DNA from: Anaerolineales bacterium
Lineage (GTDB): Bacteria > Chloroflexota > Anaerolineae > Anaerolineales > E44-bin32
Length of the DNA stretch: 64,000 nucleotides
Assembly (NCBI GenBank): GCA_036397095.1
Contig: DASWJQ010000108.1
Location: 5,385 to 69,384 of the forward strand
Direction: 5' to 3'
Part shown: positions 1 through 64,000 of the stretch, piece after piece
Position numbering within the stretch: the first letter of the stretch is position 1
Layout of the letters: every line of letters starts with the position of its first letter
Translations under genes and position numbers: made by a program
Notes under the pieces: generated by a model
The model's input: only the letters and a program-made list of their open reading frames with translations
What the model was told of the DNA's origin: nothing
The model's database searches: none

Positions 1-735
1 GCTAAGGTCCTATCAGCACTGCTGGATGCCCCGCTGATCCGGCTGCAGTGCTACGAGGGCCTCGATATTCATCAGGCGGTCTACGACTGGAACTACACAC
101 GGCAGATGCTTCACATCCGCCTGACCGAGGCCCAGGGCGGTACGGCCAACGAGGCCGAGCTGTTCGGTCCCGAGTTTCTTTTGCGACGACCCTTATTGGA
201 GGCAATCGACAGTGATTCACAGATCGCCCCCATCCTGCTGATTGATGAGATCGATCGCAGCGATGCCGCCTTCGAAGCCTACTTGCTCGAGGTCCTATCG
301 GACTTTCAGATCACGATTCCGGAAATCGGGACCATCCGCGCTCGTCAGCAACCGCACGTCGTGATTACGTCCAATCGTACCCGGGAGATCCATGACGCTC
401 TCAAGCGCCGCTGTTTGTACCATTGGATTGACTATCCATCCTTCGACAAAGAGCTGGCGATCGTCGGCGCCCGCGTGCCCGAGGCGGCCGAAGCGCTCGC
501 ACGCCAGGTGACGAGCATCGTCCAGTCGCTGCGCGACCGCTCGCTTTACAAGCGGCCGGGGGTGGCCGAAACGCTAGACTGGCTCCGCGCACTGGTCGCC
601 CTAGAGATCGAACTGGTCGACCCGTCGGTACTGCAGGACACGATGGGTGCGCTGCTCAAGACCGAGGAGGATGTAGCTGCGCTGCGCGGCGAGGCGGCTG
701 TCGAGTTGCTGGAGCAGGCAAAAGTGCATGGCTGA
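1..735 (+). CDS. MoxR/CoxD-like AAA+ ATPase (5' end lies outside the window)
   Basis: Frame 1 is open from base 1 (AKVLSALLDAPLIRLQCYEG...). LLIDEIDRSD (Walker B) and VVITSNRTREIHDALKRRC are MoxR-type AAA motifs. It is followed by VWA and XdhC genes, as in coxDEF-type sets. Confidence 0.85.
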   Translation, partial: AKVLSALLDAPLIRLQCYEGLDIHQAVYDWNYTRQMLHIRLTEAQGGTANEAELFGPEFLLRRPLLEAIDSDSQIAPILLIDEIDRSDAAFEAYLLEVLSDFQITIPEIGTIRARQQPHVVITSNRTREIHDALKRRCLYHWIDYPSFDKELAIVGARVPEAAEALARQVTSIVQSLRDRSLYKRPGVAETLDWLRALVALEIELVDPSVLQDTMGALLKTEEDVAALRGEAAVELLEQAKVHG

Positions 736-1897
736 TCCAGGCCCCGGCCACGACTTGTTGGCCCGGATCGTTGGATTCGCTGGCTTCCTGCGTCTGCAAG
801 GCTTGCCAGTAGGTACGCGCCGGGTGGCGGCACTGGTCGAGGCATTGGCATTGATCGATCTGACGGATCGCCGGGCCGTTCAAACGGCCGTCGAGGCGTC
901 GCTGGTCGGGCGGTACGAGGATCTGGCCATACTACGGGCGGCCTTCGATCACTATTGGTCGGGTCAGGCAGGACTGCTGGATCCGCCCGCAGCTGAAGTA
1001 CAGCGCACACCAGCGGTCGATGAGGGCAGCCCACCGGGGTACTGGCGCCCGACCGCCGGCACAGCACCGGACGATGGTGCGGCTGCATTGGACCTGGCCT
1101 ACAGTGCCGTCGAAGTGCTGCGCACCAAGGACTTTGGCCAGATGACAGAAGTAGAGCTGGCCCAGGCCGAACGCCGGCTGGCGGGGCTGACTTTGTGGCC
1201 GGCTAGGCGCCACGGCCGGCGCTGGCAATCGGGCAGCGGGCGGCGGCTGGACTTGCGCCACAGCCTGCGCGCTGGCCTAGCCTACGGCGGCGAGTGGCTC
1301 GAGTTGCGGCGGCTTAACCCGGCGCCGACCCGGCCTCCGTTGCTGGTGCTGGCCGATATCAGCGGGTCGATGGCGCTCTACAGTCGCCTGCTGCTCGCCT
1401 TCTGCTACGGACTGGCCCGCAGGCGCCAACCACCCGTCGAGGTCTTTGTCTTCGGGACCCGGCTGAGTCGGGTTACTTCGCTCCTAAGGCGACATCCGGT
1501 CGGGGCCGCCCTCGACGGCCTCAGGCGGGAAGTGTCCGATTGGTCCGGCGGAACCCGGACCGGTGAGGCCCTGCAGCGGCTGCATATCGATTGGGGCCGG
1601 CGGATGTTGAGCCGGCGGCCGGTGGTGCTGATTCTGAGCGATGGCTGGGACCGTGGCGACCCCAGCCTGCTTGCAGCTGGTATGGCGCGCCTGGCGCGCA
1701 GCGCCGAACGTCTTATCTGGCTTAACCCGCTCGTGGGCAAGGCCGGCTACCGCCCGCTGACCCGGGGCCTGCAAGCCAGCCTGGCTCATGTGGATGATTT
1801 CCTGCCGGCTCACAATCTGGCGAGCCTGGAGTCACTGTTGGCCGTGCTCAGTCAGCCCAACCAACCATCGTCCGTTCACATAAGGCAGGCTGCATGA
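728..1897 (+). CDS. VWA-domain protein, CoxE family
   Basis: It overlaps the upstream ATPase gene by 8 nt. The C-terminal half (LLVLADISGSM...VVLILSDGWDRGD) looks like a VWA/MIDAS domain, the typical partner of a MoxR ATPase. Confidence 0.85.
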   Translation: MADPGPGHDLLARIVGFAGFLRLQGLPVGTRRVAALVEALALIDLTDRRAVQTAVEASLVGRYEDLAILRAAFDHYWSGQAGLLDPPAAEVQRTPAVDEGSPPGYWRPTAGTAPDDGAAALDLAYSAVEVLRTKDFGQMTEVELAQAERRLAGLTLWPARRHGRRWQSGSGRRLDLRHSLRAGLAYGGEWLELRRLNPAPTRPPLLVLADISGSMALYSRLLLAFCYGLARRRQPPVEVFVFGTRLSRVTSLLRRHPVGAALDGLRREVSDWSGGTRTGEALQRLHIDWGRRMLSRRPVVLILSDGWDRGDPSLLAAGMARLARSAERLIWLNPLVGKAGYRPLTRGLQASLAHVDDFLPAHNLASLESLLAVLSQPNQPSSVHIRQAA

Positions 1898-2949
1898 AAG
1901 ACATCCTTTCCGAGGTCGAGCGCTGGCGAAAATCCAATACCCCGGTGGCACTGGCGACCGTCGTCGATACCTGGGGGTCATCGCCGCGCGGGGTTGGCGC
2001 CAAGATGGCGATCACCGCCGAAGGAGGAATTGCCGGGTCGGTCAGCGGCGGCTGTGTCGAAGGGGCAGTCGTCGAGGTTGGCCAAGAGGTGCTCCTGGGG
2101 ACGGCCCCACAGTTGCTGCACTTCGGCGTTTCGGATGAGACAGCTTGGGGGGTTGGTCTGGCCTGCGGAGGGGAAATCGAGGTCTTTGTCGAGCCGCTGG
2201 CCGACGAACATTTGACTTTTGTCGAGCTGGCTATCGAGCGCGACACACCGGTTGCCAGCCTGACGATCATTCGCGGCCCGGCGGCTGCCCTTGGGGCCAA
2301 GATGAGCGCGCGTGGCAACCGGGGCGAAGAAGTGTGGGGCCAGCTTGACAGCCAGTGGGGAGAAGCAGGTCTGGCGGCGCTGCGCCGAGGAATCCGCCAG
2401 AATCGCTCGGGGCGGCAGGTGCTGGTCGAGGCCGGTGAGCAAACGATCGAGGCCTTTGTCGATGTCATCCCGCCTCAACCGACGCTGATCATGATTGGCG
2501 GGGTTCATATCTCGGTTGCCCTGGCCAAGATCGGTGCCGCGCTGGGGCAGCGGACGATTGTGGTTGACCCCCGACGGACCTTTGGCACTCGTGAGCGTTT
2601 CCCCGAGGTCGACGAGCTGCTAACGGTGTGGCCACAAGAGGCCTTCGAGCGAATTTCGATCCAAACCAGTACCGCCATTGCCGTCTTGACGCATGATCCG
2701 AAGATTGATGACCCGGCGCTAATGGCGGCGCTGCCCAGCCCCGCCTACTACGTTGGTGCCCTCGGCAGCCGGCGAACGCACGCCAAGCGGGTGCAGCGGC
2801 TGACCGAAGCCGGTATGTCACCCGAGTTGCTCGGCCGGCTGCATGCCCCGATTGGTCTGGACCTGGGCGCCATCACTCCGGAAGAAATCGCGTTGGCAGT
2901 GATGGCCGAGATCGTCCAGACCTACCGAACCGGCGATCCAGACTCCTAG
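1894..2949 (+). CDS. XdhC/CoxF-type molybdenum-cofactor insertion accessory protein
   Basis: It overlaps the upstream gene by 4 nt. It has an N-terminal XdhC_CoxI-like region (ALATVVDTWGSSPRGVGAKMAI) and a C-terminal Rossmann-like part (LIMIGGVHISVALAKIGAALG). Confidence 0.85.
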   Translation: MKDILSEVERWRKSNTPVALATVVDTWGSSPRGVGAKMAITAEGGIAGSVSGGCVEGAVVEVGQEVLLGTAPQLLHFGVSDETAWGVGLACGGEIEVFVEPLADEHLTFVELAIERDTPVASLTIIRGPAAALGAKMSARGNRGEEVWGQLDSQWGEAGLAALRRGIRQNRSGRQVLVEAGEQTIEAFVDVIPPQPTLIMIGGVHISVALAKIGAALGQRTIVVDPRRTFGTRERFPEVDELLTVWPQEAFERISIQTSTAIAVLTHDPKIDDPALMAALPSPAYYVGALGSRRTHAKRVQRLTEAGMSPELLGRLHAPIGLDLGAITPEEIALAVMAEIVQTYRTGDPDS

Positions 2950-4088
2950 ACGCCAAACAAGTGTGTGATGAGTGTGGTGGCGGCGCCGCCCACGCTCTGC
3001 ATCATTGCCACCTTGGCCCCCGCGACCTGATTGGGACCGGCCTGGCCTGTCAGCTGTAGGAAGATTTCAGCAGCCTGATACAGGCCGGTCGCGCCGATTG
3101 GATGACCGCGCGCTTTAAGTCCACCCATGGTCGTGATGGGAATACGGCCGGTGAGGCCGATCTCGCCTTCCATCGCCAAGCGCCAGCCCGAGCCACGCTC
3201 GGCAAAGCCGGCGGCTTCCAGCAACAGGCAAGCCATGATGCTGAAGGCGTCGTGCACTTCGACCAAATCGATGTCGCTGGGCTGTAAGCCTGCCTGGTCG
3301 AAGGCGAGCTGCGCCGAGCGCGCGGCGGCCGCCAGCTGAAGCGGGTCCCGGCGGTCGCGCACGCGAAAACGATCGGTGGCCACACTCGATGCCAGTACCT
3401 TGACAGCGTGCTTGGCTGGTCCGGGGGCCTTTTCGCTGGCGAGCAGCACGGCGGCGGCGCCATCGCAAATCGGCGAGCAGTCGAACAAGCGGATTGGCGG
3501 CTGAATCAGGCGCGAGGTTAGTACCTGGTCGACCGTAATCTGCTTTGTCCGAAACAGTGCGTGGGGGTTGCCGGCCGCATTGCGGTGGGCGTTCACCGAG
3601 AAGTGGGCCAACGCCTCGTCAGGCACCTGGTAGCGATCGAGATACAGGTCCATAAGCTCGGCGTTGCGCCGGATCAACGTGTCGCCATCGGGGACCTCGA
3701 ACTGGGCATCGAGAGCTTTGGCCAGTGCCGGTGTCGCCACGCCTTCACTCATCTTCTCCACGCCCAAGGCCAGCACCAGGTCGGCCGCGCCGGAGGCCAC
3801 CGCCAGTTGGCCCATCCGTAAACTGGCGGCGCCGGAGGCGGTCGCCGCCCGCACTTCGAGAGCCTCGGTAGGCGTTAGGCCGGCTTCGTCGGCGATCAGC
3901 GCTGCCACATGCTTTTGTCCTTGGAGATCATCGCTGAGCATATTGCCGACGTAGACGGCGTCGACGCGCTCGATGCCGGCGGCGGCCAGTGTTTGGCGGG
4001 CAACGAGGGCGCCCATCTGACGCAGTGTGAGTGTGCTGGCTTGCTCAACTGGAAGTTGAGCGGCGGCAATGAGATAGACGTCGCGCAT
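2946..4088 (-). CDS. thiolase-like protein (SCP-x / acetyl-CoA acetyltransferase-like family)
   Basis: Start moved to ATG 4088 (MRDVYLIAAAQLPV) with GGAGAGG upstream. It has a thiolase-type C-terminus (GGLKARGHPIGATGLYQ, SVGGAATT). Its stop overlaps the xdhC-like stop in a CTAG. Confidence 0.8.
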   Translation of the reverse strand: MRDVYLIAAAQLPVEQASTLTLRQMGALVARQTLAAAGIERVDAVYVGNMLSDDLQGQKHVAALIADEAGLTPTEALEVRAATASGAASLRMGQLAVASGAADLVLALGVEKMSEGVATPALAKALDAQFEVPDGDTLIRRNAELMDLYLDRYQVPDEALAHFSVNAHRNAAGNPHALFRTKQITVDQVLTSRLIQPPIRLFDCSPICDGAAAVLLASEKAPGPAKHAVKVLASSVATDRFRVRDRRDPLQLAAAARSAQLAFDQAGLQPSDIDLVEVHDAFSIMACLLLEAAGFAERGSGWRLAMEGEIGLTGRIPITTMGGLKARGHPIGATGLYQAAEIFLQLTGQAGPNQVAGAKVAMMQSVGGAATTLITHLFGV

Positions 4089-4104
4089 GACTAAACCTCT
4101 CCCC

Positions 4105-5307
4105 TCAGGCCACGGCACCCGAGGCGCGCCAGGCCTCGATGTCAGACTGGGCGTAACCCAGTTCGGCCAACAGCTCATCGGTGTGCTGGCCCAAGGTCGG
4201 TGGAGCCAGCCGGATAGACACCGGTGATTCCATCAAGCGGAGCGGGGAGCCGACCAATGGTAGCGTCCCCTCTGTCGGATGCACGACCTGGCTTTGCAGC
4301 CCGCGGGCTATCACCTGTGGGTCTTGAAAGACGCGGTCCATCGAGTTAATCGGCGCCGAGGCGATGCCGATCTGCTCAAACATTGCCAACCAGTCGGCCG
4401 CCGGCCGCCCGGCGAACAGCGACTGCAGCATGGCAACGACCTGCTGGCGATTGCTGACCCGGGCGGCGTTGGTGGCGAACATCTCGTCATTGGCCCACTG
4501 GGGGCGGTCGACCGCCTCACAGAAGCGGGCCCACTGTTGATCATTCCCAATGGCAAAGGCTATGTAGTCGTCGCCGGCCTGGAAGGATTGGTAGGGGACG
4601 ATATTGGGATGAGCGTTGCCCAGCCGCGGCGGCATTTCGCCGGAAACCAGGTAATTGCTGGCGACATAGCTCATAAGGGCGACCATCGAGTCCAGCAGAG
4701 AGATGTCGATGCGCTGTCCCTGGCCGGTCCGCTCGCGGGCGAATAGGCTGGCTAGGATAGCATTGGAGGCAAATATGCCGGCGGCCAGGTCGGCAATGGC
4801 AACGCCCGCCCGGATGGGCTCACCGTCGGCAGGGCCGGTGACGCTCATGAATCCACCAAGCGCCTGCACGATGAAGTCATAGCCAGGTCGGTCGGCATAT
4901 GGACCGTTGTGGCCATAGCCGGTGATGGTGCAGTAGATGACATCGGGCCTTAGTGCCTGAAGGGCCGGGTAATCCAACCCGAGCCTGGCCAGCGTGCCGG
5001 TCTTGAAATTCTCGACCACCAAGTCCGCACCCTTGATGAGCCGGCGTAGGATGGACAGGCCTACATCGGATTTGAGGTCAATGGCGATACTGCGTTTGTT
5101 GCGGTTGGCGCTCAGGTAGTAGGCCGAAAGACCACCCTCTGTGAACGGTGGCCCCCAGTGGCGGGTGTCATCGCCACGGCCGGGTGCTTCGATCTTGATG
5201 ACATCAGCGCCCAGGTCACCAAGCATCATGGTGCAGTAGGGTCCCGCGAGCACACGTGTCAGGTCGACAACGCGGATGCCATCAAGCAACGGCGAAGCCT
5301 CGGGCAT
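4105..5307 (-). CDS. family III CoA-transferase (CaiB/BaiF type)
   Basis: Start moved to ATG 5307. MPEASPLLDGIRVVDLTRVLAGPYCTMMLGDLGADVIKIE is the canonical family III N-terminus. It lies 16 nt upstream of the thiolase-like gene. Confidence 0.85.
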   Translation of the reverse strand: MPEASPLLDGIRVVDLTRVLAGPYCTMMLGDLGADVIKIEAPGRGDDTRHWGPPFTEGGLSAYYLSANRNKRSIAIDLKSDVGLSILRRLIKGADLVVENFKTGTLARLGLDYPALQALRPDVIYCTITGYGHNGPYADRPGYDFIVQALGGFMSVTGPADGEPIRAGVAIADLAAGIFASNAILASLFARERTGQGQRIDISLLDSMVALMSYVASNYLVSGEMPPRLGNAHPNIVPYQSFQAGDDYIAFAIGNDQQWARFCEAVDRPQWANDEMFATNAARVSNRQQVVAMLQSLFAGRPAADWLAMFEQIGIASAPINSMDRVFQDPQVIARGLQSQVVHPTEGTLPLVGSPLRLMESPVSIRLAPPTLGQHTDELLAELGYAQSDIEAWRASGAVA

Positions 5308-5531
5308 GGTCTCTCCTTGCAGATCCTGGGTTGGCGCACGGCGAACGGCCGTCAACTGGAATGGCCAGATTATACTGAGCCCCCATCGTGCTCGCCTGGC
5401 TGGGTTTGTCAGCCTGGCAACGTAATGCATATAATCGTGGCACTGGCTTGGCTGAAGGCAAGCCCGTCATCACCATTCGGGCTGCCTTCTTCGTTTCAAG
5501 CGGTGGACGGCGGTCAATCTGGGAGAAATGG

Positions 5532-6407
5532 ATGAAACCCGCCCCATTTGTGTATCACGCTCCCGAGAGCGTCGACCAGGCGATTGAGTTGCTGGGCGAA
5601 GTTGGCGAAGATGCCAAGCTGCTGGCCGGGGGGCAGAGCTTGGTCCCAGCGATGAACTTCCGGATTCTGCAGCCATCCGTGCTGATCGACCTTAACCGGA
5701 TTGACGCCTTGACCTACCTGGAGCCGACCGACGACGGCGGCGTGCGTATGGGCGCCATGACCCGCCAAGCGGCGGTGGAGCATTCCGAGGAGGTGGCCAA
5801 ACGGGTGCCTCTATTGCAGCTGGCGATGCCGTTAATTGCCCACCCTCAGATCCGCAACCGAGGCACAATCGGCGGCAGTCTGGCCCATGCCGATCCGGCC
5901 GCCGAGCTGCCGGTGGCGGCCGTCGCCGCCGATGCCAGCTTCGTCATCCGGCACAACGGCAGCCAGCGAACGGTGGCCGCCCCCGAGTTCTTCCAAGGGA
6001 TGTTCACGACGGATCTCGGGCCGCAGGACCTGCTGGTCGAGATCCAATGGCCCGGCACGCCGGCCCGCACTGGTTGGGCCTTCGAGGAAGTCACACGCCG
6101 ATCGGGTGACTACGCTATGGCCGGGGTTGCTGCCCGAGTGACCCTGGCACAAGATGGCGCCTGTGAACAGGCGCGTCTGGTCTACCTGAATGTTGGCGAC
6201 GGACCGACGCTGGCGCCCCAAGCCGCCGACATGCTCCGTGGCCAGAGTCGGTCGAGTGACTTGTTCGCCGAAGCCGCCGACAAGGCCGCCGCCGACGAGA
6301 TATTCCCCTTCGGCAACGTGCACGCCAGCCCGAACTACCAGCGACATCTGGCGCGGGTCCTCACGATCCGGGCGTTGGAAAACGCCTGGCAGCGGGCGGC
6401 CGGCTAA
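5532..6407 (+). CDS. Mo-hydroxylase FAD-binding medium subunit (CoxM/XdhB-like)
   Basis: Start moved to ATG 5532 (GGGAGAAA RBS). MKPAPFVYHAPESVDQAIELL...AGGQSLVPAMNFR is the FAD_binding_5 type. Confidence 0.85.
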   Translation: MKPAPFVYHAPESVDQAIELLGEVGEDAKLLAGGQSLVPAMNFRILQPSVLIDLNRIDALTYLEPTDDGGVRMGAMTRQAAVEHSEEVAKRVPLLQLAMPLIAHPQIRNRGTIGGSLAHADPAAELPVAAVAADASFVIRHNGSQRTVAAPEFFQGMFTTDLGPQDLLVEIQWPGTPARTGWAFEEVTRRSGDYAMAGVAARVTLAQDGACEQARLVYLNVGDGPTLAPQAADMLRGQSRSSDLFAEAADKAAADEIFPFGNVHASPNYQRHLARVLTIRALENAWQRAAG

Positions 6408-6452
6408 TTAAGCCAGGTCTCTTGAGCTCGAGAAGTAGCCAGGAGCAGACAG

Positions 6453-6926
6453 ATGCAGCCTTTGCATACGGTTCGACTTACGGTCAACGGCCAGGCGTAC
6501 GAGCGACAGGTGGAGCCCAGGCTGCTGCTGTCCGACTTCTTGCGCCACGAACTGGCTCTGACCGGGACCCATGTTGGCTGCGAGCACGGCGTGTGCGGCG
6601 CGTGCACCATCTTGCTCGATGGCCAGTCCGTCCGCTCGTGCTTGATGCTGGCCGTGCAGGCTGAGGGCCACGAGTTGAAAACGGTCGAAGGGCTGGCGCC
6701 TTCGCCCGACGAGCTCCATCCGCTTCAGCAGGCCTTTTGGGAGAAACACGGCTTGCAGTGCGGTTTTTGCACCGCCGGCATCATGATGACGCTGGTGCCG
6801 TTCCTCGAGACCAACGAGCGGCCCAACGAAAACCAAATCCGCGAAGCACTCTCCGGCAACATCTGCCGCTGTACTGGCTACCAACACATCATTGACGCGG
6901 TGCTTCACGCCTCTCACCCAAGTTGA
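6453..6926 (+). CDS. Mo-hydroxylase [2Fe-2S] small subunit (CoxS-like)
   Basis: Both cluster motifs are present: CEHGVCGACT and CGFCTAG...CRCTGY. Confidence 0.9.
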   Translation: MQPLHTVRLTVNGQAYERQVEPRLLLSDFLRHELALTGTHVGCEHGVCGACTILLDGQSVRSCLMLAVQAEGHELKTVEGLAPSPDELHPLQQAFWEKHGLQCGFCTAGIMMTLVPFLETNERPNENQIREALSGNICRCTGYQHIIDAVLHASHPS

Positions 6927-6929
6927 TCG

Positions 6930-8285
6930 ATGGCTATCGCTGACCACTGCGAGCGCTTGGAGTCGTTAGCCGGTGTCCTGACGGGCGGCCGGCAAACGCT
7001 GGCCGGCTACCTGGACGAACTTGAAGAACGCTTCACCAGGATCGAGCCTGAGATCCAGGCGTTTGTCGAGGAGCCGGCGCGTTTTGCACGGTTGCGTGCG
7101 GAGGCGGCGCAGCTGCTCGAGGCGTATCCGCATCCCCAGGACCGGCCAGCCTTGTTTGGGGTGCCGGTTGGGGTCAAGGATATCTTTCATGTCGAGGGCT
7201 TGGTCACTCGGGCGGGAACAGTGCCACCGCCGGAACGGCTGCAGGGTCCGGAAGCCGAAGCCATCCATCGGCTGAAACAGGCCGGTGCGCTGATTCTGGG
7301 CAAGACGGTGACGACCGAGTTTGGCTATTTTGCACCCGGGCCGACGCGCAATCCGCACAACCCGGATCACACGCCGGGCGGGTCGAGCAGTGGGTCGGCG
7401 GCAGCTGTCGGTGCTGGCCTGTGCCCGCTGGCGGTCGGCAGCCAGACAATCGGATCCATCATCAGGCCTGCCGCGTATTGCGGGGTGGTCGGTTACAAAC
7501 CGAGCTACGGTCGCATCTCGCGCGTTGGCATGATCCCGCTGGCGCCGTCCGTCGACCATACCGGCTTTCTGACGACGGACGCCGTCTCGGCCAGGCTGGC
7601 GGCCAGCCAGCTGTGCTACGACTGGTCGACCCGCCAAGGCCGGCCGCGGCCGGTGCTTGGCGTACCGGAAGGGCCATACTTGGAGTACGCCGACCAGGTA
7701 GCGGTCGAACATCTGCGACATATTATTGGGGTCCTGGAGCAGGCCGGATTCGTCACCCGGCCGGTTCCCGCCCTGGCCGACTTCGATCAGGTGCAGCGAG
7801 CTCACCACCGTTTGGTCGCGGGGGAAGCGGCCCGGGTCCACCAACGCTGGTACGCCGACTATGTCGAAACCTATCATCCTACGACCCTGGCGTTGGTGCG
7901 GGATGGGCAGGCGGTCAGCGACGATGAGCTGACGGCGGCGCGTGAGAGCTGTCTTCGGCTGCGCCATCAATTGACCCAGACGATGGATGCCTACGGGATC
8001 GACCTGTGGATCACGCCCTCCGCCACCGGGCCAGCGCCGGCCGGGCTGGCCAACACCGGTGACCCGGTGATGAATCTGCCGTGGAGCCACGCAGGATTGC
8101 CGGCCCTGGGGCTACCGGCTGGCCTGGCGGCCAACGGTCTGCCGCTGGGGGTGCAGTTGGTGGGGCGCTGGTTTGCGGATGAAGAGCTGATGTCGCAAGC
8201 CATCGTTCTGGAGCAGGCCTTGGCGCCGCTCCAGGGCCGACCGTTTACCATGATTGCCGGCGACGATGTCGCCCGTCCAGAATAG
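6930..8285 (+). CDS. amidase-signature family amidase
   Basis: It has GVPVGVKD (catalytic Lys region) and the GGSSSGSAAAV amidase signature. It starts 3 nt after the coxS-like stop. Confidence 0.85.
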   Translation: MAIADHCERLESLAGVLTGGRQTLAGYLDELEERFTRIEPEIQAFVEEPARFARLRAEAAQLLEAYPHPQDRPALFGVPVGVKDIFHVEGLVTRAGTVPPPERLQGPEAEAIHRLKQAGALILGKTVTTEFGYFAPGPTRNPHNPDHTPGGSSSGSAAAVGAGLCPLAVGSQTIGSIIRPAAYCGVVGYKPSYGRISRVGMIPLAPSVDHTGFLTTDAVSARLAASQLCYDWSTRQGRPRPVLGVPEGPYLEYADQVAVEHLRHIIGVLEQAGFVTRPVPALADFDQVQRAHHRLVAGEAARVHQRWYADYVETYHPTTLALVRDGQAVSDDELTAARESCLRLRHQLTQTMDAYGIDLWITPSATGPAPAGLANTGDPVMNLPWSHAGLPALGLPAGLAANGLPLGVQLVGRWFADEELMSQAIVLEQALAPLQGRPFTMIAGDDVARPE

Positions 8286-8310
8286 ACAGGGCCAAGCGAG
8301 AGAAGGCTGC

Positions 8311-9564
8311 ATGATGGATACCCGGCAGGCTAACCAGACGGCGTTCGAGCGCATGATGGCCAGCCAGCCGCGCCTGGTTAGGGTTGCCCCGGCGGGCGAG
8401 GTCGTTCCCGGCCTGACCGGCGACTTAATCTTGCACGCAGGCCCGCCCATTGCCTGGGACCAAATGAGCGGGCCTCTGCGCGGTGCCATCATCGGTGCGC
8501 TGCTTCTTGAAGGGCGCGCCCAGGTCGAGGACGAGGCCGCCGAGCTGGCGGCCAGCGGAGACATCCGCTTCGCACCCTGCCACCATCACGATGCGGTCGG
8601 GCCGATGGCGGGGGTTCTTTCGCCTTCGATGGCGGTCTACGTGGTCGAAGATTCAGCCGGCGGCCAGCTGACATTCTCCAGCTTGAATGAAGGCTATGGC
8701 AAGGTGCTGCGCTATGGCGCGTTTGCCCCCGAGGTCATCGAGAAGCTGCGCTGGATGAACCGGTCCATGGCGCCCGCTTTAAGCGCCGCGTTGGAGCAGT
8801 TAGGGGAGGTTGACTTGCGGGCCCTGATCGCCGAAGCGTTGCACATGGGCGACGAGGGTCACAATCGCAACAAGGCGGGTTCGCTTCTCTTCCTGCGCAC
8901 GCTGGCACCGGTCCTGGCGCAGGTCGTCGCCGACGCTGACGAAGGCAACCGCATCTTGGCCTTCCTCGGGGGAAACGCCCTCAGCGTGCTCAACCCGGTG
9001 ATGGCGGCCTGCAAAGCCATGACTCTGGCCGCCCATGGTGTGGAGGGCAGCAGCCTGGTGACTGTGATGGCCCGCAATGGCACCGACTTCGGCATCCGCG
9101 TGAGCGGGCTGGGCGACCGCTGGTTCGTGGCCCCCTGCGAGATGCCGGCTGGCAAGTACTTCGAGGGCTACAGCCAGAACGATGCCAACCCCGATATCGG
9201 GGACAGCACGATCACCGAGACGGCCGGCATCGGTGCCTTTGCCATGGCGGCGGCCCCGGCAATTGTCGAATTCATCAGCGGCACGCCCGAACTGACGATG
9301 GAATCAACGCTGGAGATGTATCAGATTACGCAGGGTGAGCACGAGCACTTCAACATACCGGCGCTCGGCTTCCGCGGCACCCCGACCGCCATCGATGCCT
9401 TCAAGGTGGTTGAGACCGGCATCCTGCCCCGCATCAACACCGGCATCGCCCACCGGGAGGCTGGGGTGGGACAAATCGGGGCGGGGCTCGTTCGACCGCC
9501 GATGGCAGTGTTTCAGGAGGCGGCGGAGGCGTTGCGCACCCAAGGTGCGCAGCACCATGGGTAA
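8311..9564 (+). CDS. DUF1116 protein, YlbE/AllG-like (oxamate carbamoyltransferase subunit G family)
   Basis: Start moved to ATG 8311. There are long collinear blocks with E. coli YlbE as I remember it: LHAGPP..W..M.GP..GA, PCHH..AVGPM.G, FGIRVSGLG.RWF.AP, NPD.GDS.ITET.GIG, INTGIAH.EAG.GQIGAG. Confidence 0.85.
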   Translation: MMDTRQANQTAFERMMASQPRLVRVAPAGEVVPGLTGDLILHAGPPIAWDQMSGPLRGAIIGALLLEGRAQVEDEAAELAASGDIRFAPCHHHDAVGPMAGVLSPSMAVYVVEDSAGGQLTFSSLNEGYGKVLRYGAFAPEVIEKLRWMNRSMAPALSAALEQLGEVDLRALIAEALHMGDEGHNRNKAGSLLFLRTLAPVLAQVVADADEGNRILAFLGGNALSVLNPVMAACKAMTLAAHGVEGSSLVTVMARNGTDFGIRVSGLGDRWFVAPCEMPAGKYFEGYSQNDANPDIGDSTITETAGIGAFAMAAAPAIVEFISGTPELTMESTLEMYQITQGEHEHFNIPALGFRGTPTAIDAFKVVETGILPRINTGIAHREAGVGQIGAGLVRPPMAVFQEAAEALRTQGAQHHG

Positions 9565-10220
9565 CACGCGATACGGAAAACGGGAGCTCGATAAGGAGGA
9601 ACTGTCGGACACGAAGTTCGTGTATGTGGATTACCGTCACCTCAAATGTGATTGTTGTCAGTTGATGTAGGCCTGGATAGTAGGGGGAGCCAGTGGCCAA
9701 GTATGGATTGGAGCAGCTAGAAGTCTGGCGAGCAAGCATGGAGTTGGCTAGAGACGTTTGCTTAAGGCTTGTTCCGGCATTGCCGGAGGAAGAAAAGTAC
9801 GCGCTGGCATCGCAGCTTCGTCGCGCTGCCCAGAGCATTCCGGCCAACATCGCTGAGGCTTATGGCAGATTTCATTATGCAGATGCCGCTCGCTGCTGCT
9901 ACATTGCCCGTGGATCCCTCGAAGAAATGTGGAGCCATGTGCTCTTAGGCAGGGAGATTGGATACTGGCGAGATTTCTCATTCGAGGAATTGCGCAAGAG
10001 ATATCTGAGAGTCCAACAGATGCTAAATGGCTACATTGGCTATCTCAAGAGGAGTCGCAGAACTTGAGGCCACTGGCAGAGTGCGGGCACGCCATCGCAA
10101 AGTTGGTTGAGACAAGGTTCGCTACTTTCGTGATTCAGGGGACTGGATCAGTCTTGAAAGCAGCCGAGCGTGCCCCGGTGCTGATTTTCCGTATCCCGTG
10201 TTTCGTATCCCGTATTACCT
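9561..10220 (+). repeat. inverted-repeat-flanked, lower-GC cassette carrying the four-helix-bundle gene (IVS-like element)
   Basis: The left arm (9561-9587, GGTAACACGCGATACGGAAAACGGGAG) is near-complementary to the right arm (10193-10220, CCCGTGTTTCGTATCCCGTATTACC). That gives about 26 bp with 3-4 mismatches or wobbles. The interior is visibly less GC-rich than the flanks. Confidence 0.6.
9693..10067 (+). CDS. four-helix-bundle protein (family formerly called 23S rRNA intervening-sequence protein)
   Basis: GTG start with GGGGGAG 5 nt upstream. LEVWRASMELARDVCLRL...ALASQLRRAAQSIPANIAEAYGRF...ARGSLEEM is the hallmark of this family. Confidence 0.85.
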   Translation: MAKYGLEQLEVWRASMELARDVCLRLVPALPEEEKYALASQLRRAAQSIPANIAEAYGRFHYADAARCCYIARGSLEEMWSHVLLGREIGYWRDFSFEELRKRYLRVQQMLNGYIGYLKRSRRT

Positions 10221-10256
10221 GAACCAGTTCAGATCTCAAACCAAAGGACTCATCCG

Positions 10257-11045
10257 ATGAAAATCTACGACCTCTCCCAACCCCTCAACCAGGACGCCCC
10301 CTTCTGGCCGTTCTATCCGCCGTTTGAGGTCAAGTACTTCAAGCGCAAGGCCGAGCATGGTGTCAATGCACAATACATCCAGACCTCCAATCACATGGGG
10401 ACGCATCTTGATGCGCCGCGGCACTTCATGACCGCTGGCAAGACGATCGACCAAATCCCGCTGGAGTGGGTCTACGGGCCCGGTGTCATCGTCGACTTAA
10501 GCGATCTCATGGATGAACTGGAAGTGATCACGGTCGCCATGATTGAAGAGCGGGCTGAGGTGCGCCAGGGCGATATTCTCTTCCTGCACACCGGCTGGCA
10601 CCGCCATGCTCAGTTTGGCGACCAGCCAGACGAAGAGAAGTACATTCACCGCCATCCGGGGCCTCACTTCGAAATCGTCGACTGGCTCATTGCCAAGCAG
10701 ATCCACCTGTGGGGGGTCGACATGGTATCGACCGATCACCCAATGAACCTGCCAATCGGACGCTTCCTTGGCAAGGGTGGTCTCGAACATTGGCAGAAGG
10801 TCCGCCAGCAGTGCATCGACAAGTTTGGCGAAGACCAGCTTGACAAGCTGTTTCCCGATTCGGCCTACCAATTGACGCACAATGCTTTGTTCCCGCACGA
10901 CTGTATCCATGTCGAAAATTTGGGCGGGCAGATTGGGGCTCCCGAACTGCAGAACCGCCGGCTTACGCTGGGCGCGTTCCCCTGGCTGTTTCAAGGGGGA
11001 GAGGCCGCGTTCTGCCGGGCCGTCGCTTTCGTCGAAGAGGACTGA
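10257..11045 (+). CDS. cyclase-family metal hydrolase (kynurenine formamidase / isatin hydrolase-like)
   Basis: The HxGTHxDxPxH motif is present as NHMGTHLDAPRH, within a cyclase-type fold length of 262 aa. Confidence 0.85.
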   Translation: MKIYDLSQPLNQDAPFWPFYPPFEVKYFKRKAEHGVNAQYIQTSNHMGTHLDAPRHFMTAGKTIDQIPLEWVYGPGVIVDLSDLMDELEVITVAMIEERAEVRQGDILFLHTGWHRHAQFGDQPDEEKYIHRHPGPHFEIVDWLIAKQIHLWGVDMVSTDHPMNLPIGRFLGKGGLEHWQKVRQQCIDKFGEDQLDKLFPDSAYQLTHNALFPHDCIHVENLGGQIGAPELQNRRLTLGAFPWLFQGGEAAFCRAVAFVEED

Positions 11046-11047
11046 GC

Positions 11048-13405
11048 ATGACGACACGCACCTTCGGTCAACGCATCAAGCGGAACGAAGACCCCCGGCT
11101 GCTGACCGGCCGAGCACTCTTCGTCGACGACGTCAACCCGGCAGGTTTGACGCACGCCGCCTTCGTGCGCAGCCCCTATGCCCACGCCCGCATCAAGTCG
11201 ATCGACACCTCGACGGCGCGCCAATTAGCAGGCGTGGTCGCCATCTACACGGCCGACGATCTTGGCGACTACTGGCGTAAGGGACCGCTCAACGTGTCGC
11301 CGCCCCCGATCGAGGGGCTCGAGTTCCACGAACGGACCCAGCCCATCCTGGCGCGTGACAAAGTGCGCCATGCTGGGGAAGCGCTGGCGGTAGTCATCGC
11401 CGAGAGTCGCTACCTGGCGGAAGACGCCGCCCACCAGATTGTCGTCGACTACGAGCCGCTGCCAGTCGTGGTCGAGCTTGAAGCCGCGCTCGAACCGGAG
11501 GCGGCGCTGATCCATGACGACCTCGAATCGAACCGGGCGGCCCACGTCATCCAGCGGAAGGGCGACTTCGAGGCGGCCAAGGCCAAAGCCGACCTGGTGC
11601 TGACCCGGCGTCTCGACTACGACCGCGGGGTGGCGGCGGCCATGGAAAACCGCGGCATCGTCGCCGACTGGGACCGTCTCAACCAGCGGCTGACAGTCTG
11701 GGACACAACCCAGGCACCCATCCCGATCCGCAACGGGCTGGCCGGCATGCTCGGGCTGTCGGAGGACCAGGTGCGGGTGGTGGCGCCTTTTATCGGCGGT
11801 GGGTTTGGTCCCAAAATTATGATGTTCTATCCGGAAGAAATGCTGATCCCGTGGATTGCGCTGCAGCTGCAGCGGCCCGTCAAGTGGATCGAAGATCGCG
11901 CCGAGAACTTCGTGGCCACCAGCCACGAGCGGGGTCAAATCCATGATGTCGAGTTCGCATTCACCAGGGACGGCCGACTGCTGGCTGTCAAGGATGTCTT
12001 TCTGCACGACAGCGGTGCCTACGATCCGTACGGCTTGACCATTCCCATCAACAGCCAGTGCACGTTGCTCGGCGCCTACGACGTGCCCAACTACTATTCG
12101 GAATTCACGGCGGTCTTCACCAACAAGACGATCGTCACGCCCTATCGAGGCGCCGGCCGCCAGCATGGTGTGTTTGTCATGGAGCGGATGCTCGACCTGG
12201 CGGCGCGCGAACTGGACCTCGATCCGACCGAAATCCGCCGCCTGAACTTCATTCCTTCGGACGCCTATCCCTACGACAACCAGATCATTTACCAGGACTT
12301 TGCCCCCCTGGTTTACGACAGCGGTAACCATGAGCCGGTGCTGGACAAGACGATGGAGCTCATTGGCTACCGACAGTTCCGCGATGAGATCCAGCCGGCG
12401 GCCCGCAAGCAGGGGAGAAAGTTGGGTCTTGGGTTGGTGTACTACGTGGAGGGCACCGGCATTGGCCCCTACGAAGGGGCGCGCGTGCAGATCCAACCGA
12501 GCGGCAAGGTCAGCGTCGTCACCGGCGTCGGCACCCAGGGGCAGGGCCATTTCACAAGCTTCGCCCAGGTGGTGTCCGACCAATTGGGCGTGCCCGTCGA
12601 CCAGATCACGGTCGTGACCGGTGACACCGACCAGTTCCATTGGGGAACCGGAACCTTCGCCAGCCGCGGGGCCGTGGTGGCCGGTAATGCCATCCATGCC
12701 GCTGCCAAGGAAGTGCGGCGCAAGGTGTTGGCGATGGCCAGCGAAAAACTGGAAGCGGCCGTCGAAGACCTGGAGCTGGACGGCGGATCGGTACAGGTGA
12801 AAGGCGTGCCCAGCTCGGCTATTCCGCTCGGCCAACTGGCTGCCGAAGCCAACCCGCTGCGAGGGGCGGTCAAACCCGGCACCGAGCCCGGTTTGGAGGC
12901 CACCGACTATTTTGGCCCGGAACGTGGCGCCACGGCCTACGGGGCCCATGCCATGATCGTCGAAGTCGACCAGCAGACGATGCAGGTCCACATCGATAAG
13001 TACGTTGTGGTGCACGATTGCGGCCGGGTGATCAACCCGCTAATCCTCGACGGCCAAATACACGGCGGGGTGGCGCAGGGGCTGGGCAATGCTTTCTTCG
13101 AGGAGTTGATCTATGACGAAAACGGCCAGCTGCTCAACGGCTCCTTCATGGATTACTTGCTGCCGACGGCGTCGGATGTCCCGCGCATGATCGTCGACCA
13201 TCTCGAGACCCCGTCGCCGCTGAATCCACTGGGGGTCAAAGGGGCTGGAGAAGCCGGTGCCATCCCGGTGGCGGCGCTGTTCGCACAAGCAGTCGAGGAT
13301 GCATTGGACCTGCCCGATCTCGAGCTACTCGAGATACCCCTGAGCCCAAGCCGTCTGTGGGAGCGGGTCGAGGCCGAACGACTGGCCGCGGCCGCCGAGG
13401 CCTAA
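11048..13405 (+). CDS. Mo-hydroxylase molybdopterin-binding large subunit (CoxL-like, form-II type)
   Basis: 785 aa. The N-terminus RIKRNEDPRLLTGRALFVDD is typical. The active-site loop reads TPYRGAGRQHG (AYRGAGR type), not the VAYRCSFR of true CO dehydrogenases. Confidence 0.9.
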   Translation: MTTRTFGQRIKRNEDPRLLTGRALFVDDVNPAGLTHAAFVRSPYAHARIKSIDTSTARQLAGVVAIYTADDLGDYWRKGPLNVSPPPIEGLEFHERTQPILARDKVRHAGEALAVVIAESRYLAEDAAHQIVVDYEPLPVVVELEAALEPEAALIHDDLESNRAAHVIQRKGDFEAAKAKADLVLTRRLDYDRGVAAAMENRGIVADWDRLNQRLTVWDTTQAPIPIRNGLAGMLGLSEDQVRVVAPFIGGGFGPKIMMFYPEEMLIPWIALQLQRPVKWIEDRAENFVATSHERGQIHDVEFAFTRDGRLLAVKDVFLHDSGAYDPYGLTIPINSQCTLLGAYDVPNYYSEFTAVFTNKTIVTPYRGAGRQHGVFVMERMLDLAARELDLDPTEIRRLNFIPSDAYPYDNQIIYQDFAPLVYDSGNHEPVLDKTMELIGYRQFRDEIQPAARKQGRKLGLGLVYYVEGTGIGPYEGARVQIQPSGKVSVVTGVGTQGQGHFTSFAQVVSDQLGVPVDQITVVTGDTDQFHWGTGTFASRGAVVAGNAIHAAAKEVRRKVLAMASEKLEAAVEDLELDGGSVQVKGVPSSAIPLGQLAAEANPLRGAVKPGTEPGLEATDYFGPERGATAYGAHAMIVEVDQQTMQVHIDKYVVVHDCGRVINPLILDGQIHGGVAQGLGNAFFEELIYDENGQLLNGSFMDYLLPTASDVPRMIVDHLETPSPLNPLGVKGAGEAGAIPVAALFAQAVEDALDLPDLELLEIPLSPSRLWERVEAERLAAAAEA

Positions 13406-14281
13406 TTGCGGATCCGAGCACTGCGCCTGACTCCGGTTGCCCGAGCCTGGCTCCAGGCCGCCGGCCCCGCCAGGCCGCTGCACATCTTTTCCCAGGTCTG
13501 CAACCTGATAGACGACGGCGGCCGGGTCCTATCGCTGCAAACGGCCCGGCTGGCCGACGGTCCACTATCCCTGACCGTGCCGGCGCAGGTCGGGGGCGGG
13601 CAGGGATTGGGGCATTGGATCCATGATCAGACTTCCATTGTTCGATTAGAAGATAGGCTCACAGTCGGCAAATTGACGATCGATTGGGCTGGCGCCGAAA
13701 ACTGGGATCCGACCCCTGATTGGCAGCGGTTGCGAGCCGACCAGGGTTTTACGAGCAGGCTGCCGGCGCTGCGCCGGTTGCTGGCGGCTGGGGCGCCACC
13801 TGGGGGATTGGCTGGTCTGCTAGACGAGGGAGAGTTGGCCGCGGACTCACTGGCGGCCCAGCTGTTGGCTACTGCCGGCCCGCTGGCCGCCGCTTTGCAG
13901 TCAGCGTTGCGATCGGGTAATCGGAGCCGCCTGCAGCCGGCGGCGGCCGGGCTGGCCGGCTTGGGCGGCGGTCTGACTCCATCCGGCGACGACTATCTGG
14001 TTGGGGTGATGCATGCCTTGTGGATCCAGCGGCCGCCGGCCGAGTCGACCGAGCTGTCGGAGCTGCTGGTGAGCGCGGCCGTGCCACGTACCACCCCCCT
14101 ATCGGCGGCCTGGCTGCAGGCAGCCGCCGACGGGCAGGCCTCGCGGCTGTGGCATGATTTGCTGGAGGCGCTGTTGTCGGCCGAAGGGGGAGCGATTGAA
14201 GCACCGGCCCGGGCCCTGATGGCAGTTGGTCATACCTCGGGTGCCGATGCGCTGGCCGGCTTCCTGCAAGCATTCGAGTAG
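13406..14281 (+). CDS. DUF2877 protein, YlbF/AllH-like
   Basis: TTG start directly after the large-subunit stop. GLGGGLTPSGDDYLVGVMHALW and the C-terminal VGHTSGADALAGF are the DUF2877 hallmarks. Confidence 0.75.
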   Translation: MRIRALRLTPVARAWLQAAGPARPLHIFSQVCNLIDDGGRVLSLQTARLADGPLSLTVPAQVGGGQGLGHWIHDQTSIVRLEDRLTVGKLTIDWAGAENWDPTPDWQRLRADQGFTSRLPALRRLLAAGAPPGGLAGLLDEGELAADSLAAQLLATAGPLAAALQSALRSGNRSRLQPAAAGLAGLGGGLTPSGDDYLVGVMHALWIQRPPAESTELSELLVSAAVPRTTPLSAAWLQAAADGQASRLWHDLLEALLSAEGGAIEAPARALMAVGHTSGADALAGFLQAFE

Positions 14282-14303
14282 CTGCCCATATCATCGGGGG
14301 ATC

Positions 14304-14337
14304 AAAAAAAAGCGGCGCAGCTTTGCTGCGCCGCTTT
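14304..14337. terminator. bidirectional intrinsic terminator between convergent genes
   Basis: There is a perfect 11-bp stem (AAGCGGCGCAG / CTGCGCCGCTT) with a 5-nt loop. An A7 tract precedes it, which is the U-tract for the minus-strand permease transcript. A short T-run follows. Confidence 0.75.
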
Positions 14338-14360
14338 CGGGAACCCCGACTGCGAAGTGG

Positions 14361-15773
14361 TTAGTCGCCCATTCCCATTTCGGTCGTCCGGCCAGTCCCA
14401 ACAGCATGGGATTCGACGCTGGCAACCGCGGGCGGCTTGAAGACCAGGAAGATCAGGTTGAGCAGGATGCCCGCTACGGCGCCGGTAGCGATCGCCGGCC
14501 AGCCGAAGGGGAACAGCCCCTGCAGCAACGGGATCGGCAGGAAGCCACCGGCGTAGCCGATGTGGCCGCCCACGCCGATCACCATGATGACAGCACCGAT
14601 GGCCAGCTGCTTCGGATCGAACAGGTTGACCTTCTCCGACATGATCAGGGCAATGCCTTGCATGCCGATCACGCCGAACAGGTAGATAGCCAGTCCGCCC
14701 GAAACCGCCAGCGGGATGCTGTTGACCACCGCCACCAGCTGGCCGCTGAAGGCCAGGATCATGGCGATGATGCCGCCGCCAATCAGGGCGGGGCCGGAGT
14801 AGTTGCGGGTGATCACCATCAGCGAGTTGTTCTCGCCGTAGTTGGTGCCGGCAACACCACCGATCAAGCCGTTGGTCATGTCGCCCAGACCGTCCAGTAC
14901 CAGGTTGAGGCCGATGAACTCACTGAGCTTCTGCTTCGGCCGCCCCATCTGATCGGCCAGGTTGTCGACGTACAGGCTGATCTGATACAGGTGGGCTGTT
15001 GATTCAGGGATGGTGGCGATGGCCATGGCGGCGATGCCGAAGATGGCGGTCGCAGCCAGTTCACTGCTGAAGTTCGGGAAGGTGAAGTGCGGCACCGTGA
15101 TCAGGCTGGCCGCACCCACGCCACTGAAATCGACCAGGCCGAAGGGGATCGCCACCAGGTAGCCGACGACGGCACCCAACAGCACTGGGATCATCCCGAT
15201 GAAGCCGCGGCCCTGCAGGTAGACCGAGAAGATGATGGTCACCAGCAAGGTGATCAAGGCGACGCCCCAGTGAGAGCTGGACATGTCGAGCGCAGCGAAG
15301 CCGAGGGCGAACCCGATGACCGCGGCCACCGAGCCCGTCACAATTGGCGGGAGGACCACGTCGATCGATTTCTTGCCTCCGGAGAAGCGAATGATCAAGC
15401 CGATGGCGATGTTGACCAAGCCGGTGACGATAATGCCGGCCTGGGCCGCGCCGATCAGCTCATCGCTGGCCGGGACACCGAACTGAGCGCCCGTGACCGC
15501 CAATGTGGCGGCGATGTAGCTGAAGCTCGAGCCATAGTACAGCGGGATGAACGTTCCGATCCCGAGTCGTGAGCCGAGCAGGGCCACCAGTGTGGCCAGA
15601 CCGGAGGCAAACAGCACAGTGCTGACGTGGAACCCGACGAGCAAGGCCACCAACACGGTGGCGGGGAACATGGTCAGCACGTGCTGAAGTCCGAGGAGCA
15701 CCAACTGTCCGATTGGGGGTGTGTCATTGGGCAAGTAGCCCATGACCTTGACCTTTGGGGACTCCATGGTCAT
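14361..15773 (-). CDS. NCS2-family nucleobase (uracil/xanthine-type) permease
   Basis: Start moved to ATG 15773 (MTMESPKVKV, GAGGAG RBS). It is polytopic and Gly-rich, with a typical NCS2 N-terminus (PIGQLVLLGLQHVLTMFPATV). Confidence 0.85.
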   Translation of the reverse strand: MTMESPKVKVMGYLPNDTPPIGQLVLLGLQHVLTMFPATVLVALLVGFHVSTVLFASGLATLVALLGSRLGIGTFIPLYYGSSFSYIAATLAVTGAQFGVPASDELIGAAQAGIIVTGLVNIAIGLIIRFSGGKKSIDVVLPPIVTGSVAAVIGFALGFAALDMSSSHWGVALITLLVTIIFSVYLQGRGFIGMIPVLLGAVVGYLVAIPFGLVDFSGVGAASLITVPHFTFPNFSSELAATAIFGIAAMAIATIPESTAHLYQISLYVDNLADQMGRPKQKLSEFIGLNLVLDGLGDMTNGLIGGVAGTNYGENNSLMVITRNYSGPALIGGGIIAMILAFSGQLVAVVNSIPLAVSGGLAIYLFGVIGMQGIALIMSEKVNLFDPKQLAIGAVIMVIGVGGHIGYAGGFLPIPLLQGLFPFGWPAIATGAVAGILLNLIFLVFKPPAVASVESHAVGTGRTTEMGMGD

Positions 15774-16151
15774 TATGTTCTCCTCTTCACAAAGGAATGT
15801 GTCTAGTAAAAGCGCTTGGGTTGGACGCGGGGCGCTTGGTCCGCCGCACCGCGAGTGCAGTTCGAGGTCTCCAACACCTCCTTGGCGCAAGAGAGCCATA
15901 GCCGGCAGGTGGTGGGGTGGGGTTCCCAAGTGTTGCTTCGCGGGCGGTCAGCAGGCGTTGTGTTTGCCTGCATCCGCGTCGGCACCCTCCGGCGGTGTGA
16001 TCCATGTAGGAAAACACCAGATGTGGGAAAAAGTGTCGCTGAATCCCCACACTTATGCTTAGACTAGCACGGTAGCGGGTATGATTCTGGGTCCGCCAAT
16101 CACATCCTCGACCGCCATTCGTCACATCACGACAGGGCGGCCCGTGTTTGG

Positions 16152-16180
16152 TTGACGGCCCCTAAGCGCTACGTTACAAT
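16152..16180 (+). promoter_or_regulatory. sigma70-type promoter for the tRNA-Ala pair
   Basis: TTGACG (16152-16157), a 17-nt spacer, then TACAAT (16175-16180). It lies about 17 nt upstream of the first tRNA. Confidence 0.6.
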
Positions 16181-16196
16181 GCGCTCATCCCTTCGG

Positions 16197-16269
16197 GGGC
16201 CTGTAGCGCAGTTGGGAGCGCGCTTCAATCGCACTGAAGAGGTCGCGGGTTCGAATCCCGCCAGGTCCA
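16197..16269 (+). tRNA. tRNA-Ala (anticodon CGC)
   Basis: The cloverleaf was drawn by hand: acceptor GGGCCTG/CAGGTCC with the G3:U70 Ala identity pair, D arm GCGC-AGTTGGGA-GCGC, anticodon loop AT-CGC-AC, T arm GCGGG-TTCGAAT-CCCGC, discriminator A. No CCA is encoded. Confidence 0.9.
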
Positions 16270-16284
16270 CAGACAACCTAGCCT

Positions 16285-16357
16285 GGGCCCATAGCGCAGT
16301 TGGGAGCGCGTCTCAATGGCATTGAGAAGGTCGTGGGTTCGAATCCCACTGGGTCCA
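16285..16357 (+). tRNA. tRNA-Ala (anticodon GGC)
   Basis: Acceptor GGGCCCA/TGGGTCC with G3:U70, anticodon loop AT-GGC-AT, T arm GTGGG-TTCGAAT-CCCAC. It lies 15 nt after the first tRNA. Confidence 0.9.
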
Positions 16358-16363
16358 CCTGAA

Positions 16364-16390
16364 CTGCCCGTCCGCCCGGATGGGCAGTTT
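16364..16390 (+). terminator. hairpin terminator after the tRNA pair
   Basis: CTGCCCGTCC-GCCC-GGATGGGCAG is a 10-bp stem with one G-U pair, followed by TTT. The U-tract is short. Confidence 0.5.
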
Positions 16391-16392
16391 CC

Positions 16393-16546
16393 GTTAACCA
16401 CAAAGACTCGAAGAGCACAAAGGGTTCAATATGTACACAAAGAAGTGCAGACGACGTGTGAGTGAGCTGCAGCGCAGTCAGCCATGTATGTCTTTCTTTG
16501 TGCACCTCCCTTCCCCCCTTTGTGTCCTTCGCGTCTTTGTGGTTAC
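16393..16546. repeat. long imperfect hairpin / MITE-like element with CACAAAG motifs
   Basis: Arm 16395-16423 (AACCACAAAGACTCGAAGAGCACAAAGGG) is complementary to 16516-16544, with 3 mismatches in 29. An inner arm pair ACACAAAGAA / TTCTTTGTGC follows. The element is lower in GC than its surroundings. Confidence 0.5.
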
Positions 16547-16560
16547 CCTGCGGGCGCCGC

Positions 16561-16589
16561 TTGCATTCTGGCCGGAACCCGTTTAACAT
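16561..16589 (+). promoter_or_regulatory. candidate promoter for the leuS leader
   Basis: TTGCAT, a 17-nt spacer, then TAACAT, just upstream of the T-box stem I. Confidence 0.4.
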
Positions 16590-16596
16590 GGGTTGT

Positions 16597-16880
16597 CACA
16601 ATCGAGATTCCTTAAGGCTGAGGCAGGAGTAGTAGGGCCTCCCACAGTGAGCCGGGGACGGTGGAAGCCCGGCAAGGCGACCTCGGATCGCCGCCAAGCC
16701 TGAACTCGCCTGTCGCCCGCCGCTGGTCGGCGGGGCAGCCCTTCCGGTGAACGCCGAGTAGCTGGGAGCGGGTGCGCCCGATAACGCGCCAAGAGCGGCC
16801 GGCCGGATTTCCGGTTGGCAAGCAGGGTGGTACCGCGGATCCCCTTTCGCCCCTGACGATGGCGAGAGGGGTCTTGTTTT
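16597..16880 (+). promoter_or_regulatory. T-box riboswitch leader (Leu, specifier CUC) with terminator
   Basis: The stem I AG-bulge is AGTGA (16646-16650) and the distal loop is GGTGGAA (16660-16666). The specifier is GAA-CTC-G (CTC at 16705-16707). The T-box core is AGCAGGGTGGTACCGCG (16821-16837), whose UGGU fits a discriminator-A tRNA. The terminator is CCCCTTTCGCC...GGCGAGAGGGG followed by TCTTGTTTTT (16841-16880). Confidence 0.8.
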
Positions 16881-16941
16881 TCCAGGGTCGCTTGGGCCGT
16901 GCCCCGGGCCGACCCGCAAGCAACGGCAAATGAGGTGGTGT

Positions 16942-19428
<2,487 letters not shown>

Positions 19429-19430
19429 GC

Positions 19431-19505
19431 CCCGAGTTTCCAGCAGGTACGCCCCAACGCCTCCAACGCAGGGGCGACTGGCCTAGACTTTGCTGGACTC
19501 GGGGA
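19431..19505 (+). other. branched/long hairpin downstream of leuS (possible terminator without U-tract)
   Basis: The outer stem is CCCCGAGT..CCAGCA / TGCTGG-ACTCGGGG and the inner stem is CGCCCC / GGGGCG. No T-run follows. Confidence 0.3.
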
Positions 19506-19775
19506 CCCAGGAGAACCGGCCCTCCGGCGGGTACCCAGCCCTCTCATCTCCGACCGCGCCCGCCCTGGGCGATCACAAGGATCGCCCATACGCGCCAGCG
19601 GACGACAACGAGTTGCGCCCTATTTCGTTTAGGTGGAGGCTGGGGACCTTCTGCGCCAGTTTGAGATCCCACAAACCAAGGCAACTCCTCGCTGGATACG
19701 AATTGGGAGCACCGGCGGTTTCCCTTCCGAACTCGGTTCGGCAATACTTAATCAGCGAGCATCTGGCAAAGAGGG

Positions 19776-20477
19776 ATGGCGACCATGCGCATCGAAGATC
19801 TCAACTGGATGGATGTCGAACGTTACCTGGAGCAAGATGATCGTCTGCTCCTGGTGCTTGGTGCCTGCGAGCAGCATGGCTACCTGAGCCTGCAAACCGA
19901 TGTACGCATCCCCCTGGCGCTGGCCGATGCCGCCTCGCAGCGCAGCGGCGCCCTGGTGGCGCCTCCAATCACTTACGGCGTCGCTCCTTGGTACGATAGC
20001 TATCCCGGCAATGTCAGCCTGCGTTTGGCGACCTTTCTGCAGGTCGTCGACGATCTGGTCCGGGCTTTCCACAAACAGGGCTTTCGCCGCTTGCTGGTGA
20101 TCAACGGTCACGGCGGGAACGCACCGGCAAAGGTGCTGTTGGGCGAAGTTGTGAACCAGTTGACCGATTTGCGCCTAGGTTGGATTGAATGGTGGACTTC
20201 ACCAAGTGTCCTCCAACTGGCCGCCAAGCGGGGTTTGGAGCCGACCCACGCCTCGTGGCTCGAGGCCTTTGCTTTTACCAAAGTTGGCGAGCTGCCATCG
20301 GGAGAATCAACCGCGCCGGCGCAGGACAATCGGATTTACTCGGCCGAGGTGGAGCGCGCAAGGACCGGCGTTGGCCCCCTGGGTGGGCCCTATGAGGTCA
20401 GCGACGAAATCCAGGAAGCACTGTTCGAGGCGGCCCTCCGTGACATCCTCGAGGCCATTAAGGCGCTGGATCACTGA
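19776..20477 (+). CDS. creatininase-family amidohydrolase
   Basis: LLLVLGACEQHG, ...YGVAPWY... and LLVINGHGGN are motifs typical of the creatinine amidohydrolase / MftE-like family. Confidence 0.8.
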   Translation: MATMRIEDLNWMDVERYLEQDDRLLLVLGACEQHGYLSLQTDVRIPLALADAASQRSGALVAPPITYGVAPWYDSYPGNVSLRLATFLQVVDDLVRAFHKQGFRRLLVINGHGGNAPAKVLLGEVVNQLTDLRLGWIEWWTSPSVLQLAAKRGLEPTHASWLEAFAFTKVGELPSGESTAPAQDNRIYSAEVERARTGVGPLGGPYEVSDEIQEALFEAALRDILEAIKALDH

Positions 20478-20538
20478 TTGCCAGGGGACGCCGAGGGCGT
20501 ACAATCGCAAGTTGAAAACAGGTTCGAAGGAGCACTAG

Positions 20539-20946
20539 ATGAGGGGCAGAGGCAAGGAAGTGCTAATTGCCAGCCAGGCGCCCAAGGCGCTTGGGCCTTA
20601 TTCGGCCGGGATCCGGTCGAACGGGATGATCTTCACCTCGGGCAATGTCGGCATCGACCCGGCCACCGGCAAGCTGGTAGACGGGGGTATCGAGGCCGAA
20701 ACGCGGCAAGCGCTGGCCAATCTGGCGGCGGTGCTGGCCGCCGGCGGCTCATCGCTTGACCGAGTACTTAAGACAACTGTCTTCCTGGCCAACATGGATG
20801 ACTATGCTGCCATGAACCAGGTATATGCTGAGCATTTTGGGCAGGACCCCCCGGCCCGCTCCGCGGTCCAGGTGGTGCGGCTGCCCGCCGGAGCTCAGGT
20901 GGAGATCGAAGCGATCGCCGTGGTCGAGGAGCGGCTTGGCGACTAG
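20539..20946 (+). CDS. RidA/YjgF-family reactive-intermediate deaminase
   Basis: APKALGPYSAGIRSNGMIFTSGNVGIDPATGKL...PARSAVQVVRLPAGAQVEIEAIA matches this family. Confidence 0.85.
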   Translation: MRGRGKEVLIASQAPKALGPYSAGIRSNGMIFTSGNVGIDPATGKLVDGGIEAETRQALANLAAVLAAGGSSLDRVLKTTVFLANMDDYAAMNQVYAEHFGQDPPARSAVQVVRLPAGAQVEIEAIAVVEERLGD

Positions 20947-20964
20947 CTGTCGGCGGGGCGCACG

Positions 20965-21651
20965 ATGAGCGGCCAGCTGATCCTGCTCGTCGACGACGAG
21001 GCCCACATCCTCGAGTTGTGCCGGCTCTACCTGGAGCGCGACGGGTTCCAGGTGCTGGCGGCCCAAGACGGCGCCGCCGGCTTGGCGCTCTACCAAGACA
21101 AGCACCCCGATTTTCTCGTGCTCGACTTGATGCTGCCCGAGGTCGACGGCTTCGAAGTGTGCCGGCGCATCCGGGCGCAGTCAAGCGTTCCCATCCTTAT
21201 GTTGACGGCGCGCGATGACGACGTCGACAAGATCGTCGGTCTGGAACTCGGGGCCGACGACTATCTGACCAAGCCATTTAACCCGCGAGAACTGGTCGCC
21301 CGTATTAAGACCATCCTGCGCCGCAGCCAGAGTCAGCCGGCCGCAGACGACGGGGAAGAGCCGCGGATGGTCGGGGATGTGCGCCTCGATCCACTGCGGC
21401 GGGAGGTAGAGGTCGGAGGGAAATCGGTTGACCTGCGCACCAAGGAGTTCGATCTGCTGCGGGCGTTCCTCGACCACCCGGGCATCGTGTTGACTCGCGA
21501 GAAGTTGCTCGAACTGGTCTGGGGCTACGATTATTATGGGCAAACGCGCACCGTTGACGTGCACGTTGCTCACCTGCGCAAGCATCTGGCCGGCTCGGCC
21601 AATGTTCGCCTAGAAACGGTGACCGGCGTCGGCTACAAGCTGGTCGCCTGA
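20965..21651 (+). CDS. OmpR-family response regulator
   Basis: It has a REC domain (LLVDDE...DFLVLDLMLPEVDG...KPF) and a winged-helix C-terminus (RTVDVHVAHLRKHL...GVGYKL). Confidence 0.9.
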   Translation: MSGQLILLVDDEAHILELCRLYLERDGFQVLAAQDGAAGLALYQDKHPDFLVLDLMLPEVDGFEVCRRIRAQSSVPILMLTARDDDVDKIVGLELGADDYLTKPFNPRELVARIKTILRRSQSQPAADDGEEPRMVGDVRLDPLRREVEVGGKSVDLRTKEFDLLRAFLDHPGIVLTREKLLELVWGYDYYGQTRTVDVHVAHLRKHLAGSANVRLETVTGVGYKLVA

Positions 21652-21652
21652 C

Positions 21653-23080
21653 TTGATGCTGCGCTCCTTGCACTTGCGCCTGTTGCTTTCCCACCTGCTG
21701 GTTGGCGGGCTGGTCCTCTTGCTCCTGGGTGTCAGCTTCCTGGTGCTGGTCAGCGGCGAGCGAACCGCTGACCGCCTGGTTTTCGAGCGACTCGACACGA
21801 TCGCTCGCGTCGCCACGGCGCAGGAACGGCTCCGTGCTTCGACCGACGACGTGCCGATCCAACGGCTACTTCCCATTCTGGGCCGCGTGATTGGCGCCCA
21901 GGCGTTGCTGGTCAACGAACGCGGTCAACCAACGTTGGATCCGGCCAGCGGCACACCGTTGCCCCCGCTGGCGACCGTCGTGGAGGCGCTGGAAGCGCCC
22001 GAACAAGCGGCCGCCTTCACTGCCGACGACGGCTCCCGCTGGTTGGTGGTTGCTCGTGAATTGGGACCTAGACGCACGCTGGTCGTCCTGGCGCCCCGGC
22101 CTACGATCCGCACACTGGCCCTGATTCTGCAGGACACCGTCGGTCCTCTGTGGCAGGCCGGATTGGTGGCATTGCTGGCCTCCGTGGTGCTGGCCGCCTT
22201 GCTGGCCCGCTGGATTGCGGCACCGCTGCAGCGGGCCGCTGCCGCCGCCGGCCGGGTGGCAGCCGGCGATTACGAGCAGCGCCTCGATCCCGCCGGCCCC
22301 GAAGAAACACGCCGATTGGCTGGCGCTTTCAACCAGATGGTCCAGCAGGTCCGCCTCAGTCGGCAAGCGCAGCGCGACTTCGTTGCCAACGTTTCCCATG
22401 AACTTAAGACCCCTTTGACCTCGATCCAGGGGTTCGGCCAGGCGATCGCCGATGGCACGGCGCGAGGCGGCGAATCGCTGGAGCGGGCGGGGCAGGTCAT
22501 CGTCCAGGAGGCGGCCAGGCTTGGGCGTCTGGTGGATGATCTGCTGGCCCTGACGCGCTTCGACGCGGGTCAGGCCATGATCGATCGGAGGTTGATCGAT
22601 CCGGCCACAGTCCTGGCGGCGGCGCACGAACGCATGCAGATTGCCGCCGCCGAACAGGGCGTGGAGCTTAGCCTGACAGCCAAGCCGCTGCCCCCCTTGC
22701 CGGCCGACCCCGACCGTTTGCTGCAGGTCATGACCAACCTGATCGCAAACGCCATCCAGCACACAGCCCGCGGCGGGCGGATTCTGGTAGCTGGCCAGGC
22801 CGATGCCGAATGGCTGCGGCTGACCGTCGAGGACAACGGACCGGGGATCGCCCCCGAGCATCTGCCGCGCATCTTCGAGCGTTTCTACCGGGCAGACCCA
22901 GCCCGGCCGGCGGCAGCCGGCCGCGGGTCGGGCCTGGGGCTGGCCATCGCCGAAGAGATCGTTCGTGCCCACGGTGGACGGGTTGACGTCTGGAGCCAAC
23001 CGGGTGTCGGCAGCCGCTTTACGGTGGTGCTGCCGTTGGCGCCGGAGGCGGCCTCCACGATCTCGGCCAGACGCCGGTGA
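21653..23080 (+). CDS. sensor histidine kinase (TM-HAMP-HisKA-HATPase)
   Basis: H-box FVANVSHELKTPLTSI, N-box LTNLIANAIQHT, G-boxes DNGPGI and GSGLGLAI. The start is TTG 21653 or ATG 21656, directly after the regulator stop. Confidence 0.85.
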   Translation: MMLRSLHLRLLLSHLLVGGLVLLLLGVSFLVLVSGERTADRLVFERLDTIARVATAQERLRASTDDVPIQRLLPILGRVIGAQALLVNERGQPTLDPASGTPLPPLATVVEALEAPEQAAAFTADDGSRWLVVARELGPRRTLVVLAPRPTIRTLALILQDTVGPLWQAGLVALLASVVLAALLARWIAAPLQRAAAAAGRVAAGDYEQRLDPAGPEETRRLAGAFNQMVQQVRLSRQAQRDFVANVSHELKTPLTSIQGFGQAIADGTARGGESLERAGQVIVQEAARLGRLVDDLLALTRFDAGQAMIDRRLIDPATVLAAAHERMQIAAAEQGVELSLTAKPLPPLPADPDRLLQVMTNLIANAIQHTARGGRILVAGQADAEWLRLTVEDNGPGIAPEHLPRIFERFYRADPARPAAAGRGSGLGLAIAEEIVRAHGGRVDVWSQPGVGSRFTVVLPLAPEAASTISARRR

Positions 23081-23117
23081 TATAATCCGCCGATCTTTTC
23101 GCCGCCAGGAGGATTGG

Positions 23118-25154
23118 ATGGAAGCCGAAAGCCGGCCAGGCTGGCTTTGGTTGGTGCTGGCCCTGATCGTCACGTTGTTTTGCTGTCTGTGTGTGCTTGT
23201 CATTGTTGGCGGCGCCTCGTTCCTGGTAGTTCGGTCTGCCGACGGCGGAATGGATCCATCGCCCGTTCAAGAAGAGACCCAGTCTGTGCCGACGCCGGTG
23301 CGGCCGCCGGATGGCAGCAACCAGATCCCGGACGAGGCCTTCGAAACGCTCCAGGCCTTACGCGACACGTTCGTGCCGATTGCCGATCCGATCGACTTGG
23401 CCCAGCGCCTGACCGGTCTACCCGAGATCTCCCGCACTGTCAGCGACAGCGCCGAGCCGATCGAAACCGGTGCGATTAAGACCTTCTGGGCGTCCGATGT
23501 CGACACCAATGAGAATTTCCAACTGGACGCCGAGCTGACATATGCCACCGATCACGTCTACTTCTGGGTTGAACAGGGGGTTGACGTCAATCTCAACGAA
23601 GTCCGCGATCTGGTGGACACTTTCGAGGATGAGATCTACCCGACCAATCGAGCGTTCTTCGGTTCGGAGTGGAGCCCCGGCGTTGATGGGGACGAGCATT
23701 TGTACATCCTTTTTGCCCGCGGCCTGGGGTTTTCGATCGCCGGCTATTTCGCCTCGAATGACTCCTATCCGCCGGCCGTGCATGAATTCTCCAACGGCCA
23801 TGAAATGTTCTATCTCAGCGCCGACAATCTTGATCTGACCGATGAGTTCACCTACGGCGTGTTGGCCCATGAGTTCCAGCACATGATCCACTGGAACCTG
23901 GACCGCAACGAAGAGACCTGGATGAACGAAGGTTTCGCCGAAGTGGCCGCCCTGCTCAACGAATACGACGTAGGCGGTTTCGACTTTGCCTACGCCAGCC
24001 GCCCCGACCAGATTCTGACCTACTGGCCGTCTGAGCCGGGGACGGCCGGGGGGCACTACGGTCAGGCGTTCCTGTTCTTGGCCTATTACCTGCAGCGGTT
24101 CGGACCGGAAGCAACCCAGGCCCTGGTCGCCAATCCGGAGAATGGGCTCGACTCGATCGATGGCGCCCTGGCCGAGTTGGGTGAACTGGACGAGAACACG
24201 GGAGCCCTGCTGACAGCCGATGATGTTTATCGTGACTGGGCGGTGGCGATGGTGCTGCAAGAGCCGGCGCACGCCGACGGTCGTTATGCCATCAGCATCT
24301 ACAATGGTGCGCCCCGCGCCAACCTGAGTGACGAATTCACCTCTTGTCCGGTGTCGCCGGAGCAGCGGGCCGTCTTCCCCTACGGGGTTGACTACGTTCG
24401 CATCCGCTGCGATGCGCCGCACCGGGTGGTGTTCGAAGGGGCCAACCTGACCCAGGTGGTGCCGGCGGATCCTCATTCCGGCGATTACGCATTCTGGTCC
24501 AACCGTGGCGACGAGTCCGACATGACGTTGACCCGGGCCTTCGACCTGACCGGGGCAAGTGGCGACGTGGTCCTGGACTACTGGGTTTGGTACGACATCG
24601 AAGAGGGTTGGGACTACCTGTATCTCGAGGTGTCGGCCGATGGCGGAGAGACCTGGGAAATCCTGAGGACACCGTCGGGCACGGACGACGATCCGTCCGG
24701 CAATTCGTTCGGTTGGGCGTACACGGCCACCAGCGGCGGGAGCTCCCGGGCCGAATGGATCCAGGAGTCGATCGATCTTTCCGACTATGCCGGCCAGGAG
24801 ATCTTGCTGCGTTTCGAGTATGTGACCGATGCCGCCGTCAACGGCGAAGGTCTGCTGCTTGACGATGTGTCGATTGACGCCATCGGCTACGCCGAGGATT
24901 TCGAAGACGGCGAAGGTGATTGGCAAGCCGCCGGCTTCGCCCGGATCTACAACCGGCTGCCGCAGACGTACCGGTTGGCGTTGATCGAGCGCGGGGATGA
25001 TCTGCGGGTGACCGAGGTGCCGTTGAGCGAGGATGGCCGGGCAGTGGTCGATCTGCCCTTCGGCGCGTCGGTTGACGAGTTCACGCTGGTCATCATCAAC
25101 ACCGCCCGCCACACCTGGCAGGCGGCACCCTACACCCTGACTATCGAACCCTGA
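23118..25154 (+). CDS. membrane-anchored zinc metallopeptidase (MA-clan gluzincin, M1-like motif)
   Basis: Start moved to ATG 23118 (CCAGGAGGA RBS). It has an N-terminal TM helix (WLWLVLALIVTLFCCLCVLVIVGG), HEFQH...WMNEGFAE (HEXXH plus NEGFA glutamate) and a C-terminal beta-rich region (DYWVWYDIEEGWDYLYLEVSADGGETW). Confidence 0.7.
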   Translation: MEAESRPGWLWLVLALIVTLFCCLCVLVIVGGASFLVVRSADGGMDPSPVQEETQSVPTPVRPPDGSNQIPDEAFETLQALRDTFVPIADPIDLAQRLTGLPEISRTVSDSAEPIETGAIKTFWASDVDTNENFQLDAELTYATDHVYFWVEQGVDVNLNEVRDLVDTFEDEIYPTNRAFFGSEWSPGVDGDEHLYILFARGLGFSIAGYFASNDSYPPAVHEFSNGHEMFYLSADNLDLTDEFTYGVLAHEFQHMIHWNLDRNEETWMNEGFAEVAALLNEYDVGGFDFAYASRPDQILTYWPSEPGTAGGHYGQAFLFLAYYLQRFGPEATQALVANPENGLDSIDGALAELGELDENTGALLTADDVYRDWAVAMVLQEPAHADGRYAISIYNGAPRANLSDEFTSCPVSPEQRAVFPYGVDYVRIRCDAPHRVVFEGANLTQVVPADPHSGDYAFWSNRGDESDMTLTRAFDLTGASGDVVLDYWVWYDIEEGWDYLYLEVSADGGETWEILRTPSGTDDDPSGNSFGWAYTATSGGSSRAEWIQESIDLSDYAGQEILLRFEYVTDAAVNGEGLLLDDVSIDAIGYAEDFEDGEGDWQAAGFARIYNRLPQTYRLALIERGDDLRVTEVPLSEDGRAVVDLPFGASVDEFTLVIINTARHTWQAAPYTLTIEP

Positions 25155-25183
25155 GTCTAGTGACTTTAGCGCAGTAGGCGAGA

Positions 25184-25211
25184 AAAGGGCTGCCCCACGG
25201 GGCACCCCTTT
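25184..25211 (+). terminator. candidate intrinsic terminator of the metallopeptidase gene
   Basis: AAAGGG-C-TGCCCC..GGGGCA-C-CCCTTT hairpin whose 3' arm ends in a short T-run (25209-25211). Confidence 0.45.
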
Positions 25212-25316
25212 CGATTCTCAACTGGTGCGCCCCAGGCAGAAGTTCAGCCAGACGTAGTCTCCGATGGGCGTAGATTCTTGAGTATCGCACCCAGACTGGG
25301 ACAGAGCCGTGAACAA

Positions 25317-25346
25317 TGTAGGGACGTTGTATACAACGTCCCTACA
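25317..25346. repeat. perfect 30-nt palindrome (REP-like hairpin) between convergent genes
   Basis: TGTAGGGACGTTGTATACAACGTCCCTACA is its own reverse complement. It shares the GTAGGGrCG arm start with the palindrome at 31072. Confidence 0.8.
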
Positions 25347-25445
25347 CAGGCTACGCATTCATTGATCGCCGAGGATGAAAGAGGAATCCCGCAATCCCTG
25401 CGCGGTCCTTGCGTGTGCCCCCTGCGCTAACGGCAGAGTTTGGGC

Positions 25446-25661
25446 TCAGCCCTCGCCTTGTCGCATGGACTCCAACTCGGCTTCCAACTGGGCGCGCCGC
25501 ATGCGGTACGCGTCACTCATCTCATCCCGTAGGGAGCCAAGACGGCTGGTAGCCCGCTGGCGCAGTTGGTCACCGGAGGCCGGGGTAATCAGCAGGGCGA
25601 CCACCGAGCCGGCCAATGCGCCGCAAAAGGCGCCCGCGACGAAATTCATGAATCGGCGCAT
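25446..25661 (-). CDS. YtxH-domain small membrane-associated protein
   Basis: It has an N-terminal hydrophobic helix (FVAGAFCGALAGSVVALLITPASG) followed by a charged coiled segment, the typical YtxH layout. Confidence 0.7.
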   Translation of the reverse strand: MRRFMNFVAGAFCGALAGSVVALLITPASGDQLRQRATSRLGSLRDEMSDAYRMRRAQLEAELESMRQGEG

Positions 25662-25769
25662 AGTTCACCTCCTCTTTCCCTTCCATTATCCCATAGGTCG
25701 CGCCTGGGCCTGACTGTGACAGGTCATGGCCTGGGGTACACTCGGGGCAACGAGCTATAGGAGGCAGAC

Positions 25770-26021
25770 GTGTTGATCAGCATCGCGATTGAATACTGCG
25801 CGGTTTGACACTACGCCGACAGAGCCATCGGTCGGATGGCAGAGCTATTGAAGGCGTACGAAACAAAGATCGAGAAGATTGCACTAGTTCCCTCGGAAGG
25901 CGGCCGCTTCGAGGTGACGGTCAATGGACAACTTCTATACTCGAAGCTTGAGACCGGTCGACACCTGGAAGACGGAGAGATCGTCGAAATCGTTGGCCGC
26001 CACCTGGACGAGCAGGGCTGA
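25770..26021 (+). CDS. SelW/Rdx-family (SelW-like) selenoprotein candidate; in-frame TGA (25806-25808) read as Sec
   Basis: The ORF track gives only the C-terminal 61 aa. The same frame is open upstream to GTG 25770, with AGGAGG at 25759-25764 (5-nt spacer). It reads MLISIAIEYCAV-TGA-HYADRAIGRMAELL..., the Rdx CxxU redox motif in the right place. Downstream, GGRFEVTVNGQLLYSKLETGRH is the family core. Confidence 0.7.
25824..25840 (+). promoter_or_regulatory. candidate bacterial SECIS hairpin
   Basis: GCCATC-GGTCG-GATGGC is a 6-bp stem with a G/U-containing apical loop. It starts 15 nt after the TGA. It was folded by eye only. Confidence 0.4.
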
Positions 26022-26063
26022 GTTGGCCGCTTCAAGGGCCGCCCACTTGTAGTCGGGAGCACC

Positions 26064-26513
26064 ATGCGGGTATTGCTGCAGCGGGTGCAAGCCGGCCGCG
26101 TCTCGGTCACGGGTGAGATGATTGCCGCCATCGAAAAGGGCCTGGTCTTGCTCGTTGGTGTAGTGCACGGCGACGGGCCGGAACAAGCCAAGTGGCTGGC
26201 GGCCAAGTGCGCCGGCTTGCGGGTGTTCGAGGACGAAGCCGGCAAGATCAACCTGTCCGTGCTCGACATCGGTGGCCAGGCCCTGGTTGTATCCCAGTTC
26301 ACGCTCTATGCCGATGTGCGCAAGGGCCGCCGGCCTAGCTTTACTGACGCCGCCGAGCCGGAATTGGCGGAACGACTGGTCGGGGAGTTCGCCCACGCGC
26401 TGGCGGCCGAGGGGGTCCCAACGCAAACCGGGCAATTCGCGGCCCACATGCTGGTGGAAATCCAAAATGATGGGCCGGTGACGATTCTGCTTGAGCGAAG
26501 CTCAGACTCCTAA
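26064..26513 (+). CDS. dtd: D-aminoacyl-tRNA deacylase
   Basis: MRVLLQRV...GLVLLVGV...VSQFTLYADVRKGRRPSF...NDGPVTILLE are canonical Dtd motifs. Confidence 0.9.
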   Translation: MRVLLQRVQAGRVSVTGEMIAAIEKGLVLLVGVVHGDGPEQAKWLAAKCAGLRVFEDEAGKINLSVLDIGGQALVVSQFTLYADVRKGRRPSFTDAAEPELAERLVGEFAHALAAEGVPTQTGQFAAHMLVEIQNDGPVTILLERSSDS

Positions 26514-26539
26514 AGCAATCAGATAGGGCTACACAAGAC

Positions 26540-26566
26540 AACAGCGCGCCGTGAGGGGCGCTGTTT
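26540..26566. terminator. hairpin between convergent dtd and membrane-protein genes
   Basis: AACAGCGC..GCGCTGTT stem followed by a short T-run. Confidence 0.4.
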
Positions 26567-26590
26567 GGATTCGGTGAAGGCTGGGATGGG

Positions 26591-27337
26591 TCAGCCGGCA
26601 CCGGCTTGGCCGACGACAGGCAGCGGTGCAGCCTCCTCGGACGGGGCGGGCCGGCCGGCAATGACGAAGCCGGCGAACATCAACACTGCCGCGACCAATT
26701 CACCGACATACAGGTAGGAGCCGATGCCGAAGCGGGTGAGCGAAGAGGCGAATCCAATGGAGAGGGCGCCGGCGGCGATGAGCACGTTCCCGACGACCCG
26801 GTTGGGCATAACACGTTTACGCCAAAACAGGAATGACGACCAGAGTGCACCCCCAACCAGCGTGACCAGGCCGTAGATGTTGAAGAACGGCGTGGTCAGG
26901 CGCACGGTGGCGCCATCGCTGATGGCCGGCATGATCTCCCGATATTGCTCGGAAATGGCCACGCCAGGTGTGAATGCTGCCTCGTTAAGATCAGGCATGA
27001 TCTGCAGCATCATCACGGTCGCGACCAGGCTGCCGACGACCAGGATGGCGGTGATCACGTGCACCCATCGCTTGCGGAACAACAGATAGACCGTGCCATG
27101 GCCGATCCAGCCGGCGTTGAGGGCGGCGCCGAAGAGGTACCAACTGAAGAAGACCCACCGGTTCCAATTCAGGGCCAGAAAGGCCTCGGCAAAGCTGCCG
27201 GTGCCGAACATCGCCAGGCCCAACCCCCAGAACAGGAAATGCGGCTTGCGGCGGATGGCGTATTTCTGCAACACCCAGATGGTGAAACCGGCCATGATGG
27301 CGGTCGAAAGGAACGGCAAGATCAGATTCAGGCTCAT
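26591..27337 (-). CDS. polytopic membrane protein of unknown function
   Basis: 248 aa with about 7 hydrophobic segments. I recognise no family motif. Confidence 0.6.
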   Translation of the reverse strand: MSLNLILPFLSTAIMAGFTIWVLQKYAIRRKPHFLFWGLGLAMFGTGSFAEAFLALNWNRWVFFSWYLFGAALNAGWIGHGTVYLLFRKRWVHVITAILVVGSLVATVMMLQIMPDLNEAAFTPGVAISEQYREIMPAISDGATVRLTTPFFNIYGLVTLVGGALWSSFLFWRKRVMPNRVVGNVLIAAGALSIGFASSLTRFGIGSYLYVGELVAAVLMFAGFVIAGRPAPSEEAAPLPVVGQAGAG

Positions 27338-27364
27338 CTCTCTCTCCAGGGCTCGGCTACACGC

Positions 27365-27538
27365 TTATTGAAATGGGATGAAACCCAGCAGGATGCCGGC
27401 GGCGAAAACGATCAAACCTACGGTAATGATCCCCAGTACGACCAGCAGGGCCGGCACGACGCGTTCAAAGAATGCCGAGTCGGCAGGCATGCGGTTGCTG
27501 CCGGGTCGGGGATCCGGCTTGTCGGGTTGATCGGTCAT
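27365..27538 (-). CDS. small single-TM protein (57 aa), not in the ORF track
   Basis: Hand translation gives MTDQPDKPDPRPGSNRMPADSAFFERVVPALLVVLGIITVGLIVFAAGILLGFIPFQ*. Its ATG overlaps the stop of the upstream HTH gene (ATGA at 27535-27538). Its codon usage is GC3-rich like the neighbours. Confidence 0.45.
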   Translation of the reverse strand: MTDQPDKPDPRPGSNRMPADSAFFERVVPALLVVLGIITVGLIVFAAGILLGFIPFQ

Positions 27539-28173
27539 TTGCTGCCTTCGGCCTGCTTGTAGGCGTCGACCACAGCCAATTGAAGTGCGTTCATCACCGG
27601 GTTAAGGCGGCGCAGCAGGCGCACGTTGTGTTCGGGCCGAACGGGTACCTCGGCGGGTAGCTCGAAGGTGGTCTCGACCAGGTTGTCGCGAAAGAACATG
27701 GCGATCTCCATGGCTTGTTTGAGATTTAGACCCGCTTGCTGTGCTGTGGCGGCGTACCCCTGGCCCAATTGGCCAACCTCGTGGAGCAGTTCGTCGCCGC
27801 CCTCTGGCAGGGATACATAACGCAGGACTAGGGCCAGCAAGCGACGGCCGAGCTCCCGCCCGCGCTGCCGGTCATGTTCGCCAAAGGCAGTCAACCAGGC
27901 CGGAGTGGTGCTGGCGCTGATCTGCGTGCGGGTGTTGGCCAATGCATGCTGGGCCCAGACGGTCGGCAGTTCGGCGCCCGTCGGTTGGCGTCCCTCGTCC
28001 GCCATCCGATCCAGGTCGGCAGCCGCAAAGCGCCGATGCCCCCCGGGCGTGACCATCGCCGGCAGATTGCCGTCGTCGGCCCAACGGCGGATCGTCGAAG
28101 GATGGACGCCGAGCCGTTCGGCGGCCTGAGTCGTTGTCAGCCAGTCTGGCTTAGGGAGAGAAGTGCCCTGCAT
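27535..28173 (-). CDS. MerR/excisionase-type HTH DNA-binding protein with helical C-terminal domain
   Basis: Start moved to ATG 28173. WLTTTQAAERLGVHPSTIRRWADDGNLPAMVTPGGHRRF is an HTH_17/MerR-superfamily motif. Confidence 0.7.
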   Translation of the reverse strand: MQGTSLPKPDWLTTTQAAERLGVHPSTIRRWADDGNLPAMVTPGGHRRFAAADLDRMADEGRQPTGAELPTVWAQHALANTRTQISASTTPAWLTAFGEHDRQRGRELGRRLLALVLRYVSLPEGGDELLHEVGQLGQGYAATAQQAGLNLKQAMEIAMFFRDNLVETTFELPAEVPVRPEHNVRLLRRLNPVMNALQLAVVDAYKQAEGSK

Positions 28174-28256
28174 TGGCGTTCCATACGGGATCGGGCCATT
28201 ATATCTATGTAAATATACACAAATCTGTATCAACTGGCAAGGCAGGGCTGGGGAGG

Positions 28257-29030
28257 TTACAGGGGCAGTACGGCCGAGGGGTCGAGCCACAAGATAAAGT
28301 CGAGCTGTATGCCATCGGCGCCGGCGTCGAGCATTGCGTGCGCGGACTGCCGGTCCCCGATCCCGCCGGCGGCAATCAAGGGCAAAGAGACGTACGCCCG
28401 CAGCCGCGCAAGTTTGGCCAACATCAGCGGCAGCATGGCCGGTCCATAGAGGCGGCCGCCAAACGGGCCTTCGGGCCGCGCCACGCGGCCGTGCGCTGGT
28501 CCGAAGGAGAGCGCTCGACAGCCGGCTTCGGCCGCCTCCAAGAACAGATCGTCGGGCTCGTCCAGACCCAGGCGCACCACCACCGGCAGCTCGGCCGACT
28601 GGCTGAGGCGGCCGACCACCTGCAGCAGCGCCGGGCCCGGCCTCTCGAGGCCGATTTCGATGGCGGCAACGTGCTCGTGCGCTTCCGTTTCAAGGATCAT
28701 CGTCTCCAATTCGGCCGGATCCCCGATCAGGTGGACGATGCGCGGCAGCGGGGGATTGGCGGGCGGCGGTTTGCGCAGCCCGGCTGTCAACCCGGGATTG
28801 GGCAGGCCGCTATGGAGCACGAAGCCGCCAGCGGTCTCAGCAACGCCGGCGTTGGCTGCCGGCGACCGCCGGTGGTGCGACAGCGGATTGGTGATAAATG
28901 CCCCCAAGTGCCGGAGTTCCAGCCAGCCGTCGGCCTCGTTGTGCCAACCGAGGGTGCCGGCCGCGTTCATGACCGGCGGATCGACCTCCAGCTCGCGCTT
29001 GCCGCTCGAAAGAAGCAGTGGCTTAGCCAC
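28257..29030 (-). CDS. dihydroorotate-dehydrogenase-like (class 1B PyrD-like) TIM-barrel flavoprotein, divergent and short
   Basis: GTG 29030 overlaps the PyrK-like stop by 8 nt. VMNAAGTLG (compare MNASGTFG) and the C-terminal PLIAAGGIGDRQSAHAMLDAGADGIQL FMN-phosphate-site-like motif are present. Confidence 0.6.
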   Translation of the reverse strand: MAKPLLLSSGKRELEVDPPVMNAAGTLGWHNEADGWLELRHLGAFITNPLSHHRRSPAANAGVAETAGGFVLHSGLPNPGLTAGLRKPPPANPPLPRIVHLIGDPAELETMILETEAHEHVAAIEIGLERPGPALLQVVGRLSQSAELPVVVRLGLDEPDDLFLEAAEAGCRALSFGPAHGRVARPEGPFGGRLYGPAMLPLMLAKLARLRAYVSLPLIAAGGIGDRQSAHAMLDAGADGIQLDFILWLDPSAVLPL

Positions 29031-29733
29031 GCAGCTCACCCAGGGCAAAAACGGGTCCATCCTGACACAACCAGCGCCAGCCGTGCCCGGTTCGAAGCGA
29101 GCAAGCCCCGCAGGCGCCGAAGCCGCACGCCAGGCGATCGAGCAGGAGCAGCTCGGCCGGCGGCGATCCCAACGGCGCGTGCCGGTCCAACCATTCCATT
29201 GTCGCCGCCAGCGTCTGGCGGTCGGCCAGCAGGGCGACGTAGTCGGCCCAGGCCAGGGCTCCTTCGGGTTCCGTGGCGACCTCGACCTCCGGCGGCAGGC
29301 CGGCGACCGGCGGGTGGCCGGCCAGGGTCAGGGCGACACCGGTATCCAGACCACGGGTCATCAAGGGCAGCAGCGGGCCGGCATCGCCATGCGGGGCCAC
29401 CAACAACCAGCGCCGGGCCGCTATCGGCGGTTGGAAACCCGGCCCGATGGGGCCCCGCAAGCCGACTTGATCCGCCGGCAGCCACCTTTCTCCCTGCGGC
29501 AGCCGGCAGGTGAACGCCTCGGCCGTGATTGCGATCGGATACAGGGTGTGGACCAAGGCACTGCTGCTGGCCTGCTGGCAGGCCAGCATTGGCTGGCCGG
29601 GCCGAGGCAAGCTGGCGGGTGGGCAGCGCAGCCGGACGGTGTCTTGTCCGGCGACATCGCGACCAATGCTCTCGACCGTAGCCACCATGCTGCCCATGCG
29701 GTCGATGCTAGCATGCTGCCGCCGGCGGGACAA
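29023..29733 (-). CDS. PyrK-like electron-transfer subunit ([2Fe-2S] C-terminus), degenerate flavin domain
   Basis: The C-terminal CGFGACGACS...WLCQDGP is the PyrK-type cluster motif. The usual RPxS FAD motif position reads LYPIAI. Confidence 0.6.
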   Translation of the reverse strand: MSRRRQHASIDRMGSMVATVESIGRDVAGQDTVRLRCPPASLPRPGQPMLACQQASSSALVHTLYPIAITAEAFTCRLPQGERWLPADQVGLRGPIGPGFQPPIAARRWLLVAPHGDAGPLLPLMTRGLDTGVALTLAGHPPVAGLPPEVEVATEPEGALAWADYVALLADRQTLAATMEWLDRHAPLGSPPAELLLLDRLACGFGACGACSLRTGHGWRWLCQDGPVFALGELRG

Positions 29734-29767
29734 CGTCAGCTAGCTGTCAATGCGCCCTAAGTCCGCA

Positions 29768-29776
29768 TGCTATAAT
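29768..29776 (+). promoter_or_regulatory. extended -10 promoter (TGCTATAAT) for the SPFH gene
   Basis: TGnTATAAT lies about 53 nt upstream of GTG 29829. The -35 is weak. Confidence 0.45.
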
Positions 29777-29828
29777 CCGGCCGATTTGGGATCCATCGCG
29801 GGTTCTGGCGAGTGCCGAGGAGGCCTAG

Positions 29829-30869
29829 GTGAACGTTGCTGAGTTGCTGCGTGGCGTTGCCACCCTGTCGTGGGTGGCGGCTTTTGTCATCATCGCTTTG
29901 GCGGTTGTTCGGGCCACCCGCGGGACGGCCCTGCGCGGCGCATCTACCATCGTGATCGCCGTGATTGTGGCGGCGCTTGTGTTGACCAGTGTCAGCGCCG
30001 GACTGGTTTTTATCCAGCCCGAAGAGCGGGGCATCGTGATCTCGGCAATCGAGCCGGGCGGCTACCGAGAGCAGGCGCTTCCGCCGGGCTTGCACTGGAT
30101 TGTGCCGTTCGCCGAATCGGTCGTACGTTACCCGATCTCCCGCCAGACCTACACAATGTCGATCGCCCCAACCGAGGGTCAGATCTCGGGTGATGATTCG
30201 GTCTTCTCCCGCACGGCCGATGGACAGGAAGTGCTGATTGACGCTTCGGTGATTTTTGCCATCGATCCCGACAAGATCATTCAGGTCCACATCGCCTGGC
30301 AGGACCGCTATGCCAATGACTTCGTGCGGCCGCTGGCGCGCGGCATCATCCGCGATGAGGCCGCACAATACGGGGTCGAAGAAATCGTCACCTCACAGCG
30401 TCTTGAGTTGATCACCGGCATCATCGAGCGGATGACCCAGCGGCTGGCGGACAACGGCTTGCTGCTCGAGGAGTTCGTCCTCCGCAACATCACTTTCAGC
30501 CCCGAGTACGCCGCCTCGGTCGAGCAAAAGCAAATCGCCGAGCAGCGGGCGCAGGAAGCGGCCCTGACCGTCGAGCAGCGCCGGCAGGAGGCCGAACAGG
30601 CCCGCCAGGTGGCGCAGGGTCAGGCCGACGCCCAGGTTATCGCCGCCCAGGGTAGGGCGGAGAGCCGGCTGATCGAGGCCGAAGCCGAAGCCGAAGCGCT
30701 GGGTCTGATCGCCGATGCCATCCGGGAAAACCCGGCCATCATCACGTACGAGTACATTCAGCGGTTGGCGCCGGGCATCCAGGTGATGCTGGTGCCCAAC
30801 GACAATCCGTTCTTGCTGCCGCTGCCGGGCCTGGAAGCGCCGAGCACCGGAACTACTCAGACTCCGTAG
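29829..30869 (+). CDS. SPFH/Band-7 (prohibitin/HflC-like) membrane protein
   Basis: GTG start after GAGGAGG. It has an N-terminal TM helix, an SPFH core (GLHWIVPF...DGQEVLIDASV) and a C-terminal Ala/Glu/Gln coiled coil. Confidence 0.85.
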   Translation: MNVAELLRGVATLSWVAAFVIIALAVVRATRGTALRGASTIVIAVIVAALVLTSVSAGLVFIQPEERGIVISAIEPGGYREQALPPGLHWIVPFAESVVRYPISRQTYTMSIAPTEGQISGDDSVFSRTADGQEVLIDASVIFAIDPDKIIQVHIAWQDRYANDFVRPLARGIIRDEAAQYGVEEIVTSQRLELITGIIERMTQRLADNGLLLEEFVLRNITFSPEYAASVEQKQIAEQRAQEAALTVEQRRQEAEQARQVAQGQADAQVIAAQGRAESRLIEAEAEAEALGLIADAIRENPAIITYEYIQRLAPGIQVMLVPNDNPFLLPLPGLEAPSTGTTQTP

Positions 30870-30890
30870 ACAGAACGCACAGCAAGCGAT

Positions 30891-30920
30891 ACGGCCCCTG
30901 CGCAAGCGGGGGCCGTTTTG
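30891..30920 (+). terminator. intrinsic terminator of the SPFH gene
   Basis: ACGGCCCC-loop-GGGGCCGT followed by TTTT. Confidence 0.75.
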
Positions 30921-30926
30921 ATTCCC

Positions 30927-31007
30927 GGACCACAGACGATGGACCAAGGACGATGGGGACCGCCGACGGCCGACGGCGGACACCGGACCGCGGACGACAA
31001 CGGAGAC
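30927..31007. repeat. degenerate heptanucleotide (GAC every 7 nt) tandem array
   Basis: GGACCAC AGACGAT GGACCAA GGACGAT ... CGGACAC CGGACCG CGGACGA was read by eye. The periodicity was not computed. Confidence 0.55.
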
Positions 31008-31071
31008 CCCTGAGTCCGCTCAGGGATCGTGCGTCGTATTCAGGTCCAGGTCGCATTGAAACCAACCCGTA

Positions 31072-31093
31072 GGGGCGCATTGCAATGCGCCCC
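31072..31093. repeat. perfect 22-nt palindrome (REP-like hairpin)
   Basis: GGGGCGCATTGCAATGCGCCCC is its own reverse complement and is preceded by GTA, giving GTAGGGGCG. Confidence 0.8.
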
Positions 31094-31140
31094 AATAATG
31101 TTACGGGATCAGCGGCCGGTCGCCGGCGCCAAACCGAGGG

Positions 31141-31284
31141 CGATGGATCATCGTGACGGTCGATATGGGCCGTGGACCGCGGACGATGGCCGCGGACGAA
31201 ATGGACCGCCGACGGCGGACCGCGCTCGATACGGTCGATCGTCCATGGTCCGTCCTTGCCGTCCGCGGTCAGCCGTCTGCGGTC
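31141..31284. repeat. second heptamer array, switching from GAC-type to its complement (GTC-type)
   Basis: ...GGACCGC GGACGAT GGCCGCG GACGAAA TGGACCG CCGACGG... is followed by CGTCCAT GGTCCGT CCTTGCC GTCCGCG GTCAGCC GTCTGCG GTC, ending at the kinase stop codon. GACCGCGGACG (31176) is complementary to CGTCCGCGGTC (31260). Confidence 0.5.
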
Positions 31285-32242
31285 ATGCTCCCCATTGCTC
31301 TCCCAACACCTCGCTTGCTTCCGGCTCGAACTGCGCCAGCATCGCCTGGATCTCCTGGCGCGTCGGCACATTGTGGCCCGTGCCCAGCTTGCGCACCTTG
31401 GCCGCCCCGGCGGCGTTGGCCAGGGCTCCCAAGGTGATCAGATCGAGGTTGCGCAGCCAGCCGAATACCACGGCCGCATCCAGGCTGTCGCCGGCGCCGG
31501 TGGCGTCGCGCACCTCGACCGGCAAGCCGGGGGCGATTTCGGTCGCCTCGTCGGTCAGCAGCAGGCAGCCGGCCACGCCGCGCTTCATCACAATCAGAGA
31601 TGGGCCGGCCTCGAGCAGCGCTTTGGCCGAGGCCAGCGGGTCGGGCAGCCCGGTCAGCCGGCTGGCCTCGCTCTCGGTGGCCAATACGACGGTCGCTAGC
31701 CTGGCAGCCTGTTCGTGCCAGGCAAGGCTCAGGTCGGGGTTGCCCGGCCCAGGGTCGAAAAACGATGGCACCTGGGCTTGCTTGGCCGCTTCGAGCCCGG
31801 CCAGGATTACCTGGTGCTCATGCGGCTGATCCTCCCATCCGTCGGCGAAAAGGGCTTCGGAGTTTGCGATCGCCTGACTCCACTCGGGAAGCAGTTCTTC
31901 GATCGTCAGATTGCCCCGGTACCCTAGGTAGGCGGGTTCACCCTGGCTGTCGACGATGACGGCGGCTACCGGCGTTTCGGATGCGTTGGTCCGCCGGATC
32001 AGATCGGTGTCGATCCCTTCGTGCGCCAGGCCGTCCACCACCAACTGCCCAAAGCGGTCTTCGCCGACTTCGCCCAGGCAAGCGACGGACAGCCCCAGCC
32101 GGGCGGCGACGATGGCGACGTTGGAGGCGCCGCCCGGCCCCAGACTCAAGTAGTCGGCACGTATTAGCGCACCGGCCTGGACGGGAAACGAAGCGATGCG
32201 CAGGTTGAAGTCGGCGATCAAATCGCCCAGGATGGTGATCAT
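31283..32242 (-). CDS. PfkB-family carbohydrate/nucleoside kinase (ribokinase-like)
   Basis: The N-terminus has GPGGASNVAIVAARLG and the C-terminus has DATGAGDSLDAAVVFG (PfkB signature 2). Confidence 0.85.
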   Translation of the reverse strand: MITILGDLIADFNLRIASFPVQAGALIRADYLSLGPGGASNVAIVAARLGLSVACLGEVGEDRFGQLVVDGLAHEGIDTDLIRRTNASETPVAAVIVDSQGEPAYLGYRGNLTIEELLPEWSQAIANSEALFADGWEDQPHEHQVILAGLEAAKQAQVPSFFDPGPGNPDLSLAWHEQAARLATVVLATESEASRLTGLPDPLASAKALLEAGPSLIVMKRGVAGCLLLTDEATEIAPGLPVEVRDATGAGDSLDAAVVFGWLRNLDLITLGALANAAGAAKVRKLGTGHNVPTRQEIQAMLAQFEPEASEVLGEQWGA

Positions 32243-33063
32243 GGACGCCCTCCTTGCGGGCGATGTTGTCGCTCATAGTCTGCTATGAAGTTTTCCACGG
32301 TCAGCGGCCACCCCTCAAGCCCCAGAGCCGCCGCCAGACGCATCATCTGCGGCTGCTCGACGGCGGCCCTGGCCAGTAGGTCCGTCTGGCTCAGGACTTG
32401 GGCCAGTGGGCCGTCGGCCAAAACCTGGCCATCGGCCATCAAGACCCCGCGTTCCAAGTGTTCGCTGCAGAAATCAATGTCATGCGAAATTACGATAATG
32501 GTCCGGCCGTCCGCTTCCAACCGATCGAGCACCGCCGCCAGGACGCGCAAGCCGGCCGCGTCCTGGCCGGTGGTCGGTTCGTCGATTACAACGATCGGTG
32601 TCTCCAGTGCCAGCGTGGCGGCCAATGCCACCAGCTTGCGGTCGGTCGGCTGGAGATCATAGGGGTGAGTGTCTGCCCGGGCCGCCAGGCCAACGAGACC
32701 CAGCACCGCCCTCACCCTGCGGTCGACTTCGCCGGCCGACAATCCCAGGTTCTTGGGCCCAAAGGCGACCTCCGCCCGCACGGTGCGTTCGAACAGTTGG
32801 TCGTCGGGGTTTTGAAAAGCATAGCCGACGCGGGCCGCCAGTTCGGCCGGGCTGTGCTCGAGCGTGGACCAGTCACCGATTTCGACCACGCCCGAGTCGG
32901 GCTTGAGCAAACCGTTCAGGTGTTTGGCCAGCGTGGTCTTGCCGGCGCCGTTTTCACCGAGGATGGCGATCCTTTCGCCCGGCTCGATGGTCAGATCGAC
33001 GCCGTCCAACGCCACCACATCGGGGGCATAGGCGAACCCGACCGATTCCAGGTGAATCCTCAT
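32239..33063 (-). CDS. ECF-transporter ATPase component (EcfA-like)
   Basis: Start moved to ATG 33063 (ATGA overlap with the upstream ATPase). Walker A GENGAGKTT, Walker B VIDEPTTGQD. Confidence 0.85.
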   Translation of the reverse strand: MRIHLESVGFAYAPDVVALDGVDLTIEPGERIAILGENGAGKTTLAKHLNGLLKPDSGVVEIGDWSTLEHSPAELAARVGYAFQNPDDQLFERTVRAEVAFGPKNLGLSAGEVDRRVRAVLGLVGLAARADTHPYDLQPTDRKLVALAATLALETPIVVIDEPTTGQDAAGLRVLAAVLDRLEADGRTIIVISHDIDFCSEHLERGVLMADGQVLADGPLAQVLSQTDLLARAAVEQPQMMRLAAALGLEGWPLTVENFIADYERQHRPQGGRP

Positions 33064-33896
33064 GAGAAGTACTCGATCGCCTGGGAAAGGGTGACCGGAA
33101 GCGGCCGATCGGCAGGGATCAGGCCCCGCTGTCGGGCCAGGCGGCCGGCGCGCGTGTAGCGTGTCTGGCCCAGGCCGGGCCGCGTGGTTTCGTCGGCGAC
33201 CAACGCCTGGTCGGGAGGCGCGTCTTCGACAATGCGGCCGTCGTCGAGCACGACCACGCGATCGGCGAAGGCTGCCACCCACTCCAGCTTGTGCTCGGCT
33301 ATCACGATCGTTGTACCGCGCTCGCCTGTGAGCCGGTCGAGCGCCTCAAACACCTGGCGCGTGCCGACCGGATCGAGCTGCGAGGTCGGTTCGTCCAGCA
33401 CCAGCAGTTCGGGCTCCATCACCACAATCGAAGCCAACGCAAGACGCTGCTGCTGGCCGCCGGACAGGGCAAAGGGTGAGCGGTCGCCCAGACCTTCGAG
33501 ACCGGCCAGTGCCAGGGCCCGATCGATGCGTTCGTCCATCTGAGCGCGCGCAACGTTCAGGTTCTCCAAGCCGAAGGCGATCTCCTCCCTCACCGTGAAC
33601 CGGGCGCCGGAGATCTGATTGAACGGATCCTGGAAGACCAGCCCAACTTGACCGACAACCGAGGCCGGCCCGTCGGCGGCGACGTCATGCCCCAGCACCC
33701 GCAACCGCCCGTCGAAGTCGCCCCCGTAAAAGTGGGGCACAAAGCCAGCCAGCGCATACAGTAAGGTGGATTTCCCCGCGCCGTTGGCCCCGACCACGGC
33801 TACGAATTCGCCGGCCTTGATCTGCAATGTTATGTCTGCCAGCGCCGGCTGCTGGCTGGCCGGGTAGCGGTAGTTGACGTTCTCCAACTCAATCAT
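33060..33896 (-). CDS. ECF-transporter ATPase component (EcfA-like)
   Basis: Start moved to ATG 33896 (ATGA overlap with ecfT). Walker A GANGAGKST, signature LSGGQQQR, Walker B LVLDEPTSQLD. Confidence 0.85.
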   Translation of the reverse strand: MIELENVNYRYPASQQPALADITLQIKAGEFVAVVGANGAGKSTLLYALAGFVPHFYGGDFDGRLRVLGHDVAADGPASVVGQVGLVFQDPFNQISGARFTVREEIAFGLENLNVARAQMDERIDRALALAGLEGLGDRSPFALSGGQQQRLALASIVVMEPELLVLDEPTSQLDPVGTRQVFEALDRLTGERGTTIVIAEHKLEWVAAFADRVVVLDDGRIVEDAPPDQALVADETTRPGLGQTRYTRAGRLARQRGLIPADRPLPVTLSQAIEYFS

Positions 33897-34678
33897 GGAA
33901 TAATCAGCAGGGCCAGCCGGCCGACCACTGCCAGGACGGAAAGTACGATAAGGGCCGCTCGCAGGATCGATTGCCACTGGCTGTCAACTAGCTGCAGGTA
34001 GCTGGTCTTCGGCCCCGGCCGGCTGAAGCCTCGGGCCTCAAGTGCCATCGCTCGCTGCTCGACATCGACAATGCTGCCAAGCACCAGCGGCACGACGAGC
34101 GGGATCAATGCCCGACCACGTTGGATGAGAGACCCTTCCAAGCGCAGGCCACGCGACTGCTGGGCGTCCATGATGGTCTGAGCTCGAGCCTGAAAGCGCG
34201 GCACGATCTGGATAGTGGCCAGCACGATGTAAGTGATCGTAGGCGGCAAGCCGCGCTCGGTCAGGGCAATCATCAAGGCGTCGGGTCGGGTGGAGAGGAT
34301 CAGAAGCAAGAAGGCGGTCACAACGGTCAGGATGCGCCCGGTGCTGGCGATGGCGAAGGAGATGCCTTCGGCCTTGACCGATAGCGGCCCGAGTTGCAGT
34401 ACAGGCGTGCCGCCGGTCCAGAACAGTCCCTGGATGACGAAGACCGACACGGCAAATGGAAGGACGATCCGCCAGACGGCGTTGCCCAAGCGGCCGGCTA
34501 ATCCACCCCAGGCAGCCAGCGGGAGTACAAAGAGCGCAACCAGCAGGTAGGTGCCCCACCGGCCGGGAAGTGTCAGACCCGCCAACAAGGCAAAACCCGC
34601 CAACGAAAGTTTCGTCAGCGGGTGAAGGTGGTGCAGGCCCGAATTGCCTGGGGCGTACAGACTGACCTGGTCGGGCAT
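33893..34678 (-). CDS. ecfT: ECF-transporter transmembrane (T) component
   Basis: It has CbiQ/EcfT-type topology and the conserved ARG-containing coupling helices (MALEARGF). Confidence 0.8.
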   Translation of the reverse strand: MPDQVSLYAPGNSGLHHLHPLTKLSLAGFALLAGLTLPGRWGTYLLVALFVLPLAAWGGLAGRLGNAVWRIVLPFAVSVFVIQGLFWTGGTPVLQLGPLSVKAEGISFAIASTGRILTVVTAFLLLILSTRPDALMIALTERGLPPTITYIVLATIQIVPRFQARAQTIMDAQQSRGLRLEGSLIQRGRALIPLVVPLVLGSIVDVEQRAMALEARGFSRPGPKTSYLQLVDSQWQSILRAALIVLSVLAVVGRLALLIIP

Positions 34679-34721
34679 TACGGGTCGAGGTGTGCCCCTG
34701 GGTGGTGGCTGATAGGTGTTG

Positions 34722-35315
34722 CTACTGGACGTTCTCCGCCCGCGGGAAGCGAGCCAGGAACCGGCCCGGCAGGGCCCGCACGATCAGCCACACAATGAAG
34801 AAGGTGATGGCCTTATCGAGCGGATCGGAGGCCACACCTTGCGCCATCGAAGCGCCAAGCACATCCAATCCCATTTGGCGGAAGGCAGCCACCAGGATGT
34901 CGGTGCCGCCGCCGGTGACGCCGCCAAACACGTAGGCGGCGATGGGGGCCGAGATGACGGCGGCGACCAAGCCCGTGATCAGTCCACCGACGATTACCTT
35001 CCACAATTTCTGGAACCAGCCGGCCTCGGCGAACAGGCCGGCCAGCAGGCCGATGACGGCGGCGACGGCGGCGAAGGGGGCGTAGGTGACGTTGAGGCCA
35101 GTCAGGCCCCAGATCAGGTTCGACAGCAATCCGGTCAGGGCGCCGGCCCAGGGCCCGGCCAGCACGCCAACCAAGACCGTGCCGATCGAGTCGAGATAGG
35201 CAACGACGACCGGGATCTTGAGCGAGTAAACGATCTGTCCAATGGCGATATTGATGGCGATGGCTAAGGGGATGAGCACCCAGGTCATTGTGTTGAAGTC
35301 ACGCTTGAGATTCAT
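34722..35315 (-). CDS. ECF-transporter substrate-capture (S) component, substrate unknown
   Basis: Start moved to ATG 35315 (GGGAGG RBS). It is a six-TM small hydrophobic protein heading an S-T-A-A gene set. Confidence 0.6.
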   Translation of the reverse strand: MNLKRDFNTMTWVLIPLAIAINIAIGQIVYSLKIPVVVAYLDSIGTVLVGVLAGPWAGALTGLLSNLIWGLTGLNVTYAPFAAVAAVIGLLAGLFAEAGWFQKLWKVIVGGLITGLVAAVISAPIAAYVFGGVTGGGTDILVAAFRQMGLDVLGASMAQGVASDPLDKAITFFIVWLIVRALPGRFLARFPRAENVQ

Positions 35316-35461
35316 GATGGCAGGCCTCCCAATGTTCCCATCCGGCAAGAGGAAAAACCACATCGACTATAGGCCAAAGGCCCTATTCTGTCCAGCGAAC
35401 GGCCCACCGATCGCTGTGCTATGCTACACGTCCGAACCAGCGTCCGCCTGCCGGAGGGCTC

Positions 35462-36142
35462 GTGCTGTTCGATGCTCTGTCGCTGAAGCATATCGCCCGC
35501 CCGCCGCTGTCCCCTACGGGCAAGCGGCCGCGCCTGCTGCTTATGCTTCACGGCGTGGGCAGCAACGAGCGCGACCTATTCCCGTTGGCTGCCGAGCTCG
35601 ATCCTCGCTTTTATGTGTTGAGCCTGCGTGGCCCTTATCAACTAGCGCCGGACCAATTCGGCTGGTACGAGCTGGCATTCACTCCTGGTGGCTTTGAATA
35701 CGATCCGGCTCAGGTCGAGGCCAGCCGGCGCAAACTGGCGGGCTTTGTCGATGAAGCCATCGAGCACTACCAGGCGGCCGATCGGGTCTACCTATTTGGC
35801 TTCAGCCAGGGTGCGACGTTGAGCCTGACCCTGCTGCTGACGGAACCAAGCCGGTTGGCGGCGGTGGTGGCGGTCGCCGGCCGTACCCTGCCCGAGCTGT
35901 TCCAGGCCTCCACTCCGCTCAGCGGCAGGCTGGCCGAGGCCAGCGAATTGAAGGGACACAGTTTGTTTCTGGCGCACGGGGTCGCCGACCGGATTTCCCC
36001 AGTCGCCTACGGCCGACAGGCGTCAAAGCTTATCGAGCGATCCCCAGTTGACATGACCTACCGCGAGTACGATATGGACCATACGATTGGTCCGCAATGT
36101 CTCAAAGAAATCGCGGCTTGGCTCGGGGGCCAAATGGCGTAG
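35462..36142 (+). CDS. alpha/beta-hydrolase (phospholipase/carboxylesterase family)
   Basis: It has HGVGSNERD, a nucleophile elbow GFSQGA and a C-terminal HGVADR...H triad pattern. GTG start. Confidence 0.8.
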   Translation: MLFDALSLKHIARPPLSPTGKRPRLLLMLHGVGSNERDLFPLAAELDPRFYVLSLRGPYQLAPDQFGWYELAFTPGGFEYDPAQVEASRRKLAGFVDEAIEHYQAADRVYLFGFSQGATLSLTLLLTEPSRLAAVVAVAGRTLPELFQASTPLSGRLAEASELKGHSLFLAHGVADRISPVAYGRQASKLIERSPVDMTYREYDMDHTIGPQCLKEIAAWLGGQMA

Positions 36143-36179
36143 CCCTTTGGCGATTGGGACCACGGAGAGAGGAGGGGAC

Positions 36180-37190
36180 ATGGCCGAGAATCACGCGGTC
36201 GCCAAGACGCGGCGGGCGCACACCAAAGACCTGCTTGAACTCGAGAACGTAATCGGAGTGGGTGAGGGCTACCGCGAGAGCGGTGGCCGCCGCACCGATG
36301 AGCTGGTAGTAGTTGTGCTGGTCCGCCAGAAGCTGCCCCGCGAACGTGTGCCCAGCTCACAGATGGTGCCCAAGACCCTCGACCAGGTGCCGACCGACGT
36401 CATCGAGGTCGGGGATGTGCGCGCCTTTGCCGAACGCACCGACCGGTTCCGGCCTGCGCCGCCGGGCGTCAGCCTGGGTCACTACCTTGTGACCGCCGGA
36501 ACCTTTGGCGCCGTGGTGCGCGACCGGGCGACCGGCGACCCGCTGATCCTCTCGAACAACCACGTGATGGCCAATAGCAACGACGCCCGCATCGGCGATC
36601 CCATCCTCCAGCCCGGCGCCGCCGATGGCGGGCAGCGGGCCAGCGACACGATCGCCGAGTTGGTACGCTTTGCCCCCATCGAATTCTTGGTCGAGCCGCC
36701 GGCCTGTTCGATTGCTTCGGGCGTGGCGGCGCTGGCCAACGCGGTTGCCCGCCTATTGAGCTCGAGCCATCGCCTGCAGGCCTACCAATCCCATCCCGAA
36801 GCCAGCAACCTGGTCGACGCAGCAGTGGCCGCGCCGGTCGATCCGAGCCTGATCGGGCATGATGTGCTCGAGATCGGCGCCATCAGCGGTGTGCGGCCGG
36901 CCTCCTTGGGGATGCCGGTGCGCAAGTCGGGCCGCTCGACCGGGTTCACGATGGGTGAGGTGAATATCCTGGACGCTACGATTTCCGTTGGCTATGGGCC
37001 ATCGCGGCGCGCCCGCTTCGAGGGCCAGATCATCACCAGCGCCATGTCGGCACCCGGCGATTCCGGTTCGCTGCTGGTGGCCGGTGACGGGCCGCAGGCC
37101 GTCGGCTTGCTCTTTGCCGGCTCCGAGCAAGTCACAATCCACAATCCAATCGAAGCTGTGCTGGCCGCGCTGGAGGTGGAATTGCCATGA
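36180..37190 (+). CDS. chymotrypsin-fold (S1-type) serine peptidase with N-terminal accessory domain
   Basis: Start moved to ATG 36180 (GAGAGGAGGGG RBS). It has candidate triad residues in LSNNHVM and VDAAV, plus GDSGSLLV. No obvious signal peptide is present. Confidence 0.65.
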   Translation: MAENHAVAKTRRAHTKDLLELENVIGVGEGYRESGGRRTDELVVVVLVRQKLPRERVPSSQMVPKTLDQVPTDVIEVGDVRAFAERTDRFRPAPPGVSLGHYLVTAGTFGAVVRDRATGDPLILSNNHVMANSNDARIGDPILQPGAADGGQRASDTIAELVRFAPIEFLVEPPACSIASGVAALANAVARLLSSSHRLQAYQSHPEASNLVDAAVAAPVDPSLIGHDVLEIGAISGVRPASLGMPVRKSGRSTGFTMGEVNILDATISVGYGPSRRARFEGQIITSAMSAPGDSGSLLVAGDGPQAVGLLFAGSEQVTIHNPIEAVLAALEVELP

Positions 37191-37438
37191 GCGAGCATTC
37201 GGCCCGCGTTGACGAGCCGGGTCGTCTGGCGGCCCGGCAGGTGCTCGATCGCCACCAGGATGAGCTGCTGGCCAAACCCGGTGTGGTGGGCGTCGGGCTG
37301 GGCGAGGCAGACGACGGCGGTTGGCAGTTGGTGGTCTTGGTTGGAGAGCTCTACGGGGCCTCCCTGCCCGTGGCGCTTGAAGGACTGCCGCTAGCGGTGC
37401 GGGCCATCGGCCAGGTTAATGCGCTTGACGAAGACTGA
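37187..37438 (+). CDS. small protein paralogous to the N-terminal domain of the upstream peptidase
   Basis: ATGA overlap. LLAKPGVVGVGLGEADDGGWQLVVLV parallels LLELENVIGVGEGYRESGGRRTDELVVVVLV of the peptidase. Confidence 0.5.
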   Translation: MSEHSARVDEPGRLAARQVLDRHQDELLAKPGVVGVGLGEADDGGWQLVVLVGELYGASLPVALEGLPLAVRAIGQVNALDED

Positions 37439-37453
37439 GATGTGCCGATCTCG

Positions 37454-39793
37454 CTAGTCAGCCCCAGGCAGCGGGCGTTGCGCAATCACCCATAACCGGC
37501 TGCCATCGGTGGACAGTTCAATCCAGCCCAGTTGATCAGTGCGCAGCACCGCCCGGCCGTCGAGCGCCTCCAGTAAGGCCGTCGATGGACGGTCAGGCAC
37601 TTGACCGGGATCGACCGAAAGCAGCACCGCGCGAGGGTTGAGGCGCAAGAGTTCAGCCGGTGGGGTAATTGTGCCGTCGCCGGCGGCCGGCAGCATCAGC
37701 GCCGACCAGCCCGGCGCTTGCCCGATATCCCTCATCCGGCCCATCCAACCCGCACTGGCTCGCGGGACAAGCAAGATCCGGGCCGAGCCGTCCTCCAACG
37801 CTAGCAGCAAATCGTCGCCGTCGGCCGTCAAGAAGGTAAGAGCGGCGCCCTCACCCAGATCGAGGCGCATCCCCTGGCCGGCTGACCCGATCGGCCGGCC
37901 CATGTCGGACAGGTCTTGCGCCAGGCGCCGGTAGGCGCTGGTGGCCGGCGCTGCGGTCACAATCGCCCCGCCGATGGCATAGCGTTCGACCAGACGGGCG
38001 ATTCCACCGATGGTCTGCTCATCAGCCTTGGTAACGATCAGCCAATCGAGACTTCGTTCGAACGGGGGCAAGCGGCGGTCCAGCGCCTCGCCCAGGGCCA
38101 GCGCACTGGCGCCGCCGTCAATGAGAAGCCGTCGGCCATCCCGGGTCTCGATCAGCACACCATCGCCGGGATGGGTAGCCAGAAAAGTCAGACGCGTTCG
38201 ATCGTCCGGCAGATGGGCCACACGTTGCCAGGCAATAAGCGTAGCCACTGCCAGCCCGGCCAGCGCAACGGCCTGGAGCCAGGTTGGCGGCCGCAGATCT
38301 CCATGAGCCGGTATTCGGTCGGCCAGCCAGGTGACGAATAGGATGAACAGGTACAGCCCGGCCAGTGCCAACGATCCCAGGGGTGGCAGGGTAATGCTGG
38401 CGAGCGGAAGGCCGGCGAAGAACTCGACGACCCGAATGGTGAACGCGGGAAACGGCCAGGCGACGGCGGCCGCCAGGTCGCCCAGCGGCGGCCATACTGC
38501 ACCCAGACCGGTTGCCAGGCCCCCCAGAATCATCAGCGCTGGCTGCACGGGCAGGATGACCAGGTTGGCCAGTGGTGCGATCAATGACAGCCGGCTGAAG
38601 TGGTACAGGATGAGGGGCAGGGTCGTTAACTGGGCGGCCAACGTCAGCAGGAAGTACTCGGAGACCGGTCCCGCCCAGGCTTCGGCCGTGTCTTCAGTGA
38701 CATGGCCCCGGCGGCGCACCAGATTGACGAACCCGGCCTGAAAGCGGTCCCCATAAAGCAGCAACCCGAAAGTGGCCGCGAATGACAGTTGAAAACTCAC
38801 ATCCCACAGCAAGTGGGGATCGACCAAGGTCATTCCGCTGGCGGCCGCGCCGAGCGAGGCGTAGCCAAGGGTTTGACGACCCAGTCGCTGCGCCGCCAGT
38901 GACAGACCGCCCATGACGGCCGCCCGTACAACAGCTGCGTCGGCCCCAACCAGCAAGGTATACAGGGCAATCCCGGCGCCGGCGGCCAGGGCGCCGCGCC
39001 GGGCGCCGAGCCAGCGACCAAAGACGGCCAAAAACAGGGCAGCAATGATCGAAATGTTGAAACCCGAAATGGCGATCACGTGGGTAGTGCCGGTGCGGTC
39101 AAAGGCCTGGCGCACTGGATCCGAAATGCCAGTCTCCACTCCGAGCAGGATGCCGGCCAGCAGGGAGGCCTCCGGCTCGGGAAAGAGCCGGACGAGGCTG
39201 TCCAGCAGGCGGGCGCGCAGCCGGTAGATCGCCCCCTGCCCGTCGATCAAGGGACCCCGACCAAGCTGCATGGCCCGATTGGCAGTCATCAAAGTGTGGA
39301 TCCCGCGCCGTGCCAGGTACGCTCGATAGTCAAAGGCGTCGGAGGCCGGCGGCTCTTGCAGATTGCCGCGCAGTTCGACCCGGTCACCGTAGGCCCAGGG
39401 GGAGAAAGGATCGACGTTGGCAAGGATCAGTCCAGCCTGCGGCTGCCAGCTGCCGCCGTCGGTCAAGATCGACTCGACGGCCACGGTCAAGCCCGTCAGG
39501 CTATCGCGTTGGGCGGGGTAGTCAACCACACGGCCACGTATCGTCAGGCCGCGGCTGAGACCGTGGTAATGAATCAAGGGGCTGTTGGGCAGGGAGGGAT
39601 GGTAGCGGGCAGCACCGAGACAGGCGACCAGCAGAAGTCCAAGCAACAAGCGCTGCCGGCTTTGACTCCGCTGCCAGAGCAGGCCGCCCAGGAACAGGGC
39701 GGCCAGCACAAGCCATTGCCAAGGGCGCAGTGTGAACCTTGACCCGGCCAGAATGCCTGCCAGCCAGGCGCCGCTGAGCCAGAACATTGTCAT
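37454..39793 (-). CDS. comEC: ComEC/Rec2 DNA-internalisation protein with C-terminal metallo-beta-lactamase domain
   Basis: It has a polytopic ComEC core (THVIAISGFNISI) and a C-terminal lactamase_B-like region (HPGDGVLIETRDGRRLLIDGG). Confidence 0.85.
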   Translation of the reverse strand: MTMFWLSGAWLAGILAGSRFTLRPWQWLVLAALFLGGLLWQRSQSRQRLLLGLLLVACLGAARYHPSLPNSPLIHYHGLSRGLTIRGRVVDYPAQRDSLTGLTVAVESILTDGGSWQPQAGLILANVDPFSPWAYGDRVELRGNLQEPPASDAFDYRAYLARRGIHTLMTANRAMQLGRGPLIDGQGAIYRLRARLLDSLVRLFPEPEASLLAGILLGVETGISDPVRQAFDRTGTTHVIAISGFNISIIAALFLAVFGRWLGARRGALAAGAGIALYTLLVGADAAVVRAAVMGGLSLAAQRLGRQTLGYASLGAAASGMTLVDPHLLWDVSFQLSFAATFGLLLYGDRFQAGFVNLVRRRGHVTEDTAEAWAGPVSEYFLLTLAAQLTTLPLILYHFSRLSLIAPLANLVILPVQPALMILGGLATGLGAVWPPLGDLAAAVAWPFPAFTIRVVEFFAGLPLASITLPPLGSLALAGLYLFILFVTWLADRIPAHGDLRPPTWLQAVALAGLAVATLIAWQRVAHLPDDRTRLTFLATHPGDGVLIETRDGRRLLIDGGASALALGEALDRRLPPFERSLDWLIVTKADEQTIGGIARLVERYAIGGAIVTAAPATSAYRRLAQDLSDMGRPIGSAGQGMRLDLGEGAALTFLTADGDDLLLALEDGSARILLVPRASAGWMGRMRDIGQAPGWSALMLPAAGDGTITPPAELLRLNPRAVLLSVDPGQVPDRPSTALLEALDGRAVLRTDQLGWIELSTDGSRLWVIAQRPLPGAD

Positions 39794-39856
39794 GTTCTCC
39801 CCCTGGGCTCATCTACCTCAATTTAGGATAGCACGCGTTGGGGTTGGATGGCCAGG

Positions 39857-40978
39857 CTAGCTGCCGCCGCCGGTGTAGACGATGCGGTAGATGAAGCCAG
39901 CTAGGTCGTCGCTCACATACAGGGCACCGTCCGGACCGACGGCCAGACCCACCGGCCGCCCGCTGACCGAGCCGTCGGCCGCCAGCCAGCCGCTGGCAAA
40001 GTCAACCGGATCGCCCGCTGGCAGACCCCCTTCGAACGGGATGCGGATGACCTGGTAGCCGACCGGCGTGCTGCGGTTCCACGAACCGTGCAGCGCCACA
40101 AACAGGTCTCCCGCGAATTCGTCCGGGAAGGTGTCCCCATCATAGAAAGTCAGTCCAAGCGGGGCTGAATGGGCCTGAAGCTCCACGTCGGCCGCCGGCA
40201 CGCCCTGGCAGCCGTCGGGTGTGGCCAGCTCCGGATCCACGATCTGGCCGGCGTGGCAGGTTGGCCAGCCATAGTCGACGCCCTGCTGCACCTGGTGAAT
40301 GGTATCGGGCGGCAGATCGTCCCCCAGGAAGTCCCGCCCGTTGTTGCTGGCCCAAAGGAGATCGGTGGACGGCTGCAGCGTCAAGCCGACAGCGTTGCGC
40401 AGGCCGCTGGCATAGATCTGCTGGCCCGATCCGTCCGGTCCGTCGTAGCTCACAATGCCCGCCCGACGCCGATCGTCCTCTTGGCAAGCATTGCAGCTCG
40501 AGCCGACCGACACCAGCATGCGCCCGTCGGGCAGGAAGATGACGGTCCGCGTGTTGTGGCCGCCGGTGGGGTAGTCGTCGATCACGACTTGCCGCTCGTC
40601 GGCCACACCGTCGCCGTCCTGGTCGTGAAGAGCCACTACTCCGCTGGGCACGCCGACAAACCAGCGTCCCTGGTGGAAGACAAGGCTGTGCGGTGACGAC
40701 AATTCATCGGCGAACACCGACAGCGAGTCGGCCCGCCCATCCTGGTTTTCGTCGGGCAGCCGGACAATCCTTCCGGCGCCGCGTTCGGCCACGTGCAGCA
40801 CGCCGTCCGGACTGAAGGCGATAAAGCGGGGGCCGACCAAGCCGGAGGCAAAGACCGTGGCTTCGAAACCGGTTGGGAGTTGGAGGCTGGCCCGATCGCC
40901 CTGGCTGACGAAGCCGGCCAGGTTGACCTGGCGCAGCAGGCGCCACACCTGCAGACCGCCGGCCGCCAGCACCACCAA
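39857..40978 (-). CDS. PQQ-dependent (soluble glucose/sorbosone dehydrogenase-like) beta-propeller
   Basis: GLVGPRFIAFSPDGVLHVAE, GHNTRTVIFLPDGRMLVS and YGWP are SGDH motifs. The TTG 40978 start is doubtful and the true start is probably upstream (see findings). Confidence 0.75.
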   Translation of the reverse strand: MVVLAAGGLQVWRLLRQVNLAGFVSQGDRASLQLPTGFEATVFASGLVGPRFIAFSPDGVLHVAERGAGRIVRLPDENQDGRADSLSVFADELSSPHSLVFHQGRWFVGVPSGVVALHDQDGDGVADERQVVIDDYPTGGHNTRTVIFLPDGRMLVSVGSSCNACQEDDRRRAGIVSYDGPDGSGQQIYASGLRNAVGLTLQPSTDLLWASNNGRDFLGDDLPPDTIHQVQQGVDYGWPTCHAGQIVDPELATPDGCQGVPAADVELQAHSAPLGLTFYDGDTFPDEFAGDLFVALHGSWNRSTPVGYQVIRIPFEGGLPAGDPVDFASGWLAADGSVSGRPVGLAVGPDGALYVSDDLAGFIYRIVYTGGGS

Positions 40979-41025
40979 CAGGAGAAGGCCGATGACAGCC
41001 CAGGCCCAGGACCGGCGGCGCCGGC

Positions 41026-41511
41026 TTATCGGAAGGCCTCGCCGCGGGTTGGCTCGCCCTCAAACACCCGCACGGCAACGACGTCGGCTTCGGCGGTCTG
41101 GTTTCCGTCGACGAAGGTGCGGCAGGTCACACGCGTCTTGCGCCCGCTCATCGACTCGACGCGGGCCCGCAGCGTAACAGGCAGCTCATTCGACGTGGGC
41201 AGCAGATAGCGGATGGTGATCGTGCCGGTGGCATAGCGGTAGACCGGATCCGAGCCAACCGGCCGGCTCTCACTGGCGTAGGCTGCTTGCAGGGCGGTGG
41301 CCATCGAATGGCAATCAATCAACGTCGCCAGAATGCCTCCGTTCAGGACCGATTGCCAGCCGTGGTACTTCTCGGCCGATTGCCAGACGGCGACACACTC
41401 CTCGCCGTCCATGAAGCTCTTGATTTGCAGGCCGTCGGGGTTGAGCGATCCGCAACCGAAGCACACGTTGTCGGGCATGAAATCTTGAATGTAGACGCGG
41501 TCTTCGGACAT
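41026..41511 (-). CDS. PaaI/hotdog-fold thioesterase
   Basis: CFGCGSLNPDGLQI... and GGILATLIDCHS are typical of PaaI-type thioesterases. Confidence 0.75.
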   Translation of the reverse strand: MSEDRVYIQDFMPDNVCFGCGSLNPDGLQIKSFMDGEECVAVWQSAEKYHGWQSVLNGGILATLIDCHSMATALQAAYASESRPVGSDPVYRYATGTITIRYLLPTSNELPVTLRARVESMSGRKTRVTCRTFVDGNQTAEADVVAVRVFEGEPTRGEAFR

Positions 41512-41584
41512 CGGCTTCTCCCGGTTGGAATGTGGCGAGTATACCGTTGGCGCGGGCAGGACTGTCGCAGCTGGCGCGGGCCCG

Positions 41585-42130
41585 TCAGCCGGAGTCGGCT
41601 TCGGAGCTGGCCTCGGGGATGTCTTCCCGCCGCAACGGGCAAATGGCGGTAATGCCGCCGGCGTTAAACAGGATCGCCGGGCTGGAGGCCTCGATATTCG
41701 GGTACAGAATGGACTGGAGTTCGGCGTTGTACAGCGGCGAAAAGACGGCTTCGCCCTCGACGAAGATCGTGCTCAGGTCAATCCGGCCGGAAGCCTCCAA
41801 CATACCGCGAACTTCATAGCCCTCCAGCATCATGTGGACCCAGTGCTGGGCCACCGTCGAGTAACCGTGCCTGGTCAGCGACACCGGCCCGAGCTCGCCC
41901 CGGTTGCTGAGCAAGACGGCCGCCAGGCTGCGTTTGTTGAGCCACAGGCGCGGATAACGGGCGACCAAGCGCGCCGGTTGGTGCAGCCGGGTCAAATGGG
42001 CGCCCTCGATTTCGAGCGATGACCGCGTGCGGTCATTCATGAATCCATACAATCCGGCGCTGCCCGGGGTGACCCGGCCCAGCACACGGTGGCTCGAGGT
42101 GTAAATCTCAACGGAGACGGGATTGCTCAT
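41585..42130 (-). CDS. hypothetical protein (181 aa), possible internal duplication
   Basis: Codon usage looks coding and the gene lies 13 nt after the upstream gene. Two halves share a V-x-I/M-x-T/L...V-x-G-x-V/L pattern by eye. No family was recognised. Confidence 0.5.
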   Translation of the reverse strand: MSNPVSVEIYTSSHRVLGRVTPGSAGLYGFMNDRTRSSLEIEGAHLTRLHQPARLVARYPRLWLNKRSLAAVLLSNRGELGPVSLTRHGYSTVAQHWVHMMLEGYEVRGMLEASGRIDLSTIFVEGEAVFSPLYNAELQSILYPNIEASSPAILFNAGGITAICPLRREDIPEASSEADSG

Positions 42131-42143
42131 CAGGCGCCTCCCA

Positions 42144-43787
42144 CTAACCCGCCGGCAGGGCGAAGGTGATCGAAGTGCTGACCGCTGTATGGTTGTGCCA
42201 CAAGTAGCCGCCCATCGACTCAGCGATCAATCTGACCTCGCCCATCGAGAGCCCCGGGCCCAGACTGCCAACCGTAGGATCGGCCTCGGGCAGCGACAGT
42301 GCGCGAACGGTATCCGGGGACAGACCACCGCTTGAATCTGAAACCTCCACCGCCACCCAACGGCCGTCCGGCAGCGACTGTTCCTGGGGCAAGGGGAAAC
42401 CGCTGCTGTAGCCAGCGGTCACATCGAACTGGCGCAGGGTGAGCGCTATTCGTCCCCGCTGGGTACGGCGAATGGCCGCCGCCGTGAGCGCCTCGATCAC
42501 CCGATGGATCCTTCCCTGATGCCCGCGCAGCCGCGGCAAGCGGCCGTTTGATTCGAGCACCAGTTCAAGACTGCGCTGGCGGGCAGCCATCCTCAGCTCA
42601 TCAACTACCCGGGCCGCCACCTGCTCGAGGTCGATGTAAGAACCCTCGGTGCCGGACTCCAGCAGGGCCATCGGCAGTTGGCGCAGGGAAATGACTCGGT
42701 CGAGCATATCCGCCCAGCGCTGGTGGGAGGCGGGATCGGTCTGATCCTTGAGACCGGCCCGCAGTTCGTTTTCCAGCTGCTCCAACCCATGAATTAGATC
42801 CAACGGTATCTGGGCCGTCGCTGGTGTGGGCGGGGGAGCCGACGGCGGCTCGGCGGGCGCAGCGGGTGGCTCGCCGGCCGATTGTTCGAGCGCGACGCCG
42901 GCCCAATCGGCCAGCGCCCCGAGCAAGGTGACATGGTGCTCACTGAATGGACGTGGCGCCAGCCGGTTGTAGACCCCCAGCACGCCAACCGGCCGCTGGC
43001 CGATCCGGACCGGCACCTTGATCAGGGACTGGACCAGAAAACCGGTCTGCACCTTGACCGGTTTTGCTCCTTCTTCGGGCTGGCGGACGATCGGCTGCCC
43101 CGAGCGGAACACGTGACCGGCCAGGGTATCGGTAATGCGCAATCGCTTGAGCGTGCCGCGCGTCTCGCCGGCCGATTTGCTGGCACGCAGCACCACTTCG
43201 CGCGAGCCTTGCTCGGCCAGGTAGATATTGGCTTCTTCGGCGTCGGTCAAGAAGGCGGCCGCCTCGACTACCCGCGTCAGGATGGACTCGAGGTTGCGCA
43301 ATCCAACCACCGTCCGGCCGATCTCACTTAGCCAGCGGATCTCTTCGGAGCGGCGCCTGGCCTGCTCCCGGGTTGACTGCAACCGGCGCGCCAGCAGTTG
43401 GGTCGTGACCTCGGTCGACCGGGCCTCACTCAATGCATAAATCGACTTGCACAGCTCAACGCCTTTGTAGGGCTTGAGCATGACATCGGCCACGCCCAGG
43501 CGGAATAGGTCCCGCAGCCGCGCCGTCGGGAAATGGGCCGCCAGTACGATCGCCGGCGCTTCGTCGCCTTTGGCACGCAGCGTGCGCAAGCCTCCGAGAG
43601 GGTCGCCTAGCTGCTGGGTGATGTCGACCAGCAAGACGTCGGGGGTCGGGGCCTGTGGGTCTTCGGCGGGCCAAGCGCGGATGCCGGCCGGTTTGAGGAT
43701 TTTGTCAATAATCCCCTGGGCGTTGCTGGCTACATCGGCCAGCACCAGAACGACGGGATTGCGGCCGCGGTGATCAAGTTCACTCAT
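42144..43787 (-). CDS. REC - GAF - histidine-kinase-like (HATPase) signalling protein
   Basis: Start at ATG 43787, overlapping the BMC-P stop by 8 nt. It has a REC-like N-terminus (VVLVLAD...DVLLVDI...MLKPY) and a GAF-like middle (ILTRVVEAAAFLTDAEEANIYL...VGVLGVYN). A possible degenerate H-box (ASHQRWADML) precedes the HATPase boxes (DSSGGL, GPGLSMGEVRLIAESMGG). Confidence 0.7.
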   Translation of the reverse strand: MSELDHRGRNPVVLVLADVASNAQGIIDKILKPAGIRAWPAEDPQAPTPDVLLVDITQQLGDPLGGLRTLRAKGDEAPAIVLAAHFPTARLRDLFRLGVADVMLKPYKGVELCKSIYALSEARSTEVTTQLLARRLQSTREQARRRSEEIRWLSEIGRTVVGLRNLESILTRVVEAAAFLTDAEEANIYLAEQGSREVVLRASKSAGETRGTLKRLRITDTLAGHVFRSGQPIVRQPEEGAKPVKVQTGFLVQSLIKVPVRIGQRPVGVLGVYNRLAPRPFSEHHVTLLGALADWAGVALEQSAGEPPAAPAEPPSAPPPTPATAQIPLDLIHGLEQLENELRAGLKDQTDPASHQRWADMLDRVISLRQLPMALLESGTEGSYIDLEQVAARVVDELRMAARQRSLELVLESNGRLPRLRGHQGRIHRVIEALTAAAIRRTQRGRIALTLRQFDVTAGYSSGFPLPQEQSLPDGRWVAVEVSDSSGGLSPDTVRALSLPEADPTVGSLGPGLSMGEVRLIAESMGGYLWHNHTAVSTSITFALPAG

Positions 43788-44049
43788 ACATTTGTATCGA
43801 GTCGACGATGCCCACGACAACGGAGCGGACACAGCCCTCAGGCTGATCCAGAACCTGGCGGGCGCCGTTACCCTCGTCGTTGATCAGGACCGTGTCGCCG
43901 ACGCCGGCATGGGTGATGTCGAGCGCCACCAGATCCTCTTGCTCCTCATTGTCGGGATCGAGTGGCTGCACAACCAGCAGCCGACGCTGCTTGAAGTCAG
44001 GGTGGCTTATTGTGGTGACTACGGTGCCGACGACTTTCCCTAGAATCAT
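43780..44049 (-). CDS. BMC-P (EutN/CcmL-family) vertex protein
   Basis: MILGKVVGTVVTTISHPDFKQRRLLVVQPLD...GVGDTVLI is the EutN/CcmL pattern. Confidence 0.85.
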   Translation of the reverse strand: MILGKVVGTVVTTISHPDFKQRRLLVVQPLDPDNEEQEDLVALDITHAGVGDTVLINDEGNGARQVLDQPEGCVRSVVVGIVDSIQMYE

Positions 44050-44058
44050 GACATGGTC

Positions 44059-44373
44059 TCAACTGTAGAGGTTGAGCCCCTTCTTGAGTTGGAAGTCAAT
44101 GCCTTCTTGGATGTTCAGTTCGTCGACAATGCCGATGATGGCCAGATCGATCGGGACGAACGTCTCATTGCGCATGGCCAAGGCCGCCTCGCGTGAGGCC
44201 ACCGTCAGGCACAAGTCGCCCGGCCCGGCTTCGACCACGTCCGCCGCCACCTGCAGGCTGTCGACCGGTTCCAGGCGTTTGTTCACCGGCTGCACCACCA
44301 GCAAGCTGACGCCTTTGATCCCGTCGACCTTCAGGGTGCAAACGGCGCGGCCATGCACCCTGGCCAAGTTCAC
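44059..44373 (-). CDS. BMC-P (EutN/CcmL-family) vertex protein
   Basis: GTG start. LARVHGRAVCTLKVDGIKGVSLLVVQP...GPGDLCL... It carries a C-terminal extension. Confidence 0.85.
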   Translation of the reverse strand: MNLARVHGRAVCTLKVDGIKGVSLLVVQPVNKRLEPVDSLQVAADVVEAGPGDLCLTVASREAALAMRNETFVPIDLAIIGIVDELNIQEGIDFQLKKGLNLYS

Positions 44374-44374
44374 C

Positions 44375-44734
44375 TTAACTCACTCCCAACTGGTCGAGTA
44401 CGCGATCGAGGATGCGGTCGAGCAGTTCCTGGTCGACCTGGTCGCCGAGCTTGTGGCCAACCGCTTGCCGGACGCGCTGGCGAATGTCGCTGGCTGCTGG
44501 CAGGCTGCCACCATCATCCGACTTGGTCTCGAGTGGCGGCGCATAGCGCATGGAGGCCGCTTGACGTGCGGCCTGCTCGGGGATCTGGTAGGCGCCGACG
44601 ATGATGATGCCTTCTTTGGCGGCTCGCTCGCGAGCCAGGTCGGTCATCCGATCCTCGGGCCCAAGGTGCAGCTGGCGCCCTCCCGCCTGGGCAAGGTCGA
44701 CGATGTCAACTTCGGTGTAAAACTCGGCAGCCAT
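44375..44734 (-). CDS. BMC-associated hypothetical protein with C-terminal amphipathic helix
   Basis: Start moved to ATG 44734 (MAAEFYTEVDIVDLA...). The C-terminal DQELLDRILDRVLDQLG resembles an encapsulation peptide. Confidence 0.55.
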   Translation of the reverse strand: MAAEFYTEVDIVDLAQAGGRQLHLGPEDRMTDLARERAAKEGIIIVGAYQIPEQAARQAASMRYAPPLETKSDDGGSLPAASDIRQRVRQAVGHKLGDQVDQELLDRILDRVLDQLGVS

Positions 44735-44751
44735 CGCTACACCGCCTCGTG

Positions 44752-45381
44752 CTACTCGGCGCGGCCTTCGAGGGCGCCCAGCGCAGTATCGACCGCTTCG
44801 CGCGCCGTGCTGATTTCGGACTCGGATCCGGACAACCACATTCGGCCAAAACGACCGATCCCCGAGAAGTGAAGCAGGTTAATACTGGCCGACTTCTCGG
44901 CTTCGTTGCAGGCGTAAGTGATGTAGGCGGCCGGTGCAACTTCCATCACCAGCATGGTCTGGCCTGGAATCAACATCGTGCCGCGCCTGAAACGATTGAT
45001 CAGCTGCGCCTGGTAAGGCTCGACATTGGTGATGATCTGGTTGGAAATCACCTGCGGTTTGACCCGGTCTTCTCGTTTCAATCCCAGCCGATCCAGCACG
45101 ATGCGGCCCGCTTCAAGCACCTCGGCCTGCTCGGGGTGATGGACTTCGAAGGTGCCGAATTCGCGTTCGACAATCTGCACGCCCGGCCGGGCCCGCGTCG
45201 CTTTGACGGCGATGTCGACGACGCGGAACACTTCATTACCTGGCGCCATCTCGATGTAGAGCGAAGCCATGCCCTCGGTCGACAGGTCGCCCTGGGTAAT
45301 CGTACCGATGAATGCGGCGAACTGGGCCTGCATGCGATCGAGGTACACGTAGCAGCGAAGTGAGAAATCAGTGCTCATCAA
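44752..45381 (-). CDS. BMC-T (tandem BMC-domain) shell protein
   Basis: Two BMC-like halves are each marked by the shell-domain helix (FRVVDIAVKATRARPGVQIV and AYITYACNEAEKSASINLL). 209 aa. Confidence 0.7.
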   Translation of the reverse strand: MMSTDFSLRCYVYLDRMQAQFAAFIGTITQGDLSTEGMASLYIEMAPGNEVFRVVDIAVKATRARPGVQIVEREFGTFEVHHPEQAEVLEAGRIVLDRLGLKREDRVKPQVISNQIITNVEPYQAQLINRFRRGTMLIPGQTMLVMEVAPAAYITYACNEAEKSASINLLHFSGIGRFGRMWLSGSESEISTAREAVDTALGALEGRAE

Positions 45382-46247
45382 CGGCTCCAGTTCGAAACGG
45401 CTTCTAACAAGCTGGGATTGGCAGCCAATGGGCGGCCCAGCGCCAGCCCCAGCGGCGTGACCAGTTGGGTGTGCGGTGCCACCGTCGCCGGCAAGCCGGT
45501 CACCTCGGCCACGACCTCGTCGATGCCGGGGAAGGCGCAGGCGCCACCCACCAGGTGGATCTGATCGACGGACCGGCCAGCCAGGTGGCGGGCTATGATC
45601 GTGCCAATCTTCTCCATGACCGGCCGGACCATCCCCAGGAGTCGACTTTGTTCGCCCGGTGTTTCTTTCAGGCGTTCGGCGTCTTCATACGAAATGTCGA
45701 GCGCCCCGGCGATCACAAGGTTGAAATGGGTGCCGCCGGTGGCTTCATCGGCGGTGTACACAATCTCGCCTCGCTCAACGACGGCGATCCCGGTTGTACC
45801 CCCACCGACATCAACAATTGCACCCTGGCGAATTCCCAGGACGTTGTTGGCCGCCGACGGTTCGTCGATCAGCTCGAGGCAGTCCATGCCGGCGCTTTGC
45901 ACGACATGAGCGATGGCCTGACGCTCCGGCTCGGGCACCCCGGGGGGATAGCCGGAGACAGCCGCCGTCAGGGTTCGCTGTAGTTCGGCCTCGACTTCCG
46001 CCTTCATTTGGCGGAGCCGGTCGACGGCGCCGATGAAATCGACGACCAGGCCGTCGCGGACGACCTGTGCTGGCCACAGGCGACCGGCCAGCGGCTGCCC
46101 CTGGTCGTCCAGGGCCAGCAGCACCATCTTGGCCGTGCCCAAGTCGACACCGACGCGCACATCGCCCTGCACCGCCGGGCGGCCGGGCGTTGCGCCGGTG
46201 AGAACGGCCTGGGCCTCGGCGAGCAGAGCCTCGGCGGCCGTGTTCAC
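45378..46247 (-). CDS. eutJ: EutJ-like actin/Hsp70-fold putative chaperonin
   Basis: VGVDLGTAKMV...DVGGGTTGIAV...ATGGTHFN are ASKHA phosphate and adenosine motifs in the EutJ arrangement. Confidence 0.85.
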   Translation of the reverse strand: MNTAAEALLAEAQAVLTGATPGRPAVQGDVRVGVDLGTAKMVLLALDDQGQPLAGRLWPAQVVRDGLVVDFIGAVDRLRQMKAEVEAELQRTLTAAVSGYPPGVPEPERQAIAHVVQSAGMDCLELIDEPSAANNVLGIRQGAIVDVGGGTTGIAVVERGEIVYTADEATGGTHFNLVIAGALDISYEDAERLKETPGEQSRLLGMVRPVMEKIGTIIARHLAGRSVDQIHLVGGACAFPGIDEVVAEVTGLPATVAPHTQLVTPLGLALGRPLAANPSLLEAVSNWSR

Positions 46248-46257
46248 CTAGGGTCGG

Positions 46258-46593
46258 CTATGACTTCTTGCTGGATGATTCGGAGCGACCGCCGATCCCA
46301 CCCTTGGAGCGTTGCGGCAGAATCATCTCGACGTCCTCGTGGGGACGCGGGATAACGTGCGCCGACACCAGTTCGCCAACGCGCTTGGCCGCTGCTGCGC
46401 CGGCATCGGTGGCTGCCTTGACGGCGCCAACGTCGCCGCGCACCAGGACGGTCACGTAGCCGCCGCCGGTGTACTCGGAGCCAATCAGGGCGACATTGGC
46501 CGCCTTGACCATGGCATCGGCTGCTTCGATCGACCCGATCAAGCCGCGAGTCTCAACCATGCCGAGGGCGATCATCGAGATTTCTTGGGCCAT
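46258..46593 (-). CDS. BMC-H (PduA/EutM-type hexamer) shell protein
   Basis: [30 protein letters not shown]...[19 protein letters not shown] is the canonical Pfam00936 sequence. GGAGGAAG RBS. Confidence 0.9.
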
Positions 46594-46648
46594 GTTGCTT
46601 CCTCCATCAAGTAGTGGGCAGGCCGGATCCCGACCTGAGTCGGGTCAG

Positions 46649-48139
46649 CTAGCTCTCTCGCTCTGCTCGGATCTCGTCAAGGATGCGCACGACCATCGAC
46701 TCGATCCGCTGGATATCTACCTCGTTTGGCACCTGGGCGCCAGCCACCGCCGGCGCGGCCGCGCCAAAGATAGAATCGGGCGGCGGGTTGCGCTCAAAGG
46801 CCAACCGTTTGGTGTCATACAGGTGGTGCACCGTGATGTTGTCGCCGGTGATCGATCGACCCTCGCCGCCCGATCCCAAGGTCATCGACGGCATGACATT
46901 CGTGGTATAGCCGATGGCGCCCAGCGTGCCAGGCGTGTTGACCAGAATGCGGAAAACGGGCTTCTCCAGGCCAAAGGCCATGATCACGTCATCGTCCTCG
47001 GCGTGAATCACCAGGCTGTGGCCGCGCCCGCCAAAGTGAATCAATTCGATGCAGCGGTCGCAGCCAGCGCGCCAGCCGTCGGTCTCGTACCAGCCGAGCA
47101 CTGTCGTCAGCTTCTCGCGCGACAGCGGCTCCTCCGGTCCGACCTTGTCAACCGGTGTCACCAGGATGCGAGCCGAAGCTGGCACTTCGAAGCCGGCCAT
47201 CGCCGCCAGCGTTTGCGGGGATTGGCCGACCGTCTTGACGTTGATGCCGCCGTCAGCCTGGAACAATGTCCGGCGCAATGCCTCGGATTCATCGGGGGAG
47301 GTGAAGTAGGCGCCTTCGGCTTGCATCCGGCTGCGCAGCGCGTCGGCGATGGGCCGGTCGGCGATCACATCCTGCTCGGTCGAGCAAATAACCGAGTGAT
47401 CGAAAGCCTTGCTGGCAACGATATAGCGGGCCGCCCGGTCGATATCGGCGCTGCGGTCAACGTAGCAAGGCACATTGCCCGGGCCGACGCCATAGGCCGG
47501 CTTGCCGACCGAATGGGCCGCCCGCACCATTGGCGTACCGCCGGTGGCCAGGATCAGGCTGGTGCGCTTGTGGCGCATCAGCTCCTGCGTGCCCTCCAGG
47601 CTGATGGTTTCGAGGCATTGGACCAGATTGGCCGGTGCCCCGGCGGCGACGGCCGCCTCGGCCATGATCCGTGATGTCTCCCGGCAGGCGCCGACCGCCG
47701 TCGGATGGGGGGCATGCACAATGGCATTGCGCGCTTTGACTGCGATCAGGGTCTTGAAGATGACCGTCGAGGTCGGGTTGGTGCTGGGGCTGAGGGCAGC
47801 CACAACGCCCACCGGCCAGGCGATTTCGATGATGCCTTTGGCATCGTCACGCCTAATAACTCCGACGGTTGGGATGTCGCGGATCGACTCCCACACCCGG
47901 CGTGAGCTGAACTGGTTCTTGATCGTCTTGTGGGCCGGTACGCCATAGCCCGTCTCGTCATGAGCCATTTGGCCCAGCCGTTCGGCGGCCTGATAGGCGG
48001 CGTCGGCCATCGCCTGGCAAATCCGATCGACCAGGTCCTGGGGAGCATCGGCAAACTGCAGGAAGGCCTGGTAGGCCGTCTCGGCCGCCCGCCGAGCTTC
48101 CTGGATTGACCTCAGGTCTTTGTCAAATGTCTCGGCCAT
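46649..48139 (-). CDS. CoA-acylating aldehyde dehydrogenase (EutE/PduP-like) with C-terminal encapsulation-peptide-like helix
   Basis: The catalytic Cys context FDHSVICSTEQ is present. The C-terminal tail NEVDIQRIESMVVRILDEIRAE follows an Ala/Pro linker. Confidence 0.9.
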   Translation of the reverse strand: MAETFDKDLRSIQEARRAAETAYQAFLQFADAPQDLVDRICQAMADAAYQAAERLGQMAHDETGYGVPAHKTIKNQFSSRRVWESIRDIPTVGVIRRDDAKGIIEIAWPVGVVAALSPSTNPTSTVIFKTLIAVKARNAIVHAPHPTAVGACRETSRIMAEAAVAAGAPANLVQCLETISLEGTQELMRHKRTSLILATGGTPMVRAAHSVGKPAYGVGPGNVPCYVDRSADIDRAARYIVASKAFDHSVICSTEQDVIADRPIADALRSRMQAEGAYFTSPDESEALRRTLFQADGGINVKTVGQSPQTLAAMAGFEVPASARILVTPVDKVGPEEPLSREKLTTVLGWYETDGWRAGCDRCIELIHFGGRGHSLVIHAEDDDVIMAFGLEKPVFRILVNTPGTLGAIGYTTNVMPSMTLGSGGEGRSITGDNITVHHLYDTKRLAFERNPPPDSIFGAAAPAVAGAQVPNEVDIQRIESMVVRILDEIRAERES

Positions 48140-48152
48140 CGGTCCGGCTCCC

Positions 48153-48443
48153 TCAGGATTTGCGGAATGTTACCTTGCCGTCGACCTCGAGCGAGTCGAT
48201 CACCGCCATGATGACGGTGTCGACAGGCGATTTGTCTGTCATGTCGGTCTGGCGAGCGGCGCTGCCCTGGGCGATCAGGACCAGTTCGCCGACGCCTGCG
48301 TCAACCACATCCACGCCGACCAGGGGCTTGCCCGTCACCTGACCGGTCTCATCAGTCTCACGCAGCACCAACAGCTTTCGCCCGTGCAGCTTGTCCTGCT
48401 TGATGGTGGCGATCGTAACCCCGACGACTTTGGCGATGCGCAT
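48153..48443 (-). CDS. BMC-P (EutN/CcmL-family) vertex protein
   Basis: Start moved to ATG 48443. MRIAKVVGVTIATIKQDKLHGRKLLVL...GVGELVLI. Confidence 0.85.
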   Translation of the reverse strand: MRIAKVVGVTIATIKQDKLHGRKLLVLRETDETGQVTGKPLVGVDVVDAGVGELVLIAQGSAARQTDMTDKSPVDTVIMAVIDSLEVDGKVTFRKS

Positions 48444-48456
48444 GCGGTCTCCTGGG

Positions 48457-48762
48457 TCAGCCCCGGTTATCCGGGTTGTGCAGTCGATCCTGGCCGGTCG
48501 GATCCGGGCTGGTGCTGTCCGTGCGGCGCCGCCGGTCGCGCTCATCGCGCTCCAGGTGGAGCAAAGTCTGCAGCTCCTGGACCGATTCTTCATCATACTC
48601 ACGCCGGCCGCATACATCGCAAATCCAGGCCGGGAAATCGGGGGCAGAGATGAACTCTCCTTGAAGCCAGGAGCAGTAGAAGGCCGTCCCCGGCTGCAGC
48701 GTCCCCAAATGGCACTCCGGGCAGGCGTAAGCGGCGGCTTCGAAGTTCTCGTCAGTAGCCAC
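48457..48762 (-). CDS. zinc-ribbon (YgiT-type-like) small protein inside the BMC operon
   Basis: CPECHLG...CDVCG forms two CxxC pairs and the tail is Arg/Asp-rich. The likely start is GTG 48762, overlapping the deoC 3' end by 11 nt. Confidence 0.5.
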
Positions 48763-49681
48763 GGGCGGCCTCGGTCTCCGGCTGCAGTTCACCGCGCGCC
48801 TCGCCGACAATGCGCACGCCAGCGCTGGCGCCGATGCGGGTGGCGCCGGCCTTGACCATGCTTCGGGCGTCTTGCAGGCCGCGGATGCCGCCGGCCGCCT
48901 TGATCCCCATCTGCGGTCCGACCACCTTGCGCATCAGGGCCACATCCGCAACGGTAGCGCCGCCCGGACCAAAGCCGGTCGAGGTCTTAACGAAATCAGC
49001 GCCCGCCTCCTTGGCCAGCAAGCAGCCGGCCACTTTCTCCTCTTCGGTCAGCAAAGCCATCTCGAGGATGACCTTGACCAGCGCATGGCGGGCGTGGGCC
49101 ACCTGCACGACACCGCGGATATCTTGTGCAACCGTGGTGTAGTCACCGCCCTTGAGCGCACCAATGTTGATGACCATATCGATTTCGGTGGCGCCATTCT
49201 TGATGGCGTCGAGCGCCTCGAAGGCTTTGACCTCGGGCAGGGTGGCGCCGAGGGGGAAGCCAATGACGGTACATACCTTGACCGGCGAGCCATCCAGCAA
49301 GTCCGCCGCCAACTTGACATGGGTTGGGTTGACGCAGACCGAAGCGAAGCCGTACTTGCGGGCCTCGAAGCACAATTGGGCAATCTGGTCGGGGGTGGCG
49401 TCGGCCTTGAGCAGGGTGTGGTCAATGGCCCGGGCCAGGGCCTCGTCGGCAGGCACGGCGCCCAGCGCTGACGAAACGCGGCTGGCGCCCGCTTGCACCA
49501 CCTGGCCGACGTCGTCGATACACGTCTGCACGCACAGCCCTTCGTAGCATTCTTGCTGGCAGACTACGCCCGACTGCTTCTCGCGCTCGGCGTCGGCCAG
49601 CGCCAGCAGCACTTCGCGGGTGACTGTCTCCACGATGGTTTGAACGAGCTGGCGATCGATGTCAGAGGGGGTCATAGGCAC
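48752..49681 (-). CDS. deoC: deoxyribose-phosphate aldolase (DERA) with ~85-aa N-terminal extension
   Basis: The core runs from [12 protein letters not shown] with Schiff-base Lys context FVKTSTGF and IKAAGGIR. The N-terminal extra region has an amphipathic helix and four Cys residues. Confidence 0.85.
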
Positions 49682-49684
49682 TGG

Positions 49685-50230
49685 TCAGCGGCGGCTGAAA
49701 CGGCGTTCGATGTCACCGATTTTGTCCACTCGCCGGGCATGGCGGCCGCCGGCGAAAGCCGTTTCCAGCCAGACGGCCGTAATCTGGCGCGCCAGTTCCC
49801 TGTCAAGCAAACCCGAACCCAGGCAAAGGACGTTGGCGTCGTTGTGTTGGCGGGCATTGTTGGCGGTCGCCTGATTGTAGCATAGGGCCGCCCGCACGCC
49901 CGGCACCTTGTTGGCGGCCATGCAGCTGCCGATGCCGGCGCCATCGATCACAATGCCGCGCCAGGCGGCGCCAACCGCCACCTGGCGAGCGACGGCCTCA
50001 GCGATATCCGGGTAGTCCGTCGAGCCGTCCGGCCGCTGGCTGTGATCCTGGATCTGGTAGCCCAGGTCCGCCAGCCAGTCGAGCAAATCGACTTTCAGTT
50101 CCTGGCCCCGATGGTCGGCGCCGATGGCAATCGTCCGCAACCGGTCGGCCTGCCAGCTGCCGCCGGTGGTTTCGGCAACCACGCGGGCAATCAGGGCCTC
50201 CAACTCGGCTTCGGAAATCGGCTGGGTCAT
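49685..50230 (-). CDS. rpiB: ribose-5-phosphate isomerase B (RpiB/LacAB family) with N-terminal extension
   Basis: The core is IAIGADHRG...GIGSCMAANKVPGVRAAL...HNDANVLCLG. The N-terminal AELEALIARVVAETT helix precedes it. Confidence 0.85.
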   Translation of the reverse strand: MTQPISEAELEALIARVVAETTGGSWQADRLRTIAIGADHRGQELKVDLLDWLADLGYQIQDHSQRPDGSTDYPDIAEAVARQVAVGAAWRGIVIDGAGIGSCMAANKVPGVRAALCYNQATANNARQHNDANVLCLGSGLLDRELARQITAVWLETAFAGGRHARRVDKIGDIERRFSRR

Positions 50231-50293
50231 CGGTTTTTCCGCCTTGGACCGGCCCCTGCGAGCGGTCGTTTGCCTGGGGCTAGGCTCATCGCA

Positions 50294-50302
50294 AAGCGGC
50301 GC
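50294..50302 (-). promoter_or_regulatory. extended -10 promoter (TGCTACAAT) for the BMC operon
   Basis: On the minus strand TGCTACAAT lies about 64 nt upstream of the rpiB ATG. The -35 is weak. Confidence 0.45.
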
Positions 50303-50324
50303 GATTGTAGCACAGCGGCCAGGC

Positions 50325-50930
50325 TCAGTTGCTGGCGGCGGTGGCGAGCTCGTAGTGGGGAATCAGGCCGATATCGGTGAGGGGCCAGTAGATCAGAACC
50401 GCTTTGCCGATGATCTCACTGAGCGGGAGCATGCCCCAGTTCTGCGAGTCCGACGAATTGTTGCGGTTGTCACCCAGGACGAACGCCTGATCGGGGCCGA
50501 CCTGCCATTCACCGCTGTATCGCGGGGCGGCCGCGATATACGGTTCGTCGAGCAGGTTGCCATTGACGTAGACCTGGCCACCTTGGATCTGTACAATGTC
50601 GCCCGGCTCGCCGACGATGCGTTTGATGAAACGCCGGCCGGTATCGAGCGGGAAATGAAAGACCACGATATCGCCGCGCGCCGGGTTATCGAGGCGATAG
50701 GCCAGCCGGTTGACGACCACGAACTCGCCGTCGTGCAGGCTGGGTTCCATGCTGTTGCCTTCGACCCGGATGCGCGCCGTCACCATGTTGACCAGCAGGA
50801 AGAGCAAGCCGGCAATGATCAGGGTCTGCGCCAGCTCTCCGAGGGTGCGAAGCAGGCGCCGGCCGAAACCAGGGGGCGCAGAGGCGCCCCACGTCGGGGG
50901 CGCCGGGTCGAAGCTGGCCGGATCGGACAT
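50325..50930 (-). CDS. lepB: signal peptidase I
   Basis: GNSMEPSL (catalytic Ser), FIKRIVGEPGD (Lys box) and VLGDNRNNSSDS. ATG 50930 is preferred over TTG 50966. Confidence 0.85.
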   Translation of the reverse strand: MSDPASFDPAPPTWGASAPPGFGRRLLRTLGELAQTLIIAGLLFLLVNMVTARIRVEGNSMEPSLHDGEFVVVNRLAYRLDNPARGDIVVFHFPLDTGRRFIKRIVGEPGDIVQIQGGQVYVNGNLLDEPYIAAAPRYSGEWQVGPDQAFVLGDNRNNSSDSQNWGMLPLSEIIGKAVLIYWPLTDIGLIPHYELATAASN

Positions 50931-50990
50931 GGATGGGATTATAAGAGGGCGCCAGGGGGCCGGCAAGGTGGACTGGAGTACGGTCGCCGG

Positions 50991-52361
50991 CTAGCTGCCA
51001 CTGCGCCGGCGGAAAGACAGGCGGAGCGGGGTGCCGAGGAAGCCATAGCGCTTCCGGATCTGGTTCTCCAGGAAGCGCTTGTAGGAAAAGTGCACCAGGC
51101 GCGGATCGTTGACATGGAATAGAAACGTGGGCGGGTCGGTGCGAACCTGGGAGCCATAGTAGAACCGCAGCTGCTTTCCAGAATGCGTTGGGGGTGGATG
51201 GGCCGCCAGCGCCTCGTCGAGCATGCGGTTGAACTCGCCGGTCGGTATGCGCCGCAATCGTTCTTCCTGAACCTGCAACGCAAGCGGCAGCACCCGGTCC
51301 ACCCGTTGACCGGTCAGCGCCGAGATGAACAGCACCGGCACGTGTGGCAGAAAGCGCAAGCGCTGCTGGACGTTGGCGGCGTAGTCGTCCATTGTGTGGG
51401 TGTCTTTGGGCACCAGATCCCACTTGTTGACCAGCACCACCACGCTGCGGTACTGGTCGATGATCAAGCCGGCGATGTGGGTGTCCTGGGCGGTCACCCC
51501 ATCGGTGGCATCGACCATCAACAGGGCCACATCGGCCCGTTCGATCGCCCGCAAGGCGCGCAGGACGGAATACTTCTCGACACCGGGTTCGACCTTGCCA
51601 CGGCGGCGAATGCCGGCGGTGTCAATCAGGACGATTTCCTGGCCGTGATAAACGAGCGTCGTGTCGACCGCATCGCGCGTCGTGCCAGGGATGTCCGACA
51701 CAATGACTCGCTCTTGGCCCAACAGCCGGTTGAGCAGGCTCGACTTGCCGGCATTCGGCTTGCCGACGATGGCAATGTGCACCCGCTCGTCGTCTTCGAT
51801 CGGCAGGGGCGGCCGCGGGCCAAGTACTCCGAGCAGGCGGTCGAGCATGTCGCCGGTGCCGGTCCCGTGCAGGGCCGAGATGGCCAGTGGTTCCCCGATG
51901 CCCAGTTCGTAGAAGGCGGCGGCCTCAGCCCGCCGCTGGGCGTTGTCACACTTGTTGACCACAAGCAGCACCGGGGCAGGCGCAGCACCTGTCGGGCCCC
52001 GCCGGCGCAGGATGTGGGCCACTTCAAGGTCCGCCGGCGTCGGCCCGGCCAATCCATCCACAATGAAGATGACTGCGTCGGCCTCGCGCGCCGCCAGCTC
52101 AGCCTGGGCGCGTATCGCCTGAATGTAGTCGGCCGAGTCGACCGACAGGGGCTCTCCACCGGCCAGCGCGGTTGGATCGATGCCGCCCGTATCCACAATG
52201 TTGAAAGTGACCCCTTGCCACTCGGAGTCGGCCACCAACCGGTCGCGCGTGGTCCCCGGCTTCTCGTCGACGACCGCCAGCCGTTCACCCGCCAGGCGGT
52301 TAAACAGGGTTGACTTACCGACATTGGGGCGCCCAACAAGCGCCACGACCGGCGAGGCCAT
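50991..52361 (-). CDS. der: ribosome-biogenesis GTPase Der (EngA)
   Basis: Two G-domains (GRPNVGKSTL and GKPNAGKSSL) and a KH-like C-terminus. Confidence 0.95.
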   Translation of the reverse strand: MASPVVALVGRPNVGKSTLFNRLAGERLAVVDEKPGTTRDRLVADSEWQGVTFNIVDTGGIDPTALAGGEPLSVDSADYIQAIRAQAELAAREADAVIFIVDGLAGPTPADLEVAHILRRRGPTGAAPAPVLLVVNKCDNAQRRAEAAAFYELGIGEPLAISALHGTGTGDMLDRLLGVLGPRPPLPIEDDERVHIAIVGKPNAGKSSLLNRLLGQERVIVSDIPGTTRDAVDTTLVYHGQEIVLIDTAGIRRRGKVEPGVEKYSVLRALRAIERADVALLMVDATDGVTAQDTHIAGLIIDQYRSVVVLVNKWDLVPKDTHTMDDYAANVQQRLRFLPHVPVLFISALTGQRVDRVLPLALQVQEERLRRIPTGEFNRMLDEALAAHPPPTHSGKQLRFYYGSQVRTDPPTFLFHVNDPRLVHFSYKRFLENQIRKRYGFLGTPLRLSFRRRSGS

Positions 52362-52363
52362 AT

Positions 52364-53611
52364 TTACTCTTGCGTCGGGACGGCGGTTGGAGTCGGGGGA
52401 GGGGTGTCGGTGATCGTCAGCTCGATCGTGTCCGGCAGCACCGACTGCACGTTGACCTCCGGCAGGGCGACGATCACCTCGGGGGTCAACTGGTGAGAGC
52501 CTTCGGCCAGCCCAAGCACGTCGATAATCACGCGCACGTCGCGCGGCTGCAAACCGTCCAACACCGGCAGGGGGCCGGTCAGGATCAGGCTGACGCTTTG
52601 GGGGGAGGCCAGGGCGTACAGTCCATCCTCCAGGCCCTGCACTTCGACCTCGCGTGTAATCGTGATCGAGGTCTCGATCGGGTCGATGCTGACGCGGACG
52701 AGCACGCTCTGCTCGCCCACGATCGAGACGCCGGTCGGCAGGTCAAGGCTAACCCGCCGTTCGAAGTCGTCGGTGACATTGGTCAACGAGACAGGCTCAG
52801 TTTCTACGAAGCCGCTCAATTCATTCATCGCCAGCGGGTCTGAAGCAAAAACGCGCACAAGCGTAGGCGAAACCGTGATCTGGGTCAGCTGGTAGCCCGG
52901 TTCGAGTTCACCTTCAATCTTGGGCAGCACCACCACCGAGCGGTAGCCACCGAGGTCCTCAATGCCAATCGTCACCCGGATGGTGGCCGGCTGGAGCGTG
53001 ACGCCGGCGACCGGGTTGCCGTTCTCGTCGAGCGGCAGTGGTTCAATCTGTTCAATCAGCGCCTGGCTGCGGCCGCTGATATCGATTTCGCTGGCCACCG
53101 TCGCGATCCGGCTGACGGCCGAATCGGGGCCAATGACCGTGACTTCGGCTGGTTCGAGTTGTGGGGCGGTAGCGCGGAAACCGACCGGCGGCTCACCGAC
53201 AATGTTGATTTCGACCGGGAATACGGCTGAGGCGGTAGGCTCGAGCGTAAGCGTCAAGTTGGCCGGCTCAATCCGGGTTATCTCAACCGGACGGGCGCCG
53301 ACCCGGTACTGCACCGGATAACGCCCTTCGCCGGTGGTGGCGCTGGCCAGATCGACCCACAGTTCGACATCGGCCTGCGACAGGCCGTTCCATACGGATT
53401 GGGGTGCCCGCAGGGTGACCCGGGCGGTCTCCGGTGGTTGGTTGACGATCATGAGCCCGGCGGGCTGGCTGCGCAGCTCGATCGGCACCGGGTTGGGCAG
53501 GGTGCGCTCTTCGACGGGGTCTTCGGCCGAAACGGCGGCGACCCAGACGGTGATGGCCAGCACCAGGGCCAGCAGGAGCGAACTCAGATTGCGCCAAAGC
53601 CAACGAAGCAT
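52364..53611 (-). CDS. cdaR: YbbR-domain protein (CdaR, diadenylate cyclase regulator)
   Basis: An N-terminal TM helix is followed by repeated YbbR-like beta modules, immediately downstream of cdaA. Confidence 0.8.
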   Translation of the reverse strand: MLRWLWRNLSSLLLALVLAITVWVAAVSAEDPVEERTLPNPVPIELRSQPAGLMIVNQPPETARVTLRAPQSVWNGLSQADVELWVDLASATTGEGRYPVQYRVGARPVEITRIEPANLTLTLEPTASAVFPVEINIVGEPPVGFRATAPQLEPAEVTVIGPDSAVSRIATVASEIDISGRSQALIEQIEPLPLDENGNPVAGVTLQPATIRVTIGIEDLGGYRSVVVLPKIEGELEPGYQLTQITVSPTLVRVFASDPLAMNELSGFVETEPVSLTNVTDDFERRVSLDLPTGVSIVGEQSVLVRVSIDPIETSITITREVEVQGLEDGLYALASPQSVSLILTGPLPVLDGLQPRDVRVIIDVLGLAEGSHQLTPEVIVALPEVNVQSVLPDTIELTITDTPPPTPTAVPTQE

Positions 53612-53620
53612 AGGTGGATC

Positions 53621-54499
53621 CTAACCGCGTCCGGCGACTTCCGCGCTGAAGCGGTTGAAGCGCTCGATGAGCCCTTCCAGCCACTCCGGCAGCAGTCGTG
53701 GGGCCTGTGGGCGGTAGAAGGCAATCAGAATGTTGCGCAGCCGGCTGGCGTCCAGCCGCCGGATCATGCGTCCGTTGTGGGCCACCGAAACCACGCCGCG
53801 CTCCTCCGACACGACCACGGCGACCGCATCACTGACCTCGCTGATCCCCAGGGCTGCCCGGTGGCGCAGGCCCATTTGGCGGTCGGGCGAGCGGGACAAT
53901 GTACCGCTGGCCGACAGGGGCAGCACGCACGATGCGGCCACTATCCGGTCGCCACGCACGATGACGGCCCCGTCATGCAAGGGTGTATTCAGGAAGAAGA
54001 TTTGCAGGAGCAGTTCGGCGGAAAGCATGGCGTCGAGCGGGACACCCGTCTCGATGTACTCCTCGAGCTGGACCTCCCGTTCGATGACGATCAACGCGCC
54101 ATGGTAATGGTCGGTCAGGCGTTGGGCGGCGGTGACGATGGCGTCGATCCGGACTTCGATCTCGCCGGGTTCGGCGTTGGCGGTCAGAATCGTGCCCGCA
54201 CGGCCGATGCGTTCCAGTGCCCGCCGGATCTCGGGGGCAAATATGACTGGAATGGCGACGAGCAAGGCAGGCAGGGCCGTCCTTAACAAGAAGGAAAATG
54301 CGGGCAGCTCTAGCAAACTGGTGAGCAGCGTGATGCCGATGAGAAGCAGGATCATCCCCCGCAGCAGCACAACGGCCTGGGTGCCACGAACGAGGGTCAG
54401 GATGAGGAAGAAGATGACCGTGACCAGAACGAGGTCAACAACGTCCAGCCAATCGACCCGCTGGAAGAGAAAGATCAGTTCATTGAGCAGGTCAGTCAC
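53621..54499 (-). CDS. cdaA: diadenylate cyclase CdaA
   Basis: GTG start. Three N-terminal TM helices precede a DAC domain (TPLHDGAVIVRGDRIVAA, GLRHRAALGISEVSDAVAVVVSEERG). Confidence 0.9.
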   Translation of the reverse strand: MTDLLNELIFLFQRVDWLDVVDLVLVTVIFFLILTLVRGTQAVVLLRGMILLLIGITLLTSLLELPAFSFLLRTALPALLVAIPVIFAPEIRRALERIGRAGTILTANAEPGEIEVRIDAIVTAAQRLTDHYHGALIVIEREVQLEEYIETGVPLDAMLSAELLLQIFFLNTPLHDGAVIVRGDRIVAASCVLPLSASGTLSRSPDRQMGLRHRAALGISEVSDAVAVVVSEERGVVSVAHNGRMIRRLDASRLRNILIAFYRPQAPRLLPEWLEGLIERFNRFSAEVAGRG

Positions 54500-54519
54500 G
54501 GTTGGTTGTCTGTCGGTTC

Positions 54520-56901
54520 CTAGGGCTCACCGGACTGCTGCTTCTTGAGGTTCGCCAGCAGATCCACGTAGCCACTTGAATCAGGCGGTTCCAGGTCAAC
54601 AATCGTCTGAATGGTCTTGATTGCGGCCTGAGTTTGGCCGGCGTCAAGCTGGAGTTCGCCCAGCGCGTCGTATTGGGCGATCGCATCTGCCTTGCGCCCG
54701 GCGGCCCGGTAGGCGTCGGCCAGCCGAGCGTGCAGCGCTTGTTTCCCCGGATGCTCGCGGGCCAAGTCCTCGAGCAGCTCGAGCGCTTGGGTGCCGTGGC
54801 CGGCGTTGACCAATTGCTCCAGGTGGCCGTCGAGCGCTTCGGCGGCTTGGTCTTCCTGGCCCAGGCGCAGGTTGAGATCGATCAGCCGGGCGCGGGCGTC
54901 GGCGTTGGTCGGGTCGAGCTGCCGGATCTTCTGGTAGACATCTAGCGCCATGCGCCAGTCGAGCCGGGATACTTCAATGTCGCCCAGCATCTTCAACAAC
55001 CGGAGCTTGGAGGCGTTGCCCGCACCAACTTGTTCGGCATGGGCAACGGCGTCGGCCAGTGTCTTGCGGGCCAGATCAATTTGAGCCATCTGGCGGAAGA
55101 GCTCGGCCAGTTCAATGTAGTGTACGAGCGCTTCATCGAAGCGGCCCTGCGTTTCAAGCAGCCGAATGAGGCGTTGGCGCGCCAGGCGGTCGACCGGCGA
55201 GTGACGCAGCAGGCGTGCGTAGACCTCGGAAGCCTCACGCACCTCACCGCGGACACGGTGGGTTTCGGCCACCATGCCCAGCTTGACGATGCCCGCCTCA
55301 TCCTGGCCGCTGCGCAGTTGGATTTCGGCCATACGACGGTGAAGGGCCAAGTAGCTTGGCGCAAATTGGAGGGCGAGCATCGTCTCCTCCATGGCCGAGG
55401 CCATCAGGCCCTCCTTGATGTAGCCGTCAATGCGGTTAAGGGCGCTCATGACCCGGCCGCTGCCGCCGACAGCGATCATGTGGGCAATGGGCACGACCGA
55501 TGCATCATCCGAGTCGCCGCGCAATTGTGCGCGCGCCTGCCGGATGCGCTGGAGCCATTGCGGGCCGCTGAGGAAGTTGAGCGTGTTCTCGACGATCTGG
55601 TTCAGCGAATCCTCGTCGCCCTCATCCTGGGTGGCCAGGATCGAATCGTACAACTGGCTCAACTCGCTCGACTTGGATTCGTCGACCGACAGGCTGTCGG
55701 CAAGGCGCAGCGCCTGCACCAAATGGCGGGCGGCTTCGCTCATATCGCCCTGCAAGCGGCACAGCCGGCCTAGCGCCAGGTTGGCGCCCAATTCGAGCTC
55801 GGGATGGCCGACTGCGTCCAGCAAGTGCTTCTTAGCTTCGTCGTAGTCGCCCAGGTCCTTGAACAAGAGCCCCAGGTTGTAGTGGGCCGCAGGATGGTTC
55901 AAGCCGGCTTGAATGGCCCGTTCGAATTCCTTGGCCGCCTGGCGCTTGTTTTCCCGCGATTGCAAATCGATGGCCTGGCTCAAGTAACGGTACATCACCG
56001 GCTGGCCGGCCGATTCCTTTCGGCTCGAGGCGCGGCCCCTGGTCAGCGCCTCGAAGTCGAGGCCCTCGCCCGACCCGTTCTCGCTGCCATCGCTGTCTTC
56101 GAACAGCAGGCCAGCCAGCACCGATAAAGCCTGGCGTCGGGCTCCCTCCTCCGGGTCTTCCAGCCCGACCTTGTGCCCGTCCGAGTCGAGCTCGAGTTTG
56201 CCGTCCTCGGCCAACAATTCGCCTTCGACGCGCGACTCGAGGAGGGTCTTCAGCTGGCTTATGCGCAGCGGCCGGGTGGCGCCGCGCGGCGGAGGTGGAT
56301 CCGGCAATGGCTTGCCGGCGCGCAAAGTGCGCATGGCTTCGGTGGCCTCGGCATCACCTGGGATGATGGTCAGCGCCCGCTGCAGGGCCTCTGTTGCCGA
56401 GTCGAGCCGGCTGGCCTTCTGCAGGATGGCGGCGACGGCCAGGTATTCGTGGGCTGCTTCACGCCGGCGGCCGAGCCGTTCGTTGGTCAGCGCCAGGCGC
56501 GATCGGGCTTTCAGGTTGCTCGGTGCCAGGCGCCCGATGTCGGTCCAATTCTCGACCGCTTTCTCGGCGTCCCGGCGCTGCATGTAGCGTTCGGCGGCCA
56601 GCTCTCGCTGTTGGACGGCCTCGGACGTCTGGCCAAGGCTCTCGAAGATCTCAGCGCATTTCTCGAAGGGGATGGGATCGTCCGCCGTTAGCTTGCTGGC
56701 CTGATGGTAGGCGGCCAGCGCTTCCTTTTCGTGGCCCGTCTCAAGCAATGCCAAACCAAGACTGACGAGTGCGTCGGGGTTCTCCGGAGACTCGGCGAGC
56801 GCCTTCCGGTAGTACCCGATCGCCCGCTCCCAGTCCTGTTCCCAAGCAGCCGAGTGGCCAAGCTGCATGGACTCTTCAAAGAGCTCGAACCGTCCGGTCA
56901 T
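54520..56901 (-). CDS. large TPR-repeat protein
   Basis: 793 aa of recurring TPR-like A-x-x-x-Y/ A-L-x-x-x-P patterns. There is no TM helix or enzymatic motif. Confidence 0.75.
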   Translation of the reverse strand: MTGRFELFEESMQLGHSAAWEQDWERAIGYYRKALAESPENPDALVSLGLALLETGHEKEALAAYHQASKLTADDPIPFEKCAEIFESLGQTSEAVQQRELAAERYMQRRDAEKAVENWTDIGRLAPSNLKARSRLALTNERLGRRREAAHEYLAVAAILQKASRLDSATEALQRALTIIPGDAEATEAMRTLRAGKPLPDPPPPRGATRPLRISQLKTLLESRVEGELLAEDGKLELDSDGHKVGLEDPEEGARRQALSVLAGLLFEDSDGSENGSGEGLDFEALTRGRASSRKESAGQPVMYRYLSQAIDLQSRENKRQAAKEFERAIQAGLNHPAAHYNLGLLFKDLGDYDEAKKHLLDAVGHPELELGANLALGRLCRLQGDMSEAARHLVQALRLADSLSVDESKSSELSQLYDSILATQDEGDEDSLNQIVENTLNFLSGPQWLQRIRQARAQLRGDSDDASVVPIAHMIAVGGSGRVMSALNRIDGYIKEGLMASAMEETMLALQFAPSYLALHRRMAEIQLRSGQDEAGIVKLGMVAETHRVRGEVREASEVYARLLRHSPVDRLARQRLIRLLETQGRFDEALVHYIELAELFRQMAQIDLARKTLADAVAHAEQVGAGNASKLRLLKMLGDIEVSRLDWRMALDVYQKIRQLDPTNADARARLIDLNLRLGQEDQAAEALDGHLEQLVNAGHGTQALELLEDLAREHPGKQALHARLADAYRAAGRKADAIAQYDALGELQLDAGQTQAAIKTIQTIVDLEPPDSSGYVDLLANLKKQQSGEP

Positions 56902-56936
56902 AGGCGAATCTTAAGAAAAATGCGGCAGGCCAAGCG

Positions 56937-56945
56937 AGTATAGCA
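56937..56945 (-). promoter_or_regulatory. extended -10 promoter (TGCTATACT) upstream of the TPR-cdaA-cdaR-der gene string
   Basis: On the minus strand TGCTATACT lies about 36 nt upstream of ATG 56901. Confidence 0.4.
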
Positions 56946-57014
56946 CAAACAGCTCCCTCGCCCGGATATGCCCATAGGGCTAGCCGCCAGCGGCCCTTTT
57001 GGCGGCTGGATGGG

Positions 57015-59801
57015 TCACGCTAGCGGCCGCATCTCGTACCAGTTGGGTCCGGTCTTGGCCTCGGTCTTGAGCGGTACGTCCAGTTCGTAGGCCTGCCGCA
57101 TCAAGCGCTGCGCCAGCTGGTTGGTTGCTTCCAGCTCGTCTTCGGCCACCTCGAAAACCAACTCATCGTGCACCTGAAGCAGCATCTTGGCAGACAGGCG
57201 TTCCTTGGCCAGGGCCGCCGGTAGGTCGAGCATCGCCAGCTTGATAATGTCGGCGGCGGTACCCTGAATCGGAGCGTTGATGGCCTCGCGCTCGGCGCGC
57301 GCTTTGGCCTGCTGCGCCACGGCTGGCCCGCCCTCTTCCAGCTGTGGGAAGTAGCGCCGGCGGCCGAGCAGGGTCTCGACGTACCCGTCCTGACGGGCCC
57401 GTTCCTTGGTTTCCTCCAGGTAGCGCTTGACCCCGGGGAAGCGCTCGAAGTAGGCACTGACGAAGTCCTCGGCTTCGGCCAAGGTCAGGTCGGTGGTGCG
57501 AGTCAAGCCAAACGGACTCATGCCGTAGATCAAGCCAAAGTTCACGCCTTTGGCCCGGCGGCGCATGCTGGAGTCGACCTCATCCAGCGGTACGCCGAAG
57601 ACGGCCGAGGCAGTAGTTGCGTGGATGTCCTGATCCTGCTCGAACGCCTCGATCATGGCCTTGTCCCGCGCCATGTGGGCCACAATGCGCAGCTCGATTT
57701 GCGAGTAGTCAATGTCAAGCAGGACCTTGCCCGGCTCGGCGACAAAGGCTTTGCGGATTTGTCTGCCCAATTCGGTCCGGATCGGGATGTTCTGCAGGTT
57801 GGGGTCGGATGAGGCCAGCCGGCCGGTCACGGATCCAATCTGGCTGTACGAAGTGTGGACCCGTCCGGTGGTCGGATTGACCTGGGCCCGCAGGGCATCG
57901 GCATAGGTCGATTTGAGCTTGGCGATTTCACGGTGCTCCAGGATCAGCTCGACGACCGGGTGGGCCGACTGCAATTCCTCGAGCACAGAGGCGGCGGTCG
58001 AGTAGAAGCCGGAGGCCGTCTTGCGAGTGCGATCCGGCGGTTGCAGGCCCAGCTTTTCAAACAGGATCTCGCTCAACTGCTGCGGCGAATTCAAGTTGAA
58101 TTCCTGGCCGCATTGCTTGAAGATTTGGACTTCAATTTCAGCCAGCCGGCTTTCCAGGCCGGCGCCGAACTCGTCCAGAAACGCCGAGTCGAGTTTGATC
58201 CCGGCCATTTCCATACCGGCCAGGATCGGCACCAGCGGCATTTCGACCTTGTGGAACAAATCGAGTTGGGCCTTCTCCTGGAGCTCTTGCTCGAGTTGCG
58301 CTTGAAGCGCCAGGCAGACAGCGGCGTCGGCGGCGGCATAGGGCGCCACGTCGGCGATCGCTACCTGGGCCATGGTCCGCTGGTTGCGCCCCGTGCCGAT
58401 CAGCTCGCTGATCTCGGTCATCTCAACGCCCAGCCGCACCCAGGCCAGGTTTTTCAGTCCCAGGTTATGTGAGCCCGGATCACATAGCCACTCGGCGATC
58501 ATGGTGTCAAAGGCGAGCGGCGTGGCCTCGAGGCCATAACGAGCCAGCACCAGGAAGTCGTATTTCAGGTTATGGCCGACTTTGGGGATTTTGGGGTTAT
58601 CCAGGGTGGGGCGCAGTGCCTCAAGCACGGATTGCAGGTCGAGCTGGTCGCCGCCGGCGTGAGACGCTTCATGTCCGACCGGCAGGTAGTAGCCGGTCTC
58701 CGGTTCGGTCGCCAGCGAAATCCCCACCAGGTCGGCGGTCATCGGATCGGTGCTGGTCGTCTCAACGTCAAAGGCGATGCGTTTGGCCTTTGCCAGCGTC
58801 TTGGCCAGTTCCTCCAGTGCTTCCGGGTTGTCTACAATCTGGGCATCCTGGCTGGCACTTGGCGCGCGATTTTCCGAACTGACAAACAGCGCCATCTGCT
58901 GGCCATCGGCCTTGCCTTCGCTGGCCGGGATGCGGTCCATCAGGGAACGGAATTCCAAGGTGCGGAATAATTCGAAGACTTGATCGCGGTTGTAACCCTG
59001 GGCCCGGCAGGCATCGAGGTCGAAGCGAAGCGGGACATCGGTGACGATTTGTGCCAGCTTGCGGCTCAGCTCGGCTTCCTCCCGGCTAGCGGCCAGCTTG
59101 TTGCGGAAACGGGCTGGGATCTCTTCCAGGTGTTCAAAGATGGCGTCCAAGGTTTCGTAGTCCTGGAGCAGCGAGATGGCTGTTTTCTCACCGACACCGC
59201 GCACACCGGGGATATTGTCGCTGCTATCGCCCACCAACGCCTTGAAATCCACGATCTGGCTGGGCGGCACGCCCATTTTGCCTTCGACCTCGGTTGGGCC
59301 GAAATCCTCGGCCTCGGAAAGCTTCTGCCCAGCCAGGCGAATGATCACCCTGTCCGTCGCCAACTGAAGCAGGTCGCGATCACCGGTGAGGATGATGACC
59401 TGAACGCCGGCTTCGGCGGCCTGGCGGGCGACAGTGCCCAGCACGTCGTCGGCTTCGTAGCCCTCCGACTCCAGGATGGGGATGCCGAATGCCGCCACCA
59501 CCTCACGAATGCGGTCGATCTGCAGGGCCAGGTCATCCGGCATCTTCTCGCGCGTCGCCTTGTACTCGGCAAACAGGTCGTCACGGAAGGTGCGGCCCGT
59601 GTCGAAGGAGACCGCCAGATACTCGGGCTTCTCTTGCTCCAACAGGCGCAGCAGCACGGAGGTGAAGCCATAGGTGCCGGCGGTTGGTTCGCCGGCCTTG
59701 GTCATCCAACGGGTGCCGCCGCCGACGGCTGTCAGGGCAAAGTAGGTGCGGTACGCCAGGGCGTGACCGTCGATCAGAAAAAGGCGAGGCGTGGCCGGCA
59801 T
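57015..59801 (-). CDS. polA: DNA polymerase I
   Basis: Start moved to ATG 59801 (MPATPRLFLIDGHALAYRTYFA, the 5' nuclease N-terminus). Pol motifs A (LLDIDYSQIELR) and B (RRRAKGVNFGLIYG) and the QVHDELVFE motif are present. Confidence 0.95.
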   Translation of the reverse strand: MPATPRLFLIDGHALAYRTYFALTAVGGGTRWMTKAGEPTAGTYGFTSVLLRLLEQEKPEYLAVSFDTGRTFRDDLFAEYKATREKMPDDLALQIDRIREVVAAFGIPILESEGYEADDVLGTVARQAAEAGVQVIILTGDRDLLQLATDRVIIRLAGQKLSEAEDFGPTEVEGKMGVPPSQIVDFKALVGDSSDNIPGVRGVGEKTAISLLQDYETLDAIFEHLEEIPARFRNKLAASREEAELSRKLAQIVTDVPLRFDLDACRAQGYNRDQVFELFRTLEFRSLMDRIPASEGKADGQQMALFVSSENRAPSASQDAQIVDNPEALEELAKTLAKAKRIAFDVETTSTDPMTADLVGISLATEPETGYYLPVGHEASHAGGDQLDLQSVLEALRPTLDNPKIPKVGHNLKYDFLVLARYGLEATPLAFDTMIAEWLCDPGSHNLGLKNLAWVRLGVEMTEISELIGTGRNQRTMAQVAIADVAPYAAADAAVCLALQAQLEQELQEKAQLDLFHKVEMPLVPILAGMEMAGIKLDSAFLDEFGAGLESRLAEIEVQIFKQCGQEFNLNSPQQLSEILFEKLGLQPPDRTRKTASGFYSTAASVLEELQSAHPVVELILEHREIAKLKSTYADALRAQVNPTTGRVHTSYSQIGSVTGRLASSDPNLQNIPIRTELGRQIRKAFVAEPGKVLLDIDYSQIELRIVAHMARDKAMIEAFEQDQDIHATTASAVFGVPLDEVDSSMRRRAKGVNFGLIYGMSPFGLTRTTDLTLAEAEDFVSAYFERFPGVKRYLEETKERARQDGYVETLLGRRRYFPQLEEGGPAVAQQAKARAEREAINAPIQGTAADIIKLAMLDLPAALAKERLSAKMLLQVHDELVFEVAEDELEATNQLAQRLMRQAYELDVPLKTEAKTGPNWYEMRPLA

Positions 59802-59871
59802 GCAACATGCTCCCGGTTGGGGGGGGAAATCGGCCCATTGTAGCATTGCGAACGATCGGTTCCGGTCGAGG

Positions 59872-61938
59872 TCAGCCGTCCAGGCCCTGGGCCAGCCGGG
59901 TGCGTTCGACAAAGCGATCGATGTCGTCCGGCCCTGGCTCTTCCCCGGCAATCAACAGATAAGCGCGGGCCCAGAACCGGCCCGAGGGCAGGTCCGTATG
60001 GAAGTTGGGATAGCGTTCAAGCACGCGGCGCGATAGGTCGTCGCGCAGCTGCTCGATGGCGTGGGCCGGGGCGCTTTCGGGGATCAGGCTGACGCGGATG
60101 GCCAGGTAGCCGGACGTGACCGAAATCCTGTCGGCGCGCCAGTCCCAGGCCAGGCAAAAACGCTGCGCCCACTCGCGCAGCTGGCGCGCCAACTCACCAC
60201 TGAGATAGTGTTCGGGAAAGCGAGGGACTAGCACCGCCGTGAACGGAAGGTGGTAGGTCGCTTCCTGGACCGGGGAGTCAAAGATGGTACCGTCGGTCAT
60301 GGCTGGCCCGGCGGTCTCTTCAAGGATGGCGAAGTAGGCCTCGGGCGGTTGGGCGCGTGGGATCCAATCGCGCGGCAGTGGCTGGGTGGTCGGTTTGGCT
60401 GGTGCGGGCCGGCGCGGCGCGGCCGGCTGCGGGTCCGGTGGCGGCAGGTCGACTTGTGTCAACTCCTCCAGCAAGGCTTGATGGGCCGGGCTCAACGAAG
60501 GGGCCGGCCGCCAGTCATCGGGCAGCTTGAGCGCCGGCTCCGGTTCGGGGAGAGCTTCCAGTTCGGTTGGTGAAGCTGGCACCGGCTCCGGTTCGGGCGG
60601 TCCAGGCGGGGGAACCGGTTCGGCTGGCGCGGGCGCCGGCTCCGGTGGGGGCGGTGCAGGCGGGGGAACCGGTTCGGTTGGCGCGGGCACCGGCTCCGGC
60701 GGGGGCGGTGCAGCCGGAGGTTCCTGTTTGGCTGTCGCGGGCGCCGGCTCAGGTAGTGGCGGTGCAGGTGGGGTTTCCGGTTCGGCTGGCGGTGTGGGTG
60801 CCGGCTCCGGTGGGGGCGGTGCGGGGGGGGGTGCCGGTTCGGCCGGCAGCCTGGGCGCCGGCTCCGGTGGGGGCGGTGTAAGTGGGGTTTCCGGTTCGGC
60901 CGGCGGCTTGGGCGCCGGCTCCGGTGGGGGCGGTGCGGGGGGCGGTTGTGGGCCGGCCGGTGGCGTTGGCCCCCGACTGGGGGAGGGCGAGATCGATCTC
61001 GGCATCAGATCGGGAAAGCTCGGGGAAGGGCGGGTCGGTCCGGTTGTCCCTGGACGCCCCAGTGCCTTCGACGGGGGTGGCCAGACCGTACGTGGGGCAG
61101 GTGCAGGCTGCTTGACAGGCATTTCGCCGCCAAGCAACCGGTCGGCGATCTGGCGCGTGGTTTCCCGGACGTCTGAGAATGGATGGTCGGCCGGGAATAC
61201 GACCCCCAGGCGAACGCCGCCGGGAAGTGGTGCGGTGTACAGCAGTTGGTCGCGGTAGGCGCCGCTGACGCGCACATATTGGGCCGTGGCGCCGGAGGTG
61301 CCGCGACGGCGATCGGTCAGGGGCAGGCCTTCGGCCAACTGCTGGGCATCGCGCCGGGATAGACCGGCGAAGGCAAGCGCCTGGCCGTCCTTGGCCAGCA
61401 GGCAGCCCGGCAGTCCCAGTTGGTCGCACAAAGCATGCAAGGTCGAGCCGGCGGCTTCGTAACGCCGGCGCAACGATCGGGTCGGAGTAGGCGTTGGTCC
61501 AGGTTTAGCCTGCGGCGTCCGTCGCGGTTTGGGCAAGGGCCCGGTGCCTGGCAGCGGCCCGGTGCCGCCGAAAGTTTTGGGCGCCTCAAGGGCGCGGGTC
61601 AGCACCGCCGGCAGTTCCGGCAAGTAGAACGGCTTGGTCAGGACGCCTTGGACCTGTACGTCCTTAAGTTCATCTTCGCCGGAGCCAACCATGGGAATGG
61701 CGACGATCTTCAAGTCGGCCGAGCGGCGGCGCAGCAGGCGGACCAGGTCGGCGCCGGACATGTCCGGTAGGCCAAAGTCGATGATCGCCAAATCAAACGC
61801 ATGATGGGAGACAAGATCTTCGGCCTGGCTGCCGCTCGTGGCCAGGGCGACTGCGTACTCACCGGTATCTTCCAGCGACTGCCGAATCAGCATGCCGAAT
61901 TCGCGGTTGGCGTCGACGATGAGTACCGGCGTGGTCAT
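59872..61938 (-). CDS. response-regulator receiver - Roadblock/LC7-like? - proline-rich repeats - degenerate IS200/Y1-transposase-like domain
   Basis: Start moved to ATG 61938 (MTTPVLIVDAN). REC motifs are DLAIIDFGLPDMSG and LTKPF. The C-terminal block YHLPF..VPRFPE...SGYLAIRVSLIPESAPAHAIEQLRDDLSRRVLERYPNF...RFWARAYLLIAGE...IDRFVERT is collinear with IS200 TnpA, but it lacks the HUH motif and the catalytic Tyr. Confidence 0.7.
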   Translation of the reverse strand: MTTPVLIVDANREFGMLIRQSLEDTGEYAVALATSGSQAEDLVSHHAFDLAIIDFGLPDMSGADLVRLLRRRSADLKIVAIPMVGSGEDELKDVQVQGVLTKPFYLPELPAVLTRALEAPKTFGGTGPLPGTGPLPKPRRTPQAKPGPTPTPTRSLRRRYEAAGSTLHALCDQLGLPGCLLAKDGQALAFAGLSRRDAQQLAEGLPLTDRRRGTSGATAQYVRVSGAYRDQLLYTAPLPGGVRLGVVFPADHPFSDVRETTRQIADRLLGGEMPVKQPAPAPRTVWPPPSKALGRPGTTGPTRPSPSFPDLMPRSISPSPSRGPTPPAGPQPPPAPPPPEPAPKPPAEPETPLTPPPPEPAPRLPAEPAPPPAPPPPEPAPTPPAEPETPPAPPLPEPAPATAKQEPPAAPPPPEPVPAPTEPVPPPAPPPPEPAPAPAEPVPPPGPPEPEPVPASPTELEALPEPEPALKLPDDWRPAPSLSPAHQALLEELTQVDLPPPDPQPAAPRRPAPAKPTTQPLPRDWIPRAQPPEAYFAILEETAGPAMTDGTIFDSPVQEATYHLPFTAVLVPRFPEHYLSGELARQLREWAQRFCLAWDWRADRISVTSGYLAIRVSLIPESAPAHAIEQLRDDLSRRVLERYPNFHTDLPSGRFWARAYLLIAGEEPGPDDIDRFVERTRLAQGLDG
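60581..60965. repeat. seven tandem 54-57-bp repeats (encode the 18-19-aa Pro-rich PPPEPAPxPPAEPxxPPA units)
   Basis: The core GCCGGCTCCGGTGGGGGCGGTGC recurs at 60581, 60635, 60689, 60743, 60800, 60857 and 60914, giving spacings of 54,54,54,57,57,57. Confidence 0.85.
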
Positions 61939-61989
61939 GTCATCAATGTAGCACGCCCGCCGGGCGCTTGCCAATGTCCCGGGGCGCGC

Positions 61990-62727
61990 TCAGTTGTCGG
62001 GGGTCTGGCTGGGCGTGGCGGTGGAGCTTGCCGTCGGAGTGGATGTTGGCGTGCTCGTCGATCCGGCCTCCGTGGCCGTCGGGCTGCTGGTTGCTGTTGC
62101 CGTGCTCGGGGAGGTCGGCGGCGCCGGCACCACGATCTTGACCCAGAAGGATTGGTCCCCCTGGGGACCAATGCCGAAGAACTCGCCATCGGGTGTGCGC
62201 AGCTTCCAATACCCCTGGTAGGTGCCCGGTTCGGCAGGGGCCTTCATATCGACCGCCAGGTCGACGATTCCGTCGGGCGCCACCTCGCTGGAGAGGGAGA
62301 CCGTGTCCGGTGCGTTCAGGCGGTTGCCGCCGAAGAACGATAGCAGGTAGGCGGGTGTCCAAGTGCAGGAGCCGGTGTTGCGCAAGCGCCAGATTTTGAC
62401 AAAGGTCTCCCCTGGGTCCAGTTGGCTGTTGTCACGCACGGTGACATCATCGATGAAGGCCGCCCGGTTGTCGCAGGGCTCGTCGTCGGTCGGGGCTGGG
62501 GTTGGCGATGGCTGCGGGCTGGCAAGCACAGGCTGGGTTTGCCGGGCGACGCCGGTGGCTGCGATGCCTGGGCCGGTCCGCGTCAGCACTGCCTCGACCG
62601 TCAAAGCGGCCGCGGCCACGCTGGGCGTAGCGCTGGCCGGGGGCGCCTGGCCGAGCAAGTTGCAGCCCGCCAAGAGCGCACCCACCAGCAGCAGAAGGGG
62701 AAGTTGACGCAGTTTGTCCATGACCAT
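61990..62727 (-). CDS. lipoprotein with NBR1-type Ig-like domain and Thr/Ser/Pro-rich tail
   Basis: Start moved to ATG 62727. The lipobox is LLAGC. FVKIWRLRNTGSCTW...GTYQGYWKLRTPDGEFFG is the N_BRCA1_IG-like pattern. Confidence 0.7.
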   Translation of the reverse strand: MVMDKLRQLPLLLLVGALLAGCNLLGQAPPASATPSVAAAALTVEAVLTRTGPGIAATGVARQTQPVLASPQPSPTPAPTDDEPCDNRAAFIDDVTVRDNSQLDPGETFVKIWRLRNTGSCTWTPAYLLSFFGGNRLNAPDTVSLSSEVAPDGIVDLAVDMKAPAEPGTYQGYWKLRTPDGEFFGIGPQGDQSFWVKIVVPAPPTSPSTATATSSPTATEAGSTSTPTSTPTASSTATPSQTPDN

Positions 62728-62838
62728 TTGCTCGTGTGTGAGCTGGGCGATTCTACCGCGCCACGGCCGGCGGCGGTTAGCGACAAAGCAAAGCGCCCGG
62801 GATAGGCCCGGGCGCTGTGGTTGCACGGAGATTGGGCG

Positions 62839-63843
62839 TTACTTCCAGGTGCGGATGTCGATCGTCAGCACCGGGGGGTTGGCACCCGAGATCTTTTCGA
62901 TCTCAAAGCGGCCGATGCGGCCTTCGCTGGTCTGGAAACAGAGCCAGTCGCCGACCTCGAAGTCGTCAAAATCGATGCGGTCATCAGATAATTCGCCGTC
63001 GTCGTCGCAGTCCTCGAAGTCGGGCACACCATCGGTCCATAGGAAGGCCTCGGCGTCGTTGACGGGGGTCAGGTAGCGCTCGACGGCGCTGATCGACTCG
63101 TACCATAGGTCGCGATCGGCATTGCTGTCTGCCGGGCTCTCCCCCTCGTCCAGATCCACATGGAACGAAGGCTTGAGCTCAATCTTGGCGGTCTTATACA
63201 CGCTGGGTGCCGGCGTCGGCGTCGGGCCAACGACGATCTGGACCCAGAAGGCGACGTTGGCATTGGCGCCGATGCCGAAGTTCACCCCGGTGGCGTTCTG
63301 CAACAACCAGTTGCCGCGGTAGGTGCCGTTGCTGGCAGGTGCCTCGAGGTCGACCGAAAGGTCGACCGTGCTGTTGGGGGGGACATTGCCGGACAGCGGC
63401 TGGCTGGCAGGTCCATCCATCGAGCGGCCACTGTCGAAAACCAGCTTGTATTGGGTCGTCCAGGTGCAGGTGCCGGTGTTACGCAAGCGCCAGGTCTTGG
63501 TGAAATCCTCACCCGGTTCGAAGTACGTGTCATCCGGGACGGTCACATCCGAGAGGAAGGAAGCACGATCGGTGCATCCGGTTGGGACCGGTGTGGCCGT
63601 GGGACCGGCTGGTGTGGCCGAGGCTGGCGGTGTGTTCGTGGCGGCCGCTGTCGGCGAGTCGGTCGGCAGTTGGCCGGCCGACCGGGTCAGCTCGGCGGCG
63701 ACGGTTTCGGCGGCGGCCGTGGCGTTGGCATCCTCGGTCGCCTGCTGGCCGGCGCTGGTTCCCAAACCTGGCATGTTACAGGCCGCCAGAATCAGGGACA
63801 GCAGAACCGGGACGGCAAAGACAATGAACGGGCGGCGTGGCAT
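62839..63843 (-). CDS. lipoprotein with NBR1-type Ig-like domain plus extra acidic C-terminal domain
   Basis: Start moved to ATG 63843 (AGGAGG RBS). The lipobox is ILAAC. FTKTWRLRNTGTCTW...GTYRGNWLLQNATGVNFG. It is a paralogue of the neighbouring gene. Confidence 0.7.
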   Translation of the reverse strand: MPRRPFIVFAVPVLLSLILAACNMPGLGTSAGQQATEDANATAAAETVAAELTRSAGQLPTDSPTAAATNTPPASATPAGPTATPVPTGCTDRASFLSDVTVPDDTYFEPGEDFTKTWRLRNTGTCTWTTQYKLVFDSGRSMDGPASQPLSGNVPPNSTVDLSVDLEAPASNGTYRGNWLLQNATGVNFGIGANANVAFWVQIVVGPTPTPAPSVYKTAKIELKPSFHVDLDEGESPADSNADRDLWYESISAVERYLTPVNDAEAFLWTDGVPDFEDCDDDGELSDDRIDFDDFEVGDWLCFQTSEGRIGRFEIEKISGANPPVLTIDIRTWK

Positions 63844-64000
63844 CGAGTCCTCCTTGAAGGACCACAGCTTTGGCGGATATCGGGTTGGTTGCAAGGTGCG
63901 TTCCAAGCTGTACGATGGCATGCTAGCTATGTCAGGTTCAATCGTCAAGAGGGGAGGTGCAGTTGGGAGAGATTCAGGCGGCCGTTGCTAGCGAGGCTGG

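Follow-up and report, generated by a model that had tools for sequence, protein, structure and literature searches.

The closest described route is the oxidative pyrimidine pathway of Rhodococcus erythropolis and related bacteria, which comprises uracil/thymine dehydrogenase (EC 1.17.99.4), barbiturase and ureidomalonase (Soong, Ogawa and Shimizu, 2001, cited in PMC4051656). Urea is a product of this classical pathway and hence urease or an equivalent is needed to use it. In the literature searched, no gene or sequence was found for the dehydrogenase. A second related system is the oxamic transcarbamylase AllF-AllG-AllH of E. coli with the carbamate kinase AllK (PMC11326118; PMC9843812). AllFGH was shown experimentally to be an acylurea phosphorylase in which all three subunits, including AllF, are required, and oxalurate is the only substrate demonstrated (PMC11326118). 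At the level of single enzymes, the molybdenum hydroxylase subunits QorL (1T3Q), KdhL (7DQX) and CoxL (1N5W and 8UEM) and malonamidase E2 (MAE2) of Bradyrhizobium japonicum (1OCK and related entries) were used for comparison.

The window, i.e., the whole analyzed stretch of 64,000 nucleotides from an Anaerolineales bacterium, begins within a coxD-like gene for a MoxR-type AAA ATPase. Its 3′ part covers positions 1-735 on the plus strand (NCBIfam MadB-family AAA ATPase, 2e-59), while its start lies upstream of the window and is preceded by a CoxG gene (contig position 4752-5195). It is followed on the same strand by a coxE-like VWA protein for Mo-enzyme maturation (728-1897; Pfam VWA_CoxE, 3.9e-55) and an XdhC/CoxI-type molybdenum cofactor insertion chaperone (1894-2949; Pfam XdhC_CoxI and XdhC_C). 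On the minus strand, divergent from the hydroxylase operon, lies a family III CoA-transferase of the dicarboxylate type (4105-5307, start at 5307; Pfam CoA_transf_3, 2.9e-138), whose top NCBIfam match is succinate-glutarate CoA-transferase. The second gene of this divergent pair is thiolase-like, of the SCP-x/archaeal type (2946-4088; Pfam Thiolase_N/Thiolase_C_1), with an ATG at 4088 and the ribosome-binding site GAGGGGAGAGG.

The divergent intergenic region contains a promoter-like site on the plus strand (5406-5435; TTGTCA-18-TATAAT), which is a consensus match only (11 of 12 positions). The plus-strand operon downstream of it starts with the FAD-binding medium subunit of the CoxM/XdhB type (5532-6407; Pfam FAD_binding_5 and CO_deh_flav_C), for which the ATG at 5532 results in 291 amino acids, the same length as in relatives. 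The next genes encode the 2Fe-2S small subunit (6453-6926; Pfam Fer2 and Fer2_2), a malonamidase-E2-like amidase-signature enzyme (6930-8285; Pfam Amidase, 3e-67) and an AllG/DUF1116 homologue (8311-9564; Pfam AllG, 4.7e-93, 311 bits). Then follows a four-helix-bundle (4HB) cassette of the 23S rRNA IVP family (9563-10202; Pfam 23S_rRNA_IVP, 4e-31; TIGR02436), with an ORF at 9693-10067 between 18-nt inverted repeats at 9563-9580 and 10185-10202. The operon is completed by a Cyclase-family metal amidohydrolase of the kynurenine formamidase/isatin hydrolase fold (10257-11045; Pfam Cyclase, 2.9e-40), the molybdopterin large subunit (11048-13405; assigned by three Pfam domains, motifs and tree) and an AllH/DUF2877 homologue (13406-14281; Pfam AllH, 1.2e-24, 87 bits). 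Between this last gene and a convergent permease gene, a 14-bp GC-rich, terminator-like hairpin was identified (14308-14338; T-run on the minus strand). The permease is an NCS2 nucleobase:cation symporter of the UraA (uracil) type (14361-15773, minus strand, ATG at 15773; Pfam Xan_ur_permease) with uracil permease as top NCBIfam match.

Several of the maximal ORFs became shorter once the true start codons were assigned. The genes, order and strands listed in the first-pass annotation were all recovered with Pfam and NCBIfam. The gaps in the plus-strand operon range between 0 and 45 bp, the 4HB cassette excepted, and the operon is bounded by the single promoter-like site and the single hairpin. 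Together with the conserved gene order described below, these features suggest that the genes form one unit.

For the large-subunit hammerhead and two MoCo-binding domains, the FAD subunit and the two 2Fe-2S domains, Pfam matches with E-values of 1e-29 to 1e-88 were obtained. The large subunit carries IGGGFGPK from residue 249, the active-site loop TPYRGAGR at residues 364-371, of the form-II type as had been annotated, and KGAGEAG with the catalytic Glu at residue 735. With this domain set and the catalytic GxGE and GGGFG motifs, the two features tested, the hydroxylase belongs to the xanthine dehydrogenase/CoxL family. It shares the L-M-S set, the domain architecture, the catalytic glutamate and the YRGAGR-type loop with the QorL, KdhL and CoxL systems, but differs from them in that the large-subunit gene lies four pathway genes away from M and S. 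Since its identity to these three proteins is only 36-40%, no characterized enzyme is close to it, and in the tree all three fall outside its separate clade (99% support). The large subunit thus clusters with no characterized enzyme, which is the outcome on which the earlier claim of novelty had been made to depend. The clade comprises 74 members of at least 70% identity, and [TS]PYRGAGR was found in 70 of 76 clade members.

Gene order was compared in the 47 related loci in which at least 8 kb of sequence precedes the large subunit. AllG and/or the cyclase were found upstream of the large subunit in 40 of these, about 35 of which show the order M-S-amidase-FdrA-AllG-cyclase followed by the large subunit. 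This split order recurs across Chloroflexota, Acidobacteriota, Myxococcota and Zixibacteria and is not due to chance. The separation of the large subunit from M and S was noted correctly before, but the intervening genes, then called unrelated, are co-conserved pathway genes. The cluster is real and widely conserved in Chloroflexota, and it is undescribed; a search of the literature revealed no description of it. The CoA-transferase is linked to the cluster in 18 loci and the thiolase-like gene in 11, and an XdhC-like gene lies upstream of M in many. The 4HB insertion site is the same in about 12 related loci and in the same-genus genome G002. In addition, a cytosine-deaminase-like amidohydrolase is inserted after the large subunit in nine related loci, and an NMT1/THI5-type ABC importer is used in 6-7.

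The nearest solved relative of the permease is UraA, and Glu241, His245 and Glu290 (UraA numbering), which we take to be the uracil-binding residues, are identical in the alignment. Xanthine-type permeases have Asp and Gln at these Glu-His-Glu positions. The motif YGEN occurs in 15 of the 19 permeases from such clusters. Among solved structures, malonamidase E2 is closest to the amidase (6e-50); GSIIRPA aligns with GGSVIRPA of MAE2 and the arginine of the S-x-I-R-P-A motif is kept; the corresponding Arg158 of MAE2 presumably binds the substrate carboxylate. QTIGSxxRPA is conserved in 31 of 36 amidase orthologues, while the neighboring-type amidase of another cluster shows the ordinary GGSIRIPA. 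The amidase of the window and malonamidase E2 share Ser-x-x-Arg-Pro-Ala with the carboxylate-binding arginine, but they are distant (174 bits), the genomic context is different and the amidase of the window has a 70-residue N-terminal extension. The clue residues of permease and amidase are common to transporters and amidases of related, non-identical specificity, which weighs against the uracil-type scheme given below. The cyclase protein contains HMGTHLDAPRH, corresponding to the metal motif HxGTHxDxPxH. It reaches 55 bits to kynurenine formamidase and is therefore not an orthologue of it.

Elsewhere in the same genome, carbamate kinase was detected above the curated cut-off on contig C129, adjoining two OTCase-family genes and not next to AllG/AllH. 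It was matched at E ≤ 1e-20 in 28 of 31 related genomes. Urease alpha was found in none of these 31 genomes, whereas 4 of 14 control genomes matched above the cut-off. The AtzD/barbiturase family (PF09663) has no match in the genome of the window and, among 401 genomes from the phylum, was matched in only 9. In this genome, G008 and G001, a paralogous AllF-AllG-cyclase module shares its operon with genes for an MmdA-like carboxyltransferase, a biotin carrier and OAD_beta, which together are predicted to constitute a Na+-pumping (methyl)malonyl-CoA decarboxylase. The cyclase adjoins AllG both in the hydroxylase operon and in this module.

From gene content, operon-like layout, conservation, protein families and diagnostic residues, all of which are observed, we infer the substrate and every chemical step of the following scheme. 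The chances that the window represents one catabolic cluster for a uracil-type pyrimidine (uracil and/or thymine) are estimated to be about even. The base would be imported by the UraA-like permease and hydroxylated with water at C6 by the three-subunit Mo hydroxylase, whose maturation would fall to CoxD, CoxE and XdhC with assistance from CoxG, resulting in barbiturate (or 5-methylbarbiturate). Ring opening by the cyclase-fold metal hydrolase would yield ureidomalonate, which is an N-acylurea with one CH2 more than oxalurate. An AllF-AllG-AllH-type enzyme may convert it with phosphate to malonamate and energy-rich carbamoyl phosphate. Carbamate kinase, encoded elsewhere in the genome, would turn carbamoyl phosphate into ATP, CO2 and NH3, while the malonamidase-like amidase would cleave malonamate to malonate and NH3. 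Finally, malonate could enter CoA metabolism via the divergent CoA-transferase and thiolase-like pair. The earlier proposal of uptake, Mo-dependent hydroxylation and hydrolytic ring opening in an uncharacterized pathway fits all findings.

The first-pass annotation had considered the substrate unreadable from the sequence. Its purine/pyrimidine-like ring can be kept, and the permease, the amidase and the context probably narrow it to uracil or thymine over purine; the permease residues, the cytosine-deaminase-like neighbors and the NMT1/THI5-type importer point in this direction. A malonyl product is suggested by the malonamidase-like amidase, the dicarboxylate CoA-transferase and the decarboxylase beside the paralogous module. 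Phosphorolysis would be favored over urea release by the chemistry of AllFGH (PMC11326118), the lack of urease in the 31 genomes and the carbamate kinase in 28 of them.

In comparison with the R. erythropolis pathway, the proposed intermediates barbiturate and ureidomalonate, the end product malonate and the involvement of an amidase-signature enzyme would be shared. In contrast to that pathway, the genome of the window has a cyclase-fold hydrolase in place of an AtzD/barbiturase-family (Toblerone fold) gene, and the ureido group would be released as carbamoyl phosphate instead of urea, urease being absent. The ring-opening role of the cyclase is uncertain, which counts against the scheme: a hydroxylase operon of 50% identity, present in three Chloroflexota genomes, retains a cyclase even with an AtzD-family ring-opening hydrolase and an amidase as neighbors.

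The window encodes both AllG (DUF1116) and AllH (DUF2877), the annotated oxamate-carbamoyltransferase-related subunits, above the Pfam cut-offs, and the FdrA/AllF of relatives scores above the NCBIfam cut-off. The chemistry needed, N-acylurea phosphorolysis, would be that of E. coli AllFGH. Unlike in E. coli allFGHK, the genes are interleaved with hydroxylase, hydrolase and amidase, the operon lacks AllF, carbamate kinase is encoded elsewhere, and the proposed substrate is ureidomalonate instead of oxalurate. In relatives, FdrA/AllF lies between amidase and AllG (35 of 40 with AllF in the operon). In the window operon, 25 bp separate the stop of the amidase gene from the start of AllG, and no AllF gene lies between them. 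The first-pass annotation had overlooked this missing AllF/FdrA, which is present in nearly all related operons.

The operon of the same-genus genome G002 likewise lacks AllF, and in each of the three genomes of the genus, the sole AllF lies at the other locus. AllF was lost from the hydroxylase operon in this genus, and therefore the carbamoyl-transfer step either needs the single AllF on contig C57 or is weakened or bypassed. Genome-wide, there are one AllF at this other locus (C57:30937-32490), one AllH in the window and two AllG. The C57 AllF is of a C-terminally shortened type, and the AllF tail is fused to the other AllG. The window AllG keeps 208 of 234 conserved columns and loses 26, the lowest value of 36 orthologues. 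The G002 AllG is also low, and three changes are common to both, including a conserved His to Gly. The absence of AllF from the operon, the shortened form of the only genomic AllF and the divergence of AllG count against the scheme. Both genomes encode AllG and AllH at full length and without interruption, and AllH, the only copy in the genome, is normally conserved.

These observations bear on a possible decay of the carbamoyl-transfer step in this genus, in which AllG and AllH would be relics after the loss of AllF and the operon would be hydrolytic or only partly working. The absent operon AllF in the window and G002, the sole other-locus AllF in the three genus genomes and the low conservation of AllG with its shared changes fit this explanation. 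It is nevertheless judged to be unlikely, in view of the intact AllG and AllH reading frames in both genomes, the conserved single-copy AllH and the lack of a urease to use the urea of a hydrolytic route. Somewhat more probable, but still rather doubtful, is another cyclic ureide or N-heterocycle as substrate, such as a 5-substituted barbiturate, a hydantoin- or parabanate-like ring or an orphan AtzD-family substrate; in that case, the clues from permease and amidase would point to no more than a small carboxylated amide as product. This would be consistent with the AtzD-family neighbor of the sister clade, which scores higher against the Frankia 'ring-opening amidohydrolase' 5HY0 (396 bits), for which we know of no substrate, than against barbiturase 5HWE (212 bits). 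On a Rhodococcus plasmid, a 43%-identical hydroxylase is coupled to hydantoinase/oxoprolinase-type genes, and the uracil scheme assigns no function to an NmrA-like reductase that is common in relatives. The UraA-type binding residues, the cytosine-deaminase-like neighbors, the malonamidase-like arginine and the (methyl)malonyl-CoA decarboxylase adjoining the paralogous module argue against such a substrate.

A purine route with a xanthine/urate-type dehydrogenase, AllG and AllH as parts of a true oxamate carbamoyltransferase acting on oxalurate and the amidase acting on oxamate appears improbable. In its favor, oxalurate is the sole demonstrated AllFGH substrate (PMC11326118), the genome contains the purine-related genes for adenine deaminase, catabolic carbamoyltransferases and carbamate kinase, and PucR-type regulators adjoin related actinobacterial loci. 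However, neither the cluster nor its relatives contain a uricase, allantoinase, allantoicase or ureidoglycolate dehydrogenase, and the amidase resembles malonamidase. The Glu-His-Glu pattern of the permease is of the uracil type, and the score of the large subunit lies far under the xanthine dehydrogenase models. The aerobic carbon monoxide dehydrogenase named for several close relatives in public records is hardly credible here. The large subunit comes near the cut-off of NF040766, 'aerobic CO dehydrogenase large subunit' (938.5 versus 950 bits), but remains far below that of TIGR02416 (574 versus 991). Furthermore, it has TPYRGAGR in place of the form I loop AYxCSFR with the Cu-binding cysteine, true CoxL lies outside its clade, and its operon is interleaved with genes for amide hydrolases and for a nucleobase permease.

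Within the uracil/thymine scheme, a more specific reading is put forward tentatively and with less than even chances. In this reading, the [TS]PYRGAGR clade would be the sequence-orphan uracil/thymine dehydrogenase and the cluster a urease-independent, ATP-yielding variant of the oxidative pyrimidine pathway. It may include two new activities, namely barbiturate hydrolysis by a cyclase-fold enzyme and phosphorolysis by an AllFGH-type enzyme specific for ureidomalonate. The carbamoyltransferase of the genus may be assembled from two loci, the C57 AllF and the tail-carrying AllG beside the Na+-pumping decarboxylase on the one hand and the operon AllH and second AllG on the other, and the uracil and thymine branches may share parts.

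The EC 1.17.99.4 activity has been known since the 1950s, and this reading, if true, would provide its genes. It would also add a further route of pyrimidine breakdown and give the newly discovered AllFGH enzyme a second substrate. The widespread label 'aerobic CO dehydrogenase', which is used to infer atmospheric CO oxidation, would be corrected for hundreds of genes in Chloroflexota and Acidobacteriota. In this genus, the operon without AllF is a natural experiment on the subunit requirements of the enzyme.

The genes named in the first-pass annotation, and their order, were all borne out by Pfam and NCBIfam. Reading of the junctions placed the gene starts at 4088 for the thiolase-like gene (− strand), 5307 for the CoA-transferase (−), 5532 for the FAD subunit (+), 8311 for AllG (DUF1116; +), which is 25 bp past the amidase stop codon, and 15773 for the permease (−). 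The divergent intergenic region between the CoA-transferase and FAD subunit genes is 224 bp long and contains a promoter-like site (5406-5435, TTGTCA-18-TATAAT) that is the best one within the first 17 kb. From the FAD subunit to AllH (DUF2877), the intergenic gaps range between 0 and 45 bp with the exception of the four-helix-bundle (4HB) cassette of the 23S rRNA IVP family (9563-10202), which is flanked by 18-nt inverted repeats. A GC-rich hairpin of 14 bp (14308-14338) was found between AllH and the convergent permease gene. The window starts inside coxD, and a CoxG gene is located upstream of coxD on the contig, which is part of a 195-contig assembly with a completeness of 94.5%. The source organism belongs to the Chloroflexota; its nearest relatives carry the labels Anaerolineae or Chloroflexia.

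Rfam was used to look for a riboswitch or other known RNA leader naming the ligand, in front of the operon or of the permease gene. In positions 1-17000 it detected two tRNAs and the leuS T-box alone, and in six related loci nothing of relevance. The two tRNA genes and the T-box leader (16197-16357 and 16742-16854) follow directly past the cluster and precede leuS; the T-box scores under the Rfam gathering threshold. The search for an operator common to both promoter regions yielded only one shared 10-mer, which is part of a tRNA promoter-like site.

When one genome per species was scanned, more than 575 loci with relatives of the large subunit were identified. The best 80 were examined, and upstream gene order was counted in the 47 of these in which 8 kb or more of sequence precedes the large subunit gene. 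An AllG and/or a cyclase gene was located upstream of the large subunit in 40 of these 47 loci, and the order FAD subunit, 2Fe-2S subunit, amidase, FdrA, AllG, (4HB), cyclase, large subunit was found in about 35. Downstream, AllH, an NmrA-like reductase, a convergent NCS2 permease and a CoA-transferase recur in the related loci. Nine loci also have a cytosine-deaminase-like amidohydrolase and 6-7 an NMT1/THI5-type ABC importer, and an acyl-CoA synthetase, CoxG and XdhC are further recurrent neighbours. Since the order recurs across Chloroflexota, Acidobacteriota, one myxobacterium and one Zixibacteria genome, the position of the large subunit gene away from its partner genes is old and has been maintained. 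The genes that separate them had been described as unrelated; the same intervening genes recur in the relatives, and they are members of the pathway. The 4HB gene occupies the same place between AllG and cyclase in about 12 related loci (e.g., L104 1740-2241, L039 9068-9977, L068 8488-9036 and L013 3723-4243) and in a genome of the same genus. Each copy is flanked by inverted repeats, whose sequence varies by locus and is made of short repeated words.

The large subunit (11048-13405) carries the motifs GGGFG and GAGE and the loop TPYRGAGR. In a comparison with all solved structures, its best hits were Mycobacterium CoxL (544 bits, 39.6% identity), quinoline oxidoreductase QorL (529 bits, 38.0%), Afipia CoxL (463 bits, 36.1%) and ketone dehydrogenase KdhL (452 bits, 37.0%). 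A maximum-likelihood tree calculated from 87 sequences placed the protein in a clade of 74 proteins with at least 70% identity (SH-aLRT 99). The sister group (support 98) comprises three Chloroflexota proteins with 50-52% identity to the window protein together with proteins of Nonomuraea gerenzanensis (48%) and of a Rhodococcus plasmid (43%). The four characterised enzymes all lie outside the clade and its sister group, and the novelty claimed for the large subunit is therefore not refuted by the proposed test of tight clustering with a characterised enzyme. Among relatives on plasmids, none was nearer than 49% and none is characterised. With the NCBIfam exception model NF040766 ("aerobic CO dehydrogenase large subunit"), the window protein reached 938.5 bits at a cut-off of 950, and a relative with 50% identity (L128 6967-9303) scored 1144 bits, which is over the cut-off. 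Proteins with the PYRGAGR loop thus score close to or over this cut-off, and relatives receive the name "aerobic CO dehydrogenase" from the model. None of them has the AYxCSFR loop; because of this absence, the name is probably wrong.

In three genomes of one Chloroflexota family (L128 4742-13809, L126 and L129), an operon of cyclase, FAD, 2Fe-2S and large subunit genes, the last with 50-52% identity to that of the window, faces a convergent operon that encodes an NCS1 permease, an amidase and an AtzD-family hydrolase. This context links the sister clade to an opener of six-membered cyclic amides. Genes of the AtzD/barbiturase family were found in 9 of the 401 genomes of the phylum searched, and none in the window's own genome. 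That these neighbours are true barbiturases was not upheld: the AtzD-family protein is nearest to the Frankia "ring-opening amidohydrolase" 5HY0 (396 bits), with 212 bits to the Rhodococcus barbiturase 5HWE and 188-294 bits to cyanuric acid hydrolases, and the three Chloroflexota proteins score under the NCBI cyanuric acid hydrolase cut-off. The evidence from a barbiturase neighbour is therefore equivocal. The Frankia enzyme was reportedly found by Peat et al. in 2017 to have no activity on cyanuric acid or barbiturate, and we know of no substrate for it. The context in L128 and its like may point to the substrate of this orphan 5HY0-like class. Since the cyclase gene is kept beside another ring opener, the assignment of the cyclase as a barbiturate hydrolase is not secure.

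Related loci were also found in two cultured actinobacteria. In Nonomuraea gerenzanensis (L130, 2050-14340), allH-allF-allG is divergent from a PucR regulator gene and accompanied by two NCS2 permeases and the three hydroxylase subunits. The plasmid pRZP2 of Rhodococcus sp. ZPP (L131) carries an amidase, a CoA-transferase, XdhC, PucR, NCS2, the FAD, 2Fe-2S and large subunits, CoxG, hydantoinase B and NmrA. Here, hydantoinase/oxoprolinase-type genes stand in place of cyclase and AllFGH, and the large subunit matches as two pieces, possibly due to a frameshift. The cluster was also seen in a metagenome-assembled genome bearing the species name Litorilinea aerophila, and cultured strains of this species may carry it.

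The general interpretation of the first-pass annotation, an N-heterocycle catabolic pathway, is supported, and the cluster very probably forms one such catabolic unit. For the substrate, we lean slightly towards a uracil-type pyrimidine. In the corresponding scheme, which as a complete series of steps is tentative and somewhat short of an even chance, the Mo hydroxylase would act on C6 of uracil to give barbiturate, ring opening would yield ureidomalonate (oxalurate plus one CH2), and phosphorolysis of the latter would release malonamate and carbamoyl phosphate. AllFGH splits oxalurate, an N-acylurea, using phosphate (PMC11326118). The only close solved relatives of the permease are UraA, whose three uracil-binding residues are identical in it, and of 19 cluster permeases, 15 retain YGEN. 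When the amidase was compared with all solved amidase-signature enzymes, malonamidase E2 gave the best match (6e-50); the two share a Ser-x-x-Arg-Pro-Ala arrangement, which is also present in 31 of 36 orthologues of the window enzyme. In another cluster, the amidase next to the AtzD-family gene carries the usual GGSIRIPA motif instead. The cyclase protein retains the HxGTHxDxPxH metal site. The cytosine-deaminase-like genes of the nine related clusters would channel cytosine into uracil. The uracil reading is weakened by the equivocal AtzD-family evidence, by the insecure assignment of the cyclase and by the hydantoinase/oxoprolinase-type genes of the Rhodococcus plasmid.

The urease alpha subunit was absent from all 31 related genomes of the same family and order, and the positive controls of this search were detected. 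A carbamate kinase model matched in 28 of the 31 at E ≤ 1e-20, in 24 of these over the curated cut-off. The match in the window's own genome lies over the cut-off. The carbamate kinase gene of the own genome adjoins two OTCase-family carbamoyltransferase genes on contig C129. Its cluster (C129:1260-13500, L113) also contains an amidohydrolase, an adenine deaminase, a GntR regulator and a Bmp-type nucleoside ABC system, and probably represents a fermentation-type route for purines or other ureides. A full-text literature search returned papers on E. coli AllFGH and carbamate kinase and one metagenomic paper that mentions allFGHK next to triuret genes (PMC12625717); it returned no description of this cluster and no gene-level report of a uracil dehydrogenase.

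In the relatives, amidase and AllG are separated by a gene for a protein of about 560 residues that scores over the cut-off of the NCBIfam model "acyl-CoA synthetase FdrA". This FdrA is AllF, one subunit of oxamic transcarbamylase, an enzyme that requires AllF, AllG and AllH jointly (PMC11326118). The L007 genome is an example of a relative whose operon has AllF, AllG and AllH complete. Reading of the window junction between amidase and AllG revealed neither AllF nor a remnant of it, and the same-genus genome G002 shares this gene order, lacking FdrA and including the 4HB cassette. Each of the three genomes of the genus has a single FdrA gene, at another locus. The window's genome contains one FdrA (contig C57, 30937-32490), two AllG genes (window and C57), two cyclase genes and one AllH, in the window. 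Of the 234 AllG columns with 90% conservation or more across orthologues, the window protein retains 208, the lowest number among 36 sequences (median 98.7%), and the G002 protein 218; three changes are common to both, including a conserved His to Gly. The AllG and AllH genes are intact, and the large subunit, cyclase and amidase show normal conservation. A TGA considered as pseudogenisation of the G002 AllG was found to be its ordinary stop codon.

The AllF gene of C57 belongs to a second ureide-type locus (C57:23600-35700; L084 1621-13642). It runs from a nucleoside-type ABC transporter through an MmdA-like carboxyltransferase, which scores 749 bits with the methylmalonyl-CoA decarboxylase alpha model, a small membrane peptide, a biotin carrier with an EAMKM motif, OAD_beta, FdrA, AllG and a cyclase to a 242-residue protein of no known family, with intergenic gaps of 22-51 bp. 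This paralogous module with its Na+-pumping (methyl)malonyl-CoA decarboxylase operon fits a malonyl or methylmalonyl end product. Two or more further genomes of the family have the module type (G001 and G008 among them); in G008 it is located downstream of a different Mo hydroxylase and a gene resembling cytosine deaminase. On C57, the gene of a Mo large subunit with 36% identity lies 10 kb upstream of the module. The 242-residue protein was rejected as a hidden AllH (hhalign probability 0.2%). AllH occurs once even in genomes with both module types, and may thus be shared between the modules or replaced in the second.

The FdrA of C57 ends about 55 residues short of the full-length form. The adjoining AllG carries the missing tail, about the last 45 residues of full-length FdrA, as an N-terminal fusion (C57:32529-32700; L084 10529-10700). 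A profile of the tail gave E-values of 1e-12 to 1e-16 for the fused tails in five genomes (the own genome, G001, G002, G004 and G008) compared to 0.7 for the window AllG. From the sequences, this looks like a shift of the gene boundary, and since the tail has moved onto AllG, the FdrA tail is argued to contact AllG. New for this window are the AllF-less operon of the genus, the single AllF and AllH genes at separate loci and the divergent AllG, which provide a useful natural test of enzyme assembly.

Follow-up and report, generated by a model that had tools for sequence, protein, structure and literature searches.

An in-frame TGA as a probable selenocysteine codon in a SelW/Rdx-like gene of Anaerolineae

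Does the TGA triplet at 25806..25808 (forward strand) of the 64-kb window (the whole stretch of DNA analysed here, to which positions refer unless a relative is named) end a reading frame, or is it decoded as selenocysteine (Sec) inside a gene that standard gene finding cuts short? Mechanical ORF calling recovers only a 61-aa product (ATG 25836..26021), and public gene calls give the identical product (P0001, 100% identity) on at least 24 contigs from several samples. The original prediction held that this ORF is a fragment of a longer frame, open upstream to GTG 25770 and preceded at 5 nt by a perfect AGGAGG, and that the gene is complete only if the TGA is read as Sec. Direct translation bears out the longer frame: from GTG 25770 to TGA 25806-25808 it is open and reads MLISIAIEYCAV, and with the TGA read through the N-terminus becomes V/M-LISIAIEYCAV-TGA-HYADRAIGR-MAELLKAYETK..., continuing to the terminal stop TGA at 26019-26021 (forward strand). 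The candidate selenoprotein gene, identified by its translation and by matches to PF10262, TIGR02174 and Rdx proteins in the PDB (see below), spans 25770..26021 (forward strand; 83 codons plus stop). The Shine-Dalgarno sequence AGGAGG can be read directly at 25759..25764 (forward strand), at the proposed distance from the GTG; its region (AGGAGGCAG) is kept in a sister species (L095), in which the remaining 5′ leader has diverged. The codon for Cys10 (25797-25799, forward strand) opens the redox motif C-A-V-U (TGC GCG GTT TGA, 25797..25808, forward strand), which aligns with the CxxC of homologues and ends with the TGA as the presumed codon of Sec13. The internal ATG (Met23, 25836..25838, forward strand), a false start used by gene callers, lies inside the 3′ arm of a hairpin described below.

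Profile comparisons place the read-through protein in the Rdx/SelW family. With the TGA translated as Cys, the 83-aa protein matches Pfam Rdx (PF10262, cutoff 22.6 bits) at 72.1 bits over profile positions 2-72 of 74, whereas the 61-aa fragment reaches only 49.1 bits over positions 22-72 of 74, as expected if the called ORF is an incomplete Rdx domain that read-through of the TGA completes; the fragment lacks two defining features of the family, its first beta strand and its CxxC/U motif. The protein also matches TIGR02174 (NCBIfam CXXU_selWTH; 56.4 bits against a cutoff of 34.2, profile positions 1-73 of 74), and it belongs to this broader subfamily, outside the Campylobacter-type equivalog NF041051 (SelTWH_Campy), for which it scored 72 bits against a cutoff of 88. 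Searching PDB sequences with phmmer retrieved the bacterial Rdx proteins 2fa8, 3dex, 2p0g, 2ojl, 2obk, and 2oka (E = 3e-9 to 4e-5) as well as human MIEN1 (2ljk), and homology to these solved structures predicts a thioredoxin-like fold for the window protein. All four alignments shown (2fa8, 3dex, 2p0g, and 2ojl) set IEYCAV[TGA]HY opposite I.YC..C.W, therefore the TGA column is that of the second Cys of CxxC, and six environmental CxxC homologues (P0174, P0187, P0196, P0260, P0193, and P0255) likewise have their second Cys in this column; the TGA had been predicted to sit at exactly this second redox position. When 1.84 billion representative proteins were searched with the 61-aa query, 209 matches were found, mostly fragments of about 60 aa, and the full-length ones among them contain CxxC or “CxxW” in the TGA column. 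For P0131 (L088, 499-771), the W of CxxW is encoded by TGA in the DNA; therefore, the CxxW entries are Sec forms to which genetic code 4 was applied in translation, and their Trp is an artefact standing for Sec, with confirmation at the DNA level for P0131. Other database entries with CxxW are P0171, P0182, and P0252.

We sought relatives in one genome per GTDB species and compared the best 80 of the 397 found, all of which are Chloroflexota and mostly Anaerolineae (including Thermanaerothrix daxensis and Anaerolinea thermolimosa). Together with the window and four near-identical contigs these make 85 loci, which contain 80 distinct sequences. The in-frame stop is TGA in all 85 loci and never TAA, TAG, TGC, or TGT; with Cys forms found in 0 of 85, the sampled Anaerolineae appear to have the SelW-like protein in its Sec form only. 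Both the motif Cys and the TGA are invariant in the 80 distinct sequences, in the conserved context ..K-I-E-I-V-Y-C-A-V-TGA-H-Y-T-x-R-A-V-S/G-L.. (more generally, ..YC-x-x-TGA-[HNQR]Y..). In the same 80 sequences, the mean column entropies at the first, second, and third codon positions are 0.53/0.39/1.38 over nine codons upstream of the TGA, zero at the TGA itself, and 0.62/0.42/1.08 over ten codons downstream of it; third positions are thus 2-3.5 times as variable as positions 1 and 2 on both flanks, a coding signature that runs through the TGA. By this pattern the upstream frame, on whose conservation at the protein level the original prediction was made to depend, is conserved among the 80 distinct sequences, and both flanks are intact and under purifying selection. 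Because TGA is also the commonest ordinary stop among the 48 genes of the window (25 TGA, 14 TAG, and 9 TAA), the genetic code is not reassigned.

Some of the related loci have peculiarities of their own. The SelW-like frame near position 6001 of L028, a locus from a groundwater MAG, contains an internal duplication (..PSDGGRF-DRAVSLMDELLKGYEH..PSDGGRFEV..) that may have arisen in assembly or be a genuine tandem duplication, and the same MAG has a second SelW-like copy on another contig (L018). Identical SelW-like loci also occur on two contigs, of 12 kb and 1.76 Mb, in MAG MFD02979.bin.2.70 (L032 and L033), which probably reflects redundant assembly and not a true paralogue.

The TGA is followed, starting 15 nt downstream, by a putative bacterial SECIS hairpin at 25824..25840 (forward strand), with the 5′ arm GCCAUC at 25824-25829, the loop GGUCG at 25830-25834, and the 3′ arm GAUGGC at 25835-25840. 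Folding of the 60 nt that follow the TGA gives -18.7 kcal/mol (z = -2.68 relative to shuffled sequences). A comparable 6-bp hairpin with a GGU loop follows 10 of the 1668 TGA triplets in the window, as against about 7 in shuffled sequence, therefore the hairpin in a single sequence is no evidence by itself; the gain in the Rdx profile match and the comparison among relatives, in contrast, far exceed what chance would give. The proposal of GCCATC-GGTCG-GATGGC as a SECIS candidate is supported by its position, its conservation, and its compensatory changes among relatives, although taken alone it is no rarer than chance. Among the 80 distinct post-TGA sequences, 79 can form a hairpin of 6-7 bp in one of two registers, both of which place a GU of the apical loop at 22-27 nt from the U of UGA. 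Type A, to which the window belongs (35 sequences), has its stem at nt 19-24/30-35 from the U of UGA and a loop that is mostly GGUCU or GGUGC; type B (44 sequences) has its stem at nt 14-20/26-32 and the loop CGUGA. In type A, 97.6% of the cells are paired, falling to 14-58% when the 3′ partners are displaced by 1-3 columns, and in type B 93.4% are paired, falling to 14-43%; these percentages are inflated, because the sequences were assigned to registers by pairing quality, whereas the compensatory changes are unaffected by this sorting. Changes on both sides of a pair occur in four of the six pairs of type A (40 cells observed against 13.2 +/- 4.3 in shuffled alignments) and in three of the seven pairs of type B (24 cells against 12.2). 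Since the stem is itself coding, it co-varies with the residues that it encodes (I..M, A..A, V..T). RNAalifold independently predicted the same helices for both registers.

A closer view of the hairpin comes from the sister species L095, found in the same samples, whose called 61-aa product is 77% identical. Between L095 and the window only one of 57 nt differs across the motif, the TGA, and the hairpin, while 35 of the 61 downstream codons differ, which points to constraint on the RNA as well as on the protein. No SECIS family in Rfam was matched by the hairpin in either gathering-threshold or permissive searches; the near match RAGATH-28 (17 bits against a threshold of 45.3, E = 0.39) is at chance level. 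A possible outer helix around the hairpin (25812-25817 with 25852-25857, UACGCC/GGCGUA) appears in the single-sequence fold and is predicted in L095 too.

Decoding of the TGA as Sec would require the corresponding machinery, and we looked for it in the window and in the relatives. No tRNA-Sec was found in the 64-kb window, whose only tRNAs are two tRNA-Ala, or in 865 kb of related loci. Neither Pfam scans of large ORFs and of the called genes of matching contigs nor tblastn with E. coli SelA, SelB, and SelD gave any selA, selB, or selD in the window, and there are no sel genes within 10 kb beyond either window edge (84 kb around the locus). An EF-like gene to the left of the window, considered as SelB, is EF-G; the tblastn match to SelB in L083 is EF-Tu by its domain architecture; and P0375, which a SelD profile search offered as the window organism's own SelD, was rejected as it comes from other samples. 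If the window organism has selA, selB, selC, and selD, as we infer, they lie beyond the window and the 10 kb searched on each side of it.

The relatives are more informative, and they clearly use Sec. In eight loci (L014, where it occupies 10490-11533, L017, L031, L063, L076, L079, L081, and L084), tblastn located selD downstream of the SelW-like TGA gene, 4-5 kb away; the encoded SelD is full-length and shares about 40% of its residues with that of E. coli (E = 1e-55 to 1e-71). A ninth selD-linked locus, L089, is arranged likewise, with selD at 10001-10945, and its SelW-like TGA gene was left uncalled. All nine linked selD genes have an in-frame TGA of their own at the position of E. coli Cys17 (SCAG-TGA-ASK compared with GAGCGCK), the known Sec/Cys site of SelD. 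The selD TGA in these relatives is followed by the hairpin GGCGCA-GGUGC-UGCGCC, whose GGUGC loop is also the loop of the SelW-like hairpin in L014, L017, L031, and L079; one loop motif in two unrelated genes of the same genome is what a common SelB would lead one to expect. In the SelD profile search, most of the 120 best database matches are about 320 aa long, which suggests that these entries are cut at the Sec codon. In syntenic relatives selD directly follows Band_7, while the window and the sisters L095 and L096 have a minus-strand PfkB after Band_7 (window 30870-31283 compared with L089 8739-10945). With PfkB at the syntenic place of selD, the selD of the window organism, if present, is therefore elsewhere; judging from gene order, it appears to have been moved or lost from the post-Band_7 position in the window lineage. 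SelB, the elongation factor dedicated to Sec, has been reported from Anaerolinea thermophila UNI-1 and from Anaerolineales single-cell genomes (PMC4959059), yet A. thermophila reportedly has no annotated selenoprotein.

Three other explanations of the in-frame TGA have to be weighed against decoding as Sec. The one that survives best, although we consider it improbable, is that the lineage has lost selD and the Sec trait, and that UGA 25806 is now read through without Sec machinery, for example as Cys or Trp by near-cognate or suppressor decoding. The empty 84 kb around the locus and the absence of selD from its position in syntenic relatives are what such a loss would leave behind, but sel genes are often scattered across a genome, of which 84 kb is a small fraction. 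Moreover, no other part of the gene is as well conserved relative to the sister species as the TGA and hairpin (the single change in 57 nt noted above), which indicates ongoing RNA-level constraint of the SECIS kind; the clear use of Sec by the relatives also counts against read-through without it, as does the role of TGA as the main ordinary stop in the window.

Still less probable, to our minds, is that the TGA is a real stop, with the 61 aa from ATG 25836 as the functional product and the 12 upstream codons as a leader peptide or uORF with a regulatory hairpin. Gene callers do give a model of the 61-aa type for hundreds of relatives, and the ATG lies near the hairpin, which could in principle gate re-initiation. 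However, inspection of the sequence revealed no ribosome-binding site before ATG 25836, and the called starts of the relatives vary in position and in codon (ATG or GTG, giving products of 59-70 aa), so the relatives share no internal start. Between the TGA and the ATG, nine codons are under amino-acid selection in the same frame, a product that begins at the ATG is missing the CxxC/U motif and the beta strand before it, and in the 85 loci the triplet is TGA throughout, never TAA or TAG. As for a decaying Rdx pseudogene, in which a Cys codon (TGC or TGT) has mutated to TGA, the change would take a single base and the annotated product is truncated, but the comparative data effectively exclude it: the 80 distinct sequences, which come from different species-level genomes, all have the TGA, with flanks that are intact and under purifying selection, and the identical protein recurs on 24 or more contigs in several samples.

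We therefore put at roughly 90% the probability that 25770-26021 (forward strand) is a genuine SelW-like CxxU gene in which Sec insertion at UGA 25806 depends on SECIS and SelB, a reading of the gene as complete only with the TGA as Sec that is supported by the Cys/Sec column, the conserved frame, the conserved hairpin, and the Sec-type selD of relatives. The main residual doubt attaches to the sel genes of the window organism, whose presence we have presumed. In the decoding that we propose, translation would start at GTG 25770, 5 nt after AGGAGG, and the ribosome would not terminate at UGA 25806; the hairpin at 25824-25840, acting as a bacterial SECIS element, would bind SelB-GTP and so recruit Sec-tRNA(Sec), Sec would be inserted, and translation would go on to the stop at 26019. 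The predicted product is an 83-residue thioredoxin-fold protein with the active site Cys10-Ala-Val-Sec13, which would presumably work as a CxxU thiol/selenol oxidoreductase.

The SelW-like gene is followed, 42 nt downstream, by the D-aminoacyl-tRNA deacylase gene dtd (26064..26513, forward strand; TIGR00256, 160.6 bits). There is no terminator-like site between the two genes, and one is found at 26546-26561, after dtd; they are probably co-transcribed. On the other side, a YtxH-like gene (25446-25661, reverse strand) is divergent from the SelW-like gene. In 64 of the 80 related loci the SelW-like gene has dtd downstream of it on the same strand, and a class-I Trp/Tyr-tRNA synthetase gene often separates the two; this linkage may reflect function or mere conserved gene order. 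Considering the fixed order with TrpRS/TyrRS and the D-aminoacyl-tRNA deacylase, and the Sec-type selD that is often a few kb away, one might speculate that many Anaerolineae keep the entire Sec apparatus mainly for a minimal set of selenoproteins, SelD and the SelW-like protein, the latter with a redox function tied to aminoacyl-tRNA quality control, an idea that we regard as doubtful.

A scan of the window for further selenoprotein genes as TGA-bridged ORFs returned only junctions of adjacent genes and antisense frames, and a SECIS-style scan found nine other sites with a TGA plus hairpin, none in a redox-motif context. The most promising TGA among these candidates, at 44059-44061 (reverse strand), was rejected, as it separates two complete tandem EutN/CcmL genes (43783-44058 and 44062-44379). 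With a nearby aldehyde dehydrogenase (46649-48139) and a DeoC-type aldolase (48752-49681), this region (43783-49681, reverse strand) looks like a bacterial microcompartment locus. Elsewhere, the window contains a cluster for molybdenum hydroxylase and purine/oxamate catabolism (100-15930), with genes for a CoxE-like VWA protein, XdhC, a CoA-transferase III, FAD-binding and MoCo-binding subunits, an amidase, AllG, AllH, and a xanthine/uracil permease, and a tandem pair of tRNA-Ala genes (anticodons CGC and GGC; 16197-16359), 15 nt apart and just upstream of leuS. A 367-aa ORF at 36087-37190 (forward strand) has good coding statistics and no Pfam match at E <= 1e-5.

The consequences are chiefly for annotation. 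That standard annotation would miss or truncate the gene was foreseen, and the best 120 database relatives of the SelW-like protein are all truncated calls of 59-70 aa (120 of 120); the linked selD genes are mostly cut likewise, to about 320 aa, and some SelW-like entries have a spurious Trp where the TGA was read under genetic code 4. Correction restores the catalytic motif of a protein found class-wide in Anaerolineae and marks these organisms as selenium users, which bears on how the metabolism of Chloroflexota from sediments, digesters, and the subsurface is reconstructed. Since the SelW/Rdx selenoprotein family is well known, this is an annotation fix and not a discovery, and there is no new biology here beyond the known bacterial SelW-like family.

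Bacterial selenoproteins of the SelW-like type have been known since about 2005. SelW-like proteins with CxxU, described by Zhang, Gladyshev, and colleagues (PMC1794560; PMC2398784), are established in bacteria, in agreement with the original prediction that the family is not new. The family is reported to be among the most widespread in prokaryotic selenoproteomes (PMC2398784), and SelW-like proteins and SelD are reported to be the most widespread selenoproteins of ocean metagenomes (PMC1794560; PMC2398784). The window protein resembles them in its small Rdx/SelW fold with CxxU right after the first beta strand, in the coding-region hairpin directly after the in-frame UGA, in the predominance of Sec forms (427 Sec against 56 Cys forms in GOS, PMC2398784; TGA in 85 of 85 loci here), and in its co-occurrence, in relatives, with a Sec-containing SelD. 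It differs in its host, here Chloroflexota and mostly Anaerolineae, which we did not find named as SelW-like hosts in a non-exhaustive search of the literature, and in the two alternative hairpin registers of the Anaerolineae orthologues.

Among solved structures, the nearest comparison is with the Cys-containing bacterial Rdx proteins 2fa8 (Atu0228), 3dex (SAV_2001), 2p0g (a SelW-related protein of Vibrio), 2ojl, 2obk, and 2oka. The homology covers residues 5-65 with the redox motif identically placed (IxYCxxC compared with IEYCAVU), but the Cys proteins have CxxC, about 105 aa, and a longer C-terminal part, whereas the window protein has CxxU and 83 aa. The SECIS element of E. coli fdhF, whose sequence we read from NC_000913.3, is likewise a coding-region hairpin just 3′ of the UGA; the next codon is CAC in both, and both have GGUC in the apical loop (nt 22-25 in fdhF and nt 25-28 in the window, counted from the U of UGA), but the putative SECIS stem in the window has 6 plain base pairs and no counterpart to the bulged U of fdhF, and its loop is 3 nt further from the UGA. 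Mammalian SelW and MIEN1/C17orf37 (2ljk, E = 9e-6) share PF10262 and have CxxU or CxxC in the same place; eukaryotic SelW, however, depends on a SECIS element in the 3′-UTR with SBP2 and eEFSec, whereas the candidate element in the window lies within the coding region, as in bacteria.

Follow-up and report, generated by a model that had tools for sequence, protein, structure and literature searches.

Here, we report a microcompartment (BMC) locus of the sugar phosphate utilising subtype SPU6 in an uncultured member of the Anaerolineae (Chloroflexota). The locus lies in a 64-kb stretch of DNA (the window), part of a 160-kb contig of this genome, and is a well-preserved SPU6 copy by the domains, gene content and gene order on which the assignment rests; the formal definition of SPU6 uses colour clades of the shell proteins and the place of AldDH in a tree. 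Very probably, it is a complete SPU6 operon that would provide a shell, a cargo of DERA, RpiB and aldehyde dehydrogenase (AldDH), chemistry on deoxyribose-5-phosphate (dR5P), cofactor exchange through BMC-Tdp, the proposed adaptor U119 and a sensor gene. The original prediction, made from the sequence, placed the locus in the SPU class; this was right and can be narrowed to SPU6, which was defined in 2021 (Sutter et al., PMC8217296).

Organization of the operon

The predicted eleven genes, all on the minus strand, and their order are confirmed by Pfam, NCBIfam and the gene calls of the source contig. Gaps between the eleven genes are 1-55 nt where the genes do not overlap, no terminator-like sites were found on the minus strand within 43780-50230, and the locus has the same GC content as the DNA around it. 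The region had been predicted to span 43780-50302. Its upstream end is corrected to 50230, the start of RpiB, upstream of which there is no further in-frame start codon. The downstream end probably does not hold: because the REC-GAF-HATPase gene (42144-43787) overlaps the end of BMC-P 3 by 8 nt, with its start codon overlapping the BMC-P 3 stop codon in ATGAGTGA, the transcription unit most probably runs on past 43780. The probable continuation of the operon into the REC-GAF-HATPase, U181 and U161 genes is a new detail. The features are:

49685..50230, minus strand: RpiB-type protein, 181 aa (PF02502, E 7.6e-50)
48752..49675, minus strand: DERA, 307 aa (TIGR00126, 282 bits vs cutoff 117)
48457..48762, minus strand: YgiT-type zinc-ribbon protein, 101 aa (TIGR03831, 27.2 bits vs cutoff 20.2)
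48153..48443, minus strand: BMC-P 1, 96 aa (PF03319; CcmL model, 87.5 bits)
46649..48139, minus strand: CoA-acylating AldDH, 496 aa (TIGR02518, 544 bits)
46258..46593, minus strand: BMC-H, 111 aa (PF00936, E 5.6e-29)
45378..46247, minus strand: EutJ, 289 aa (NF011660 (PRK15080), 321 bits vs cutoff 182)
44752..45378, minus strand: BMC-Tdp, 208 aa (NF053796 (CcmP), 266 bits)
44375..44734, minus strand: U119, 119 aa (no Pfam or NCBIfam match)
44059..44373, minus strand: BMC-P 2, 104 aa (PF03319, E 8.7e-22)
43780..44049, minus strand: BMC-P 3, 89 aa (PF03319, E 6.2e-21)
42144..43787, minus strand: REC-like + GAF + HATPase_c protein, 547 aa (Pfam)
41585..42130, minus strand: U181, 181 aa (no Pfam, NCBIfam or PDB match)
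41026..41511, minus strand: U161, hotdog-fold thioesterase superfamily, 161 aa (PDB 2PRX, E 1.6e-17)

A 154-aa ORF for BMC-P 1 was rejected as an upstream-ATG artefact: PF03319 covers its residues 59-141, and the source contig calls a protein of 96 aa.

DERA and RpiB

DERA is the signature enzyme of the locus. It matches PDB 6D33 over residues 79-296 (E 1e-86), and the catalytic residues Asp166, Lys230 and Lys259 are all present. In its N-terminal extension of ~80 aa, the AF2 model (mean pLDDT 82) has a long helix at residues 8-35 and then a beta-hairpin (38-44 / 47-53), and the top hydrophobic moment of the protein falls in its terminal amphipathic helix. The hairpin carries Cys39, Cys43, Cys48 and Cys52, which are two conserved cross-strand pairs newly noticed here. 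The chemistry originally proposed, in which DERA yields glyceraldehyde-3-phosphate and acetaldehyde and AldDH converts the latter to acetyl-CoA, is the accepted one. However, the view that no substrate has been established by experiment for the class is superseded, as a SPU6 DERA was purified and its activity on dR5P measured in 2024 (Dwyer, Sutter & Kerfeld, PMC11585597).

RpiB has Asp96 at the site of the catalytic Cys66 of E. coli RpiB and retains His129; in the alignment with PDB 3PH3, it reads 'ividgagig' where 3PH3 has 'ivicgtglg'. Asp occupies this position in all related loci compared (52/52). The published SPU6 RpiB carries the same Cys→Asp change, is essentially inactive and binds DERA in a complex (PMC11585597). 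RpiB probably serves DERA as a packaging partner without being catalytic itself, and the amphipathic helix read from the sequence at residues ~6-20 is a putative encapsulation peptide (EP). We regard it as improbable that RpiB is instead active, with Asp taking the role of base that Glu has in RpiB of M. tuberculosis, in which case a pentose or rare sugar phosphate would be used besides or instead of dR5P. The rest of the active site is conserved, including His129, the score of the protein exceeds the equivalog cutoff for RpiB (TIGR01120, 146 vs 139 bits), and the invariance of Asp argues for selection at that site; yet the orthologous SPU6 RPI has negligible activity on ribose-5-phosphate (PMC11585597), and the locus lacks transketolase or any other enzyme linking pentose phosphates to DERA and AldDH.

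AldDH and the relation to EUT3 loci

AldDH contains the catalytic Cys252 in the motif ICSTEQ and scores below the trusted cutoff of TIGR02518 (544 vs 620 bits). Its structural matches are PDB 3K9D, the Listeria eut AldDH (E 4e-137), and 5J78. An amphipathic helix at residues ~476-492, with the peak hydrophobic moment of the protein at 476-490, is a putative C-terminal EP, as carried by SPU6 AldDH (PMC11585597). The original prediction raised the possibility that AldDH belongs to an already characterised BMC type. It is indeed nearest to the AldDHs of EUT3-type loci and to 3K9D, but the type of the locus is defined by DERA and not by AldDH.

The likeness to EUT3 ethanolamine-utilisation loci, a class described by Sutter et al. 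2021 (PMC8217296), extends beyond AldDH. In L048, L050, L061, L064 and L069-L072, closely related AldDH, BMC-H, EutJ, Tdp and U119 genes follow in the same order (54-85% identity), and these loci, like the one studied, have no nearby phosphotransacylase (PTAC) and alcohol dehydrogenase (ADH). These similarities, together with the best solved AldDH relative being from the Listeria eut cluster, might suggest an ethanolamine (EUT3-like) or mis-typed metabolosome with DERA and RpiB as passengers. We consider this extremely improbable. Where the locus has RpiB and DERA, EUT3 loci have EutA, EutB, EutC, an EutL-type BMC-T, EutQ and EutT; none of EutA, EutB, EutC, EutL, EutQ and EutT was found in the 64-kb window, although EutA, EutB, EutC, EutL and EutQ are easily detected in EUT3-type loci. 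Moreover, DERA and RpiB bear encapsulation-type extensions and open the operon.

Shell proteins and U119, a proposed adaptor

The shell, known here from its genes, is predicted to consist of one BMC-H, one CcmP-like gated BMC-Tdp and three divergent BMC-P. BMC-H is the sole copy in the window, a paralogue search of which found no other. The predicted BMC-T is, as a new detail, a double-stacking CcmP/CsoS1D-like Tdp, based on NF053796 (266 bits) and PDB 4HT5 (E 5.6e-64), with further matches to HO-5816 and CsoS1D and, on the source contig, PF27545; its Glu71-Arg72 pair aligns with the 'ER' of CcmP. This Tdp is the only candidate for a large gated pore of the shell. The three BMC-P share just 23-34% pairwise identity (tblastn) and are the dissimilar triplet typical of SPU. 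The class was also said to have no shell structure; however, according to a 2025 preprint, the shells of archaeal SPU-type compartments self-assemble (PMC12747264).

U119 lies between Tdp and BMC-P 2 in 43/45 loci, and its family, conserved in SPU6 and EUT3, comprises 527 clusters. In the AF2 model, an N-terminal alpha/beta domain of ~50 aa is joined through a disordered linker (54-79) to a C-terminal pair of amphipathic helices. Several lines of evidence relate it to EutQ. First, U119 matches the EutQ N-termini of EUT3-type loci in hhalign (probability 95%, E 2.4e-8), and in the profile search ranking EutQs come right below the U119s. Second, U119 is collinear with residues 1-100 of E. coli EutQ (E 0.0026); scored directly against this protein, the similarity is weak, with an hhalign probability of 11% and an hmmsearch E of 0.21. 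Third, U119 and the EutQ N-terminal region (1-99) of the Salmonella/E. coli Eut BMC (PMC12487888) share a small N-terminal module with the pattern xFTxxDIxxL…(I/L)T(P/D)xAR(D/E)xAxxxG(I/L), which in both leads through a flexible linker into a pair of amphipathic helices (RVRQAVGHKLGDQVDQELLDRILDRVL in U119 vs RIRETIIAQLPEGQFTESLVAQLMEKVM in EutQ); the cupin (acetate kinase) domain of EutQ has no counterpart in U119. The EutQ N-terminus is a shell–cargo adaptor: its H1/H2 attach to the shell and its H3/H4 to the encapsulation peptides of the cargo (PMC12487888). We suggest, as a new proposal, that U119 is most likely a stand-alone adaptor resembling the EutQ N-terminus and tying cargo encapsulation helices to the shell; its C-terminal helices could also simply be an encapsulation peptide.

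Cofactor recycling

The original prediction that PTAC, ADH and acetate kinase are missing holds for the 64-kb window: based on domain annotation of ORFs, a motif scan and tblastn with E. coli EutD and EutG, all three are absent from the flanks, including the DNA just outside the predicted region, and from all major ORFs. The same absence extends to ±10 kb around 80 related loci. Neither a EutD/Pta homologue nor a PduL-like motif turned up in the window and a set of 87 loci, among which L036 alone has an Fe-ADH, directly after the last BMC-P. The prediction treated this gap as a feature of the locus. However, the published definition of SPU6 comprises the lack of PTAC and PduS, with AlcDH in some loci only, and acetyl-CoA has been proposed to exit via the gated BMC-Tdp pore (PMC11585597). 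Thus, the incomplete core is a known trait of the class and not peculiar to this locus.

Two alternatives would account for the regeneration of CoA. In the first, which we hold to be unlikely, the core is complete but split, with an EP-bearing PTAC (PduL/Pta) and/or ADH encoded elsewhere in the genome, in a satellite locus, giving canonical CoA/NAD+ recycling inside the shell. SPU6 is known to have satellite loci (PMC8217296), the window covers only 64 kb of this genome, L036 has its Fe-ADH, and AlcDH is reported for some SPU6 (PMC11585597). Against this, the window contains no such gene, no Pta/PduL signal lies within ±10 kb of 80 related loci, and PTAC is reported missing from SPU6 as a class (PMC11585597). 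In the second, a very improbable one, U161 would replace PTAC in this lineage by hydrolyzing acetyl-CoA, with acetate and CoA as products. U161 is a member of the thioesterase superfamily (2PRX, E 1.6e-17, residues 7-151; PF03061 at E 0.022), and its gene shares the strand of the operon and is found three genes past the last shell gene, a position kept in the six closest relatives. However, it has no recognisable terminal extension, amphipathic helix or encapsulation peptide, the 2PRX alignment starting at residue 7; ~50 other SPU6 loci lack it; the linkage may be mere conserved synteny of close relatives; and the thioester energy would be wasted. Its membership in the microcompartment system is uncertain. 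Exchange through the Tdp pore is the most likely solution because the locus type has no PTAC, no PduS/MNdh and usually no ADH.

Accessory genes and known relatives

The order RpiB-DERA-(ZnR)-P-AldDH-H-(EutJ)-Tdp-U119-P-P recurs in the genomes of about 50-56 related species, almost all of them Anaerolineae and among them cultured Levilinea saccharolytica KIBI-1. The zinc-ribbon gene has a GTG start and an 11-nt overlap with the DERA stop; its product has a basic, probably disordered tail and no match in Pfam and PDB. It is present in 18/56 related loci, in 11 of the 18 at the same position, and is an optional SPU6 accessory. EutJ, of the actin/Hsp70-fold ATPase family, lies between BMC-H and Tdp in 36/46 related loci. 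The REC-GAF-HATPase protein (GAF, E 2e-15; HATPase_c, 4.5e-5; Response_reg, 3e-3) occurs in just 5 close relatives, while 26 other loci have GntR/UTRA regulators; it is probably a co-transcribed sensor/regulator of this lineage that replaces GntR/UTRA. U181 begins 13 nt past its gene and is linked to the locus in the nearest relatives only.

The reference SPU6 locus of Chloroflexi bacterium GWB2_54_36 (PMC11585597), compared by its published description, shares with this locus the Anaerolineae host, the RpiB-DERA-AldDH set, a DERA extension of ~70-80 aa with D165, K229 and K258 corresponding to D166, K230 and K259 here, the RpiB N-terminal EP with Cys→Asp, the AldDH C-terminal EP, one BMC-H, one BMC-Tdp and three BMC-P, two small hypothetical proteins, and the lack of PTAC and PduS. 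By contrast, it has a GntR/UTRA regulator, in place of which our locus has the REC-GAF-HATPase, U181 and thioesterase-like genes; our locus also adds EutJ, of which PMC11585597 makes no mention, and the YgiT zinc-ribbon gene. SPU1-5, SPU7 and the Hodarchaeales SPU-type loci (PMC12747264) likewise have DERA, acylating AldDH, a BMC-P triplet and dR5P as predicted substrate. However, they have PTAC, an iron-sulfur relay of PduS/MNdh–BMC-Ts that regenerates NAD+, or both, whereas our locus lacks PduS and BMC-Ts.

Altogether, we suggest a model in which dR5P from the breakdown of DNA or deoxynucleosides would enter the shell. DERA would cleave it, as shown for the orthologous SPU6 enzyme, and glyceraldehyde-3-phosphate would exit. 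AldDH, with its specificity and encapsulation as predicted, would trap the acetaldehyde as acetyl-CoA plus NADH, and acetyl-CoA/CoA and NADH/NAD+ would exchange with the cytosol via the ~14 Å gated Tdp pore. The degenerate RpiB would act as packaging partner of DERA, U119 would connect the shell with the encapsulation helices of the cargo, EutJ and the zinc-ribbon protein would be accessory proteins, and in this lineage the operon would continue into a REC-GAF-HATPase sensor in place of the usual GntR/UTRA regulator.

Results

Judged from its sequence, the gene set of the bacterial microcompartment (BMC) operon is that of the SPU6 subtype, and every published SPU6 feature tested is present. 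The window represents 64 kb of a 160-kb metagenomic contig (ENA ERZ27256807, k141_3506764) and has a G+C content of about 64% across its whole length. The original prediction of eleven minus-strand genes in a fixed order is borne out by Pfam, NCBIfam and separate gene calls on the source contig, which agree with the following eleven-gene block.

Genes of the SPU6 operon, with the databases or matches that identify them
49685-50230, minus: RpiB (Pfam, NCBIfam; PF02502, E 7.6e-50)
48752-49675, minus: DERA (Pfam, NCBIfam; TIGR00126, 282 bits)
48457-48762, minus: YgiT-type zinc-ribbon protein (NCBIfam)
48153-48443, minus: BMC-P 1 (Pfam, NCBIfam)
46649-48139, minus: CoA-acylating aldehyde dehydrogenase, AldDH (Pfam, NCBIfam; TIGR02518, 544 bits)
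46258-46593, minus: BMC-H (Pfam, NCBIfam)
45378-46247, minus: EutJ (Pfam, NCBIfam)
44752-45378, minus: BMC-Tdp, a CcmP/CsoS1D-like double-stacking BMC-T (NF053796, 266 bits; PDB 4HT5, E 6e-64)
44375-44734, minus: U119, a 119-aa protein (no family match in Pfam or NCBIfam)
44059-44373, minus: BMC-P 2 (Pfam, NCBIfam)
43780-44049, minus: BMC-P 3 (Pfam, NCBIfam)

The eleven genes are spaced by 1-55 nt or overlap, and a terminator scan found no terminator-like site inside 43780-50230 on the minus strand; promoter and terminator scans gave background-level signals only and did not delimit the operon boundaries. Three details of the predicted block change. RpiB begins at 50230 rather than at 50302; the BMC-T is present as called, and its subtype is corrected to Tdp by NF053796 and PDB 4HT5; and the block most probably runs on past 43780, where the ATG of a REC-like/GAF/HATPase gene overlaps the stop codon of BMC-P 3 (ATGAGTGA). 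The gene for a 181-aa protein (U181; 41585-42130, minus) starts 13 nt after this gene, and that for a 161-aa protein (U161; 41026-41511, minus) lies another 73 nt on. U161 is a hotdog-fold thioesterase-superfamily protein (PDB 2PRX, E 1.6e-17), U181 had no match in Pfam, NCBIfam or PDB searches, and the zinc-ribbon protein matched nothing in PDB or Pfam beyond the YgiT finger model. A 154-aa version of a BMC-P ORF, extended N-terminally by 58 residues, was dropped as over-long because the Pfam match begins at residue 59 and the contig gene call is 96 aa.

Several lines of evidence support the assignment to SPU6. SPU loci have been divided into seven subtypes, of which SPU6 was assigned to Anaerolineae (Sutter et al. 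2021, PMC8217296), the class of the host studied here (Chloroflexota). First, the signature enzyme DERA (PF01791) has a catalytic domain at residues 79-296 that aligns with solved DERAs (PDB 6D33, E 1e-86) and an intact class I aldolase site, with D166, K230 and K259 in conserved motifs. This domain, which starts at residue ~79, is preceded by an N-terminal extension of ~80 residues that is conserved in 54 related loci and is modeled by AlphaFold (AF2, 61 homologues) as a long helix (residues 8-35) followed by a beta-hairpin (38-44 and 47-53). SPU6 DERAs are described as having an extension of ~70 residues with an amphipathic helix and two strands (PMC11585597); non-BMC DERAs lack it. Second, the adjacent RpiB (PF02502) carries a 33-residue N-terminal extension with the amphipathic helix SEAELEALIARVVAE, a putative encapsulation peptide (EP), and Asp96 occupies the position of the catalytic cysteine in an alignment to RpiB of Clostridium thermocellum. 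An Asp is found at this position in 52 of 52 related loci, and the published SPU6 RPI has an N-terminal EP and the Cys66→Asp replacement (PMC11585597). Third, AldDH has its nearest relatives among acetaldehyde-specific acylating enzymes (TIGR02518, 544 bits; PDB 3K9D, the Listeria eut cluster enzyme; PDB 5J78; the AdhE N-domain) and retains the catalytic Cys252. Its homology to solved AldDHs stops at residue ~447-461, and the tail at residues 476-492 (IQRIESMVVRILDEIRA) forms an amphipathic helix with the top hydrophobic moment in the protein. The putative EP is C-terminal rather than N-terminal, as in SPU6 AldDH (PMC11585597). Fourth, the shell genes encode one basal BMC-H, one BMC-Tdp and a BMC-P triplet without BMC-Ts, matching the published SPU6 shell of one BMC-H, one Tdp and three BMC-P (PMC11585597), and the window contains no further shell paralogues. 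The color clades that the Sutter-2021 HMMs (BMC Caller) assign to SPU6 shell proteins in general are fuchsia or pink for BMC-H, bright blue for Tdp, and squash/bordeaux/silver for BMC-P. Fifth, the locus lacks PduS/MNdh and PTAC (PduL or Pta), and SPU6 loci are reported to be without PTAC and PduS, to contain an alcohol dehydrogenase in some cases only, and to hold two unassigned hypothetical proteins (PMC11585597).

The closest loci, with 76-78% AldDH identity, are from Anaerolineaceae or Chloroflexia metagenome-assembled genomes (MAGs), and further ones are from Levilinea, Pelolinea and Bellilinea. By pairwise identity, EUT3-type loci are among the nearest relatives of AldDH (63-68%) and Tdp (71-75%); in published phylogenies, SPU6 AldDH and Tdp are adjacent to their EUT3 counterparts (PMC8217296). 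A scan for AldDH in one genome per GTDB species yielded 80 loci, and tblastn with all window proteins detected DERA and AldDH together in 56 of them. These 56 loci share the order RpiB-DERA-(Zn ribbon)-BMC-P-AldDH-BMC-H-(EutJ)-Tdp-U119-BMC-P-BMC-P, and nearly all are from Anaerolineae MAGs, with a single cultured representative, Levilinea saccharolytica KIBI-1. Counted within these 56 loci, the frequencies of EutJ and the hypothetical genes are 36/46 for EutJ (loci that cover its position), 18/56 for the zinc-ribbon gene, and 43/45 for U119 between Tdp and BMC-P 2. About eleven more loci are EUT3-type, with EutA/B/C, an EutL-like BMC-T, EutQ and EutT and without RpiB or DERA; most of them also have the U119 gene. 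By contrast, the ethanolamine ammonia-lyase EutBC and its reactivase EutA are absent from the window, while the same tools detected them in L048, one of the compared loci, and similar loci. A GntR/UTRA regulator lies beside 26 loci and is missing in the lineage of the window. Besides the window, the trio of the REC-GAF-HATPase protein, U181 and U161 (41026-43787, minus) goes with the SPU6 operon only in the five or six closest relatives, and the usual GntR/UTRA regulator is missing in those that have the trio.

Two kinds of deviating loci were observed in the survey. L004 (6608-15809) and L005 contain a variant SPU6 locus with extra genes among the shell genes, i.e., a response regulator, an MFS transporter, a DUF5939–guanylate cyclase, a DAO-type FAD oxidoreductase and a class II aldolase, and with a short, 94-aa U119 homologue. 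L016, L057 and L082 are SPU6-type loci in MAGs labeled Syntrophobacterales, Sulfurifustaceae and Terriglobia, and they result either from horizontal transfer or from mis-binning of Anaerolineae contigs.

The enzymes of the canonical metabolosome core were searched for by several methods. Pfam revealed no PTAC, Fe- or Zn-alcohol dehydrogenase or acetate kinase in the operon, its flanks or the remaining large ORFs of the window, and the six-frame translation of the window, scanned with regex motifs, was negative for all three activities. Escherichia coli EutD and EutG had no tblastn match in the window. Among 87 fetched loci, there was no EutD homologue, an Fe-alcohol dehydrogenase was present in one (L036), and neither these loci nor the window contained an ORF with a PduL-like double RHxH motif. 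The predicted lack of PTAC, alcohol dehydrogenase and acetate kinase, thus, extends from the operon and flanks to the whole window, and the enzymes that might have lain just outside the predicted region were looked for and not found in flanks, window ORFs, motif scans or by tblastn.

The extension of DERA contains a C-x3-C-x4-C-x3-C motif (residues 1-80 of DERA; 49430-49675, minus). In the AlphaFold model, the four cysteines lie on both strands of the hairpin with Cys39/Cys52 and Cys43/Cys48 as cross-strand neighbors. The outer pair, Cys39 and Cys52, is kept without exception in the 54 genome loci; in the inner pair, both Cys43 and Cys48 are replaced in 6 loci and one of them in each of 2 more. 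Each of the 119 long metagenomic homologues has the full set of four cysteines, and so does the 61-sequence alignment. The cysteines are unmentioned in the 2024 SPU6 enzymology paper (PMC11585597). They could be disulfide staples, inter-subunit metal/Fe-S half-sites or a redox switch.

U119 had no match in Pfam, NCBIfam or a PDB sequence search, and Foldseek against PDB gave nothing significant. A whole-library profile search (E ≤ 1e-3) places it in a family of 527 clusters at 50% identity that has no Pfam model; the family, whose members include the proteins P0149-P0297, is unannotated. AlphaFold predicts a confident alpha/beta N-domain of ~50 residues, which a disordered linker (54-79) connects to a C-terminal pair of amphipathic helices. 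The first ~50 residues match the N-terminus of EutQ from EUT3-type loci (hhalign Prob 95%, E 2.4e-8), and the U119 profile detects these EutQs by hmmsearch with E 5e-5 to 0.06. When 4,824 ORFs were searched with the profile, the nine top matches after the U119s were EutQs of EUT3-type loci, with E. coli EutQ next; the alignment of U119 with residues 1-100 of E. coli EutQ is collinear across both modules, including the H3/H4 helices, and statistically weak. In Salmonella, residues 1-99 of EutQ are a shell–cargo adaptor that binds the shell with H1/H2 and cargo EPs with H3/H4 (PMC12487888). Based on the likeness to the EutQ N-terminus and this adaptor role, we propose that U119 may be a stand-alone version of the EutQ shell–cargo adaptor, and we consider the chances of this being so as about even. 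Some family members have two or three tandem N-domains ahead of one helix pair, an architecture that fits a scaffold role; by Pfam, the longer members have no fused domains and just repeat the N-domain in tandem.

Several observations concern the surroundings of the operon. Positions 1-16000 hold a nucleobase-catabolism-like cluster with a VWA CoxE-like protein, XdhC, CoxM/CoxS/CoxL-type molybdenum hydroxylase subunits, an amidase, AllG/AllH oxamate carbamoyltransferase subunits, a cyclase, a xanthine/uracil permease, a thiolase-like protein and a family III CoA-transferase. The cluster is compatible with nucleic-acid scavenging and has no link to the BMC operon. A PfkB-family sugar kinase (31283-32272, minus), 11 kb off the operon, is nearest to ribokinase (130 bits, far under the cutoff) and could be a (deoxy)ribokinase supplying deoxyribose-5-phosphate. 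A 705-aa protein (59872-61989, minus) has an odd domain combination, with an N-terminal receiver domain, proline-rich PAPPPPEP-type repeats and a C-terminal IS200-like Y1 transposase domain (PF01797, E 3.7e-7). Next to it, two neighboring secreted/lipoprotein-like proteins (61990-63987, minus) each have an NBR1-type Ig-like domain (PF16158).

Discussion

The locus fits SPU6 feature by feature, and the SPU classification in the original prediction was correct. The accompanying statement that this class has no experimentally established substrate is out of date, because purified SPU6 DERA is active on deoxyribose-5-phosphate (Dwyer, Sutter & Kerfeld 2024, PMC11585597). The same study found essentially no activity of SPU6 RPI on ribose-5-phosphate and demonstrated a DERA–RPI complex (PMC11585597). 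The incomplete metabolosome core is an already published hallmark of SPU6. The locus is typical of a type that has been catalogued and in part characterized, and its main puzzle has been described before.

A canonical metabolosome core combines AldDH, PTAC and an alcohol dehydrogenase and recycles cofactors in the lumen; here, the latter two enzymes are absent from operon, flanks and window. In other SPU subtypes and in archaeal SPU-type compartments, NAD+ is regenerated by an iron-sulfur relay of PduS/MNdh and BMC-Ts, whereas SPU6 is without both. The sole wide-pore candidate is Tdp, which retains a Glu-Arg pair that aligns with the pair in CcmP, and an exit of acetyl-CoA through the large Tdp pore was proposed by Dwyer, Sutter & Kerfeld (PMC11585597). 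With neither PTAC and alcohol dehydrogenase nor the PduS–Ts relay, and with Tdp as the only wide pore, we infer cofactor exchange via Tdp as the best available explanation. NAD(H) and (acetyl-)CoA would be traded with the cytosol through gated Tdp pores. Encapsulated U161 as a CoA-recycling thioesterase was judged unlikely, since U161 has no extension and is lineage-restricted.

A more elaborate scenario would make SPU6 an open-cofactor minimal metabolosome, in which NAD+ and CoA are not recycled in the lumen at all, gated Tdp pores exchange cofactors, U119 ties cargo to shell as a stand-alone EutQ-N-like adaptor, and the C39/C52 and C43/C48 pairs of DERA are a redox/metal switch or an inter-subunit Fe-S/Zn site that controls cargo condensation or carries electrons out of the lumen. 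As a whole, we regard this combination as improbable.

SPU is among the commonest BMC types and SPU6 is its Anaerolineae form; as a locus, this typical copy adds little. Its value is as a clean, compact case of the single genuine puzzle that SPU6 still poses, namely how a shell can produce NADH and acetyl-CoA and yet work when PTAC, alcohol dehydrogenase and a PduS–Ts electron relay are all missing. What interest the locus holds lies chiefly in the adaptor hypothesis, the cysteine hairpin and its unusual regulator. The cultured L. saccharolytica KIBI-1 has the same operon and is usable for experiments. U119, a candidate shell–cargo adaptor that most EUT3 loci and almost all SPU6 loci carry, and the strongly conserved four-cysteine hairpin of DERA, undiscussed in published work, could each ease the SPU6 problem.
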